A stretch of DNA of 63,883 nucleotides, filler included, from Octopus bimaculoides (GCF_001194135.2; 4 parts of 4 records of this genome joined end to end with filler, not necessarily neighbours in it); one strand, 5' to 3'; shown: positions 1 through 63,883, numbered from the whole stretch's first letter. Made by a program: numbers and translations. Notes: generated by a model not told the origin, from the sequence alone.

Positions 1-11711: not shown

Positions 11712-14700
11712 NNNNNNNNNNNNNNNNNNNNNNNNNNNNNNNNNNNNNNNNNNNNNNNGATCTGCCTAACACGTCCCAACCAGATAGATAGATAGATAAA
11801 GAGCGAGAGAGAGGACACAATGTGAGAGGAATGAAGTGTTCGGTCAATCTGGTTGGGGGTGATTATTTCTATCGTATTCAGTCTGAGGCGATGAAATACT
11901 ATCTGAAGCGTTAGTTTCTTCACCCTTAAGACAATTATACTTATCTAGTTATTCGATGATTTCTGCTTGGACTAATTGCCGCCGCCTTAAACCATTATCA
12001 ATTTCCTCGGATGCCTTATTTTCATCCAATAAATATGTATGCATGTATGTTGTTTTTAATACTACAGGGTATATTTGAGGTAGATTTAGTTGATAGATTT
12101 TTTTTTCAAGTTCACCGATCCAGTAAGAGATCTTCTGAGGGCTGCGTCACTTTTGTTAAGACACACATATATACACACATAAATATATGTGTATGTGAAT
12201 GTGTGTGTTTGCACCTGTGTGTTTTGCTGTTTGTGCTCACATTTAAAATTACTGTCATATATACTAACTTTAATGTTTACTTTTCTCTTAAGCGAAAAAG
12301 GAAAAAGCAGCTGTCCAATATGCCTCGAACCAGTATATGTATTTATCTTGTATTCGTTTTGTTAACATGAATACATCAGATGGCAAAGCAATAATGGCCA
12401 AAATGAAACACCAAGGATCAGTTTTGTTTAAGGGAGGAAGGTAAACGAACATTTTCTCTTCTGTTATGACATTTGGAAACATTTCACCTGGAATATTATC
12501 TATAACACATGACATGTTCTAATGCAGCCTGCGATTGGTTTAGGCATAAGCGAAATAAGCTATAACGTAGTCTCACAATCCGAAAAGGCCAGTAAATAAT
12601 TGAAACAAAGAGCATTAACAAAGAACATTGTGTCTAATCAAGTTTAAATCTGATACAGCATTAATTCTATAAAACATAACATATATAGAACATACATATT
12701 TTAAACAATAAACACTGTGCTAAAATATAAGTGGTTAATGAAGTCTTTCCTTAGTGATGTGTCAATTTTTAATTGCCCCGTCACATTGATTTATTTCATA
12801 CCCATCAATTTCGTGCCTTTACTTAAGAAACGTATGTAACGAGTCATATATACATAGTTATCAAAACCATTATATTGCTTCTTTCTCAACGAAATGAACT
12901 ACTTCGGTTAGCAATAAAACAAAATGCTGAAAGCGATCCACTGGATCCTTTGGTAAGTCAAAAATGATTTGCTGGCGAAAGCGTATATTTGCATCACAAT
13001 ACACCTCTTTACAACTCAGGAAAGGAAATGCTGCACAACCTATAATTGATCGAAACCTATTCGCAAACTCGACACAGCCATAATACATTTCAATTTTGCA
13101 ATGCTTGTTCATTTGATAGCTTTTCTCAATAGCTTTAGTTAAGTACGTCTCTTACTGAGCATTTCCATAGCATTGAAAATCTAGTTTGGGTCTGATAAGT
13201 ATGAAACCAGAATAAAAAATAGGAAAATTTTAAAGCAACAAATTTAGAATATGTTTTTATGATTAGAATGGGAGGAAGTGTCAGTGTCTATAACATTTTA
13301 GTTCACCCAAAATTGTTGCAGTTGATGTTTAGCTTCAACAGCTGCAATATGACATTGGGAAAACGTGGGCGGCAAAAGAATCGAGAAGGATGAAGCCTTG
13401 ACAAAACAGGATTACAATAGGAGGAGAAACCGAACGGGTAACGAGGGGATGAGTTATAAGTATGACGGGTGGGCGTGATAGAAAGTCGAAACTACGTGTG
13501 GTGTGAGACCTGTTGCTGGGTGTGAAATTTTATCGCGTAAGCGCTTTCAGATAAAGGATTTTTCATCCGACGTTCTTTCTTTTAATTATTTGATGGTGGT
13601 TATTGCTGGTGCTGGTTAAAGATTCTGGAAGCAGAGGATGTATTTCCATCCATCCAACTTATTCTGGCAGTTGAGGCTAGGTGTCTTCTTCCTAATGAAG
13701 TGTTCCTTAGTGATTTTGAGGTTGACTGCATCCATCCCCGTTGCCAGTATACGAGTGGAGAAATCTCCGCCATATTGTTGGTGGTGTTGGAACACGGCAC
13801 TGGGTAATGTGGCCTTGTGGAAATGTTCCTTCACTCTGAGGCGAAATTGTCTTCTGGTTGAATCTAAGTATGTCTCCCTGCAAGAACACGTCAGTTGGTT
13901 CACCATGTGAAATTCAAAACACAGCCGGACGCTGTCCGTCGGTTGTATTGTTGTGATTGGACAGTGATTTAGACAGCATGTGTCCGGTGTGTTATGATGT
14001 GTGAGAGATGGTGTATAAACTGAGAGACGGCGGGGCGGAGTGAGAGAGAGAGTGAGGAGAGCTATTTGTCGAGAAAAAGCAAGTTCTAAGATGCACTCTT
14101 TGACGTTTATGGAGGTACATTGTCAGGGCTGGTGGCTTTCTTGTTTTGGAATGACTGAAGATCTTTTGATACATAGCGTGGTCGTGAAACTGGTGGAGCG
14201 GAGAAGTCAAGTTTTAGTAGCATTTAACCGTGTGCGTTCAAATGTGAATTTGGATGCATATCAGACAGCAAAACTTGAAGCTTTCTCCGCGTGATTACTG
14301 TTTACGTAACCATCATAAATTGGAATGGCCGGTAATATAATTTGAATAAACCAAAAGAATCTACTGCAGCTGGAATGAAGAATACGTCCAGATTGTGCGG
14401 TGCAGGAATGCATAATTTGCTGTACAAATGCCATTTAACATAAAAATTACAGTAGTAGTTAAATACTGCTTAATTAAAGAGTTTTTCTGGATGTTGCGGA
14501 GTAATTTTTGCCGGACTGCTGTGAACCATTTGGGGGATTACTGGTTAAGGGAATGTTTGTGTAGGGTGTAATAAAACGTATTCAAGGAGATGGGTTTGGT
14601 CACCTGCTTAGCTATCTCAGGTAATAGGCGTTAACAGGCAAATATCTGAATAACATACCTTTATATTTCCTCATATCAGAAAATGCTAACATTTGATTCT

Positions 14701-17700
14701 TATTAATTCTTAAATTGACGAATTCATTCTTTTACTTCAAAGTAAAAACTGCTTTGCACAGATCGGCTTTTTCAATAGTCAAAGATCAGCTCGCTGTTGC
14801 AGTGCGGTAAGTATCAATAAATTATTTTAATTTTTGAATTTTAATGTTTTATTATAATAACTAGAAACTTCTAAGAAAAAAGAATGTAATCTATAGTATT
14901 TTAGAAATAGATTGATGTGTCACTTGGAGGGTCTGCTAGAACAACTTGCTAAGAATGAAATGTTGAAATTGCTGCTTTTTATAAGAGGACTGAAGACTCG
15001 TGTGTTCATATATCCTCAGTGACAGTGTACCAAGATTTATAAAGCTTATAGGCATTGCCCCAAGGAAGACATTTCTAGCATATTTTGTATGGCAGTTGGG
15101 TTAGAAGAAGAACATAACTGGTGAGATGTTTGGTAAACTAAATATACTGTAATCTTTACACGCGCAAATAGAATAAGAATAGTTTTGAAATCTATATTCT
15201 CTAAGTTAGGGTGTGATTAAGAATAAAGACATCTGAATTTTCCCAGACAGAGCTGATTCAAGAAAATACATATATTTACTTTTTTGTTTCATAAACTGTC
15301 AATGGTTTTGTTTCGTGTTCATGTTCAAGGCTGTAATTCTCAACGGACAAACTTATCGAGTTCTAAGTAGATAACTAGCAATATTTACTACACCAATGTA
15401 AGCAGCTGCTTACATACTTTAAATATTATTGGAGTTTTAGTTGGATAGAAGGGATTCTGAATACTTTTCCAGTCTAGTGAAACTGGTGTGGCTAATGTTT
15501 ACCTTGAGCACTACAGATTGATGGTTACAGGACAAAAACAGGATAAAGAAAAAAAAACAAAACAAACAAACAAAGAAAACAAAACTGGTGGGAAGAGAAT
15601 TCCAGAGGGCTGAAGTTCTAGGAAAGACGGGTTGTCTCTGGGAGGTTCTTGCCTTTCAGTGCTTATTTCACTTCTTTTCATAGGGAAGTTTATTTGTAAT
15701 AGACTAGCGCTTTATCCAACAGAAGATGTGATTCCGATTCGCTTAACGCCATAGAAGTGCTACATACAGAGTGCACTGTGAAGTTTGTGAACAAACAAAT
15801 AGTCAGATTCTGTAATTTAATGATTTTTGAATGAAAATGGTGGTTTTTCTAGAAGCGAAAAATTAACATTCTTGATAAAAATATGTATTCTATATTCTCG
15901 CTCTACTGTACTAAATAATATATCTATAAGGTTTTAACCCGAACAATAAGTAAAGATAAATGGAAAGAGACAAAGATATTGAATACATAGCTTTGTAGAC
16001 GAAAAAAAAAAAAAAAAAAAAAAAGGAAAAGGATCGGCCTGACTCATAATATTGTGTTGGGATTTCATCAAGAATTTCCTGTTCTTTTTTCTCTCAGGAA
16101 ACATGTTTACACGAGCTCGGTCATATTCTTGGTCTTGCACACGAACATAAGCGAAAAGACAGAGATAATTATATTCGAGTGATGTTCGAAAATATTCAAG
16201 GTGGTAAGTAAGAATCTTATAACATTCTGCTTGTCATTACGTTACTTAACCTGTCGGTAGCGCTTTCACGTGATTAGAGAAAAAGAGAGAGAAAGAAAAC
16301 AGGGAAGGAGAAAAGGAGAGGAGGAAGCGTCCATGACGTAAGGTAGAGAGAATGTAATTGCAACGCTTTCAAGTGATAAGTTGAAAGGAAAGAGAAGAGA
16401 AAGAAAAAGGAGGAAAAGAGGACAAGGCGAAGAGTGAGACAGAAAGAGAAAAAAAAAAAGACGGAGAGAGAGAAAATGAGCGTTCATGACGTGTGGTAAG
16501 GAGAACGTGATATTTATTCCTGTTGGATCCTGCTTATCTGTCCACGATTCAATTTGGCTGCAATTATTTTCTCTACCTCCATTCCCAGGAAGGAGCAATA
16601 GTTTAGCTGAACTTAAAGAACGCATTCAGTTAGCAGTGCAGGAGATAACTCCTGAAATGCTTCAAAATGTGTTTCGCAACGCTAAGGAGAGATTTGAAAT
16701 TTGCAGGGATACAGGCAGAGCACATGTTGAAAATTTTCCAAAAAGTTTTTGACATGAGATTTATAAATCTATTTGTTTTGGTATCATTATTAAATAATAA
16801 ACATAAAATTTTTGATAAGAGACGATCACACGTATGCGAATATTGCGAACTGTAGATATAATCATAGATATTTGAACTCAGAACGCAGAGGGAAAAACTG
16901 AATATCCCAAGAGGTTTAACCTACTGTTTAACCTCGTCTGCTTGTAATAGCCATTGTTAACATAGGCAGTAACTGATTAATAATTTCATTTATTGATCCT
17001 GGAAAGATGAAAGTCAAAGTTAACCTCGGTAAGATTTGAACTCGAGACGTACATAGTCTGAACAAATACTGCGGGACATTCTCCCCGATGCTCAAACGCT
17101 TATGACAATCTAACGCTTTCTATTTGTGTTTAATTGTTTCTAGCATAGGAGAAGAAATGTTAGTCGATTATAAGGGTCTCGAATGGATGAAAGCAAAGTT
17201 AACCTGGGGTGGGACACAGAACGTAAAGATCCAGATCAAATACCACAAGGTACTTTATCCAATGCCCTAACTTTTCTGTTAACCAACCAATTTCTGGTTG
17301 TGATAATTGTTTTTTGCATAAGTAAAAGCCTGAAATTTGTGGGGCGAGGAATTAGTTGACACCATCGCTTCCAGTACTTGTCTGATACTTTATTTTATTG
17401 ACCACGAAAAGATAAAAGGAATAGTTGACCTCAGTGATATTTGAAATTAGAATGTAAAAAACTGGAATAAATACCAAATGGGATTTTGTTCGACACGCTC
17501 ATGACTCTACCTAATCATCGCTTCTCTTTCAAAGTGTAATTCAACACAACATATATTATAAGAGATGTTTTAGGGTACTGGATTGCTAACATATGTGACA
17601 TAGTTTCAAATCTACTGATTAACTGTATTTATGAACAGAACATATAACTATGCTCTTTATTAGCTTCAGAAAAAAAAAAAAATGAAAACATACCCGACGT

Positions 17701-19063
17701 GAAAAAATATTAGCGATAATTATAATCGTTGTTAAGAAAAGTTAGAGAAACAAATCCGAGATCCAAATTGATTTAGCATTGAGTGAGATTATGCAGTGGG
17801 GAGTGAGTTATTATTTCGATAAGTACTGTAACCATTTTGGATGTTTTACCGTTTTTAGACCTACCCAGCGAAGTATAGTTTTAGTACCTACTGCATAGCC
17901 ACACATTAAATTTTTAATGAATTTCCATTTTGGAGTTGTCTCCTCTTGGCTTTATTGACGTAAGCTATAAACGCTAATAATATTTTTCTTCAGTTTGAGA
18001 GTGATCTTTGTTGATTAAAATTGTTTATTAAACATGTTAATTTCACTGTTTAACTAAAAGCCTCCATACCCATGTTATTAGTGATTTTATTACAATGCTT
18101 ACCTGACATCAGGTTACATTTTCTCCATCAAAATTGAGTGTATAGCGATGGGAACTGTATCATATTGTAAATATACTAGTGCTGTCAATATGGAAACTTC
18201 AGTATTTTAAAACCCCACAAAGCAAACTAGTTCGGTAAATAGTCGTAAAATATAGAATCATCTGAACGCCGAATGATATTTTTTATATCAGTGCGTTGAA
18301 AAGGTATGAATAACTCGAGGAGAATATATACACCTTCCTTGTAATACTTGTTTCTTTTAGAATTTCGAAACAGGATGTTGTCTGAAAACACACATGATAA
18401 GAGTGATTTCGACTTCCAGTCTGTGATGCTTTATGGGCCAATGGTAAGAATGTTTCTATTTATGATAATTTAAAATATTTATACATTTGCAACTGAGAAA
18501 TGATCGGATGCATGCTGTATTTATCTATCAACGCACGAGTCTACGTTACTATTGGCAATAGGCTTTTCGTTACATTTTTTGGAAAAGGTACTTCATTACA
18601 CATGTCTTAGTTTAAACAGCTGCTGGAAATCCGTTCCAACTACTTTTTGGAAAATAATTAACGCTATAGTGTACTAAATAAACCAAGTACAACTTTGTGA
18701 GGCGTTTGTTATTTCCAGAATTAAATCATAAATATATTAAATTCCAATAATTCGCAAGAAATAATGTAAAACTACCCAAATTTTTGATTATTTTCAACAC
18801 ATTTTTGTTGAATTCAAATACAACTACTAAAAGCGTTAGATCGCTGACCACTACATTTATATTTTTTTTCTCCTTGTTTCTCTCCTTATTTCTTTCCGTG
18901 TTCCTTTCAGTTGAAGAGCGTAGGCTCGAAACATCAAAGACTTTCTTTATTCCCGAGCGTTAAACTAATACATCCATTTGTTGTTTACACCACCTGTCTT
19001 CGTCTGTTGTTTTCTTCATAAATTCTGCCATATATATATACATATATATATTGNNNNNNNNNN

Positions 19064-19106
<43 letters not shown>

Positions 19107-19144
19107 CATGTATGTATGTGTGTGTATGTGTGTGTGTGTGTATG

Positions 19145-19182
<38 letters not shown>

Positions 19183-19185
19183 ATG

Positions 19186-19228
<43 letters not shown>

Positions 19229-19778
19229 ATATTGATAATGCTGCCATTATTGAGCGATTCTAACAAGATTTTAATTTTCTTCTAATTGCGCGGAACTTTT
19301 ACTCAGCAGCAGATAGATTTTACGATATCTGTATATTGGTTTAGCAAGCAATTTCGATTCGTTTCGGAAGTGAGGCGAGTATACGACACTGATGAATAGA
19401 AAACCCACAAAAAATCGATACATACCTTTTTGTATACTTCCGGACCGATTACGTTTCGCCTAGGTTTGAAGTATACTGTGTTATTTTTTTTAACACAATA
19501 TGTCTTTAAAGAGACCTTTCCTGGACGAAATACCGCAGCTTAAAAGCCATTAACAACACACATTAAGTATGTGATACTGGTAAAGTTCTATATATAGTAG
19601 AAATTGAACGTACAAGTAAATGTACGACTGTTGCTATTATGTTTAGAGCTCCTAATAGATTTTCATAATCCGGTTTGCTTTCTGAATAGTTAACTTCTGT
19701 ACTGAGTAGTATAACTAGTTATGAGCTACAAAGCAAATGCAGGAAAATAAGGATAAATCTAAGTTAACACACGCACAC

Positions 19779-19826
<48 letters not shown>

Positions 19827-20890
19827 ACACACGTGTGTGCGCGCGCGGGCGTGTGTGTATGTGTGTGTGTGCGTCTGTGTGTGTGTGTTAACTTAAAATT
19901 ATCCTTATTTTCCTACATTTGCTCTGTAGCTCGTAGCTAGTAATACTACTCAGTGCAGAAATTAAGTAACAACTATCCGTATTATGAAGATCTATTAGGA
20001 ACTCAAAACATAACAGCGACAGTCGTACATCTACTTGTATGTTCAATTTCTACAATATATATATATAAACATTACCAATATCATATACTTAATGTATGTG
20101 TGTTGCTAAAATCATCCTTACCACACGCGTGCGCGCGTGTATGTATGTGTATACTCATACAATATATATACAATATGTATATTATATATATTTATATACA
20201 ATATCTATTTATTAAATCTTGATACTTTTCTTACCAGGCATTTTCACAGGAAAAAAAAAATATTTATCAAGTTCTTGATCCCGATCAGCTCTATTTAATC
20301 GATTACCACAAAACGTTGAGCCACTACGATGCTCAAGACATTAATAACTTATACAACTGTCGCAGTAGGTATACCTATAATGTATTTCAACATGTATTTT
20401 ATTACGTGTTATGTATTTCATCGTGAATAATAAGACATGCCTTTCTTTTCTCAACTTCTAACTTACTATATGACAGTTTCTATGTAGTACTGCTCCTGCA
20501 TGTGGGACGTTGCTGCAGTTGTGCACACTGACTTATCAGACTATATCCAGAGAAACAGTAGCCAACTGATTGGCATGGAGTTGTTCATCAATGCAGGCTA
20601 ACCCCTGGCCAAAACCTCTACCCTCTCTACCTTTTGTACTACGACTATAAGATTCTTTTCTCTTCGCAGCCAATTCTCGAGCAAACTTAAATCAGGTTCC
20701 CTCATCTATCCTCTTCTTATCAACCATATTGAGTGCAACTCCAGGTCCCGAACTCACAAAAACACTCCCAGTCATTTCTTCCACCTTAGGCAGTCATCAA
20801 CTTGTAACGGTTTAAGCGGAATGTTAACCACATCAGCTTTGCTGGTCTCAGAGGATTTGTGGAAATTAGTGAAATGTATTCTAGACTAAA

Positions 20891-20974
<84 letters not shown>

Positions 20975-22617
20975 CCGTCTGTGTGTGTGTGTGTGTGTCT
21001 GTCACTGTAAATATGCGCCAAGACGTAGAAATACTCAGTTTGGTGTCCTTGGGCGCAGTAAATCCACTGGGAATGCAGGATCTCTGGTCTTTCTCAAGAC
21101 ATTCCTCTATAAGAAGGCAACTCGTATATGAAAAGAGGCTACTCTGCTGAGCCGGATATCTTGCACTTTGCTTGTCTCTGTGCTTCCTGGGACTGCTGGT
21201 CATAGCCGTTGTGTTGTTTAGCAAGCCACACTCGACTAAAAGCCCTCGCACGGGCATTGCTGACACATGTCAGCGATGGTCATGCTCGTTTGACGAGTGG
21301 ACAGCCATCATGTTTGCAAGTGTATAGAATTTCGAATGTGTGAATGAATCAATCCATCGATCACTCTATATATCTTTTTGAATATCTCAATAACGTTGAA
21401 AGTAAGCTGCATCTGGGTCATTACCTCTTAGAGGCAGGTGACGTACATGACTTAAATAATCTGATCAGATTTAAGTTACTGTCAACTTTTTATCTGATGA
21501 GTCATCAAGTTACAAAACATATCATTCTTATGATTAAAACAGGCTTTGAATGAGATAAGATATATTCGATTGGTGAATTCATGCGACCCTTAATGCACTG
21601 AATTCAAATTTTGCTGTTGAAGGCTTTATCTTTCATTCCTCTGGCGTTGAAGAAACAAAGGACAAGTATTTGATTAAACCATTTACATTGTTTACAACAT
21701 TTGTGGGTCGGAGGGAGGAGGATATCTTCCAATAGGAGACCTGATCCGATTGTTTGCTACAGAATGGACTCTGTTGAAGGTATCCAAGGCGCTTGATGGT
21801 GTTGTTAAAGCGGAGACCAGATTAACTCTATCACCCAAGTAAGGCATGGTGGAATTTTATCTGAAACCGCAACGGGCCGGAACAGGTACCACAAGGCATT
21901 TCTTCTCGTATTCTAACTTTTAAGAGAATTCCACTACCTTAGATTGGTAGTTATAGATCCTAGAATGAGAAAAAACAAGTTATTCTGGATGGGGTTTGAA
22001 ATTAGTTCACAAAGTACAGGAAACTTATCTCAAGATGGTTTCAATTTTCTGTCAGTTCGAAGCCTGACATTAATCATATTGGTAATTATCGATAATTGAT
22101 CTGCCTTATGATGACACACGCACACTTACATACACATACGCATAAAAAAACACGAGCACAAACTCAACATAAACACCGAATACACACACTATACACACAT
22201 GCACGCAAACATACACACGCACACATACATACACATACATACACAGACACACTCATATACACACACACATATATATTTTTAATCTATTGTATTTTACAGG
22301 ACAGCAGTGTCGTTATTTTAGACATAAATGTCGCAATGATGGGTTTGTTGTGATGATCGATGGTATTTGCCAATGCTTCTGTCCCACCGGCTTAGACCCT
22401 GCTACTTACTGCACGAAAATATACAGACCAGGTTTGTTGAAATATATTTCAATATTATGTACCTGTTGTCAGAAAACACCTTGTTATTACTATGTTTCAT
22501 TTGAAAATTTTAATAAAAGTTATTTTCACCATGGTATACACAATATATACAATGCAATAAACCATGTGATTAGCCAAGATGGTACTACGTGTTTGGATGT
22601 ATACTTTTGTACGCGGC

Positions 22618-22658
<41 letters not shown>

Positions 22659-25600
22659 NNNNNNNNNNNNNNNNNNNNNNNNNNNNNNNNNNNNNNNNNN
22701 NNNNNNNNNNNNNNNNNNNNNNNNNNNNNNNNNNNNNNNNNNNNNNNNNNNNNNNNNNNNNNNNNNNNNNNNNNNNNNNNNNNNNNNNNNNNNNNNNNNN
22801 NNNNNNNNNNNNNNNNNNNNNNNNNNNNNNNNNNNNNNNNNNNNNNNNNNNNNNNNNNNNNNNNNNNNNNNNNNNNNNNNNNNNNNNNNNNNNNNNNNNN
22901 NNNNNNNNNNNNNNNNNNNNNNNNNNNNNNNNNNNNNNNNNNNNNNNNNNNNNNNNNNNNNNNNNNNNNNNNNNNNNNNNNNNNNNNNNNNNNNNNNNNN
23001 NNNNNNNNNNNNNNNNNNNNNNNNNNNNNNNNNNNNNNNNNNNNNNNNNNNNNNNNNNNNNNNNNNNNNNNNNNNNNNNNNNNNNNNNNNNNNNNNNNNN
23101 NNNNNNNNNNNNNNNNNNNNNNNNNNNNNNNNNNNNNNNNNNNNNNNNNNNNNNNNNNNNNNNNNNNNNNNNNNNNNTATATATATATGCGATGTTCCAA
23201 CATGGCCACAGCCTTCGGGTTGAAACGTATTAAAGAATATATATGATTGCGAGGTATGCTGCAACGGTTACATACGCACACTCACACATATATTCATTAC
23301 ATTATTTATTGTTTTACTTTATTGCTTTAAGATGTCTTTGAGGAAAAGAACAACTCTTTGACCTATCTCCCTTGAGACAATAATTAATGACCTTCCTTAC
23401 TCTTACTTTTGAACATGCACCAATGTAGATTATATCGCAAACATGTGCTGTTCATATGCAACTTAAACGCACATTGTATTTTAAAGTTGCGCATGAGATG
23501 ATTTCAGTTTCATTTGCTTTAATATTATTAAACACCCTTACTAATCACGTTTATGAAACAAACTAAGCAACAGAAGAGTCCACTATGCAGATGCCTGGAT
23601 TGCTGGAAATAGCTAAACGTCTCTTGAATAAAACTCAATCACATCGGCGTCTTAACAATCAATAGCACATCGGAAAGTGTAGTCCTAGTCGCACAAGAAA
23701 ATGAAATAGTCACAGCTGGAACGTACGTAAATTATAGTTAAGTTCAAATGGAAATCATCTGAATCTGAAGATGAAGATGAAAATGAAGAAGATGAAGAAG
23801 ATGAACAACAACAGCAGCTGTTGTTAGTCAAAAGGAGCAAATGATTATGATTACTTTAGTGTACTTCATTTTATCACTCAAGATAATGATGTAGCCTTTT
23901 TTTTTTATTAGACACATTTTACGCTTAAAAATGCTATAACATCCCATGATAATTCTATACTAATATTTTCTCTGCAATTTTTGAACTCAGATAAATCTTG
24001 GATCGACTGGCCGGTTGGAAGTTATGCTTTACCCAGAGCCGGATCAAAATGTCCAGGGAAGAAATGGGTTAAACAAAATTCTTACCATTACATAAATGGC
24101 TTCGTAGAGAAAGGAAAATCTTCGCATTTATCTCAGTTCTTTTTCGAGGGTCACAGCCGCGAAGTACTCTGTTTGTTTAATGAATCTAGCAGCAATAACC
24201 ACTGGGAAGCTGGATCCTATTGTCTAATGAAGAATGGACCTTGTCCAAACAGTAAGTGTTAATTATTAAGTAAGTGTTAATGTTAAGATTAGTCATAGAT
24301 AATTGAGTAGTTGTTTCTTATTAAAAGCTTTATAATAAGTAATTCGTATAATTATTTTTGAACTTTGTTTTATTGCATGCACAATGTATTGAGTGCTAGG
24401 ATTAACAGAAGATATAAAATATGCACCTATTGACTATATCCACTAAAATTGACAAAAAACTTTATCGGCTAACCAGAGAGCATCTTAGGTGGTTGCTCGA
24501 TTTGCTAGAAATACCGGCTTCATTCCCCTCAGATCACACAATAAGTAATATAGCCGTAAGTATACTCTGTTCTAAAATTAGATGGAGATGTCATGGTTGA
24601 AACATTTCGGTCCATAAACTGGCTTGATTTGAGCTGACACGGAACTACGTGGTAATAGTAACAACAGCAACAACGTAAACACGCTCCAAACAAAATTGAA
24701 ATTGATATCTGTCAATTGTGCCGATTTGCTCGAAGCCACAAAATATAAGGGAAATGGACTGGATACTGTAGTGTCCTTGACATTCTTCTAAAGGGCAACA
24801 GATGCGAAAATGAAATCATATGGTTTCAACTAGGATCGACACTGAGCTGTAGTCATAGCGAGTAGGAAGTTTGGCTTCAAATTTTGGCATAAGGCCAGCA
24901 GGTTTGGGAAAGCAGCTAATTTGTTTACATCGATACCAGTGTTCAGTTGATAGTTATTTTATCGACCCCGAAAGGATGAAGGACAGAGTCGACTTCGGCG
25001 GAATCACGTTAATGAACATTAACTACAGGAAAGATATGACTTAAATAATGTTAAAGCGTCAACCCAGCTTTATTTCATCACGTAGATCGAATTAAAATAA
25101 ATGCTAGTTCTAGGTTAAAGCCAATTTGAACAATAAAAATGTCAGTGTACCTAAATAAGAAATCTGTTTTATGATACAGAAAGGAATTGAAAATTGTTGC
25201 TGTTGTTTACACCCTCGCAAGCCCAATCAAACTAACTGATCTACAATAAAAATTGTTTCAGCTATGGCTATTATTTTCTTTCTTTTTCCTTTTTAGAGAT
25301 AATTTATTTATATAATGTGGCATTAAACATTGTACACATTTTAGAGACAGCTAAATATGAGGTTAGCCAGATTCAGTTGAAATATCGATCCCAGCGCTCA
25401 ACTGGTACTTATTTTATCGACCCCGAAAGGATAAAAGGCAAAGTCGACCTTGGACTGTACATACGTACATACATATCTGAATTCTAAGAAACGTATTTCG
25501 TGAAACATTTCTTTGACGAAAGTTTAGAATTCGTATATGGGCAGTAATTTTAACAAATGGGATACCAACAATTCTGCTTGTTCGGGCAAACGACCATTAC

Positions 25601-28600
25601 GTCATATTGCCGCCTTTTATGACTTACTACAAAACTAACAAGTTCGCACGAGTTTCAGCTATATAAAATAATTTTTCTACTCAATTACACAGAAAGATTT
25701 TCGGTTTATTTCCGAAGTGTGATACTTCATACAGAAATACATTAAACTATTTCTTGCTACGTTTCTTATCTATGTTGCTACATGGTATCATATGATTATC
25801 TTTATCAGTACATATAGAGTTCTATTGAGACAATTTTCTATTTAAACTTTATGGAAATATAAAACAGTAATCCAGAAATACTGAGTTTCTTCTTGTAGGA
25901 TTTACTATCTTTCTATTTTATTTCTTTATTTAAAGAGGTAATTTATCAATTATTCCCATTACGAACATATAACCATACGGAAATCATATGTCCCATAAAT
26001 TCAATTGATTTCCCTTCACAAAATATACACTTGTCTATTATAATTGTTTTAATGGATTCAGAATTTCAGGAGGGATACGTGAAAATATACCAGTCTAATA
26101 AGAAACATCGAAGTACAACGTATAGATATTGTTGCCGGAAAGACGGTGCTGCAATAAAACCGATAAAACTACCAATATCAATTCCGTTTATCTTGTTTAT
26201 GTCAAACTTGTATGAAGTTTGTCAAGTCGTAAAAGGTAAGGTCTTTCTTTATTATTTATATTGACAAATAATAGAAAATGAAGCTACTATTGTTTATTGG
26301 GCATCTACTTTCATTTTAAACAATTTGACGATATCTTCAAAAGAATACCTTCGAAAATGCTAAAGATTAAAATAAATAAACAAGAAATAACTCAGCGTCA
26401 ATAAAATGACATTTCTTGGACAAGAATAGATGAGTGAAATCACTAAATGTTTATTAATAAATCTATCAACTATAATGATATTAAAAAGACAATCATAAAT
26501 AATTCAATTCAAACTATATCATTAGAAATGAAAGATGTTTTATGGCGGCTATCATACATCGGTGATAAGTTCTAAGTACTTCCTCAACATAGTTTCGAGT
26601 TCTTGTGACTCTCACGGGAAAGGTAAGAACATTACAGCTTCCCTTTCTTTCCTTAACAGCTTATTTTATGATGACAAATCAATATTGCACACTTTTCGCA
26701 AGTTTTATCAACGGTTCTCGTAATTTACTGTTAATTAAAAAACTACGAAATATTTATTCTGGTTATTTTGATTAGTAATCCATGTATGTGCATTGATAGT
26801 TTTAAATTTTTGTCAGACGTGACAGCGCCGACAACTCTTACTAGGGTCACTAAGTCTGGCGGCTTAATGTCTCCTCAAACAGGGGTCCTGACTCGAATGC
26901 TTGCAGTAGAGTGAACTCCACTAAAGGCTCGCAAGATTTTAGGTGGTGGTGTTTAAACTGGACGGCGTATTAAGTCTACCAGACAAATAGCCTATTGTCG
27001 TGACGTGTATCATGATGTGTCATCGTAACTTGTGTCATGACCTGTATTTAACGAGTTAGAGAGACGCAAAGGGAGAAATTACGAGTCAGTCAGACGAGAA
27101 CCACCAGTCGAAAAGAAGAAAACGAAAAGAATAATAACTCACTGCCGATGAATGACAATTTCTACAACGAAATTTTGGACATATAATCCAACAGATAAAA
27201 GATTGTTGCAATTGAATTCTGTATTTCCGGGCAGTTATTCATCTTGGTATCTTGATATCGAAGTATTTATCTCCTTTGTGATAACAAACGAGGTTTCCAC
27301 AAGACTGTCACATTGCTATATTCTTTGTTGCATTGAAGTCTGTATTTAAGTTCAGTCATTTTTCTGCGTATCATTGATAACGAAATATTTATCACTATTT
27401 TGTGTTAATAAACTAACAGTTTTCACAAGACATCATCTGCTATATTTGTCTTATGAAGTCCGAATTTTCGGTCAGTCATCTTTTCTTCGTATCTTGATAC
27501 CGAGATATTTATCTCTTTTTTATGGTAACAAGCGAAAAGTTTCCACAGAAAATTGGCGAGTGGAATGAGATAAAATGAAATTAATTTTCTTCGATGAATC
27601 GTTAAGCACTTTCATAAGCTGTGACAACGTTTGAAATTGAGGAAATTAGCAGATCGTATTTTTAAAAACTGACTTATATTGGTTCACACACATATGTATT
27701 TTGGCGAATTATGAAAATTATTTCGAAATGTATCGATTACTATTTGAAATGTTACCACTCCGTATTTCCGGTGAGCCATCCTTTCTTCGTATCTTGATAC
27801 CGAGATATTTATCTCTTTCTGTGGTAACAAGCGAAGTTTCCACAGCTATAGTAGTATTTGAACTCGGAAGATAAAGTGCCGGAACAACTACTGTAAGGAA
27901 ACCATTCCACCGTTCTTACAGTTCTGCCAGTCCATTACCCTGAACCTACCTTGTAAGAATGAAAAGTAAAGTTTTCCTCGGTGGAATTTGAATTAAAAGA
28001 ATTGGATTAACTACCGCGCAGCATTCTACCCGAAACTTTAACAACTCTACCAAAACGCCGCCTAGTAACAGAAATAATAATAAATTCAGTAATTCTGAAC
28101 TGAAGAGAATGGCAGTATTACAATATTATTCTCAGCAACTAAGTAACGTCAACAACGTTGACAATAGAATCACTAGTATAGATAGTGCTTCTCGTAAATC
28201 AGTAAATATACTCAGATGCATATTCTAAGCGGATAGATAAAACAGTTGTGGAAATGAAGTGAAAATGTCCACTCTTTTATTGATATTGACGCTGTGGTAT
28301 AACTTATATCACAAACTTTTTGATAATAATAACTTCCACCTTTCTGAATTTCTTATGCTTTCGTATATACGTACGCGTTTTTGATTTGATGTTATTTTTG
28401 ACATTACTGAGATTCGATTATAGAATTCTTTTCTTTGATATTGTAACAATAGTTCATCAAGCTCAACAGAATGAGGAGGTATACGTGCTAAAGATGTCAG
28501 AGGATTTATAATATATAGATGATATTGCGCCGATGAGTTAACAAAAATACTTTGCGTTCGATTCTCACTTTATGTTTACTTTCGCATTCGTATTATCTAC

Positions 28601-28903
28601 CTGCATTACATTCTGTTGACGGAATACTAACGCAATTACCAATCATTCTTCATTTATTCATCTGTAAAAATAAAATAACATCTAAAAGATTTTATAGCAA
28701 TTATATTATCTTCCTTGTTCATTCATCTGTAAACTCTAATCTAATTTCTTTTAGATATGGCAACTTATATCGAAGAAATTAATTACTTAAGACATCGAGG
28801 AATTAGGACATCATTTGATGGCGAACATCCGAATGTTTACAAGTGGAAATCTGGTTTAAAATTTAAATATTGTTATTATGTTCCTTTGAAACAAGGTGGG
28901 TAA
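8251..28903 (+). CDS. Secreted astacin-family (M12A) zinc metalloprotease with EGF-like and C-terminal ApeC domains; 11 coding exons, 463 aa
   Basis: Exons 8251-8316, 10850-10931, 12293-12440, 14743-14806, 16098-16203, 18361-18443, 20238-20364, 22300-22431, 23991-24251, 26062-26235, 28755-28903. All introns are GT-AG with matching phases; total 1392 nt = 463 aa + TAA. Contains a signal peptide, LWPNN, [24 protein letters not shown], Met-turn SVMLY, an EGF-like Cys pattern and an 8-Cys ApeC. Confidence 0.9.
8469..8592. mobile_element. Mariner-derived MITE
   Basis: Inverted termini GTGCTGAAAA ... TTTTCAGCAC with a short non-coding interior. Confidence 0.55.
8700..8960 (+). mobile_element. RLE-type LINE 3' remnant
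   Basis: Degenerate ...FIPIITGALGYL...KLIRKLHIQAITGTVKI, the C-terminal RLE motif. Confidence 0.55.
9473..10721 (+). mobile_element. Full-length but defective Tc1-like DNA transposon in astacin intron 1
   Basis: About 29-bp TIRs (CAGGGGTTGGACAAAATAATGGAAACA), TA flanks on both sides, and a frameshifted transposase (HTH, IFSDES, MIWGAIS, SPDLN-like region). Confidence 0.95.
10850..10931 (+). CDS. Astacin-ApeC exon 2 (KARKLHKRELNKLWPNNTILYQFSPEM)
   Basis: tttgtttag acceptor and A|gtgagt donor; matches the astacin N-terminal LWPxxxIxY motif. Confidence 0.88.
12293..12440 (+). CDS. Astacin-ApeC exon 3 (KKEKAAVQYASNQYMYLSCIRFVN...SVLFKGG)
   Basis: ttttctcttaag acceptor and AG|gtaaac donor; SCIRFV matches astacin TCIRF; phases 1/2 fit. 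Confidence 0.88.
13400..14420 (-). mobile_element. Penelope-like retroelement remnant with GIY-YIG endonuclease
   Basis: ORF 13616-13906 NQLTCSCRETYLDSTRRQFRLRVKEH matches the VY...C.C...YIG.T.R....R.KEH motif; ends approximate. Confidence 0.8.
14743..14806 (+). CDS. Astacin-ApeC exon 4 (KNCFAQIGFFNSQRSARCCSA)
   Basis: Matches the astacin GCxSxVG segment; GCG|gtaagt donor; phases 2/0 fit. Confidence 0.87.
14950..15350 (-). mobile_element. Possible Penelope-like RT remnant
   Basis: Degenerate NCHTKYARNVFLGQ resembles the PLE S.HP...K..IP.GQ motif; many stops. Confidence 0.3.
16098..16203 (+). CDS. Astacin-ApeC exon 5, zinc-binding motif
   Basis: [35 protein letters not shown] = HExxHxxGxxHExxRxDRD; canonical splice sites. 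Confidence 0.96.
16584..16750 (+). mobile_element. Tc1/mariner-superfamily transposase C-terminal fragment
   Basis: SLAELKERIQLAVQEITPEMLQNVFRNAKERFEICRDTGRAHVE fits the LK..I..A...I....L.......R...C....G.H.E C-terminus. Confidence 0.7.
16870..17520 (-). mobile_element. Cluster of truncated copies of the same SINE family
   Basis: Repeated ...GGATGAAAG.CAAAGTT.ACCT.GG...ATTTGAACTC.GAACGT fragments. Confidence 0.7.
18361..18443 (+). CDS. Astacin-ApeC exon 6, Met-turn
   Basis: EFRNRMLSENTHDKSDFDFQSVMLYGPM; SVMLY corresponds to SxMHY; canonical splice sites. Confidence 0.93.
18870..19030 (+). mobile_element. Penelope-type terminal repeat fragment
   Basis: TTGAAGAGCGTAGGCTCGAAAC motif followed by a pyrimidine-rich tail running into (TA)n. 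Confidence 0.45.
20238..20364 (+). CDS. Astacin-ApeC exon 7, end of catalytic domain
   Basis: AFSQEKKNIYQVLDPDQLYLIDYHKTLSHYDAQDINNLYNCR matches the LSxxDxxxINxLYxC consensus. Confidence 0.92.
20480..20860 (+). mobile_element. CR1/L2-group LINE 3' remnant
   Basis: Degenerate C-terminal NL.RFKRNVNHI motif, followed by a (TATC)n tract. Confidence 0.4.
22300..22431 (+). CDS. Astacin-ApeC exon 8, EGF-like module
   Basis: QQCRYFRHKCRNDGFVVMIDGICQCFCPTGLDPATYCTKIYRP; phase 1/1 exon with CxNxG...CxCxCP.G...C. Confidence 0.9.
23991..24251 (+). CDS. Astacin-ApeC exon 9, ApeC N-terminal part
   Basis: WPVGSYALPRAGSKCP...WEAGSYCLMKNGPCP matches ApeC WPxGxYxLP..CP and WPxGxYCI..G.CP. Confidence 0.92.
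24880..25452 (-). mobile_element. Two partial SINE copies (about 24880-25005 and 25360-25452)
   Basis: TATCGACCCCGAAAGGAT.AAAGGCAAAGTCGAC core. Confidence 0.7.
26062..26235 (+). CDS. Astacin-ApeC exon 10, ApeC middle part
   Basis: YRYCCRKDGAAIKPIKLPISIPFILF...CQVVK matches ApeC YCCRxDG..PIxLP..PF.L...CQxV. Confidence 0.93.
27220..27850. repeat. Four degenerate ~90-bp direct repeats in astacin intron 10
   Basis: CGTATCTTGATACCGAGATATTTATCTCT...AACAAGCGAA.GTTTCCACA copies near 27220, 27360, 27465 and 27760. Confidence 0.8.
28755..28903 (+). CDS. Astacin-ApeC exon 11 (terminal), ApeC C-terminus
   Basis: DMATYIEEINYLRHRGIRTSFDGEHPNVYKWKSGLKFKYCYYVPLKQGG*; GxHP and terminal YCYY are typical of ApeC. 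Confidence 0.9.
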
Positions 28904-29634
28904 TTAAAAGTCCAAATATTCTATAGAAACCTACATAGTAGATATACATACAGAGTAAACTGAACTATTTGTCCGTAGATTGAAAAAAAAAATGATTAAC
29001 AGCCATAATCGTTTTTGACCCTTATTGAGGTCTCATGATATTTGTTTGCATCATCTAACCAACCCCAAAGAAATAACCAGCCAATCTGTTTAGATACACT
29101 ACAAACCCGGTAGGATTAGAGTCCTGGGGTTACTAATTTGCATACTATGAAATTGTGTCTGAACATAATTCAAAATATTGTTCATGGTAAATAGGAAATC
29201 TTAAACGGTGTCCCAGCATGACCGCAGCTTTAAGGCTAAAACAATTTGAAGGAAATAAAATTGATTAAAAATTTGGGAAAACACAATTTTACATGAGTAA
29301 ATGAACGTTTTTCTAATCATTTGTTGTCATAAAACATTCGTAACCAAATGATGCTTGACTGATAAACTAAAACGAAATCTGACAATATACACAACATTTG
29401 AAGTTTGATAATCCAGAGCAAATTTTTGTAATCACAAGTATAACCAGTACCAAACACCAGTTCACAATATCTACTGCTTAACAGGATGTCCTCTACAACT
29501 ACCAAAAGTTACTATTGTAGAAACGATCCACAGCAACTGACACCCGAGCAACAGTCAGTTTGATTTAAAGATAAAAATGACTCATAAGCTGCTTACTGGT
29601 GCTCAGTACTACATGCTTGTTTATAACATATTAT

Positions 29635-29675
<41 letters not shown>

Positions 29676-29702
29676 ATATATATGTATATATATATATATA
29701 TA

Positions 29703-29802
29703 NNNNNNNNNNNNNNNNNNNNNNNNNNNNNNNNNNNNNNNNNNNNTTAATTAATTAANNNNNNNNNNNNNNNNNNNNNNNNNNNNNNNNNNNNNNNNNN
29801 NN
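29703..29802. other. Artificial scaffold join N44-TTAATTAATTAA-N44
   Basis: Palindromic six-frame stop linker centred in an exact 100-bp gap. Confidence 0.95.
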
Positions 29803-29987
29803 AACATTACACATCCACAAAGGAAGACTGAGAGGAACTGCTGGTTCCCCACTGACTCACCACTAACACTATTCCATCAACATGAAGCCATTGTCACACC
29901 ATAGCAGCAGTGACACAGACAACCATTAACAACAGAACATTGGGACCAAGTCACAGTTTATACAACAAAGGATTTTACACAATGAAG
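29803..29987 (+). other. Non-coding leader exon 1 of protocadherin A (5' end in gap)
   Basis: Copy of a near-identical ~185-nt exon ending GAAG|gtaagt; found once upstream of each ectodomain exon, in matching orientation. Confidence 0.82.
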
Positions 29988-30698
29988 GTAAGTTTGTTAT
30001 TCCATATTATTTATTCAAATTATGTGAAAAAATGATTTAATATATGGCCTTACTGTAATATCAAAATGTAATATTCTGTTGGTGGCCATATTAGATTTTT
30101 GTTAGTTCATTGTTAATGCCTTCTCTTCAGACATGGCTGTCCAAGCATTTTGCTAACAGTTATATTAAAACAAAAGTCTTTTTTGGAATATAATGTCCAT
30201 GACTTTAATGTATTTGTATATTATATACTTTTGAATGTCACTAGGTCTTCATGTATTCAGTAGATTTTCTTTTTCATTCTTAACTAGTTCCCAAATCTTT
30301 ATATTCTGATAGATTGAGATAGCCATTTTATAAGAATTATTTTGAAATATCTTTGTAGCAGAATATTTACATTTGCAAATAAATTATGGAAATGATATGA
30401 TAAAACATAAAAAATTCTTACCAAATATGTAATATTATCAATAAAGAAAAATATCAATTAAATATATATATGGTAGAATCAGAAAGAGAAATAGAAAGTC
30501 CTTCGTACAGTATCATATATTTGAAGAAATGAATAGAAATGCCATTTCTGATGATTTTTCCACTTTAATAATTAGATGTTTATAAGTTATAAAATATCAA
30601 CCTTTCGTAAACATTTATAACTTATGAACATCTAATTATTAAAGTGGAAGAATTAACAGAGAAGCCATTTCTATTATGTTTTTAAGCATTGTGCCTTA

Positions 30699-31003
30699 TG
30701 GAGGCAGTGACAGGTGACTGAACCTTTTGGCGGTATACTGTGCTTGTGAAGACCTGTCCAGTCAAGTGAGATTGTAATCGTGGCAGATGCCGATGTCTCA
30801 TCAATGACACCTGTGCTGATGGTATGTAGAAATCACCCACTATGCTCTTGGAGTGGTTGGCTTTAGGAAGGGCATCCAGCCATAGAAAGGGTATTCAGTC
30901 TAATCAGATTGGAACCTGGTGCAGCTCCCTGGCTTACCAGTTTTAAGTCACACCGTCTAACCCATGCCATCATGGGAAACAGACATTAAATGATGATGAT
31001 GAT
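30699..31003 (+). mobile_element. Second SINE-like family with RTE-type (ATG)n tail
   Basis: GGAGTGGTTGGC..TAGGAAGGGCATCCAGCC core and AACCCATGCCA.CATGG.AA..GAC.TTAAATGATGATG tail; the tail recurs at about 42410-42455 (+) and 53050-53098 (-). Confidence 0.7.
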
Positions 31004-31405
31004 GGTAATATTTATTGTAGTATATATTTCATCTGTTTAATGTTATGTGAATGTGTGAGTTTCTCTGTTTGATTGTGATTCTGTGTGTGTAATACATAAA
31101 CTGTTGTTTCATTTTCACTCTTTACATTTATAAATGTTAATCTATTATCTATCTTGATTTAATATTATCAAGCAACTGAATCAAACATACTTTGATAATA
31201 TAAAAAATTATTATTATGGTATTTATTAAAATCTAATAATTTAATGATTTTCGTGTAAAATATGTTCTTTATTAATTTCTTATTTTGGAGTTATTTAATT
31301 GTATTTTTCAGTATTTTATGTAATTTTTTTGTATGTTTTCTTTTCATTAAAATAACAATATAACTGTGACTAAATTATAGAAATGTTTATATCTGAAGTT
31401 TATAA

Positions 31406-31617
31406 GGTTGTGAACTGGCAGAATCATTAGCACACCAGACAAAATGCTTTTGTGGCATTTCATTCTTCTTTTCATTCTGAGTTCAAATTCTGCTGAGGTT
31501 GACTTTGTCTTTTATCCTTTTGGGGTCAGTAAAATAAGTACCAGTTGAACTCTGGGGTTGATGTAATTGACTTACCTCTTCCTCAAAATTGCTGGCCTTG
31601 TGCCAGAATTTGAAACC
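31406..31617 (+). mobile_element. Full-length SINE copy in protocadherin A intron 1, CpG-decayed
   Basis: Colinear with the 1993-2265 copy, but CpG positions read TpG/CpA. Confidence 0.85.
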
Positions 31618-33951
31618 AATATCTAAAGACTATTGATTCATGAATTGATCTTTTGGGTCAAATCAATATTAGCTTGATATATAATTTACTTCAAGTAAAT
31701 GGTTTTTATAATTTTGTCAGTTAAGCAGTTTCTTGTTTATATATGACATGTTATATCTTCTCCATTCTCAAATACCTTTTATGTGATATTCTCATAGTAG
31801 TCTCACATGAACCTACATTTCTTGTACCATTGTTATTACCGATAAATTGAATGTCGTTTAAATATACATTTTATAATGAATATCTCTTTTGGCAGAATTG
31901 TTGTAAGCACATATTTCTGTCTTAATCCCTATCCTGTCCATGTCCTGAGTGTACACGAATTATTGTCTTTGTCTAGCAATAGTCTCATAGCTGTAATATT
32001 ATATGTTGTAAAGTGCTGTTTTTTTTAAAATTGTCACATCAACAAATATAGTTCCATCAATGGAGATTATAACAATGTTCAACTATCCACCCAAATGTAC
32101 AAATACTTCCCTGCTTATATAAGGAAGAATATATTTGTCAGTCTATGCATAAAATATTATGGTTATGTAATTTAGTTATATTACACCATCTAAACAGAAG
32201 AAGTGTTGTTTTTTAGCATATTTGTAAGTTCGTAGAGGTAAAATAACTGAGTTTTATTTAATGGAAAATTATCTCGTTTTCTATAGTAATCATATGCAAG
32301 GGAGTGAACTCAATATTTACCGATTTATGCAGTAACTGAAAAGAATCATATTATTATATATTTTATTAGGCTATAAACAAAATAAATAAATCTTGTTTTA
32401 TCTTCATTTATAATTTTTCATGAATTCTGTACGACTGTGGTCAAGTGTCAGCAGCTTACATTTAAAAAAAAATTCATTAAAATATTTTACTACACTAGCA
32501 ATTAGCTGTTCATTTATAATGAATAAAACTTTGAACAACAAATATAAAATTAATTATAATTAAGACAAAAATATTTAACAATTCAAGTAGTCTTCTGACG
32601 TAAGAATGAGATAAGAATGGTGAAATATCATGGCAGTTCTTAAGAAATTTTTGTCATGTTGTGTGGAAATACAATTCTACAACTTTAAACTCTGTATTGA
32701 AATATTTGGTTATTTTTTAAAAGTGGGAAAGAAACCACGATGAACTTGAGGAATTTATGTTTCTCAAAGATTATATTTCTTTGTCTTATAGGAATAAACC
32801 TGTTATATCATATGAATTAATCTTTGATATTATTATTATTGCCTTCTCTTTGCAAAGATAATCTCAGTGAACTTATACATGTGAGATTCTACTGTGTGTG
32901 CATTTGTCTTGCAAATTGCTCTCTTGAGGTATTTTCTCTCAGCACTATAGCTGATATTCATAACCAGGGTCACTATTTCCCCCAACACTACACCTGANNN
33001 NNNNNNNNNNNNNNNNNNNNNNNNNNNNNNNNNNNNNNNNNNNNNNNNNNNNNNNNNNNNNNNNNNNNNNNNNNNNNNNNNNNNNNNNNNNNNNNNNNNN
33101 NNNNNNNNNNNNNNNNNNNNNNNNNNNNNNNNNNNNNNNNNNNNNNNNNNNNNNNNNNNNNNNNNNNNNNNNNNNNNNNNNNNNNNNNNNNNNNNNNNNN
33201 NNNNNNNNNNNNNNNNNNNNNNNNNNNNNNNNNNNNNNNNNNNNNNNNNNNNNNNNNNNNNNNNNNNNNNNNNNNNNNNNNNNNNNNNNNNNNNNNNNNN
33301 NNNNNNNNNNNNNNNNNNNNNNNNNNNNNNNNNNNNNNNNNNNNNNNNNNNNNNNNNNNNNNNNNNNNNNNNNNNNNNNNNNNNNNNNNNNNNNNNNNNN
33401 NNNNNNNNNNNNNNNNNNNNNNNNNNNNNNNNNNNNNNNNNNNNNNNNNNNNNNNNNNNNNNNNNNNNNNNNNNNNNNNNNNNNNNNNNNNNNNNNNNNN
33501 NNNNNNNNNNNNNNNNNNNNNNNNNNNNNNNNNNNNNNNNNNNNNNNNNNNNNNNNNNNNNNNNNNNNNNNNNNNNNNNNNNNNNNNNNNNNNNNNNNNN
33601 NNNNNNNNNNNNNNNNNNNNNNNNNNNNNNNNNNNNNNNNNNNNNNNNNNNNNNNNNNNNNNNNNNNNNNNNNNNNNNNNNNNNNNNNNNNNNNNNNNNN
33701 NNNNNNNNNNNNNNNNNNNNNNNNNNNNNNNNNNNNNNNNNNNNNNNNNNNNNNNNNNNNNNNNNNNNNNNNNNNNNNNNATTTTATAAAAGGAAATAAT
33801 TTTCTCTCACATTAATGTAATGACTTTGGTTAATATATCAATTTATTTAGAAATCATTATATCTCCCTATTATAAGCTATATATTTATCTTCCAGATTAA
33901 TAATGTGAAAATACCATATTCTTGGACACTGTTTTAACATCAAGACTAGAG

Positions 33952-36740
33952 ATGCAGTTACTTCTTTGTGTTTTACTGACTTTCTTCCACTGTTCCCTAA
34001 GTGAAGATATCACTTACCATGTTGAAGAAGAGAAGAATCCCTATACTTATGTAGGGAATATTGTTGCTGATTTAAAGAAATCAGACAGCTCCTTCCTAAA
34101 GAATAAGGATTTGATTACATTTAGTCAACTTCAACAAAAGGGAGAACAGTTGTTCAATGTGACGAAAACAGGTAAACTGTACACTGTTCAGACATTGGAT
34201 GCTGAGTCTGTGTGTAGTTATGAGAAAGAATGTTTTGAAATCATTAAAGTTGCTGTTCACAAATCCAAGACATTTATGAAGATCTTAAAGATTAAAGTCA
34301 TAATAGAAGACATCAATGATCACCAACCTGAGTTTCCAACTGAAGAAGTCAACATTCAGTTTTCAGAAAGAGATGGTAAAGGAGCAAAACTATCAATACC
34401 TAATGCTGTTGATAATGATATGAGTTATGAAAACAGCTTAATTACTTATGAATTGAAAGATGATGACAGTTACTTTTCATTATTAGTTGACAAACAAGCT
34501 AATGAAATATCAACATTAGGAATAATTTTAGAAAAAAAATTAGACAGAGAAACAAAAGACAATTACAATATTGAAGTTATTGCTAAAGATGGAGGAACTC
34601 CACCGAAACAATCTATTTTAAATGTTAAAATATCTGTAGAAGATGAAAATGATAATAAACCAGAATTTTCCCAACATGTCTACAATGTCTCTATTGAACA
34701 TAAACACAAAAAGAATATTCCAGTAGTCACATTATCTGCCAGTGATTTAGATATTGGCAGGAATGGTAAAATATCATATTACTTTGCTAGAAAAACTACT
34801 GAGAAAGTGAAAAGAAATTTTAATTTAGATGAAAATACTGGAAAATTGTATTTAGCTACATCTTCAAAAATTGATAAGGAGGAATCTTTTAAAATATACA
34901 TCGAAGCCAGAGATGATGGTAGTCCTCCTCTCAGTTCCATAGCAACTGTTAAGGTAAATGTCATCAACCAACACAACAATCCCCCAAATATTGATGTGAA
35001 CTTTATTTCTACACAGAATCACAACACAGCTACCATTCTGGAAGATATCAAAGTTGGCAGTTTCATTGCTTATGTGATGGTCACTGACAATGATGTTGGA
35101 CACAATGGACAGGTGAACTGTCATATCAAAGACGACACATTCAAACTACAGTCAATGGGATCAAAGGAATATAAAATAGTTCTAAAGAAAGCAGTAGACA
35201 GAGAGACACAGGAACATTATCACTTTACTGTGTCGTGTGAAGATAAAGGATTACCTGCTCTGAAAACTGATAAAGATCTGTCAATCCAAGTGTTAGNNNN
35301 NNNNNNGTTGATCTATCAAGGTAACAACAGTGTACCTGTGATGTCAGGTAATCGAGGAGAGACATCAGACAGATATGGTCATTCGAGAAGCCATTATTAT
35401 CCTGAAGACTGGAAGACATCGACAATGAGCAGATCACTTCAGAAGTCCACAAAGGTAAGCCTTACTTTGATTGACTATTAGATGGCACCATGTTTATATG
35501 AAAGGTACTTTCCTGTTTGGAAATTTAAGAATGTTGTTTACTATCCAAATGCTTTTGGTTTACATTATCTCTGAAGAATTTACCAGTACAGTGCAGAGTT
35601 GACAAATGCCTTCTGTTTCTTGTTCAAATCCAGGAGAATCACTATTAGGTGTATTAGTGGTTCATTCATGCATTGTAGAGCATCAGTGACTTAATTAACC
35701 ACCATACTTTTTTCCCATTTGTCAATAGAACCTTTGCTAGTTTTATGAAAACTCTTCATATAGCAGTTGAGATACCTCCAGGCTTGTGTGGCAATTATAT
35801 AAACACATGCACAATATGAATTTGTTGTATAACTAATAAAGGCAGATCTAAAAACAATATGGACACTATTTACTTTTTCAGAGTGAGCTATAAAATAATT
35901 ATTTGTGATGTGTCTAATTTTGGTTAACTTGTTCTAGTTAGGTGCTCATATGGGCAGTTAATAAGAATAGCTTGTAGATAGTATATTATTACATAATGTA
36001 CCCATTAATATTTAAGAATTAGCTATGTAACAGGTTCACATTTATAAATGATACCTTTACAATATATTTTGTTATTATTTGCATTCTCAGCAGAAATACA
36101 GTCAACCAATAGAGGTGACATCTTATGGAGACAACAGACCGTCTTCTAATTATCCCACTGACACATTGACCAGTCGCAAGAGTAGTGGACAGTGCTGGAG
36201 TGAGCGGTCAAGTAGACAATATGAAGAAATACCAGCAATGTCAGGTACAACACTCTCAGCCATTCGCATTTGTTATAAATTTCATTATAATGTCTTTCAT
36301 TTTTGATGTCACTTTCTTCAAACTCTTTAATCTGTTAATTAATATAAAATTCATATCCTGAATGATAATCATGATTTTTTTAGAGACAGCTTTTGTGACA
36401 TTATGTAATGTATCTTCCTAAATGTATATTAACTAATCACAACATAGTAAGCTGTAAGGAAACTTAGAAATACCAATTACCAATAAACAACATAATATAT
36501 TGTACAATTAAAACACATCTAAATATAAAGGTTTGACAGTTTTTTTACTGATATAAAATACCTACTGACTATATGATTTATGCAATACATTTATTTGATA
36601 TATATGTATGTGTTTCAGGAATCTATGGTGGTGCCCCACCCGATGTATCAAGCACCATTGAGAGAGACCATTACCAAGACAGATATGTGAAACCTCCAGA
36701 GAGACAGTTACCTTCAACACCAGATGTTGTTGCCAGTTAA
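33952..36740 (+). CDS. Protocadherin A; coding exons 33952-35454 (with an under-sized gap at 35297-35306), 36091-36244, 36619-36740
   Basis: Signal peptide MQLLLCVLLTFFHCSLS, EC1 with C-x5-C, DINDHQPEF/LDRE/DENDNKP cadherin motifs, a single large ectodomain exon, and cytoplasmic exons homologous to gene D. About 1 kb (rest of the ectodomain and TM) is missing in the gap. Confidence 0.93.
36091..36244 (+). CDS. Protocadherin A cytoplasmic exon 3
   Basis: QKYSQPIEVTSYGDNRPSSNYPTDTLTSRKSSGQCWSERSSRQYEEIPAMS; cag|CAG acceptor and G|gtacaa donor; same 154-nt length as in D. Confidence 0.9.
36619..36740 (+). CDS. Protocadherin A terminal exon 4
   Basis: GIYGGAPPDVSSTIERDHYQDRYVKPPERQLPSTPDVVAS*; 122 nt as in D and E. 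Confidence 0.9.
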
Positions 36741-37310
36741 GTGAGACTGAGAAGTTAACACAACAGAAATAATATCACCCTTCAACATTCACACAACATT
36801 TAAAACAACAGAAATATATTAGTTAGTTAATGATATTGCTTACATATGACTGAATTCCTTTCTATGCATTTCAAACTACACATGTTATAAATATATCTTT
36901 GGAAGGTTTTTACAGATAAAAAAATAACCATCAGTTATAGCCAAGAATAATTTCAATCAAATTATAACTCTCTGTAATTACATAAACTTAGGTAAGATAA
37001 ACATTTTTGGAAATTTAAAATAAATTTTTCTCTTTGAAAAATAAAATTTAAAAGTAAAAATGCTTTCGAAAATGTTTTATTAATTATATCATAGTATTTG
37101 AAGAAATATATTTTACATTGTTTACATGTATATTTCATATACATTTTGAGTAGGAATTATATTATTTCAGGAAATATGATTTACTTAGTTTACATATCAA
37201 TATATGTTTAAATTTTCAAATCCTGCTTTGTTTAGAATTAGGTCAGATGCACACACTAACTCTTATTATCAATATTGTATTTACATTTTAAATTACACAC
37301 ACATTACCAA

Positions 37311-37436
37311 CATCAGCCATATTTTGTTAATATAACCTCTCTGTTCTAAGTATTTCTATGTCAGTCTCTCTCTCTACATCAGACATGTTGGTGTTATATA
37401 GACTTATCATGGCTGACTGTTAGTGGAGCTGATAGT
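37311..37436 (+). promoter_or_regulatory. Conserved upstream block of protocadherin B (putative promoter element)
   Basis: About 125 bp nearly identical to 46767-46890 (-) and alignable with 55688-55795 (-), at an equivalent position upstream of each leader exon. Confidence 0.6.
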
Positions 37437-37589
37437 GGTGTCTTCTCTCTCTGTATATGTATATTTCTCTCCTTTTTCTTTGTGGAGGGGAAACACAACA
37501 TCTAGTTTGAGTGAGGCTGGAGTAAGCATCACCCATCCTTCTCTCTCCCTTTCTCTCTCATACACAAATATACATACATGCACATACAC

Positions 37590-37782
37590 ACTCACATTAA
37601 ACATCACACATCCACAAAGGAAGACTGAGAGGAACTGCTGGTTCCCCACTGACTCACCACCAACACTATTCCATCAACATGAAGCCATTGTCACACCATA
37701 GCAGCAGTGACACAGACAACCATTAACAACAGAACATTGGGACCAAGTCACAGTTTATAACAAAGGATTTTACACAATGAAG
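37590..37782 (+). other. Non-coding leader exon 1 of protocadherin B (start approximate)
   Basis: Same core sequence as A, donor GAAG|gtaagt. Confidence 0.82.
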
Positions 37783-38879
37783 GTAAGTTTATTATTCTAT
37801 ATTATTTAACCAGTCATGTGAAAGAATAATTTTGCTTATCACTTAATATCAAAATTCAAAATATAATATTCCAATGGTGGCCATATTAAATCTTTGTTAG
37901 TTCTCATTTAATGTGCTCCTTGCCATCAAGGCTTTCAAAGATTTTCTTCAGAGAAACATTTTATTTAAAGAATACATTTTTAAACTTGTATTCTCATAAT
38001 TTTCACAAACATAAGTCCTTCATCATCACATTTCCATGTTATTTTATATTATTTATTAGTTATTGACGTGCTTTCCCATTCAGTGACTCAACGAGCTATT
38101 GTTTAGTCTTTGTAATTATAAATTATTGTGCACAATGATCATTTAACGACATTTAATACTATAAAGAAATTCTCTGTTGAATTAATATTGTTACTGAATA
38201 GCAAGAAAATTATTAATAATTCTGTCTCCTTTGCATATTAGTGTCTGTCTGTGTTTCAACTTGACTGTGTGTCCTTTTCTCTGTCTATGTGTGCAGTGAG
38301 GAGACCATTTTCTCATAAAAATGTATCTTGTTAAATTCATTTGATAGAATATTGTTTTTTGGAAGGTTACTTAATAATAATATTCCATCTTGAAGGGGAA
38401 AATAAGTGCATTTGTTAACATATTTATTTCTATGATTTTAAGCATTAAAACCTGTTAATATTGATTGTTTATTGCAACAGTTATAATTACTTTAAATTAA
38501 TTATCCACTCTCTCCTAATTTAATTTCTTTATAAGATATTTTGAACTCATTCAACTGTTATTCTAAGTCTGTTATATTATTGTAGCCATATAACAATTAG
38601 CAAATTAAATGTTCTCTTTATGTATAAGAGTGATTTCAGTTAAAAACAAAGGATGTAATTACTCTATATGTGTTATTAATTAATTATCTCACAGTAAATT
38701 TATTTTAAAATATATTTCTGTGTAATTGTTTCATTTTCCCTACATCATATATTCTCATGGTGTCATATTAATGGCCAGAGATACAACTCAATATTACTCT
38801 CACCAAAGTTGTCCTATAAACATTAACAGCTTCATTCAACATAAATTTGAGTGAAGTAATAAAGTATTTCTTCCATGAA

Positions 38880-39550
38880 AGCAGACGACCAGCATGCTTA
38901 TATTATAACTTGATACAGAAAGTCTATGATCTTTGTATTGAACAGATATCTCCCAACAACATTGAGGAGAGAATAATATTGTTTTATGTCTTGCTTAGCA
39001 GAATGGTGAATATTTTAAGTATCTTTAGGACCTAAAGAAACTAAGCCTCAATATACATATATTAATATTCAAGACAGCACAATACCCATGCTGTTGTGAA
39101 ATATTTTTTCATGCTCACAATTGTTGAAGCATGGAATAAACTACCCTCATTGATTGTTAGTTTCCAGCAAACTATGTTCTTCAAAATTCCTATACTTCAT
39201 GAAATTCACCAACACTACTCCTGATATACCTATGCACCATTTCTTTTACTCTTAGCTTTTGTCTTTTTTGTTTTATTCTGTCTACTGTGTGTATACTTTT
39301 AGCTTTTATAACCATTTTCCTTTCTTGACTTATTGCTGCTTTTTGTTCCCTATTTTACCCTTTTCCAATAGGTTACAGTGCACCCGAGCACTGTGTACAA
39401 TATGCCTGTTACTATCATCAATGTTTAACATGGATTGCAGTGTCACAATATCTCCCTGTTCTACTTTTAACCTAAAATTTATGATATACAACAGAATTTC
39501 TTTCGTATATTGTGATGTTATACTTAATCCATAAAAAGTATTGTTATTTT
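38880..39550 (+). mobile_element. CR1-like LINE 3' remnant in protocadherin B intron 1
   Basis: KYFF...IVEAWNKLP..IV....FK-like C-terminal motif plus 3' UTR. Confidence 0.5.
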
Positions 39551-40810
39551 TCACAATGTCTCTATAAGATGGCGGAGGATGTGAAGATCATTATCTGTTG
39601 GGTCTTACAACTTTGTATTTGCTCAAGGGAACTAACTCAAAATTTACCATTTCTGACAGGAAATGAAAGTATAGAACTCAGATGATTTAATACTACGACT
39701 CCTCCAAAAGCTGTCCAGTTTTTCTGGTTTTGTTTTCCGTTATGTTTCTATCTTCAACGGTTAGTTTGATCGTCTGTCATCTTTAGGGTTTATATTTATT
39801 CATACATATCTTAAGAATAAATAAACACCAAATATGAATGGTAAAAGATTTTCAGCACTTTTATTTGCTATGCAGTAGTCTTGTGTAAATATCTTTAATG
39901 GAACAAAATACAATTACTTGATTCAGTGAAGTAATCATATACATCATTGGTACAGAATAGTTTGACTTGATTCAATCTCTTTTGACTTTGAAGTGGTATA
40001 GAAAATCATAGTTTATCAACATATTTTTGTTTAATGTGTCAGTTCATAATATGTAACACATTCAGTGATGATGTTCTACTGTACTTTACCATCATGTCTA
40101 AATTATATATCCAGAGCACACCTGTCACTCCTGGATGACTTTTGTTTCCATAGTAGCCCTGATCATTGTAGTTGACATGGTAGTGTGTCCAAAAATCTCA
40201 TCATCCACAGCCCACACATAAGAAACTGGTTACTGCAATCAAGGTACAATATGTAATACATATAGACTGCAGTTCAGTGGATCTTAGAGCCTTGGTACCA
40301 CCACAGAATGAAAGATGTTTTGGTATGAAGTCTAATACTTAAAGATTTGTACAATGGCAATTTTCTGTACTTCGATATTATTATGTAGTGGATTCAGTGC
40401 AAACTTTGAATTGTGAGGTAAACAAAATCCTCTTAATTCTGTCTCTTACATTTTACAGTGAAATGAACCATTGATTGGTTTGTGAGACCCTCAGTGAATT
40501 CATTTATCTAATTAAGTTAATGTCCATGAATATAGGTTGTATACATGCCTATATGTTTATATGTAGATATATACATCCATAGATTTTCACCAGTAATACT
40601 ATTTTTCTTTTCTTCCTGTGCTTCTCATTTCATGGCCTTAAACTATTATTTCCACATGTAATTAGTATATGCTTAACAGATCGATGTAATCAATGTGATT
40701 TCTAACAATAATTATGATTTCTAAAATAAGGCATCTTCTCACTTTCAAAACTTTTTTCTGTTTCAGATCAACAATTTAATACCAACAATTTAATACCATC
40801 AAAAGCAGAG

Positions 40811-41008
40811 ATGTTGCTGTATCTGTGTATTTTGCTGACTATCTTCCACTGTTATCTAAGTGAAGATATCACATACCATGTTAAAGAAGAGAATATTCCC
40901 TATACCTATGTAGGGGACATTGCTACTGACTTACAGGAATCAGACAGCTCCTTCTTAGAAAATAAGGATTTAATTACATTTAGTCAACTCCAACAAAAGG
41001 GAGAACAG
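40811..41008 (+). CDS. Protocadherin B, partial (signal peptide + start of EC1, cut by gap)
   Basis: MLLYLCILLTIFHCYLSEDITYHVKEENIPYTYVGDI...LQQKGEQ is a close paralog of A; acceptor at 40766/40767; leader exon ends at 37782. Confidence 0.88.
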
Positions 41009-41108
41009 NNNNNNNNNNNNNNNNNNNNNNNNNNNNNNNNNNNNNNNNNNNNNNNNNNNNNNNNNNNNNNNNNNNNNNNNNNNNNNNNNNNNNNNNNNNN
41101 NNNNNNNN

Positions 41109-42231
41109 TGAAACTACCAACTTTGATATCTTCCAGAATGGTAGCTGTGTTGTGATTCCGTGTAGAAATAAAGTTCACATCAATATTTGGAGCATTGTTC
41201 TGCTGGTTGATGACATTTACCATAACAGTTGCTATGGAACTCAGAGGAGGGTTACCACCATCTCTAGCCTCTATAAATAACTCATAAATAACTTTTTCTT
41301 GTAGACTTGAGGTTTCTGTTAAAAATATCTCCCCAGTGTCTGGTTTCAACTGGAAATGTGTACTATCCATTTCTGATGTCATTGGACTAAAATGATAGGA
41401 TATTTTCCTATTGTCCCCCCTGTCAGAATCCTGTGCTGACACTATGACAACTGGTATGTTGGTTTTGTGTGTTTTTGCTACTGATACATTATATATTCTC
41501 TTTGCAAAAACAGGCCGATTATCATTTTCATCATCAACTATAATCTTAACATTTAACACACTCTGCTTGGCTGGAGTCCCTCTATCTTCTGCAATAACTT
41601 CTACGTTGTATGATTCTTTTACTTCTCTGTCTAACTTTTCTTCTAGAACAATCTGAAGGTATGATACACCATCAGCATGTTTGAATACTTCCAGAGAAAA
41701 CGAGTGATTAGTTTGCCTTAATTTGTAATGAATTAATCTGTTTTTAAAACCAACGTCTTTGTCAATGGCATTTGGAATGGACTTTTTCATCCCTTTACCA
41801 TCTCCTTCTCTAAAGTGCAAAGTTATTTCCTTGTCGGGAAACTCAGGTTGGTGGTCATTGATGTCGTCTATGATTATTTTGACTTTTAAAATTCTTACAA
41901 ATGTTTTCTGTTTGTGAACAGCTACTTTAATAACCTTCGAACACTCCTTGTTATATCTGCACAGGGATTCAGCATCAATTGTTTGAAGAGTGTAGAGTTT
42001 CCCTGTTGTTGTAACATTAAATAATTCAGCCTCCTTTTGTTGGAGTTGATTAAATGTAATTACTTTCAGTTCTTCTGATGAGAAAGAGTTCAAAAATTGT
42101 TTATTAGTTGCAATAGAACCTATATATGTAATGGGGCTGTTTTCTTCTTTCACCCGGTAAGTGAGGTTTAGACAGTGATAGCACTGAATTATTAAAGACA
42201 CCAGCCACAGAATTCTCAACATCTTTAACAT
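41109..42231 (-). CDS. Protocadherin C, partial (signal peptide, EC1-EC3, start of EC4, cut by gap)
   Basis: Open frame MLKMLRILWLVSLIIQCYHCLNLTYRVKEE... to EDIKVGSF; acceptor at 42236; leader exon ends at 46435. Confidence 0.93.
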
Positions 42232-43800
42232 ATCACTGTAAAAATAAGAAAATAAAATGTGAAAAAACATCTCATCAATTAGCTCTTTCAAGTAATAATG
42301 TTTTGGATTCATAAGATAACAAGAAGACAGTTCTATAATTGAAACAAGTAATGCAACGAGCTAACAAGACAGAAATCTTATGAAATAGGATTGCCAGCTC
42401 CTGTCAAACAGTCCAACCCATGCCAGCATAGCAAAGGGGCGTTAAATGATGATGATCCCTACAAACTTGAATCAATAACCAAGCGAGGCAAAGTCAAAGA
42501 TAAGAAAGCAAAGCAAAAATAGACCTAATTAATATTGAAATAGCAACAAAACATGAAACAGCTTTACAATTTAAAGGAAGGGAGCACTACGCAAAAGTTG
42601 TCCAGTAGGGACGATAGAGACCAAAGGGTTAAAATACGACAAGGTACCAAATAAATGAACCCGAGGAGATGGTGCCCAAGCAGAGTTACTTCCCTTCTAT
42701 ACTGTTCATTCGTAAACGACTTCGTTACACCAAGAATCAGGAATTTAATTTTTGTAATGGCCTCCTTTATTTTGCTTTTTGTTTATATTTGACTATGTAC
42801 AATATATTATATCATATTTATAAGAATATCCCTTGTATCCTCCTTTTCCGACAATGGAATGATTATGTAAGCAAAAATTGAACTGTGACATAAAAGACTA
42901 GAATTATTAACTGCTGAAAAACTCGCAATCATCATCATCATTGCTATGTCCACTTTTGCCATGTTTGCCGAGGTCAGANNNNNNNNNNNNNNNNNNNNNN
43001 NNNNNNNNNNNNNNNNNNNNNNNNNNNNNNNNNNNNNNNNNNNNNNNNNNNNNNNNNNNNNNNNNNNNNNNNNNNNNNNNNNNNNNNNNNNNNNNNNNNN
43101 NNNNNNNNNNNNNNNNNNNNNNNNNNNNNNNNNNNNNNNNNNNNNNNNNNNNNNNNNNNNNNNNNNNNNNNNNNNNNNNNNNNNNNNNNNNNNNNNNNNN
43201 NNNNNNNNNNNNNNNNNNNNNNNNNNNNNNNNNNNNNNNNNNNNNNNNNNNNNNNNNNNNNNNNNNNNNNNNNNNNNNNNNNNNNNNNNNAAAAACTCGC
43301 AATCATCATCATCATTGCTATGTCCACTTTTGCCATGTTTGCCGAGGTCAGACGTCCTTCATGTTGTCAACCCACACTTGTTTACAAGCAAGGTAATATT
43401 TCCCCATAATTAGACGTTTTCCACAGAGTGGAAACGTGTAAGACCACTTGAAGGATAAAGACCTTTGTTTTACAGCTCTCATACAACATCCCGACAAGGG
43501 GCTACACACATACATGCTAGCATGCATATATACATACATGGTGGAAATCAACTCATGACCAAATAAGACCCGTTCCTAAAGTCAGTAAATCCATTCAATC
43601 GTTCTCAGTTATAAAACCAATGACACAGCAGAGGTCAAGACGACCAGGAACCNNNNNNNNNNNNNNNNNNNNNNNNNNNNNNNNNNNNNNNNNNNNNNNN
43701 NNNNNNNNNNNNNNNNNNNNNNNNNNNNNNNNNNNNNNNNNNNNNNNNNNNNNNNNNNNNNNNNNNNNNNNNNNNNNNNNNNNNNNNNNNNNNNNNNNNN

Positions 43801-43835
<35 letters not shown>

Positions 43836-44099
43836 GTATATTTATACAAAATGTAAGGAGAAACAAATGTTTTTTTAAGGAGTTTAAATCACAAGGGATT
43901 GATAAAAGTTCAATTCAGAAATGTTAATAATGGTTGTGATATGATAATTATTGATCTCTTGTAATTTAAACCCCTGAAAACATTTGTTTCCCCATATGTA
44001 TTGTATAAATGTATATCTACATAAATGTCATAAACTGACCCAATACCAGTTGTTTGCTTGTCTCTCCTTTTACTCTATTATACATGATTGATACACTGC

Positions 44100-44800
44100 C
44101 AATAGCTAATCCTCATTTAAACAGATATAACAATCCTTGCATTTTAAGTTGCAGTTGAAGATGGAGTTTAGGCAAGAAGTCACCCTGAGAACTAATAGTA
44201 TGTGTGCCTATTGCCTTATTTCACCACACCTCACATTACATACAACAGAGAGTACATCATCAAGCTGACAATAATTAGTTTGATTTTTCAAATCATGTAT
44301 CCATAATCTTATAACAATCTCTGTTACTCGGACCAGTTGTTTTGTCAGTTAAATTGAAGTTATCATAAACATTGGCTAATTTGTAAATAAATCCTATTTT
44401 CAACTCTGGTTCCTAAAATATTTCCTCATTCAAAAAATCTAAATATTTCTATGAAAGACGTATTCATTGTTTCTGGTGACAACAATATACTTTCTGTCTC
44501 TTGTGAGTACATACAGTAATTTCTAGATTTTTCTTCTATACCTCAAGAATTTGAGTAACAGAGATTGTGCTGTTGTAAGATTATGGATACATGATTTGAA
44601 AAATCAAACTAATTATTGTCAGCTTGATGATGTACTCTCTGTTGTCTAGTTCAGGCCAGTTCAGGTGTGGGCACATACACCTTTGCAATGTGTTGCTGCA
44701 TTCACCATACAACATTTGTCAGCATATTCCCAGGGAAGATGCAACCCATCAAGCAGTCACAGTGAATCCCCAGAAACAAAATTACCTTTCTGCTCTGAAA
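44100..44800 (+). mobile_element. Highly degenerate RTE-like LINE RT remnant in protocadherin C intron 1
   Basis: Traces of GVRQG..LS and QLRW.GH motifs, with frameshifts. Confidence 0.3.
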
Positions 44801-45435
44801 TATATTTTGATAGTCCTTTTCTTAATCTGGTAATATCATTTACACTTAATGTTTGATAATCATATATTATAGTGTGACTTGTGTATGTATGTGTGTGTGT
44901 GTGAGAGAGAGAGAGAGAAAAGGGGGAGAAAGAGGGAAGGAGAGAGAAATAAAGAGAGAGTGAGAGAAAAAGGGAGCATGTGTATGTGTTAAGGTCTACT
45001 ACACAGATGCCATTAAATAATATATATAGATATTTGTTTCGTGAAGTTCAGATTAAAGCAATATAGAATGATATAGGGAAGACATTTTGTCATCTCTTCT
45101 GGTAAAAATCTACAAATTCCATGAAAATTAGTTCCAAATTAAACATTATTACAAATTACTCTGCAGATTATACAGTCTGTTTTCTACAAATAGTTTTTTA
45201 AAGACATATTCTCCATCACATGTGTTTATATTCCCTCACAACCAACCAAGCTATCTACTTTTGCCACATATCAATGAAAGATAGAACAGAGGCAACAATA
45301 TTTGACAGACATAAAAATAGAAATGTTTAGTAATTTTGAAATTTCAATATTAGAAGGAAGTATTGAGAAAGGTAAAATAAAATAAAATTGCAAAATTGAT
45401 TTATTATTATTATTATTAATTATTATTATTATTAT

Positions 45436-45830
45436 TACTGCCCATTGCTGCGTTCTGAGTTCAAATTCCACCGAGGTCAACTTTACCCTTCATCCTTTCG
45501 AGGTCAATGAAATAAGTATCAGTTGAACACTGGGGTCAATGTAATTGACTCATCCCCTCCCACCAAATTACTGCCCCTCGTGGTAAAATTTGAAACCATT
45601 ATTATTATAATTATTTGAAAGGTGTGAAGCTGACAGAATGACTGGTGTCTGAAAAAATGCCTTGCACTAGTTTCTTCAGATTTTACATCATTCTGAGTTC
45701 AACTCCAACTTTATCTTTCATCCCTCAAGGCTTGATAAAATAAAGTACCAGTTAAGTACTGGAGTTGGTTTGACAACCTTCCAACACCTCCCCCTCAACT
45801 GCTAGCTTTGTGCCTAAACCAGAAACCATT
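45436..45830 (+). mobile_element. Two adjacent SINE copies in protocadherin C intron 1
   Basis: TTCTGAGTTCAAATTCC...GAAACC segments at about 45436-45600 and 45615-45830, with (ATT)n tails. Confidence 0.75.
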
Positions 45831-45843
45831 TTTATTATCATCA

Positions 45844-45889
<46 letters not shown>

Positions 45890-46434
45890 ATTTTTTCATT
45901 AAATGAGGGATATTTCCAGTGCCAATTCATGTCAGTGTTGTTTTATTTTCTAGATAAATTGCAAATATTAAATCAAAGTAAGTTTCCACTTGTGATAGTA
46001 TTGCGTGTGACTCTAACAAATTACCTCAAATCTAAGATGATAAGATTGTAGCTTTAGACTGTCAACAACATCCTGACATGCTGCCTCCATCTTGTTTAGT
46101 TTTGTTGTAGGTTTGAGAAGTCTAGTCTATTGATGTTCAACTTGGATGAAAATGTTTCATCTGAAGTAGAAAGCTTCTATTGAAAATTCATTTTAAAAGA
46201 TACAAATGGAAGATATTCTATTCAGAATGGAAACCAAAGAAGAAAATAAAGTTTCCTAACAAAGAGAATATTAAAGACAATTAAATAATGAATTTTCAAG
46301 CTAATAATTATATATCAATGTTCCCACAATTGTTAAAAATAGATCGTCCATATACATATTCTTCCTTTGTTATACTTTCTTCCTTATTTGATTAAATAAG
46401 TGAGGATCAAAGTATGAAAATGAAAACTACTTAC

Positions 46435-46630
46435 ATTCATTGTGTAAAATCCTTTGTTGTATAAATTGTGACTTGGTCCCAGTGTTCTGTTGTTAATGGT
46501 TGTCTGTGTCACTGCTGCTATGGTGTGACAATGGCTTCATGTTGATGGAATAGTGTTGGTGGTGAGTCAGTGGGGAACCAGCAGTTCCTCTCAGTCTTCC
46601 TTTGCGGATGTGTGATGTTTAGTGTGAGTG
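46435..46630 (-). other. Non-coding leader exon 1 of protocadherin C (start approximate)
   Basis: Reverse-complement copy of the leader, donor GAAT|gtaagt. Confidence 0.82.
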
Positions 46631-46766
46631 TGTGCATGGGTTGAGTGAGAGGATGAGAGGGAAGGATGAGTGATGCTTACTCCAGCTTCATGCAAACTAG
46701 ATGTTTCCCCTCACACAGATGAGGAAGGGAGGGAGTGAGTGAGAGAAAGAGAGAGAGGGACAACAC

Positions 46767-46890
46767 ACTATCAGCTCCACTAACAGTCAGCCATAATAAG
46801 TCTATATAACACCAACATGTCTGATGTAGAGAGAGACTGACATCGAAATACTGAGAACAGAGAGGTTATATTAACAAAATATGGCTGATG
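46767..46890 (-). promoter_or_regulatory. Conserved upstream block of protocadherin C (putative promoter element)
   Basis: CATCAGCCATATTTTGTTAATATAACC...TTAGTGGAGCTGATAGT is shared with B. Confidence 0.6.
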
Positions 46891-47196
46891 TCAATGCATG
46901 TAACTATAAATCCTTCATACAATATTTCAAGATGTGAGTTTAAGAAGATATTATCAAAGGAAAATGGCAAATTAAATAAACTATGTCAAATATATTTGTA
47001 ATGTTTCTTAGGACTTGTGAAAATTAAAGGTTTTAACAGAAAAAGAGATTCAAGGAAAGAATTTCAGATTTCATTTTTGTATCTGGTTTGCAAGATTCTT
47101 TGTGTGAATTGTATTTGTAAATTTATTTTTGTATTTTGGTATTTAAAATGTAATGGAATTTGCTTGATTTTAGTGAAACTATAATTGTAACCTGAC

Positions 47197-47318
47197 TTAA
47201 CTGACAACAACATCTGGTGTTGAAGGTAACTGTCTCTCTGGAGGTTTCACATATCTGTCTTGGTAATGGTCTCTCTCAATGGTGCTTGATACATCAGGTG
47301 GGGCACCACCATAGATTC
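47197..47318 (-). CDS. Protocadherin D terminal exon 4
   Basis: GIYGGAPPDVSSTIERDHYQDRYVKPPERQLPSTPDVVVS*. Confidence 0.9.
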
Positions 47319-50300
47319 CTGAAACACAAAGTTTGAGTTAAAAAATAATTAAAATTCATGATAATATTTGAAAGCTATCTTATAATAATTCTACTTGTCA
47401 TTCCATTACTTAGCCCATCAGTAACGGTTTCACATGATTGGAGAAAAAGAGGGAGAAAGAAAAGAGGGAGAGAGAAAAAGAGGGAAAGAGTAGCATCTAT
47501 GATGTGAAGGGAATGTAATTATAACATTTTCACATGATTAGTTGAAGGGAAAGAGAGGAGAAAGAAAAAGGAAAGAGAAAGAGAGGATAGTGCAAAGAGA
47601 TAGAAAGAGGGAGAGAGAAGCATCCATGATGTGAGGTAGGGGGAATGTAATATTTATTATGTGGTTAAAAAAGTTAGCTGAAGGTAGTGATGATATAGAG
47701 GAGGAGAGTTAAAAATATAATAAAAGCAGAGGGGTGATGTTCTGATGGTGAGATTAAAGAAAGGCAGAGAGAGGGGGGGAGAAAGCGAGATGATGGAGAA
47801 AGAGAGGGGGAAAGAGAGATGATGGAGANNNNNNNNNNNNNNNNNNNNNNNNNNNNNNNNNNNNNNNNNNNNNNNNNNNNNNNNNNNNNNNNNNNNNNNN
47901 NNNNNNNNNNNNNNNNNNNNNNNNNNNNNNNNNNNNNNNNNNNNNNNNNNNNNNNNNNNNNNNNNNNNNNNNNNNNNNNNNNNNNNNNNNNNNNNNNNNN
48001 NNGGAGAGAGAGATGATGGAGAAAGAGAGGGGGAGAGAGAGATGATGGAGAAAGAGAGGGGGAGAGAGAGATGATGGAGAAAGAGAGGGGGAGAGAGAGA
48101 TGGTGGAGGTGGTGATTGGATAGTGAAAAGTGTATTTTTATTTGTATTTGAACTAAGTTTTTATATCACTTATCACTTAACGCATAAGTGCAATTCTGCG
48201 AAATATTCACGGGTCCTGTTAGTACATATAATACCAAATATAAACAATAACACAAGGAAGAATGAATTAGCAATGAGAATGAAGGAGGGCTTTAGTCTTT
48301 GGTTATAATTCTCCTCCCATTGAGGATGCATTATAGAGATATTGAAGCAACCCCAGAATTTGACAGGTGCTTATTTCATCAAGCACAGGAAAATGAAAGG
48401 TAAAGTTGATCACATTTAAACTTGGAACATACAGACCCATGATTAAATACCATAAATATTTTGTTTAATATCTAATTATTCTGCGTTTGCATACAATGGT
48501 GATGATGATAGTAATAAGAACAATAATAGTCTTACCTGACATTGCTGGTATTTCTTCATACTGTCTACTTGACCGCTCACTCCAGCACTGTCCACTACTC
48601 TTACGACTGGTCAATGTGTCAGTGGGATAGTTAGACGATGGTCTATTGTCTCCATAAGATGTCACCTCAATGGGTTGACTGTATTTCTGCTGGTGATAAA
48701 ACAGAACCTTATATAAGCATAAATACATTGTCAACTGCCATGAATAGTTAATGTCATTTCCGATGGGAATCTAGAAACGTTACATAATATGAACAGTCAG
48801 AATCAAATGTTGATTACATCTGGGATAAACAAGCACATAATATGGCACTTTCATCAACAAAACTTAACTTTATAAATAACACACATAGTTAAGCAGGTAT
48901 GATTTAGAGATTGTCTAGTTTGATACATAGTCAACATGCTTGAAGCATAAAACACTGGACTCTGTTTTAGGATCAACACATTATCCATTAAGACTAAACA
49001 GTAAATAAACAGAAAAGACAACAAAAGAAAATGTGAATAAACTATAATCATTCATGAGTACAAATAGTTTGAAAGTGGAAGACATTGGTTTGCAATGAGA
49101 AACAGGATATGCAGAACCTCCCTCACTAACTCCCAACACTGGCTGTAACGACACTCCTCAGAACCTAGAGCTTATTTCATCATACACAGATGATGTAATT
49201 CACTATAATGTAAGGGAGTTTCTAAATTAACTGAAAGAATAAAAGATTAAGATATTATTTCTAGAAGAATATTCAGATCACATCACATTTTGCTATTGAA
49301 CAGAAGCTTAAAGAAAATAGATTGAAATGAAAATTGTTCTGCAGTATCTATAATTAATCTGGTGTTGAATGATATAGAGTTATGCATAGAAATCTGCTTT
49401 CAATTCAGAGTTACTATTTACTTCAGGTAATGTCTAAATATTAAGAAATTAATTACAGAATATTTCATACTTACCTTTGTAGACTTTTGAAGACTTCTGT
49501 TCATTGTCGATGTCTTCCAGTCTTCAGGATAGTAATGGCTCCTCGAATGACCATATCTGTCTGATGTCTCTCCTCGATTACCTGACATCACAGGTACACT
49601 GTTGTTACCTTGATAGATCAACTGTCTCATCTCATTGCGACATTGGTATGCCTGTTTCTCTTCTGCTGTTCTTTCAGAGGAGCTATTTCTCACATTGTTA
49701 CATCTCACAATACACAGTGTTATAGAAACCACAATAGCTATAGATACTATCACAGCTGCTACTACAATGATAATCAACAATGTGGCATCTATGGTGTTAT
49801 CACNNNNNNNNNNNNNNNNNNNNNNNNNNNNNNNNNNNNNNNNNNNNNNNNNNNNNNNNNNNNNNNNNNNNNNNNNNNNNNNNNNNNNNNNNNNNNNNNN
49901 NNNNNNNNNNNNNNNNNNNNNNNNNNNNNNNNNNNNNNNNNNNNNNNNNNNNNNNNNNNNNNNNNNNNNNNNNNNNNNNNNNNNNNNNNNNNNNNNNNNN
50001 NNNNNNNNNNNNNNNNNNNNNNNNNNNNNNNNNNNNNNNNNNNNNNNNNNNNNNNNNNNNNNNNNNNNNNNNNNNNNNNNNNNNNNNNNNNNNNNNNNNN
50101 NNNNNNNNNNNNNNNNNNNNNNNNNNNNNNNNNNNNNNNNNNNNNNNNNNNNNNNNNNNNNNNNNNNNNNNNNNNNNNNNNNNNNNNNNNNNNNNNNNNN
50201 NNNNNNNNNNNNNNNNNNNNNNNNNNNNNNNNNNNNNNNNNNNNNNNNNNNNNNNNNNNNNNNNNNNNNNNNNNNNNNNNNNNNNNNNNNNNNNNNNNNN

Positions 50301-51996
50301 NNNNNNNNNNNNNNNNNNNNNNNNNNNNNNNNNNNNNNNNNNNNNNNNNNNNNNNNNNNNNNNNNNNNNNNNNNNNNNNNNNNNNNNNNNNNNNNNNNNN
50401 NNNNNNNNNNNNNNNNNNNNNNNNNNNNNNNNNNNNNNNNNNNNNNNNNNNNNNNNNNNNNNNNNNNNNNNNNNNNNNNNNNNNNNNNNNNNNNNNNNNN
50501 NNNNNNNNNNNNNNNNNNNNNNNNNNNNNNNNNNNNNNNNNNNNNNNNNNNNNNNNNNNNNNNNNNNNNNNNNNNNNNNNNNNNNNNNNNNNNNNNNNNN
50601 NNNNNNNNNNNNNNNNNNNNNNNNNNNNNNNNNNNNNNNNNNNNNNNNNNNNNNNNNNNNNNNNNNNNNNNNNNNNNNNNNNNNNNNNNNNNNNNNNNNN
50701 NNNGTGATAATGTTCCTGTGTCTCTCTGTCCACTGCTTTCTTTAGAACTATTTTATATTCCTTTGATCCCATTGACTGTAGTTTGAATGTGTCGTCTTTG
50801 ATATGACAGTTCACCTCTCCATTGTGTCCAACATCGTTGTCAGTGACCATCACATAAGCAATGAAACTACCAACTTTGATATCTTCCAGAATGGTGGCTG
50901 TGTTGTGATTCTGTGTAGAAATAAAGTTCACATCAATATTTGGGGGATTGTTGTGTTGGTTGATGACATTTACCATAACAGTGGCTATGGAACTGAGAGG
51001 AGGGCTGCCCCCATCTCTAGCTTCAATGTATAATTTAAATGTTTCTTCATTGAAGTTTGTATTTTTTGAGAACAATATTTCTCCTGTGATTTTATCTAAT
51101 TTAAAATATTGTTTGTTTTTCTCAAGTGTCTTTGGACTAAAATAATAAGAAATCTCTCCATTTTTACCAATATCCAGATCTTCAGCTGATACAATAACAA
51201 CAGCTTTGTTTTTGTCTTGTGTTTTCTTTACAGAAATATTGTATAGTTTTTGTTGAAATACAGGTAAATTATCATTTTCATCTTGAACTTCTATGTTTAC
51301 CTTTAAAACACTTTCTTTCGATGGACTTCCTCCATCCTTAGCAATAACTTCCAGACTATAGTGATCTTTCCCTTCTCTGTTTAATTTACTTTCTAGAACA
51401 ATCTCTAGTCGAGATATTCCATCAGCTCTTTTAGAAACTAACAATGAAAACATTTCCTCGTTGTCCTTTAAATGATAATTAATTACACTATTTAAAACTC
51501 CAACATCTTTGTCAATGGCATTTGGAATGGACTTTTTCATTCCTTCTCTGTCTCCTTCTCCAAACTGTAAAGTTATTTCCTTGTCTGGAAACTCAGGTTG
51601 GTGGTCATTGATGTCTTCTATAACTACTTTAATTTTTAAGATTTTTATGAAAGTATTTCTTTTATGAACAGCAACTTTAACTTCCTGGAAACACTCCTTT
51701 TCAAAAGTACAGAGGGCTTCAGCATCCAGTGTTTGTATTGTGTAAATTTTCCCACTTTCAGAAACATTAAATATCTGTGTTCCTTTAAGTTTCAGTTGAT
51801 TAAATGTAATCTGACCAATGTCTCCAGATGGCACTACGTCTTGAAACTGTGGATCAGCTGTAATGTCTCCAACAAATGTATGTGTATTTGTCTCTTCCTT
51901 TACCTTGTAGATTAAGTTAAAACTGAGACAGCAGGGGAAGAAGAACGTTAGCAAAACTGAAATGCTCAACATATTTTCTTTTGTCACTGAAAGCAT
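47197..51996 (-). CDS. Protocadherin D; coding exons 51996-49475 (gap 49804-50703), 48689-48536, 47318-47197
   Basis: Signal peptide, EC1-EC4, TM helix LLIIIVVAAVIVSIAIVVSITLCIV after the gap, and two cytoplasmic exons with canonical phase-matched splice sites; exon 2 acceptor at 52026. Confidence 0.94.
47765..48105. repeat. 29-bp purine-rich minisatellite spanning a gap in protocadherin D intron 3
   Basis: Unit GGAGAGAGAGATGATGGAGAAAGAGAGGG on both sides of gap 47829-48002. Confidence 0.9.
48536..48689 (-). CDS. Protocadherin D cytoplasmic exon 3
   Basis: Protein identical to A exon 3, with 8 synonymous differences. Confidence 0.9.
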
Positions 51997-52231
51997 TGAC
52001 AAAAACCAAACTTCAACAGCAGATTCTGAAATATGAAAATGGATTTAGAATTATTAGCTTGTTTTAATAACTCAATATAAAGAAACAAAATTCTGTTATA
52101 ATTTTATAAAGTGATTTGTGCCAGACATATATTCCTCCATAGCACTCATTACTTTCAGCAATGATTTCTGCATGTTTTGTCTTGAAAATACATTTTCCCT
52201 CAAACATAAGATAGAAAGATTACCGCCACCG

Positions 52232-52232
52232 C

Positions 52233-52280
<48 letters not shown>

Positions 52281-52720
52281 TATTATCATTATTATCATCG
52301 TCATTATCATTACTGAGTGAGAGAGCAGTGAATGCCATCAAAGTGATACTGGGGTAAAATATACAAAGCCCAATATATCCATCATGACTGCCTGCCTGAT
52401 AAGGGTACACCAGGGACATGCATCACAACCATGTGTGTGCAACATGATCTCATATCAAGATAAACAGCGCATGACCTTGCAGGTGGGGGCCTAGTTAGAA
52501 TTTTCTTCAGGTCGAGTAACCCATCCCACTCAAAAGGTCGCTGAATAAGGGTTGTTTAAGGGCATTGAACGAAACACCTATGTTTCCAGAGGTGAATTAT
52601 TCACACCCCAAAGAATTCTTCTCAACACATGGCTATGGTGCCCCCCCCCACCCACTACTTCTGCTCATGATCAGAGATGCACATACTGTCAGCCACCAAG
52701 GGACACACTCAACTATTTAA
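52232..52720 (-). mobile_element. Longer copy of the third SINE-like family in protocadherin D intron 1
   Basis: Homologous to 3753-3983; (GAT/AAT)n tail at 52232-52310. Confidence 0.75.
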
Positions 52721-55417
52721 GGTTGTAGAAAGAAGTACCAGTTGGGTACTGGGGTAGACCTTGTACTTATGTAAGAAATCAATATCTTATTGGAAAAGAT
52801 TTCATATGTTGGTTATATTTGATGAAAGATATCTAAGCTAAGTTGTGATTATGATTTTGCTTGTCAATCTAAGATGATGATATTTCATTTTAATCTCCAA
52901 CTGGTACTTCTATCTACAACATAAGAGTGGAGGTCAGTCTCAGAGGGATTTGAAGTTGGGAGCAGAAAGGTACACAGCTAAACACTATAAAGTATTTTGT
53001 GAGTCAATCTACAAATTCCGTCCATTGCAATAAGGTAATCCATTTAATTCATCATCATCATCATCGTTTAACGTCCGCTTTCCATGCTAGCATGGGTTTA
53101 ATTATATATATCTAATTAATTATAGCAATTGAATGAACTAAATTGGTTGATATATTGATATATTGAGGCAAAAACTTAGTTCACTTACAGAGGAATGAGA
53201 GAGAGAGAAAAAAAACAAACAAACAAAACATTAAACACTCTCCACGGGACATGATCCTTGAATCTGATTGTTTATTATCTGCAATTCTACTGTAGAGTTT
53301 GACAAGATGATGTAGTCTTACAATATGAAAGTCAATTTCATTTGATTGCATTGTCTCACTAATTATAATTCTAATGCAATTAACTGGAGGATGCAATTAA
53401 AGGAAATCACATAGGAGGCAATGAACTATGATACTTCTATTCATATAATAATGAGTAATAACATAGTTTGATGAACATACAACTTTATATACCAGTAATA
53501 TATCTTTCAGTAATGAAACCTTCTTGGCAAAGAAAAGAGTCTATAAGATCTTAAATTGATTTTCTATAACACTACAAACAGTAAGAGTCATTCATTTAGT
53601 TAGAAACACAAATCATACTTCTAGATATTTTAATATAGTGAAAATAAATATGTTATTTCCAGTAAAGATTATTTGTTGTGGAGCCTCTGATTCAACATGT
53701 AGCTTGTTGATCTAAAGATGTCAAACATTCACACAATTGAGGACCATGCATTTTGATATATATTTGTTTTGGTTGATATTGCTTATTCCTAAAATCAACT
53801 ATGATTCAATAGGCCTATGATTAAAGACATTCCAGTTGTGACCATCCTCTTGCCAGATGTGTCATACCATTTTTAAGATAGTGAAGTGTAACAGGAAGGA
53901 TATCTAGCTGCTATTTCTAGTAGGTCTAATAACAATGTAGAAATTCCATCATTGATGTATAGTGGTTTATTGTATGAAGTGCAATGTATAACAGCCTGGA
54001 AATATGACTGTTGTTCCCGTGTCCATTATATTCCTGCAAGTTCTGCTGAGGCCAATCACATAAACTTAGAGTATGACTGTGATAGGTTTTCTACACAGCT
54101 TTGCTGATGCATCTCAACAGTGTTTGGGATTAATGAGGTTATTGGTTTCACTACCATCTTTGGTGAAGATGTGATTTGTGTGTATCTGGGATAAAGCAGG
54201 AGGATAATGTGCTAAGCATGGTATAGTCATGGTTTTCTAGAGTTTTGTGGATGTGTCTGGGTGTCTGAGAATGATGGAACCTGTAATAGCTTACAACAAT
54301 AATAAACTGTACTCTTCATGTGTCCATGAGGTCTTTGGTTTTGAATGCAATTGACTTATTAAAAATAATAGCCAAATCTTCCTCAGAAATTCCTTGTCCT
54401 AAGCAAGGAATATAACTTGAAAAATTCAAGTCCAAAAGGTAATTTGCCTGGAAACAAGACGGTATGGTTATGTGTAGAATATCAACTGAATGCTTTTCCA
54501 GTTGGACATTTTTATTTGAAATACGAAATTTTAAGCTATGTTCTTGTAATATCTATTGTACCATCTCTTTCTCTGGGATAGAAACACACAGATGTAATTG
54601 ACAAGTTAACCCTTTTAAATAATCTCCTTATAAAATTTAACACAAGCAATGTGACACTTCATAATGGAAGTGATAAGCCAACCTTCTTTGTATGGTACAT
54701 TAAATGGTATATAATTACATTCAATTAAAACAGCTGGAAATTTATAATTTCTAAAATACATTTATTTGGTTGTTAAAATTAATTTGATAGATTCAATTAT
54801 TATTTGCAATTATTAAAAATATTTTTAGCAAACAGAAAAAATATATTTACTTCACTAATATATTTGCTTAATGGAAATACATATAAAAAAAAAAACAACA
54901 TATTTTCTATGCCATCTTACAATTACCAATGATAAACAATTTCAAAACATTCTTTTAAAACTCATCATTGTATTGTAATAAACATGACAATAATCTCATA
55001 ATATTATTATATGAACATATAAGATATTTCAAATGTTGAGGAGAAAGTATGAAGTAAAACCAGCAGCTATAACTTTCTCTATTGATTATCTTTTTATAAC
55101 AGACCAGCCATTTTATATAAAAAATACTGCTAAGTCTACAACAGAAACCTGACAGAATACAGTTCTCTTGAGAAAAAGGCTGTTTTTTTAATATTTTAAA
55201 ATGCTGAAATACAATATTTTATCATACAGGCTTCTATAATATTGACACAAACAGAATCTAAGAATGAATTACGTAATTTATAAAATGAAAAATCTTCATA
55301 TAATGTTTTCTTTTCACAATTCCTAAAAAGAAAAACGTTCTATGTTTAAAATATATCTATTTCTCATTTATAATAAAAGAAATACAAAACAAAACTAACA
55401 AAACTGAGACTACTTAC

Positions 55418-55615
55418 ATTGAGTGTGCATAAAATCCTTTGTTGTATAAACTGTGACTTGGTCCCAATGTTCTGTTGTTAATGGTTGTCTGTGTCACTGC
55501 TGCTATGGTGTGACAATGGCTTCATGTTGATGGAATAGTGTTGGTGGTGAGTCAGTGGGGAACCAGCAGTTCCCCTCACTCTTCTCTGTGGATAGGGGAT
55601 GTTTAGTGAGTGTGT
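55418..55615 (-). other. Non-coding leader exon 1 of protocadherin D (start approximate)
   Basis: Reverse-complement copy of the leader, donor CAAT|gtaagt. Confidence 0.82.
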
Positions 55616-55687
55616 GACTGTGTAAGTGTTACTTCCAGCCTAAGTCAGGCTCGATGTATTTTCTCTCAGTGTGAAGTAAGAGAAACA

Positions 55688-55795
55688 ATATCAACTCCTC
55701 TAATAATTTTACCTGATAAGTCTAGATAATACCAGCATGTCAGATACAGAAAGAGCTTAATTGAAATATTTTAACTTTAAGAAAGAGGACATATT
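55688..55795 (-). promoter_or_regulatory. Diverged copy of the conserved upstream block, protocadherin D
   Basis: Retains ACATGYTGGTRTTATMTAGACTTATC and TTAGWGGAGYTGATA. Confidence 0.5.
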
Positions 55796-56267
55796 ATAAG
55801 AATATATTGCTAAGAATTTAAGAAGATAATAAACTCTATCACAGTTAATGGATATTTGACCTACTTTTACAGTAATTCCCAATTCTCTCAATATTCTCCC
55901 AATTAAAGAAGGAAGAATGGCAAAAATATTTTCAATACATCTTTATTTACAAAAATTTATGATTATCCATCATTATAATCAAAAGTCTTATTGAGAAAAC
56001 ACAAAAAGATATTTTAACATTAGATATATAAAAACACTTTAAAATGACAAGGTTACTTCAACAGAAAGAGAAATTATAATTAAGGACTGTAGATAATTCA
56101 AGTTTCTGATACAAAATAATCAATGTCAGTTTGTTGACAAAGGAAGCTAAAGTCTTGGGGAAAATATTTAATGTGTATTTGGTAAGGTGTGTTTGTTGTT
56201 GTTGTTGTTGTTGTTGTTGATTGAGGACAGTCTTTAAATGTTTCAGTCTTTTAACATTAATCAAGCG

Positions 56268-56607
56268 TCAATTAAGTATTATAACATCTGGTGTTGATGG
56301 CAATTGTTTTTCTGATGGTTTTACATACCTCTCTTGGTTCTCTTGCAGCTCACTACATGCTGACGTGCTAGCCTGTATACCACAAAGCCCTGCAAAACAG
56401 CAGACAATAGAAAACATGGAGCAATCTTTAATGGACCTCATATGAGATCAAGACTGGAATTGAAAAATAGCCCTTCTCTACCTGATACTGCTGGTATTTC
56501 TTCATAGTGTGTACTTGACCTTTCACTCCTGCACTGTCCACTGTCTTTATGATTGCTCAACAAATCAGTAGTCAAATGATGTCACTGCTACTGGTTGACG
56601 AGTTTTG
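56268..56607 (-). pseudogene. Protocadherin E 3' exons (exon 3 56607-56482 frameshifted as assembled; exon 4 56389-56268 intact)
   Basis: Exon 4 reads GLCGIQASTSACSELQENQERYVKPSEKQLPSTPDVIILN*. Exon 3 retains DSGQCRSERSSTHYEEIPAVS but is 126 nt versus 154, with stops in every frame. A possible exon-2 donor lies at 58181 next to the gap. Confidence 0.7.
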
Positions 56608-57623
56608 CTGTGAAATAAATAAAAGAATATGAAATATTAAACACCACATCAAGTATATTATTTCAATTGAAAAATAGCAAAGAGTTAAAGGGTTTCAGAA
56701 GAATATTTAGAAAAAAAAACCCCACCAGATAACATTAATGGGTGGATATGATCTTTGATTTTGTTTTTGTTTTTTTTTCCTAACATTTAAGTCAGAGGAA
56801 GAATGGCAACATCCGTGACCCGGTCTCTGGGCCCCAAGATTGTTGGGAGGAAGGTCTGTGACAGCATTTGTGTCATGTCTCTTCATAGTGGAGACCCAGC
56901 AATTATCCAGCAGAGTAAACTCGGCTAAAGTTTCTCAAAAGTCATGTTCAACTGGGTAATGAACTAGATCTACCATCCAGGAACTGTCTATATAACAAAC
57001 TCATAAACACTTCCTATCTCCTACATTTCACTCAGAAGCTTCTAAGATAGAAACTGCTTGATTCAATGGAGAACCATCTGGTATATCAGGATACAAGACT
57101 AATTAGGAAACAATAACAATAATCTAATTAATATTCTCAATAAAATCTGTCAGTAATTGCAGTGTATCGAGTTAAAAATAAAATAGTTTCACTGCAGCTT
57201 TGCAGAACATTCAAAGAGTCTGGGCAAACGTAATTTGCATGTGAGAAAATGTCAAAGATGGTTATAAGAAATCTATTGGCATCATACAGAAATTGGTAAT
57301 GCCATATAAACTAATGGTGATCTATTGGCTCAAAATCTTCACTGTTCTCTTTCTAACATCGTTCTGAATTTCAATAATTGAACAAGTTTTCTCAGGCAGG
57401 AGACCAGATACAATGTGATGTAGAAATAATAAGCTAAGAGAGTTTGTAAATAATTCTTACAGCTAAAACTATTTAGTCCTTCATTTGAAACGTAGTGCCA
57501 GGCACAACGTTATTTTTGGTTTACTGCCAAACTGATAATATTCTACAGTGATGATAGAGATATCTCATAACCTTGACTACAGTGAGCTTCAAGATTATAA
57601 TATCAAAATCACAATCCTCTCCT

Positions 57624-57677
<54 letters not shown>

Positions 57678-58192
57678 GCTAGCTAGCTAGCTACGTAAAT
57701 AATAGTAATGCACCTCTGTACATTGTGTATGTGAAATACAGTGGTGTATACAACTCAATACGTTGTGTAACATGGCACACAGTCGAGTACGTGGTGCCAC
57801 AAAGAATCAAAATACTGCAATCATTGAAGACACTGTTTCATATAAAATTTCATCATCTATAGCTATATACAGAAATGTTTCACTTATTATATATGCTGTT
57901 CTCTCTTATTTTCATCATTGCAATAATGCTGAGGTATTCTTCACATTGTAAAAATATGCTGACATAAAATCATTTCAACATTTATACAGATTGCAGGGGA
58001 AAAAAACACATTATTATAAGATAAATATCATCAATCTAAATATTATTTCTACAATCAAGCTGGACACCTTTCAATTAAGTTATTTCATTCAAGCAATGTG
58101 TTGCAAAGCTAAAATGAACATGTTAAAGCTACTAAGAGTAGAGAAAAAAATAAAAAAGTGGGGTACATCAACAAACTTACCTTCAAGTTTAT

Positions 58193-58292
58193 NNNNNNNN
58201 NNNNNNNNNNNNNNNNNNNNNNNNNNNNNNNNNNNNTTAATTAATTAANNNNNNNNNNNNNNNNNNNNNNNNNNNNNNNNNNNNNNNNNNNN
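58193..58292. other. Artificial scaffold join N44-TTAATTAATTAA-N44
   Basis: Same structure as at 29703. Confidence 0.95.
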
Positions 58293-58799
58293 CAGATAGA
58301 TAGATAGATAGATAGATACTAAACTCGTTCCGGTCGATAGAAAGAATTACGACTCTACTTATGTGATATTTCATCGATGTAAAAAAAAGAAAAGAAAAGC
58401 ATATAAGTTTCCTTCTGAGTTTTCAGCCGACACAAAAATGAAAATGAGAGTTTATTGTAAGCTTCTCGCTTTATTAACATCGGAACGCAACTATGAATAA
58501 TACATTTTGTATGCTTATCATGCTTTTTAGTTTTTATTGTATTTTCTTTTGCTCTCTCTCAAGTTGCCACCGTATTTATGTGCAGCATTAAAGAGTTCCG
58601 GTCGAGCAGTCTCCTGGAAAAGAATTATCATAAGGAATATCCTTAAGAAACTCTGATGTCAAGCAAGGCGGATATATGCTGAGAAGTTTTCACGCTCTGC
58701 CCATTTTGTCTTTACTGCGGCCATCTTCCAAATGAAAGCAAAAACTATTTTGAAATAGATTTAGTTGACGAACTGACTACATAGGAAATGTTTTGGTCA

Positions 58800-59300
58800 T
58801 GTGTGTGTATATATATGTGTGTGTGTGTGTGTGTACGTGTGTGTGTGTGGATGTATGTATTTATATGTATTTATATGTGGGTGTATTCGTGTGTGTATGT
58901 GTGTGTATTCGTGTGTGTGTGTGTGTGTGTGTGGATGTAAGAATTTGTGTTTGTATTCGTGTGTGTGTGGATGCATGTATTTGTATGTCTGTGTGTATGT
59001 GTGTGTGGATGTATGTGTATGTGTGTATGTATGTATGTGTGTGTGTGAATGTATGTGTGTGTTTGCGTGCGTTTGTGTGTGTGCATGTTCGTTTCTGTGT
59101 TAGTGTGTGTTTGTGTGTGTATTTGTGTGTGTGTGGATGTATGTGCCCGTGTGTTTCTCTGTGTGTTTGAGTGTGCGCTTGTATGTGTCTGTGTGTGTTT
59201 GCGCGTGTTTGTGTGTTTATATATGTGTGTTTTTGTGTATGTGTGTTTGTGTGTGTATGTGTATTTGTGTGTGTTTATGTGTGTCTATTTGTGTGTGTAC
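58800..59300. repeat. Long imperfect (GT)n tract
   Basis: Direct reading; source of spurious Val/Cys ORFs. Confidence 0.95.
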
Positions 59301-59424
59301 ACAAGACTTCGAAACCAGTTGGCCTTTTCTGTTGTCAGTTTAAAGTTGACGAAAATCTTCGGTGCAACGGAGGAACTGGAGAAATTAATAAACTCTCAAA
59401 TTGCTATTTAGTGTATCCTAATCC

Positions 59425-59676
59425 CTCTACACCAATTTTTCTTAGCTATTCTTTTGACCAGTGGACCCCCTTCAATTTATGTTGGATTGACCCACCTAGC
59501 CATTCGACGTTTGAAAAATCCTGTTATATTTATATTATTAAATATTATTTGGAATAGTATTTAAAATATATTTTGTGTACTGTAGACGTACAACCAATTA
59601 ATCTGCAGATAAAGTTTAACAGCAAAATCTGATGTGGTCCTCCAAGGGTCGTATGAACTCCGGTTGAGAACCACTG
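59425..59676. mobile_element. hAT-type MITE remnant
   Basis: Right end GGTTGAGAACCACTG (reverse complement of the CAGTGGTTCTCAACC hAT TIR); left end degenerate. Confidence 0.5.
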
Positions 59677-59867
59677 ACCTGTACCATCGCAGATGTCAAA
59701 GCATAGATTTCAATTATGCAGTGTTTCCTAGTGTTTGTGTATAAAGATACGCTGATACAAACCTCCATATATGTCGACTTAGGAGTTCTTGTAATGTTAC
59801 ATAATATGCATGCGTACTTATATGAACGTATGTCTATGGTGTATTTATTTATAAGTACGCTATTGCA

Positions 59868-59930
<63 letters not shown>

Positions 59931-61836
59931 GTATATATANNNNNNNNNNNNNNNNNNNNNNNNNNNNNNNNNNNNNNNNNNNNNNNNNNNNNNNNNNNNN
60001 NNNNNNNNNNNNNNNNNNNNNNNNNNNNNNNNNNNNNNNNNNNNNNNNNNNNNNNNNNNNNNNNNNNNNNNNNNNNNNNNNNNNNNNNNNNNNNNNNNNN
60101 NNNNNNNNNNNNNNNNNNNNNNNNNNNNNNNNNNNNNNNNNNNNNNNNNNNNNNNNNNNNNNNNNNNNNNNNNNNNNNNNNNNNNNNNNNNNNNNNNNNN
60201 NNNNNNNNNNNNNNNNNNNNNNNNNNNNNNNNNNNNNNNNNNNNNNNNNNNNNNNNTATATATATATATATATATAATTAATTTAGCATATTAGATAGGT
60301 AGTATCCTTTGGTTGTCTTCCCAACCTCCAAATCTCGCTTGGTGTGCTCACGTTTCTGCCAGCTCACCGCCATGAGATCTTTAAATTCTTTTAGTGTGAT
60401 GCAGTGACGTGATCTTTATAGCTGAAAATAGGACAACATGCGTTGCAGTAATCTGTTATGAGCTTTGCATTCTTCTCAAGGTTGATTGACCTATCACATT
60501 TCAAGAATCAATATGTAAAAGGAGTCAATATTTAATAAGAGTGTCAATATGTAATAATGAAGTGCAGGAGTCGATATAAGCGACTGACTTCACCCTTTAA
60601 AAGTGCGTCATTCTGCTTCGGTCATTGACTGTTGTTAAAGTTACCTTCAATATAGCTTTTAAAATGATTCATATGTTTTATCTAAAATTCAAAAAAGGAC
60701 CAGTTAAGTTTTAGGAAGTATATCTTTCATGTAAAGTGCGTGGCTAAACGTTTAGGGTCTTACACTCACGCTAGGGCGACGGGTAGTATTCTTTAGCAAA
60801 ACACTTCATGCTACGTTGCTCCTATCCACACGATTTTAAATGGACAACATGCCACGGAATAACCTTCAGACCTGGGTGGAATGATAGCCTGCACCCCTAC
60901 CGATCGGAGTGGCATCATTCGAATGAGAAAATAAATAAGCAGCACCTCGTGACCGACATCCGATAGAGTGTGGTCGAAACCCTAATACGTGATATCGTTC
61001 ATCATTTTTCAATTTTATTTACCTTGCCCTTTACAATGAGCTAAGATCGAAGATGAATTAAGGTTTCTATTTATTTTCTAATTCAGATTCCGATTCATAG
61101 TTATTCCCAGACATTTTTTGTAGTTCTTATAATATTCCGCATTCCTACTGATCAGTGTTTTTGCTTTTTATTAGTTTCTTGTAGTTGCTGTGAGGAATGC
61201 ATGCAGACCAATATCCAATGCATTCCGAAGCAATCGGCTACGACCGCCACCGGCGAACTTGCGGCTTTGTACTAACATAAGAATTCAGTCTATAATAAGA
61301 TTAATAGCAGATATTATTCTGATATATAAAAATACAGACACACAACGAACTGGAATTTGAATGCATCTACGTATATACGTGTATATATATGTATGTGTGT
61401 GTGTGTGTGTGTATGTGTGTGTCTGTGTGTGTATGTGTGTATATGTGCGTGTGTGTGTGTGTGTGTATGAATATGCATGCATACACACATATATGCATAA
61501 CAATAACGCGTATGAAGAAATATCAAAGAGACTTCATATGAAAAAAGAGATCGAAATCAAACATAGCTGTATCTTTAATATGGCATGTTTCAAAGAAAAG
61601 CGATTCCCTATTCACACACACATACACACAAAAACGCATATTCACACACACACACAAAAGAGCACGCACGCACACACAAACACACACACTGATACAAACT
61701 CTGATACAAATTCACCATTTTCATATCCTTATATACAAATTGACAGAAAGATAGATACACGGATTGATATTGTTACAGACAGAAGATTAAACAAGATAAT
61801 TTATTAGAATTCATTGTGGGATATAAATATTGATTT

Positions 61837-61936
61837 NNNNNNNNNNNNNNNNNNNNNNNNNNNNNNNNNNNNNNNNNNNNTTAATTAATTAANNNNNNNN
61901 NNNNNNNNNNNNNNNNNNNNNNNNNNNNNNNNNNNN
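61837..61936. other. Artificial scaffold join N44-TTAATTAATTAA-N44
   Basis: Same structure as at 29703. Confidence 0.95.
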
Positions 61937-61967
<31 letters not shown>

Positions 61968-62024
61968 GTAAACCACAAATATATTCGCACAAAAATATAC
62001 TTTGTTGTATATACATGCGCACCG

Positions 62025-62066
<42 letters not shown>

Positions 62067-62395
62067 CATGGATTTATTTGTTTATTTATTAGAAATTTAG
62101 ATGTGACACAGCAGACTGTCGTTTAAGATTCGTATTTTGCATTTTTCAGATAAGGACATATAATAATAACAGCAGCAGCAGCAGTAACAACATCGACATT
62201 AGCAACAACAACAACAACAACAACAACTAACAACAACAACAGTAGCAGCCTGCAATGACGCCAACAATACGAGGAAGAAGTAGAAGGAGCGGGAGTGAGA
62301 TGTAGGTAATAAGAAGAAAGTGTATAGAGAAAAAAATAAGTAAAACCACGTTTTATTGTTGCTGCTTTATAACAAAAGTGTAAGATTAATTCATA

Positions 62396-62430
<35 letters not shown>

Positions 62431-62835
62431 NNNNNNNNNNNNNNNNNNNNNNNNNNNNNNNNNNNNNNNNNNNNNNNNNNNNNNNNNNNNNNNNNNNNNN
62501 NNNNNNNNNNNNNNNNNNNNNNNNNNNNNNNNNNNNNNNNNNNNNNNNNNNNNNNNNNNNNNNNNNNNNNNNNNNNNNNNNNNNNNNNNNNNNNNNNNNN
62601 NNNNNNNNNNNNNNNNNNNNNNNNNNNNNNNNNNNNNNNNNNNNNNNNNNNNNNNNNNNNNNNNNNNNNNNNNNNNNNNNNNNNNNNNNNNNNNNNNNNN
62701 NNNNNNNNNNNNNNNNNNNNNNNNNNNNNNNNNNNNNNNNNNNNNNNNNNNNNNNNNNNNNNNNNNNNNNNNNNNNNNNNNNNNNNNNNNNNNNNNNNNN
62801 NNNNNNNNNNNNNNNNNNNNNNNNNNNNNNNNNNN

Positions 62836-62874
<39 letters not shown>

Positions 62875-63032
62875 ACTCGGAAACAGATACCAAAACACAT
62901 ACACAAACACAAATACTCATAATCGAACACACACATGCACACATTCACGTAACGTACACACACATACACACACACATGCACCAGAAACACATACAAACAC
63001 ACAACCCGAAACTTAACTCTGTTTCGTTGCAG

Positions 63033-63132
63033 CGATGACGTTGGCGTGTACGCAAGGTGTTGGAGCGTGTGCGCGGATGATGCGTCTTTGATCAAAGGAA
63101 TGTTTCTGAAGAACGAAGGACTTGACAATTGA
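63033..63132 (+). CDS. Candidate orphan terminal exon (DDVGVYARCWSVCADDASLIKGMFLKNEGLDN*), product unknown
   Basis: Good acceptor (ctctgtttcgttgcag), complex GC-richer sequence between microsatellites, and an open frame to TGA; no family recognised. Confidence 0.2.
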
Positions 63133-63635
63133 GAATCCGTTTTCTTTCTACCATTATTATTCTTCCACCACCAACACCACCATCATCACCACTATCTCTA
63201 CCATTAGCACCCTGAACAGCAAGACCAGCACCAACACCACCATCACCACTGAAAGAACATCTACCATAACTCCAGCTTTCTAGTTTCAGCAAAGATTATA
63301 ACCGGAAGTCATCTCGAATTTTAGAACATATTCAGTTACGTGAGACAGAACATATTGGAGATGTTTATAGACGGATGTTACACACCCTTGAAATTTTCAA
63401 AAAAAAAAAAAAAAAAAAAAGAAAACGAAATAAAATACCATAAAATAAAATAAATTGAATATTTTAATCAATTTTCCATTCGTCCTATTTATTTTTCCCT
63501 TTCTTTTCTTCATTCCATATTCCTTCCTTTCTTTCTATCTTCCTCTCTGTCTTTTACTCTTTATTTCCATGCAACTTCCTATTATTGTGTATTTTTATCT
63601 CTTCACTTAATACTTTCTTTCATATATATGTGTGT

Positions 63636-63680
<45 letters not shown>

Positions 63681-63883
63681 GTGTGTGTATCTGTGTATCT
63701 ACCAATATATGCGCATACACACACACGCATACACACACACATATATATGTATATATATATATATACACGCATATGAACCGCATTTTAATTGATATTTTTC
63801 AGTATACTGTTTTTTTTTTGTCAATTTGTCATCATTACCTTCGTTCTTTTTCAATAAGTTATGTATATATATATATATATATA

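Follow-up and report, generated by a model that had tools for sequence, protein, structure and literature searches.

The window is a stretch of 63,883 nucleotides of Octopus bimaculoides DNA, four parts of the genome joined end to end with filler. Between positions 29803 and 56607 it contains the protocadherin genes A and B on the plus strand and C, D and a tail remnant, E, on the minus strand, and this segment is probably a portion of a tandem array of complete protocadherin genes. The genes appear to follow one plan: an inferred promoter and non-coding leader exon, one big exon encoding a signal peptide, six cadherin repeats (EC1-EC6), a transmembrane (TM) helix and the start of the tail, and two small cytoplasmic exons. 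In gene A the 3′ part of the leader element (29803..29987), truncated at the left border of this segment, ends with the donor AATGAAG/GTAAGT. The 5′ part of the big exon (33896..35296; acceptor CAG at 33893-33895, ATG at 33952) encodes the signal peptide, the variable EC1-EC3 and most of EC4, with constant sequence beginning at about 34897-34925, and runs into a gap of 10 N (35297-35306) that stands for about 865 nt: the rest of EC4, EC5, EC6 and the TM. Past it lie the cytoplasmic juxtamembrane 3′ end of the big exon (35307..35454, donor AAG/GTAAG next), the 154-nt cytoplasmic exon (36091..36244) and the last coding exon (36619..36740, stop TAA). A 519-aa ORF at 33922-35481 was rejected as an artefact, as its reading passes through the 10-N gap.

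Gene B consists of a promoter-like block with an inferred non-coding leader exon (37394..37782; TTATATAGACTTAT at 37394, invariant core at about 37640-37772, donor after 37782) and a 5′ fragment of the big exon (40767..41008, ATG 40811) of the A-like lineage, which ends at a 100-N gap (41009-41108). The big exon of gene C (5′ part 41109..42235, ATG 42231, switch near 41277) enters the same gap from the opposite side, and this gap between two truncated, mutually facing genes is either much concealed sequence or a wrong join. The promoter-like block and inferred leader exon of C lie at 46435..46809; its EC4-to-tail portion and small exons are absent within the window. Gene D, whose translation is the O. 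bimaculoides model UniRef A0A0L8FH16, comprises the last coding exon (47197..47318), the 154-nt cytoplasmic exon (48536..48689), the big exon in two parts and a promoter-like block with an inferred leader exon (55418..55729). The 3′ part of its big exon (49475..49803) covers the end of EC6, the TM helix ATLLIIIVVAAVIVSIAIVVSITLCIV and the juxtamembrane region; the 5′ part (50704..52025) has its first ATG at 51996 and the switch near 51030, and the 900-N gap separating them (49804-50703) stands for about 757 nt. Of gene E only the two small cytoplasmic exons are present, in diverged form (56280..56569, namely 56471-56569 and 56280-56390), the first broken by a frameshift and stops, and its big exon is absent within the window.

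None of the N gaps inside exons is continuous, the true missing length in A and D differing from the N count. The gap at 42979-43290 is probably spurious because an exact 62-nt duplicate flanks it, and those at 32998-33780, 43653-43800 and 47829-48002 are intronic or intergenic. A gap within EC4-EC6 was seen in all seven O. bimaculoides genes examined, where a short-read assembler is expected to fail if the copies are near-identical.

Each gene is preceded by a leader element made up of a TATA-like block plus the leader. The element has a splice donor at its end. The 130-nt leader core has 124 columns invariant across 12 copies from both species compared, O. bimaculoides and O. sinensis, and contains an invariant uORF, MKPLSHHSSSDTDNH. 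With about one difference per 129 nt, between paralogs and between species alike, it is more conserved than any coding part.

Protein family and gene organisation

Pfam found an N-terminal Cadherin_2 domain (PF08266, E 3e-12) followed by PF00028 in 4-5 stretches, and the closest relatives of the array genes are Octopus protocadherins. EC5-6 of A, C and D fall within gaps in the window, and the TM helix is present in D past its gap. Residues 18-661 of a composite of A and O. sinensis Osi_1a align with the six-repeat structures 6vg4, 6e6b and 6vg1. The 200 aa of TM plus tail gave no match to any Pfam family at E 0.01 or better, the catenin-binding cytoplasmic domain of classical cadherins included.

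These are whole-gene copies, as the sequence-only reading had described them. No shared constant exons were found: A and D are each followed by a private pair of small exons whose splice sites are canonical, and so are F1, F2, G1, Osi_1a, Osi_1b and Osi_2a; in G2 the last exon was found and the 154-nt exon was not located. A vertebrate-type clustered locus, in which variable exons lead to one shared constant set, was rejected because each gene has its own small exons, in agreement with the published account (PMC9068888). The traits of regional concerted evolution of the teleost type are present, namely a discrete boundary in the big exon, a collapse of dS and species-wise grouping of the converted part.

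Divergence along the genes and between species

An abrupt switch near the motif YIEARD, close to the end of EC3, had been proposed for A, C and D, and both the positions and the jump in identity were recovered. In A the Y of the motif is at 34897, in C at 41277 and in D at 51030, and nucleotide identity per 25 codons is 0.48-0.88 ahead of the switch and 0.89-0.99 beyond. In ten of the 11 pairs the maximum chi-square breakpoint was located at codons 310-335, with the observed statistic reached in none of 300 permutations; divergence in cross-lineage pairs was 0.32-0.35 to the left of the breakpoint and 0.018-0.07 to the right. The gap-free long-read pair Osi_1b/Osi_2a has the same breakpoint (0.341 versus 0.018 over 2307 nt). 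A and D are 56% identical at the amino acid level in EC1-3 and 98% in EC4, and EC1-3 of A is 41-56% identical to protocadherins of other subclusters, D (56%) being no nearer. After the Y of YIEARD these two genes differ at 13 positions in 327 nt, 5 of them within the last 271 nt; the earlier count had been about 5 differences in about 265 nt of EC4. They further differ at 8 positions in the 148 nt of the big-exon end, at 8 in the 154-nt exon (exon 3 of the sequence-only reading, which had counted 8 synonymous and no replacement changes), where the encoded proteins are indeed the same, and at 2 in the last exon (its exon 4), the number it had given, one being a replacement (A to V). Between A and D, identity in the exons of 122-154 nt is 95-98%, amid flanks that are unrelated. 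EC4 identity among paralogs is 93-98%, with more than 99% seen only in O. sinensis EC5-6. The variable part is itself a mosaic: EC2 of A is similar to that of Osi_2b and EC3 of A to that of Osi_2a, and in F1 the beginning of EC2 is a C/D-like block.

In codons 1-322 (EC1-3) dS is 1.4-2.2 and dN about 0.3, and in EC4 among A, C and D dS is 0.12-0.21, with a dN of 0.008 for A-D and of 0.036-0.045 for pairs with C, in which only 49 codons are shared. EC5-6 fall in gaps in every O. bimaculoides copy, and the EC5-6 figures are those of three O. sinensis paralogs from a gap-free long-read assembly, with a dS of 0.006-0.03. Synonymous divergence is accordingly not uniform along the genes (1.4-2.2 in the 5′ part versus 0.006-0.2 in the 3′ part), falling more than tenfold at the switch, and because of this collapse protein constraint alone is insufficient. 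The constant part is under purifying selection on the protein, as had been suggested, its dN/dS being about 0.03-0.1. EC1-3 have a dN/dS of 0.13-0.34, no value above 1 being found there, and along EC1-3 of the A lineage dS ranges from 0.08 to 0.79. The high dN of EC1-3 is accompanied by high dS and therefore points to old divergence, so the suggestion that EC1-EC3 diversify as a recognition code is not borne out by these rates; such a code is an inference. GC3 is 0.35-0.39 in the constant part versus 0.25-0.29 outside it (p 0.0006-0.05 in five of seven genes), and since GC at codon positions 1 and 2 is also higher the signature of biased conversion is weak.

Grouping by species and by lineage was compared for 10 genes of the two species. 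In a neighbor-joining (NJ) tree of EC1-3 the genes group by lineage (A, F1, F2 and Osi_2a apart from D and Osi_1b, 100% bootstrap), while the tree from the constant part of the big exon joins genes of one species, again with 100% bootstrap. This species signal comes from six or seven sites of the constant part that show fixed differences between the species in all lineages, no site following lineage; mean distances there are 0.047 from one species to the other, 0.033 among the O. bimaculoides genes and 0.017 among those of O. sinensis. Together with the more than tenfold drop in dS, these patterns agree with the earlier view that the constant part is homogenised. EC1-3 grouped by lineage and a constant part grouped by species indicate concerted evolution that would be confined to the 3′ part, plus purifying selection. 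Some of the homogenisation may be older than the species split, as the EC4 dS among O. bimaculoides paralogs (0.05-0.38) is not clearly below that to O. sinensis (0.07-0.22). The O. sinensis copies contain frameshifts, which are assembly indel errors or mark pseudogenes, and polishing of repeats could raise the apparent likeness of these copies.

The introns of A and D do not align, as had been noted: BLAST returned no hit between them and local-alignment z was about 0 against shuffles. Their 3′ UTRs are likewise unalignable, and the similarity ends within about 10 nt of splice sites and directly past the stop codon. The non-alignment needs a cross-species control to carry weight, and most A introns are also unalignable with those of the closest O. 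sinensis gene. Intron 1 of F1 and F2, however, can be aligned with O. sinensis (z 12-20), so introns survive species-level divergence, and the exon divergence between A and D is at or below species level even though their introns are unalignable. In the tandem pair F1 and F2 the introns are almost the same (z about 100) and the UTR and constant exons are shared too, with EC1-3 18% different.

Origin of the near-identical 3′ part

The reading we favour, and consider likely, is that the EC1-3 paralog lineages are older than the split from O. sinensis and that the 3′ part has been repeatedly copied between paralogs, with strong purifying selection on the protein acting in addition. Sequence from the last EC3 strands onward would be copied by non-allelic recombination, through interlocus gene conversion or unequal crossing-over. 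The copied tract would take in the introns where neighbouring genes still have similar ones, and would be limited to exons where the introns of old lineages have ceased to match. The boundary may be sharp because EC1-3 divergence blocks heteroduplex formation, and genes whose recognition domains had been converted would probably be at a selective disadvantage too. Conversion in exons of 122-154 nt between unrelated introns is mechanistically demanding. If this reading is right, many distal recognition modules could, by analogy, be carried on one membrane-proximal, TM and signalling module without shared constant exons.

Recent whole-gene duplications, after which the 5′ part alone either received sequence of older donors through diversifying conversion or diverged under positive selection, would suit the F1/F2 pair, the mosaic variable part and the spread of dS along the A lineage. 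We nevertheless find this account unlikely, because introns and 3′ UTRs of A and D are unalignable around near-identical exons while introns do align across species, positive selection cannot lift dS to 1.4-2.2 and dN/dS is at most 0.34. An explanation by extreme constraint that includes synonymous sites, for example RNA structures for A-to-I editing, with no copying at all, can draw on the likeness of the constant part between species (4.7% nucleotide divergence, dN about 0.01), on a tail 87% identical in Argonauta hians, on the leader core, which shows nucleotide-level constraint at the locus, and on the RNA editing of cephalopod protocadherins, which exceeds that of other genes (Styfhals et al., 2019, PMC6339937). 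Constraint cannot give a constant part grouped by species alongside EC1-3 grouped by lineage, nor create substitutions common to all paralogs of one species, nor render the F1/F2 introns identical. A 10- to 100-fold drop in dS is moreover far above known synonymous constraint, and we hold this explanation to be quite improbable.

Assembly artefact, either collapsed sequence or a consensus pasted on several contigs by the assembler or scaffolder, is brought to mind by the gaps in EC4-6 of all copies, the genes colliding at the 100-N gap and the 62-nt duplicate beside another gap. Yet the contig of each copy continues from its unique EC1-3 for 150-400 nt into the constant part, and the copies have differences of their own. 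At the protein level the architecture recurs in another subcluster, in the NCBI models for O. vulgaris and O. sinensis. The same architecture in the gap-free long-read O. sinensis loci L001 and L002, on two contigs, largely rules out assembly collapse and makes an artefact very improbable indeed. We give equally little credence to RNA-templated repair, with the spliced mRNA or cDNA of one paralog as donor; it would match the A/D similarity that ends at splice sites and stop codon and the near-identical short exons with unrelated flanks. The introns were kept, although cDNA-templated conversion usually removes them, the F1/F2 tract covers introns, and tracts that stop where homology stops explain the pattern with no new mechanism.

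Beyond the copying of 3′ sequence between old lineages, it is a speculative and rather doubtful idea that the leader core is a common regulatory module of the array and that the private constant exons, being kept interchangeable, allow splicing between genes. If so, the core might act in promoter choice or give translational or localisation control via its uORF, the big exon of one gene could splice to the small exons of a downstream gene, and the array would be a living intermediate towards the vertebrate design of variable and constant exons.

Comparison with known protocadherin clusters

Cephalopod protocadherin arrays, in the same species and gene family, were reportedly described in Nature by Albertin et al. 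in 2015. For cephalopods, tandem duplication of full genes has been reported, as have genes of several exons in which one large exon encodes the ectodomain, and very similar clustered paralogs with "homogenization through gene conversion"; convergence with vertebrates by full-gene duplication plus gene conversion is already in print (Albertin et al., 2022, PMC9068888; Styfhals et al., 2019, PMC6339937). The convergence put forward in the sequence-only reading was to that extent overstated. The domain-resolved switch at the EC3 end, the species-versus-lineage incongruence, and the exon-confined islands and invariant leader element were not found in these two papers; earlier priority is possible, cephalopod arrays reportedly being treated also by Wang and Ragsdale (2017).

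Regional gene conversion in the clustered protocadherins of zebrafish and mammals is said to have been shown by Noonan et al. in 2004 (Genome Res 14:354). Fugu protocadherins are variable in the 5′ part and identical in the 3′ part, with a discrete boundary in EC4 or EC5 (Yu et al., 2007, PMC1852091), and fugu draft assemblies break at the identical regions (PMC1852091). In fugu as in octopus, subcluster paralogs have divergent 5′ and nearly identical 3′ nucleotides of the big exon, the boundary lying at residues 331/332 in fugu Pcdh2alpha2-7 (PMC1852091) and at about 316-335 in octopus, and EC1-EC3 are taken as the diversity-bearing part in both. In fish, however, the main cytoplasmic exons are single, shared and spliced, whereas each octopus gene has two small exons of its own, which unlike those of fish would be homogenised as separate islands amid unrelated introns. 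The GC3 rise in octopus is weak compared with the teleost system, and the octopus expansion is independent of the vertebrate one. In the mammalian alpha and gamma clusters variable exons are spliced to three shared constant exons, and in octopus none is shared; the octopus tail is without a Pfam match, and according to the literature the octopus genes are not orthologous to the mammalian clustered ones. Vertebrate-type clusters have a conserved promoter element (CSE/CTCF site) ahead of every variable exon, and each octopus gene is preceded by the TATA-like block and leader. Common to both are the large exon, which in octopus too would encode six cadherin repeats, a TM helix and a short tail, the head-to-tail genes, each unit apparently with its own promoter, and the outcome, variable ectodomains on a common tail.

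Gene units and assembly gaps in the array piece

Six-frame reading, self-BLAST and tblastn revealed five protocadherin gene units at 29803-58192 (G+C ~32%). Genes A and D are on the plus and minus strands, respectively. Gene B (40767-41008, plus strand) contains the first 66 codons only, gene C (41109-42235, minus strand) extends only from the signal peptide to early EC4, and all that is present of gene E (56280-56569, minus strand) is a diverged copy of each small 3′ exon, the two being separated by ~80 nt. A frameshift and stop codons disrupt the first of these exons in E. Gene E could represent a pseudogene or, alternatively, belong to a different subfamily and have its big exon outside the piece. 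Locus L005, which carries two further O. bimaculoides paralogs (G1 and G2), is a different part of the array and not an extension past gene E.

The piece comes from O. bimaculoides: the public model A0A0L8FH16 (P0009) of this species is identical to the translation of gene D, and the best hits are all Octopus protocadherins. Cadherin_2 and cadherin repeats were matched in Pfam, and gene A combined with an O. sinensis paralog into one composite sequence aligned end to end with the six-repeat protocadherin ectodomain structures 6vg4 and 6e6b. Each complete gene has three coding parts, all with canonical splice sites: a big exon that runs from the signal peptide through EC1-6 and the TM into the start of the tail, a second exon of 154 nt, and a last coding exon of 122 nt. 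The EC3-EC4 linker reads VINQHNNPP instead of the usual calcium-binding DxNDNxP (~34950-34975 in A, the same place in C and D) and is kept in all paralogs of both species; judging by these residues, calcium binding by this linker may be absent. The last coding exon exists in at least two types in the subcluster, beginning with GIYGGAPPDVSSTIERDHYQDRYV and GIYGSQQDTPVNPERQQYQDRYV (L001 3211-3337 and 14007-14133), and a third was seen in P0003, so that the tail is not fully uniform across the array. The last exon of gene E is of the other type (ending in QERYVKPSEKQLPSTPDVIILN before the stop codon). In the distant octopod Argonauta hians (P0122), 65% of the TM/cytoplasmic tail can be matched at 87% identity, indicating that the constant module is old. 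A protein search with a 200-aa tail, run to count the paralogs sharing it, returned three hits only and no usable count.

An N gap interrupts EC4-EC6 in all seven O. bimaculoides paralogs examined (A, C, D, F1, F2, G1 and G2; F1 and F2 are tandem neighbours in locus L003). No intra-exon gap is continuous. By projection on a gap-free reference, the 10-N gap of A stands for ~865 nt of EC4-EC6 and the 900-N gap of D (49804-50703) for ~757 nt; a 519-aa ORF across the gap of A was dismissed as an artefact. The public models P0009 (D, 602 aa) and P0001 (F1, 646 aa) splice over N gaps and come out without EC5-6. The unusually short octopus protocadherins in reports (PMC6339937) may be partly due to such gaps. 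In O. sinensis, the big exons of the paralogs Osi_1b and Osi_2a are frameshifted (L001 10001-12340, L002 350-2712), reflecting either long-read assembly indel errors in the repeat or real pseudogenes.

Two joins in the piece are suspect. Genes B and C, both truncated, meet head-on at the 100-N gap 41009-41108, where the A-B block (plus strand) and the E-D-C block (minus strand) converge, and tblastn found the 3′ exons of C nowhere in 29803-58192. Either a good deal of sequence is therefore concealed by this join or its orientation is wrong: it is probably a scaffold orientation or joining error, or else a genuine inversion breakpoint at which several kb are missing. An exact 62-nt duplicate (42917-42978 and 43291-43352) flanks the 312-N gap 42979-43290; the contig ends probably overlap there and the gap is probably spurious.

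Two histories on either side of YIEARD

The sequence-only reading had described genes that differ in EC1-EC3 and switch near YIEARD to near identity. The position of the motif, which lies at the end of EC3, and the counts of differences between A and D proved correct, and the introns of A and D are indeed unalignable, their 3′ UTRs being likewise without similarity. Per 25 codons, identity was 0.48-0.88 before YIEARD and 0.89-0.99 after it. In 10 of the 11 pairs compared, the maximum chi-square breakpoint fell within codons 310-335, and none of 300 permutations reached the observed value. Assembly collapse from a single gene does not account for this, as the same switch is present in the gap-free long-read O. 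sinensis loci L001 and L002, where Osi_1b and Osi_2a show 34.1% differences before codon 313 and 1.8% over the next 1.4 kb. Nor is dS uniform along the genes (Nei-Gojobori): it falls from 1.4-2.2 in EC1-3 among lineages A, C and D (dN about 0.3) to 0.05-0.38 in EC4 (dN 0.00-0.05), with 0.006-0.026 in EC5-6 of three O. sinensis genes and 0.17 in the two small exons of A and D (dN 0.005). A and D are 98% identical in EC4, while EC1-3 of A is no nearer to D than to protocadherins of other subclusters. A cryptic splice donor at the switch was considered and rejected: the sequence there, GAAGCAAGGGATGA, is not a donor, and single contigs read through it in an uninterrupted frame. The protein sequences of a second subcluster (NCBI models from O. 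vulgaris and O. sinensis) show this profile as well, with a later boundary, in EC4-EC5.

The tree of EC1-3 separates A, F1, F2 and Osi_2a from D and Osi_1b, and the one built on the big exon's constant part sorts the genes by species, each with 100% bootstrap. Fixed differences separate the species, irrespective of paralog lineage, at six or seven sites, and no site sorts by lineage; there are ten shared polymorphisms (four in EC4, five in the TM/cytoplasmic part and one in the 154-nt exon). The mean distance between the species is 0.047, against 0.033 among O. bimaculoides genes and 0.017 among those of O. sinensis. The divergence, trees and fixed sites together bear the mark of concerted evolution limited to the 3′ part. 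Whole-protein trees accordingly mix two histories, and orthology should be taken from EC1-3 only.

Even the variable part of the A lineage (codons 1-322; 33952-34915 in the window, also in L002 and L003) has a mosaic make-up. Comparisons among paralogs and across species give 97-100% identity for codons 61-125, and diversity is found in patches (codons 20-60, 126-200 and 281-322); dS is 0.08 in the C-terminal two thirds of EC1, 0.73 in the EC2 patch and 0.79 in the EC3 patch. Blocks are shared reticulately: EC2 of A is like that of Osi_2b and EC3 of A like that of Osi_2a, and the start of F1 EC2 is C/D-like. Calculated by region, dN/dS in EC1-3 gave no sign of diversifying selection (0.13-0.34, never above 1), so the patches resemble old divergence that escaped homogenisation. 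In vertebrate clustered protocadherins the trans interface is formed by EC1-4 and the cis interface by EC5-6; it is by analogy with these proteins that EC1-3 may be read as a recognition code, as the sequence-only reading had proposed.

A putative leader element before each gene

An element of ~500 nt occurs once in every intergenic interval, on the strand of the genes: at 29803-29987 and 37394-37782 (plus strand) and 46435-46809 and 55418-55729 (minus strand) in the window, at 1306, 8127, 14080 and 21843 in L003, at about 4100, 14740 and 16020 in L001, and at about 8300 in L002. Its components are a TATA-like block (TTATATAGACTTAT), a stretch of low complexity and a ~130-nt core, which contains a uORF (MKPLSHHSSSDTDNH). 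In the core, 124 of 130 columns are invariant among 12 copies from both species, and differences between species (1.09 per 129 nt) are at the within-species level, making it more conserved than any coding part. The element ends at its 3′ side in a 5′ splice donor (AATGAAG|GTAAGT), and a pyrimidine tract with CAG lies 6-58 nt upstream of the ATG of every big exon. We take the element to be a putative promoter and non-coding leader exon of each gene. Such an exon would account for the exon numbering of the sequence-only reading and for its title of a constant-variable-constant array.

We also considered that this repeated 200-500-nt element might be a transposon; its single copy per gene unit, fixed place, orientation with the gene and splice-donor end led us to reject the idea. 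An Rfam scan of the whole piece, the element included, returned no family at gathering score, and folding of the core gave no sign of structured RNA (less stable than shuffles, z +1.45). The element is absent from an O. vulgaris locus of another subcluster, and hence is specific to the present one. This invariant element offers a concrete sequence with which to test array regulation.

Mode of copying and comparison with known systems

In the tandem neighbours F1 and F2 the introns are almost identical (z ~100) and EC1-3 differ by 18%; the near-identity of the introns indicates copying at the DNA level, in tracts that can be long. Between old lineages (A vs D, A vs F1) introns are unrelated. 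As intron 1 of F1/F2 is still alignable with O. sinensis, introns outlast species-level divergence, and homogenisation of the A-D exons must have left the introns out. On the simplest reading, tracts would stop where homology stops; a spliced-RNA donor would be a weak alternative. A GC3 test for biased conversion was equivocal, the rise in the constant part being weak evidence. With a dN/dS of 0.03-0.1, the constant part is under strong purifying selection.

The half-homogenised array is real and well supported, and its general message is mostly anticipated: full-gene duplication of cephalopod protocadherins, convergence with vertebrates and "homogenization through gene conversion" have been published (PMC9068888, PMC6339937). 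In the cephalopod literature searched we found no domain-resolved boundary, no conflict between species and lineage groupings, no exon-confined islands among unrelated introns and no leader element. In fugu subclusters, variable exons are divergent at the 5′ side and >99% identical at the 3′ side, with a discrete boundary in EC4 or EC5, in one case at residue 331/332, attributed to repeated regional gene conversion (PMC1852091). The design of neuronal protocadherins, in which many recognition heads share a common stalk and tail, has arisen twice, and both times it is maintained by the same process, region-restricted homogenisation with a boundary at EC3/EC4-EC5, which speaks for a functional division within the molecule that is independent of the vertebrate splicing trick.

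Follow-up and report, generated by a model that had tools for sequence, protein, structure and literature searches.

A near-identical non-coding leader exon in an octopus protocadherin subfamily, with a possible role as a shared 5'UTR module

In the vertebrate alpha, beta and gamma protocadherin clusters, constant exons are shared, and every variable exon is driven by a separate promoter that bears a conserved sequence element. The conserved element is about 22 bp long, includes a CGCT box and is located upstream of the transcription start; promoter choice is mediated by CTCF/cohesin binding. According to Noonan et al. (2004), as cited in PMC6339937, gene conversion in these clusters is regionally restricted. 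Gene conversion was also suggested as the homogeniser of cephalopod protocadherins (PMC9068888, PMC6339937), and shared constant exons are absent from octopus protocadherins (PMC9068888). No prior description of a shared protocadherin leader was found in the literature. The window analysed here comprised 63,883 nucleotides, filler included, from Octopus bimaculoides (GCF_001194135.2), with four tandem protocadherin genes between positions 29,803 and 55,615. As in vertebrate clustered protocadherins, the ectodomain exons form a tandem array, each with its own promoter and array-shared sequence, and the N-terminal part of the protein is variable and the C-terminal part constant. Unlike in the vertebrate clusters, the shared octopus sequence is a transcribed and spliced 5'UTR exon of about 185 nt, downstream of a putative start site, and both this leader and the EC4-to-tail region are repeated in each gene and kept alike by concerted evolution. 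Regional conversion in vertebrates is comparable in that it makes parts of the paralogs alike within a species and leaves the specificity-determining ectodomains diverse. It differs in that the second octopus island is a non-coding first exon beyond a divergent intron, and in that this island is nearly unchanged between species too.

The first-pass annotation had claimed near-identical leader copies of about 140 nt ending at 29987, 37782, 46435 and 55418. All four were present in the tandem genes. Leader copy L1 (29803..29987, plus strand) forms the conserved core of the first exon in gene 1, with the donor AAG/GTAAGT after 29987; its 5' side was truncated by the edge of the piece, and the same copy with upstream DNA corresponds to L001:21796-21980. 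The near-invariant core of L2 was located at 37597-37782 on the plus strand. The L3 core (46620..46435) has the donor AAT/GTAAGT, and L4 (55604..55418) has atypical ends, with the 3' end ...TTTTATGCACACTCAAT/GTAAGT. L3 and L4 are on the minus strand, an orientation that had been overlooked. Near-identity of the core was real, and its length had been underestimated, since it spans about 165-185 nt. Core identity was 96.7-100% versus 67-90% in the first 600 coding nt, in agreement with the statement that the leader is far more conserved than EC1-EC3. The L4 core showed 96.7-98.0% identity to the remaining copies. Identity ended at the GTAAGT donor as described, and the sequence past it diverged immediately. 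Pairwise among the four genes, the first 200 nt of the intron were 38-80% identical and the upstream region 50-85%. Seven O. bimaculoides and four O. sinensis copies of a core of about 145 nt were variable at four positions only. The composition of the leader is A/C-rich.

The leader was covered by RNA contigs and raw reads, showing that it is transcribed and present in mature RNA. It is a real exon spliced in cis, with a GT..AG joint from 37782 to 40767 detected in four RNA runs. Exon 1 of gene 2 (37363..37782, plus strand, putative 5' end) comprises two moderately conserved blocks with variable CT/CA-rich spacers between them, followed by the near-invariant core. Intron 1 (37783..40766, plus strand, GT..AG, 2,984 nt, depth 0) was unconserved among paralogs, with a dispersed repeat in it at roughly 39105-39150. 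Exon 2 (40767..41008, plus strand) opens with a 44-nt 5'UTR part, and the main ATG is at 40811 (MLLYLCILLTIFHCYLS...). The distance from leader to ectodomain exon was exactly 2,984 nt for L2, 3,392 nt for L4 with a predicted acceptor, and about 3.9 kb and 4.2 kb for L1 and L3, with N gaps inside both spans. Exon 2 of gene 3 was joined to an L3-type 3' end ...ACAATGAAT; beyond 42235 the RNA contigs run on into the L3 end, read as the reverse complement of ...TTATACAACAAAGGATTTTACACAATGAAT. Splicing of L1 and L4 to exon 2 was predicted, as was the acceptor of gene 1. In raw RNA reads, the leader was joined at the same donor to several further exon-2 starts, one of which matches an O. sinensis protocadherin exon-2 start. 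The spliced leader-exon 2 form was not found in DNA. A non-canonical GG..TT joint from 37781 to 40971, seen in two runs at a contig depth of about 6, was regarded as spurious.

A conserved block upstream of L2 (37250..37362, plus strand) is a putative core promoter with TATAA at 37331-37335 and an Inr-like TCAGTC at 37361-37366, which gives a predicted +1 of gene 2 at 37363. The block was kept in L2, L3, Ob_b, Ob_c and Os_d. For exon 1 of gene 3 (46435..46838, minus strand), TATAA was predicted at 46870..46866 and the Inr TCAGTC at 46840..46835. Raw RNA coverage, originating from paralogs, begins at 37358-37383, and the raw-read runs gave no signal from gene 2 itself. In run X4, contigs extended over 37151-37357 as well, so the start of gene 2 is treated as putative. 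The TATA/Inr block was absent upstream of L4. All reads on L4 had the paralog base at 55574 and the flanks of L4 itself were without reads; L4 was therefore probably silent in the runs examined.

Based on DNA depth, the near-identical leader is suggested to be present in a few dozen copies, not in one copy for each of the 168 protocadherin genes. The earlier claim that it precedes every protocadherin applied to the four genes of the window, and genome-wide the near-identical form was restricted to one subfamily. Eleven near-identical copies and 12 diverged ones, the latter identified with nhmmer or by the end motif, were sampled beside protocadherin genes, and all 23 sit in protocadherin arrays in gene orientation. 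Wherever sequence was available, the next ectodomain exon followed 1.7-5.7 kb downstream on the same strand. Diverged homologous leaders were detected in other subfamilies, whose introns were no longer alignable, and in Argonauta. The end motif GGATT..ACAATGNAG/GTAAGT, including its uATG, was kept in O. bimaculoides, O. sinensis, O. vulgaris and Argonauta hians. As to conservation in other species, which the first-pass annotation had proposed to check in octopods and squid, all 13 sampled 31-mers of the 118-nt core stretch 37640-37757 occurred in RNA runs under six organism labels. In organism D, leader coverage ends at the donor. For the closest cross-species pair, the alignable part comprised only the leader and about 170 nt of intron.

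Four leader states were diagnostic of species. O. sinensis copies held GAGAGGGAAC..TTCCCAC and ..ACACACAATG, and O. bimaculoides copies held GAGAGGAAC..TTCCCCAC and ..ACACAATG. The same indel states occurred often in organisms D and F, and in O. bimaculoides DNA their share was below 10%. In the variable regions, Ob_L1 was 90% identical to Os_d and 72% identical to Ob_L3. Because species-specific states are common to old paralogs, the sequences indicate that gene conversion acts among the leaders on top of purifying selection. The EC4-to-tail region was also 96-100% identical among genes, and it was homogenised between species too. Given this equal homogenisation, part of the leader uniformity may reflect the same conversion process and not leader-specific selection. 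The first-pass annotation had overlooked this second region; the identity of the leader belongs to a wider concerted evolution.

Stop codons were found in all six leader frames. The main start codons are located in exon 2 and the leader is therefore pure 5'UTR. It holds two upstream ATGs in a good start context. The first opens uORF1 (ATGAAGCCATTG...CATTAA, 37679..37726, plus strand), which has 15 codons (MKPLSHHSSSDTDNH) and an A at -3 and was identical in 11 of 11 aligned copies. The second, uATG2, is the ATGAAG at the 3' terminus of exon 1 (37777..37782, plus strand). Its frame continues into exon 2 after splicing and terminates upstream of the main ATG in all four genes. The uORFs thus comprise 2-15 codons, and all of them end ahead of the main ATG in the four genes. 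The canonical ATG six bases before the donor was present in 19 of the 23 octopod copies; two others had a substitute ATG at most 13 nt from the exon end, and two had none. uORF1 was missing from the diverged leaders of other subfamilies and so cannot be the ancestral function. The predicted fold of the leader was no more stable than that of shuffled sequence (z = +0.38). An Rfam search returned no match at gathering score, with a best hit of 22 bits against a threshold of 65.

Since it is unchanged in several octopus species, the leader is probably a family-wide control element, as judged from sequence. A shared regulatory role is plausible, and three features hint at the RNA level: a pair of conserved uATGs, conservation that breaks off sharply where the exon ends, and a leader predicted not to fold. 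The explanation that we slightly favour is that of self-contained genes with a constant leader acting as a post-transcriptional module. Each gene of the subfamily would form its own unit. A promoter would be followed by a non-coding exon 1 (about 400 nt), an intron (2-6 kb) and a large exon, in which the start codon comes after some 45 nt of 5'UTR. The constant leader would be the last 185 nt or so of exon 1 and is predicted to be unstructured. Its uniformity would result from two forces, strong purifying selection and conversion between paralogous genes. Within the mature mRNA it would exert post-transcriptional control over the whole family, most likely by uORFs gating translation, and possibly by binding factors for stability or localisation. 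If so, one regulator would address the whole subfamily while EC1-EC3 differ between genes. Near-invariance over more than 118 consecutive nt exceeds the need of uORFs or of ordinary RNA-binding-protein sites. It is conceivable, though rather doubtful, that the invariant leader serves as a common "address" that couples the paralogs of the subfamily to one trans-acting regulator. Candidates would be a protein complex in limiting supply, or an antisense or small RNA that pairs along the leader. This would let neurons gate, count or mutually exclude protocadherin isoforms, and octopus isoform choice would proceed via the repeated constant modules, leader and EC4-to-tail, in place of shared exons and CTCF looping.

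Several other known arrangements resemble the leader in part. Two uATGs ahead of the main ATG recall GCN4/ATF4-type or "AUG-stop" uORF leaders. As in regulatory uORF leaders, the octopus uORFs are short, with a few to about 30 nt between their stop and the main ATG, and O. vulgaris homologues with ATG-TAG at the exon end are like minimal AUG-stop uORFs. Unlike GCN4/ATF4 leaders, the octopus uORFs are predicted from sequence, uORF1 is restricted to one octopus subfamily, and the conservation reaches far beyond the uORFs. Spliced-leader trans-splicing likewise places one non-coding sequence that ends at a GT donor on the 5' side of many mRNAs. It was rejected here, as a leader copy is present at every locus on the same strand and an ordinary cis intron was observed. 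SL RNAs also differ in having a leader of tens of nt and an intron part with an Sm site, whereas the octopus leader has at least 185 nt and no conserved sequence after the donor. The L-part of immunoglobulin and T-cell receptor V genes is similar as a short first exon followed by an intron and a variable-domain exon, in a tandem family with conserved promoter elements; unlike in the octopus genes, where the signal peptide is in exon 2, the L-part supplies most of the signal peptide and is followed by a short intron. Extreme conservation without translation, and with no structure above shuffled sequence, is shared with ultraconserved fold-resistant transcript segments, which were linked to translation and splicing control (PMC3064809). 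Those elements are single-copy and conserved between human and rodent, whereas the octopus leader is multi-copy in a gene family and restricted to cephalopods.

Among the rival explanations, it is possible, although unlikely, that the core acts in DNA, as a promoter-proximal element downstream of the start, where one or more transcription or architectural factors would bind and select among array promoters. It would then be a functional analogue of the vertebrate conserved sequence element with its CTCF sites, at the same low probability. Every gene comes with a promoter of its own that includes a conserved upstream block, and a dense array of DNA sites would account for more than 118 invariant nt no worse than RNA sites do. 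Potential DNA motifs in the leader were TGACTCA (37650-37656), which we take to be AP-1-like and which survives even in diverged O. vulgaris leaders, the palindrome GGAACTGCTGGTTCC, and an AACAATG-like sequence at the exon end, presumably of SOX type. These motifs are short and are candidates only. C2H2 zinc-finger genes are located on the chromosome of the protocadherin cluster, collinear or interspersed with it (PMC9068888, PMC9795677), which fits the same idea. However, conservation halts precisely at the donor, a splice boundary that a DNA site need not respect, and no CGCT-box-like element was seen on reading the conserved blocks. That the leader merely supplies a first exon and donor, its uniformity being a neutral by-product of conversion in the array, appears improbable. 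The species-specific states common to old paralogs, the likewise homogenised EC4-to-tail region and the gene conversion proposed for cephalopod protocadherins (PMC9068888, PMC6339937) all fit this reading. Neutral conversion, however, does not slow divergence between species, and the central 118 nt were word-identical under six labels while the adjacent intron was about 80% identical or unalignable. Moreover, subfamilies too diverged for conversion retain blocks and the end motif, out to Argonauta.

Cephalopod neural mRNAs undergo heavy A-to-I editing, which constrains flanking sequence. A leader kept constant by duplexing as dsRNA with another transcript part, as needed for such editing, would agree with protocadherins being neural transcripts and with nucleotide constancy that reaches synonymous sites of EC4-to-tail. 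This seems very improbable given that the leader by itself was predicted to be unfolded, that a search of intron 1, exon 2 and the remainder of the gene gave no cis partner that beat shuffled leaders, and that raw RNA reads showed a single low-frequency A-to-G difference in the leader. Splicing of exon 1 to exon 2 of another paralog, by cis read-through or in trans, would uncouple promoter choice from the ectodomain. The head-to-tail genes with identical donors would allow it, and RNA contigs upstream of L2 could be read-through from the preceding gene. Both typeable junctions nonetheless carried the variant of the adjacent leader, a weak result as short reads rarely separate the copies. Gene 2 was joined to an L2-type leader lacking AC at 37758, a genomic minority type, and gene 3 to one with the L3-type final T. 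No further supported joints of the L2 donor were found within the stretch examined. The test is weak, as most leader copies look alike and raw reads gave no signal from gene 2. Such shuffling, raised in the first-pass annotation, is thus regarded as highly unlikely. The notion of a dispersed repeat or transposon fragment that is near the genes by chance is hardly credible. The leader is multi-copy in DNA, but a few dozen copies match the scale of a gene family and not that of a transposon. The array position and gene orientation of all sampled copies, near-identical and diverged, the splicing to exon 2 in RNA and the lack of transposon hallmarks and of an Rfam match also speak against it. Neither refuting observation named in the first-pass annotation, an unlinked dispersed repeat or a leader left unspliced in RNA-seq, turned up in the material examined.

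All leaders were free of N gaps, as were the L2 and L4 introns. Exon 2 of gene 1 (33896..35296, plus strand) has the predicted acceptor ccag/ATTAAT and its main ATG at 33952 (MQLLLCVLLTFFHCSLS...), and encodes EC1-EC4 before entering a 10-N gap. About 1 kb, spanning EC5 through the transmembrane segment, is hidden in this gap (35297-35306), so reading frames that cross it are meaningless. Exon 2 of gene 2 enters EC1 and is then interrupted by a 100-N scaffold join (41009-41108), which links EC1 on the plus strand to EC4 on the minus strand; the sequence is discontinuous there and the orientation flips. Exon 2 of gene 3 (41109..42235, minus strand) encodes EC1-EC4, with the acceptor tttttacag/TGATATG at 42235 and ATGs at 42231 and 42222, and its low end is truncated at this join. 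Further gaps were located at 32998-33780 (783 N, between L1 and exon 2 of gene 1) and 43653-43800. A perfect 62-nt direct duplicate (D11) on both sides of gap 42979-43290 suggests that this gap is probably an unmerged overlap. Gap 47829-48002 sits within a 29-nt tandem repeat. Exon 2 of gene 4 (50704..52025, minus strand) has the predicted acceptor tttcag/AATCTG and an ATG at 51972 (or 51996). It encodes EC1-EC4, followed by about 900 N (49804-50703) and the C-terminal part at 49803..49421. Gene 4 was 100% identical to the O. bimaculoides protein A0A0L8FH16.

The protocadherin part of the window, which corresponds to CM046614.1 at about 2.49-2.52 Mb, contained four protocadherin genes together with four leader copies, the leader being the near-invariant non-coding exon 1 of these genes. 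The ectodomain of gene 4 was 100% identical to UniRef A0A0L8FH16 in a sequence comparison. The first-pass annotation had placed the ends of the four leaders at 29987, 37782, 46435 and 55418. These coordinates were correct, but only L1 (29803-29987, cut on its 5′ side at the piece edge) and L2 (core 37597-37782) are on the plus strand, while L3 (core 46620..46435) and L4 (core 55604..55418) are on the opposite strand. The ectodomain exons (exon 2) start at 33896 (gene 1, plus strand, predicted), 40767 (gene 2, plus strand), 42235 (gene 3, minus strand) and 52025 (gene 4, minus strand, predicted).

The leader is a spliced, non-coding first exon. RNA contigs of four runs joined 37782 to 40767 across a GT..AG intron of 2,984 nt, in which the depth was zero. 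For gene 3, RNA contigs stopped at 42235 and went on with the reverse complement of ...TTATACAACAAAGGATTTTACACAATGAAT, the exact end of L3 including its diagnostic final T. The joined form of leader and exon 2 was absent from the DNA runs. In raw RNA reads, the same leader donor was spliced to several further exon 2 starts, one of which matched that of an O. sinensis protocadherin. The idea that a leader could be spliced to a non-adjacent paralog found no support in the two typeable junctions (genes 2 and 3), both of which carried the variant of the adjacent leader. Gene 2 showed no expression in the raw-read runs X39-X41. A coding exon was rejected: no reading frame of the leader core stays open, and between copies the frame is shifted by the 2-nt AC indel. 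The main ATG of the spliced mRNA lies 5-55 nt inside exon 2. Two start codons precede it. The upstream reading frame uORF1 (37679-37726, plus strand) comprises 15 codons with A at -3 and was identical in 11/11 aligned copies. The second start codon, uATG2, lies within the final six bases of exon 1, and in each of the four genes its frame stops 2-30 nt short of the main ATG.

Pairwise identity was 96.7-100% for all pairs of the 150-nt leader core, 67-90% for the first 600 coding nt, 38-80% for the first 200 intron nt and 50-85% for the region upstream of the leader. The constancy of the leader was confirmed by DNA reads, independently of the assembly. At a calling threshold of 10%, the genomic copies differed at three sites, namely 37597 T>C, the AC indel at 37758 and the intron position 37789. 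The DNA depth of the leader was about 20-80 times the single-copy depth, varying by run and measure, which suggests a few dozen copies.

Three further O. bimaculoides copies were located directly upstream in the chromosome assembly (locus L001), and O. sinensis was represented by four copies (loci L002 and L006). In an 11-copy alignment, a core of ~145 nt, CCACTGACTCACC...AAAGGATTTT, held four variable positions only, within and between species. All 13 sampled 31-mers of 37640-37757 recurred in RNA from runs with six coded organism labels. The coverage in organism D ended at the donor and continued into several different exon 2 sequences. In organism E (run X32) no leader was present and the word matches originated elsewhere. 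No near-identical leader was detected at the sampled loci of other protocadherin subfamilies, with about 50% protein identity. Diverged homologues were identified with nhmmer in O. vulgaris (four in L003) and O. sinensis (two in L007), and two in Argonauta hians (L004) were located through the end motif. This motif, GGATT(AA/TT)ACA(C)AATGNAG directly before the donor GTAAGT, or GGATT..ACAATGNAG before GTAAGT in its short form, occurred in O. bimaculoides, O. sinensis, O. vulgaris and Argonauta. Within the window and the loci retrieved, all but two of the pattern matches preceded a protocadherin exon. The 160-nt blocks conserved in Argonauta were rejected as leaders, being 3′ coding exons bordered by AG and GT. 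A shortened leader form was present in one ENA assembly. The earlier description of a leader in front of every protocadherin thus held only in part: some leader exon is general among the sampled octopod clustered protocadherin loci, but the near-invariant version is confined to one subfamily. The sequence TGACTCA at 37650-37656, which we take to be an AP-1-type heptamer, was invariant at the same place in every leader copy and was kept in the O. vulgaris leaders, which are otherwise ~70% identical.

The leader copies showed species-specific states. Common to the O. sinensis copies were GAGAGGGAAC..TTCCCAC and ..ACACACAATG, and common to the O. bimaculoides copies were GAGAGGAAC..TTCCCCAC and ..ACACAATG. 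The variable region behind the O. sinensis copy Os_d was 90% identical to that behind the O. bimaculoides copy Ob_L1, compared with 72% between Ob_L1 and Ob_L3. Paralogs older than the species split yet with species-specific leader states are a signature of gene conversion. Gene conversion alone does not slow the divergence between species. The identity under six labels, together with blocks kept in subfamilies too diverged to convert, indicates purifying selection as well.

Along the first ~1,000 nt of exon 2, covering the signal peptide and the cadherin repeats EC1-EC3, paralogs were 50-85% identical. From EC4 to the tail end they were 96-100% identical in nucleotides, within and between species. 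Highly identical EC4 stretches were located at ~34950-35296 (plus strand), 41109-~41220 and 50704-~50970 (both minus strand) and also in the genes of L002 and L006. The RNA word depth increased ~200-fold at the switch from the variable to the constant part of exon 2. Based on these segment identities, each gene is a mosaic of constant leader, divergent intron, variable EC1-3 and constant EC4-to-tail. The mosaic resembles the regionally restricted gene conversion of vertebrate protocadherin clusters (Noonan et al. 2004, as relayed in PMC6339937). Octopus protocadherins are described as products of full gene duplication (PMC9068888), and they imitate the vertebrate layout of variable and constant parts, though without shared exons (PMC9068888). 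The published dating of octopod protocadherins to a 'recent 8-14 Ma burst' used whole-gene Jukes-Cantor distances (PMC9795677). Since the EC4-to-tail part is homogenised, paralogs would look younger than EC1-3 indicates, and gene conversion may have distorted whole-gene duplication dates including this burst.

The features of the leader would favour a role at the RNA level. The conservation boundary is sharp at the exon end, in the mature mRNA the leader sits 50-230 nt upstream of the main AUG, its A/C-rich sequence (A 39%, C 27%) folds no better than shuffles, and the upstream ATGs are conserved, including an ATG-TAG in the O. vulgaris homologues. Simple uORF-based translational control through these ATGs is a hypothesis, but uORF1 is confined to this subfamily and the invariant run far exceeds what a uORF would need. 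A role at the DNA level would be a serious rival to the RNA-level role; features that may point to it are TGACTCA, a palindrome and the presumably SOX-like end of the leader exon. A structured RNA was rejected with a fold z of +0.38, no better than shuffled sequence, and Rfam yielded no leader match at threshold. A long cis duplex partner was rejected: when the leader was scanned for RNA duplexes with two full O. sinensis genes and with intron 1, it performed no better than shuffled leaders. Its weak excess with the CT/GT-rich spacer upstream resembles low-complexity pairing. Spliced-leader trans-splicing was rejected because each exon 2 has its own leader copy upstream and the cis joint was present in RNA. 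The leader copies found, a sample taken close to protocadherin genes, sit in protocadherin arrays in gene orientation, and a transposon was rejected on these grounds.

The leader bears on how octopus neurons regulate roughly 170 protocadherin genes. Being the same in dozens of paralogs and recurring word for word under six organism labels, it could serve as a handle on the subfamily, the whole of which a single reporter, antisense oligo or CRISPRi guide could address. Antibody gene repertoires are read with leader primers, and a leader-specific primer could likewise give a readout of the protocadherin repertoire of a single cell. Judged from the sequence, the upstream ATGs would offer a direct hypothesis of translational gating. 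In full-text searches and the accessible cephalopod protocadherin papers, gene conversion and the duplication of full genes came up, but neither a shared leader nor its uORFs did. RefSeq gene models may well contain such 5′ exons. Two known kinds are extended here, one being the conserved 5′UTR leader and the other the restricted gene conversion of protocadherin clusters.

Exon 1 upstream of the core comprised two moderately conserved blocks with variable CT/CA-rich spacers between them. TATAA (37331-37335) was located 32 nt ahead of the A in the Inr-like TCAGTC (37361-37366), and the same arrangement was present in L3 and three other copies. Raw RNA coverage, originating from paralogs, set in at 37358-37383. 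From the TATA-Inr spacing and the coverage onset we infer a start at ~37363 and an exon 1 of ~420 nt. RNA reads upstream of L2 were mostly paralog-derived. The contigs of one RNA run extended over 37151-37357, perhaps as 3′UTR of the upstream gene or as read-through. Upstream of L4 (55585-55930, minus strand), the TATA/Inr block that other copies have was missing. Neither L4-specific words nor the flanks of L4 were found in the RNA runs checked, and gene 4 may therefore be a silent or decaying unit. In the O. bimaculoides copy Ob_a (L001:1443), the donor was GTAAAT, not GTAAGT, and a deletion takes out the Inr-like TCAGTC. Two O. sinensis leader copies (L002:14751-14934 and 16012-16205) were separated by 1.26 kb that held no protocadherin exon, and they differed at the 3′ end, ..ACATGCT versus ..AATCAAT, each before GTAAGT. 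Either both may serve a single gene as alternative first exons, or one of the two may be a remnant. The ..ACATGCT type was also expressed in O. bimaculoides and organism D.

The introns of L2 and L4 are N-free. A 783-N gap separates L1 from gene 1, and the grouping of the L1 intron flank and the gene 1 coding sequence with the same paralogs (Ob_b, Ob_c and Os_d) argues that they belong together. A 10-N gap at 35297-35306 stands for ~1 kb of absent coding sequence, and a run of ~900 N within gene 4 (49804-50703) covers EC4/5 to the transmembrane segment. The 100-N scaffold join at 41009-41108 leads from plus-strand EC1 of gene 2 to minus-strand EC4 of gene 3. From 41109 onward, this part of the window is oriented opposite to the upstream array in L001. 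The flip reflects either a scaffold placed in the wrong orientation or a true inversion. The gap at 42979-43290 has an exact 62-nt duplicate on both sides (42917-42978 and 43291-43352) and is probably an unmerged overlap rather than missing sequence. A 29-nt purine-rich tandem repeat (GAGAAAGAGAGGGGGAGAGAGAGATGATG..) at 47767-48109, around the gap 47829-48002, is intergenic between the 3′ end of gene 4 and the promoter of L3. In intron 1 of gene 2, a repeat at ~39105-39150 showed a DNA depth of ~50x, close to that of the leader. It was not present in the other introns of the window and had weak similarity to O. vulgaris intron sequence. SINE-like dispersed repeat fragments with the common core ..TTAAC/ATG..CCATGC.AGCATGGGTT.. 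occurred in both orientations in intron 1 of gene 4 (53049-53098), gene 3 (42369-42431) and gene 1 (30947-31000). Around the gene 4 fragment, at 53032-53153, the RNA depth in raw runs reached ~2,000x.
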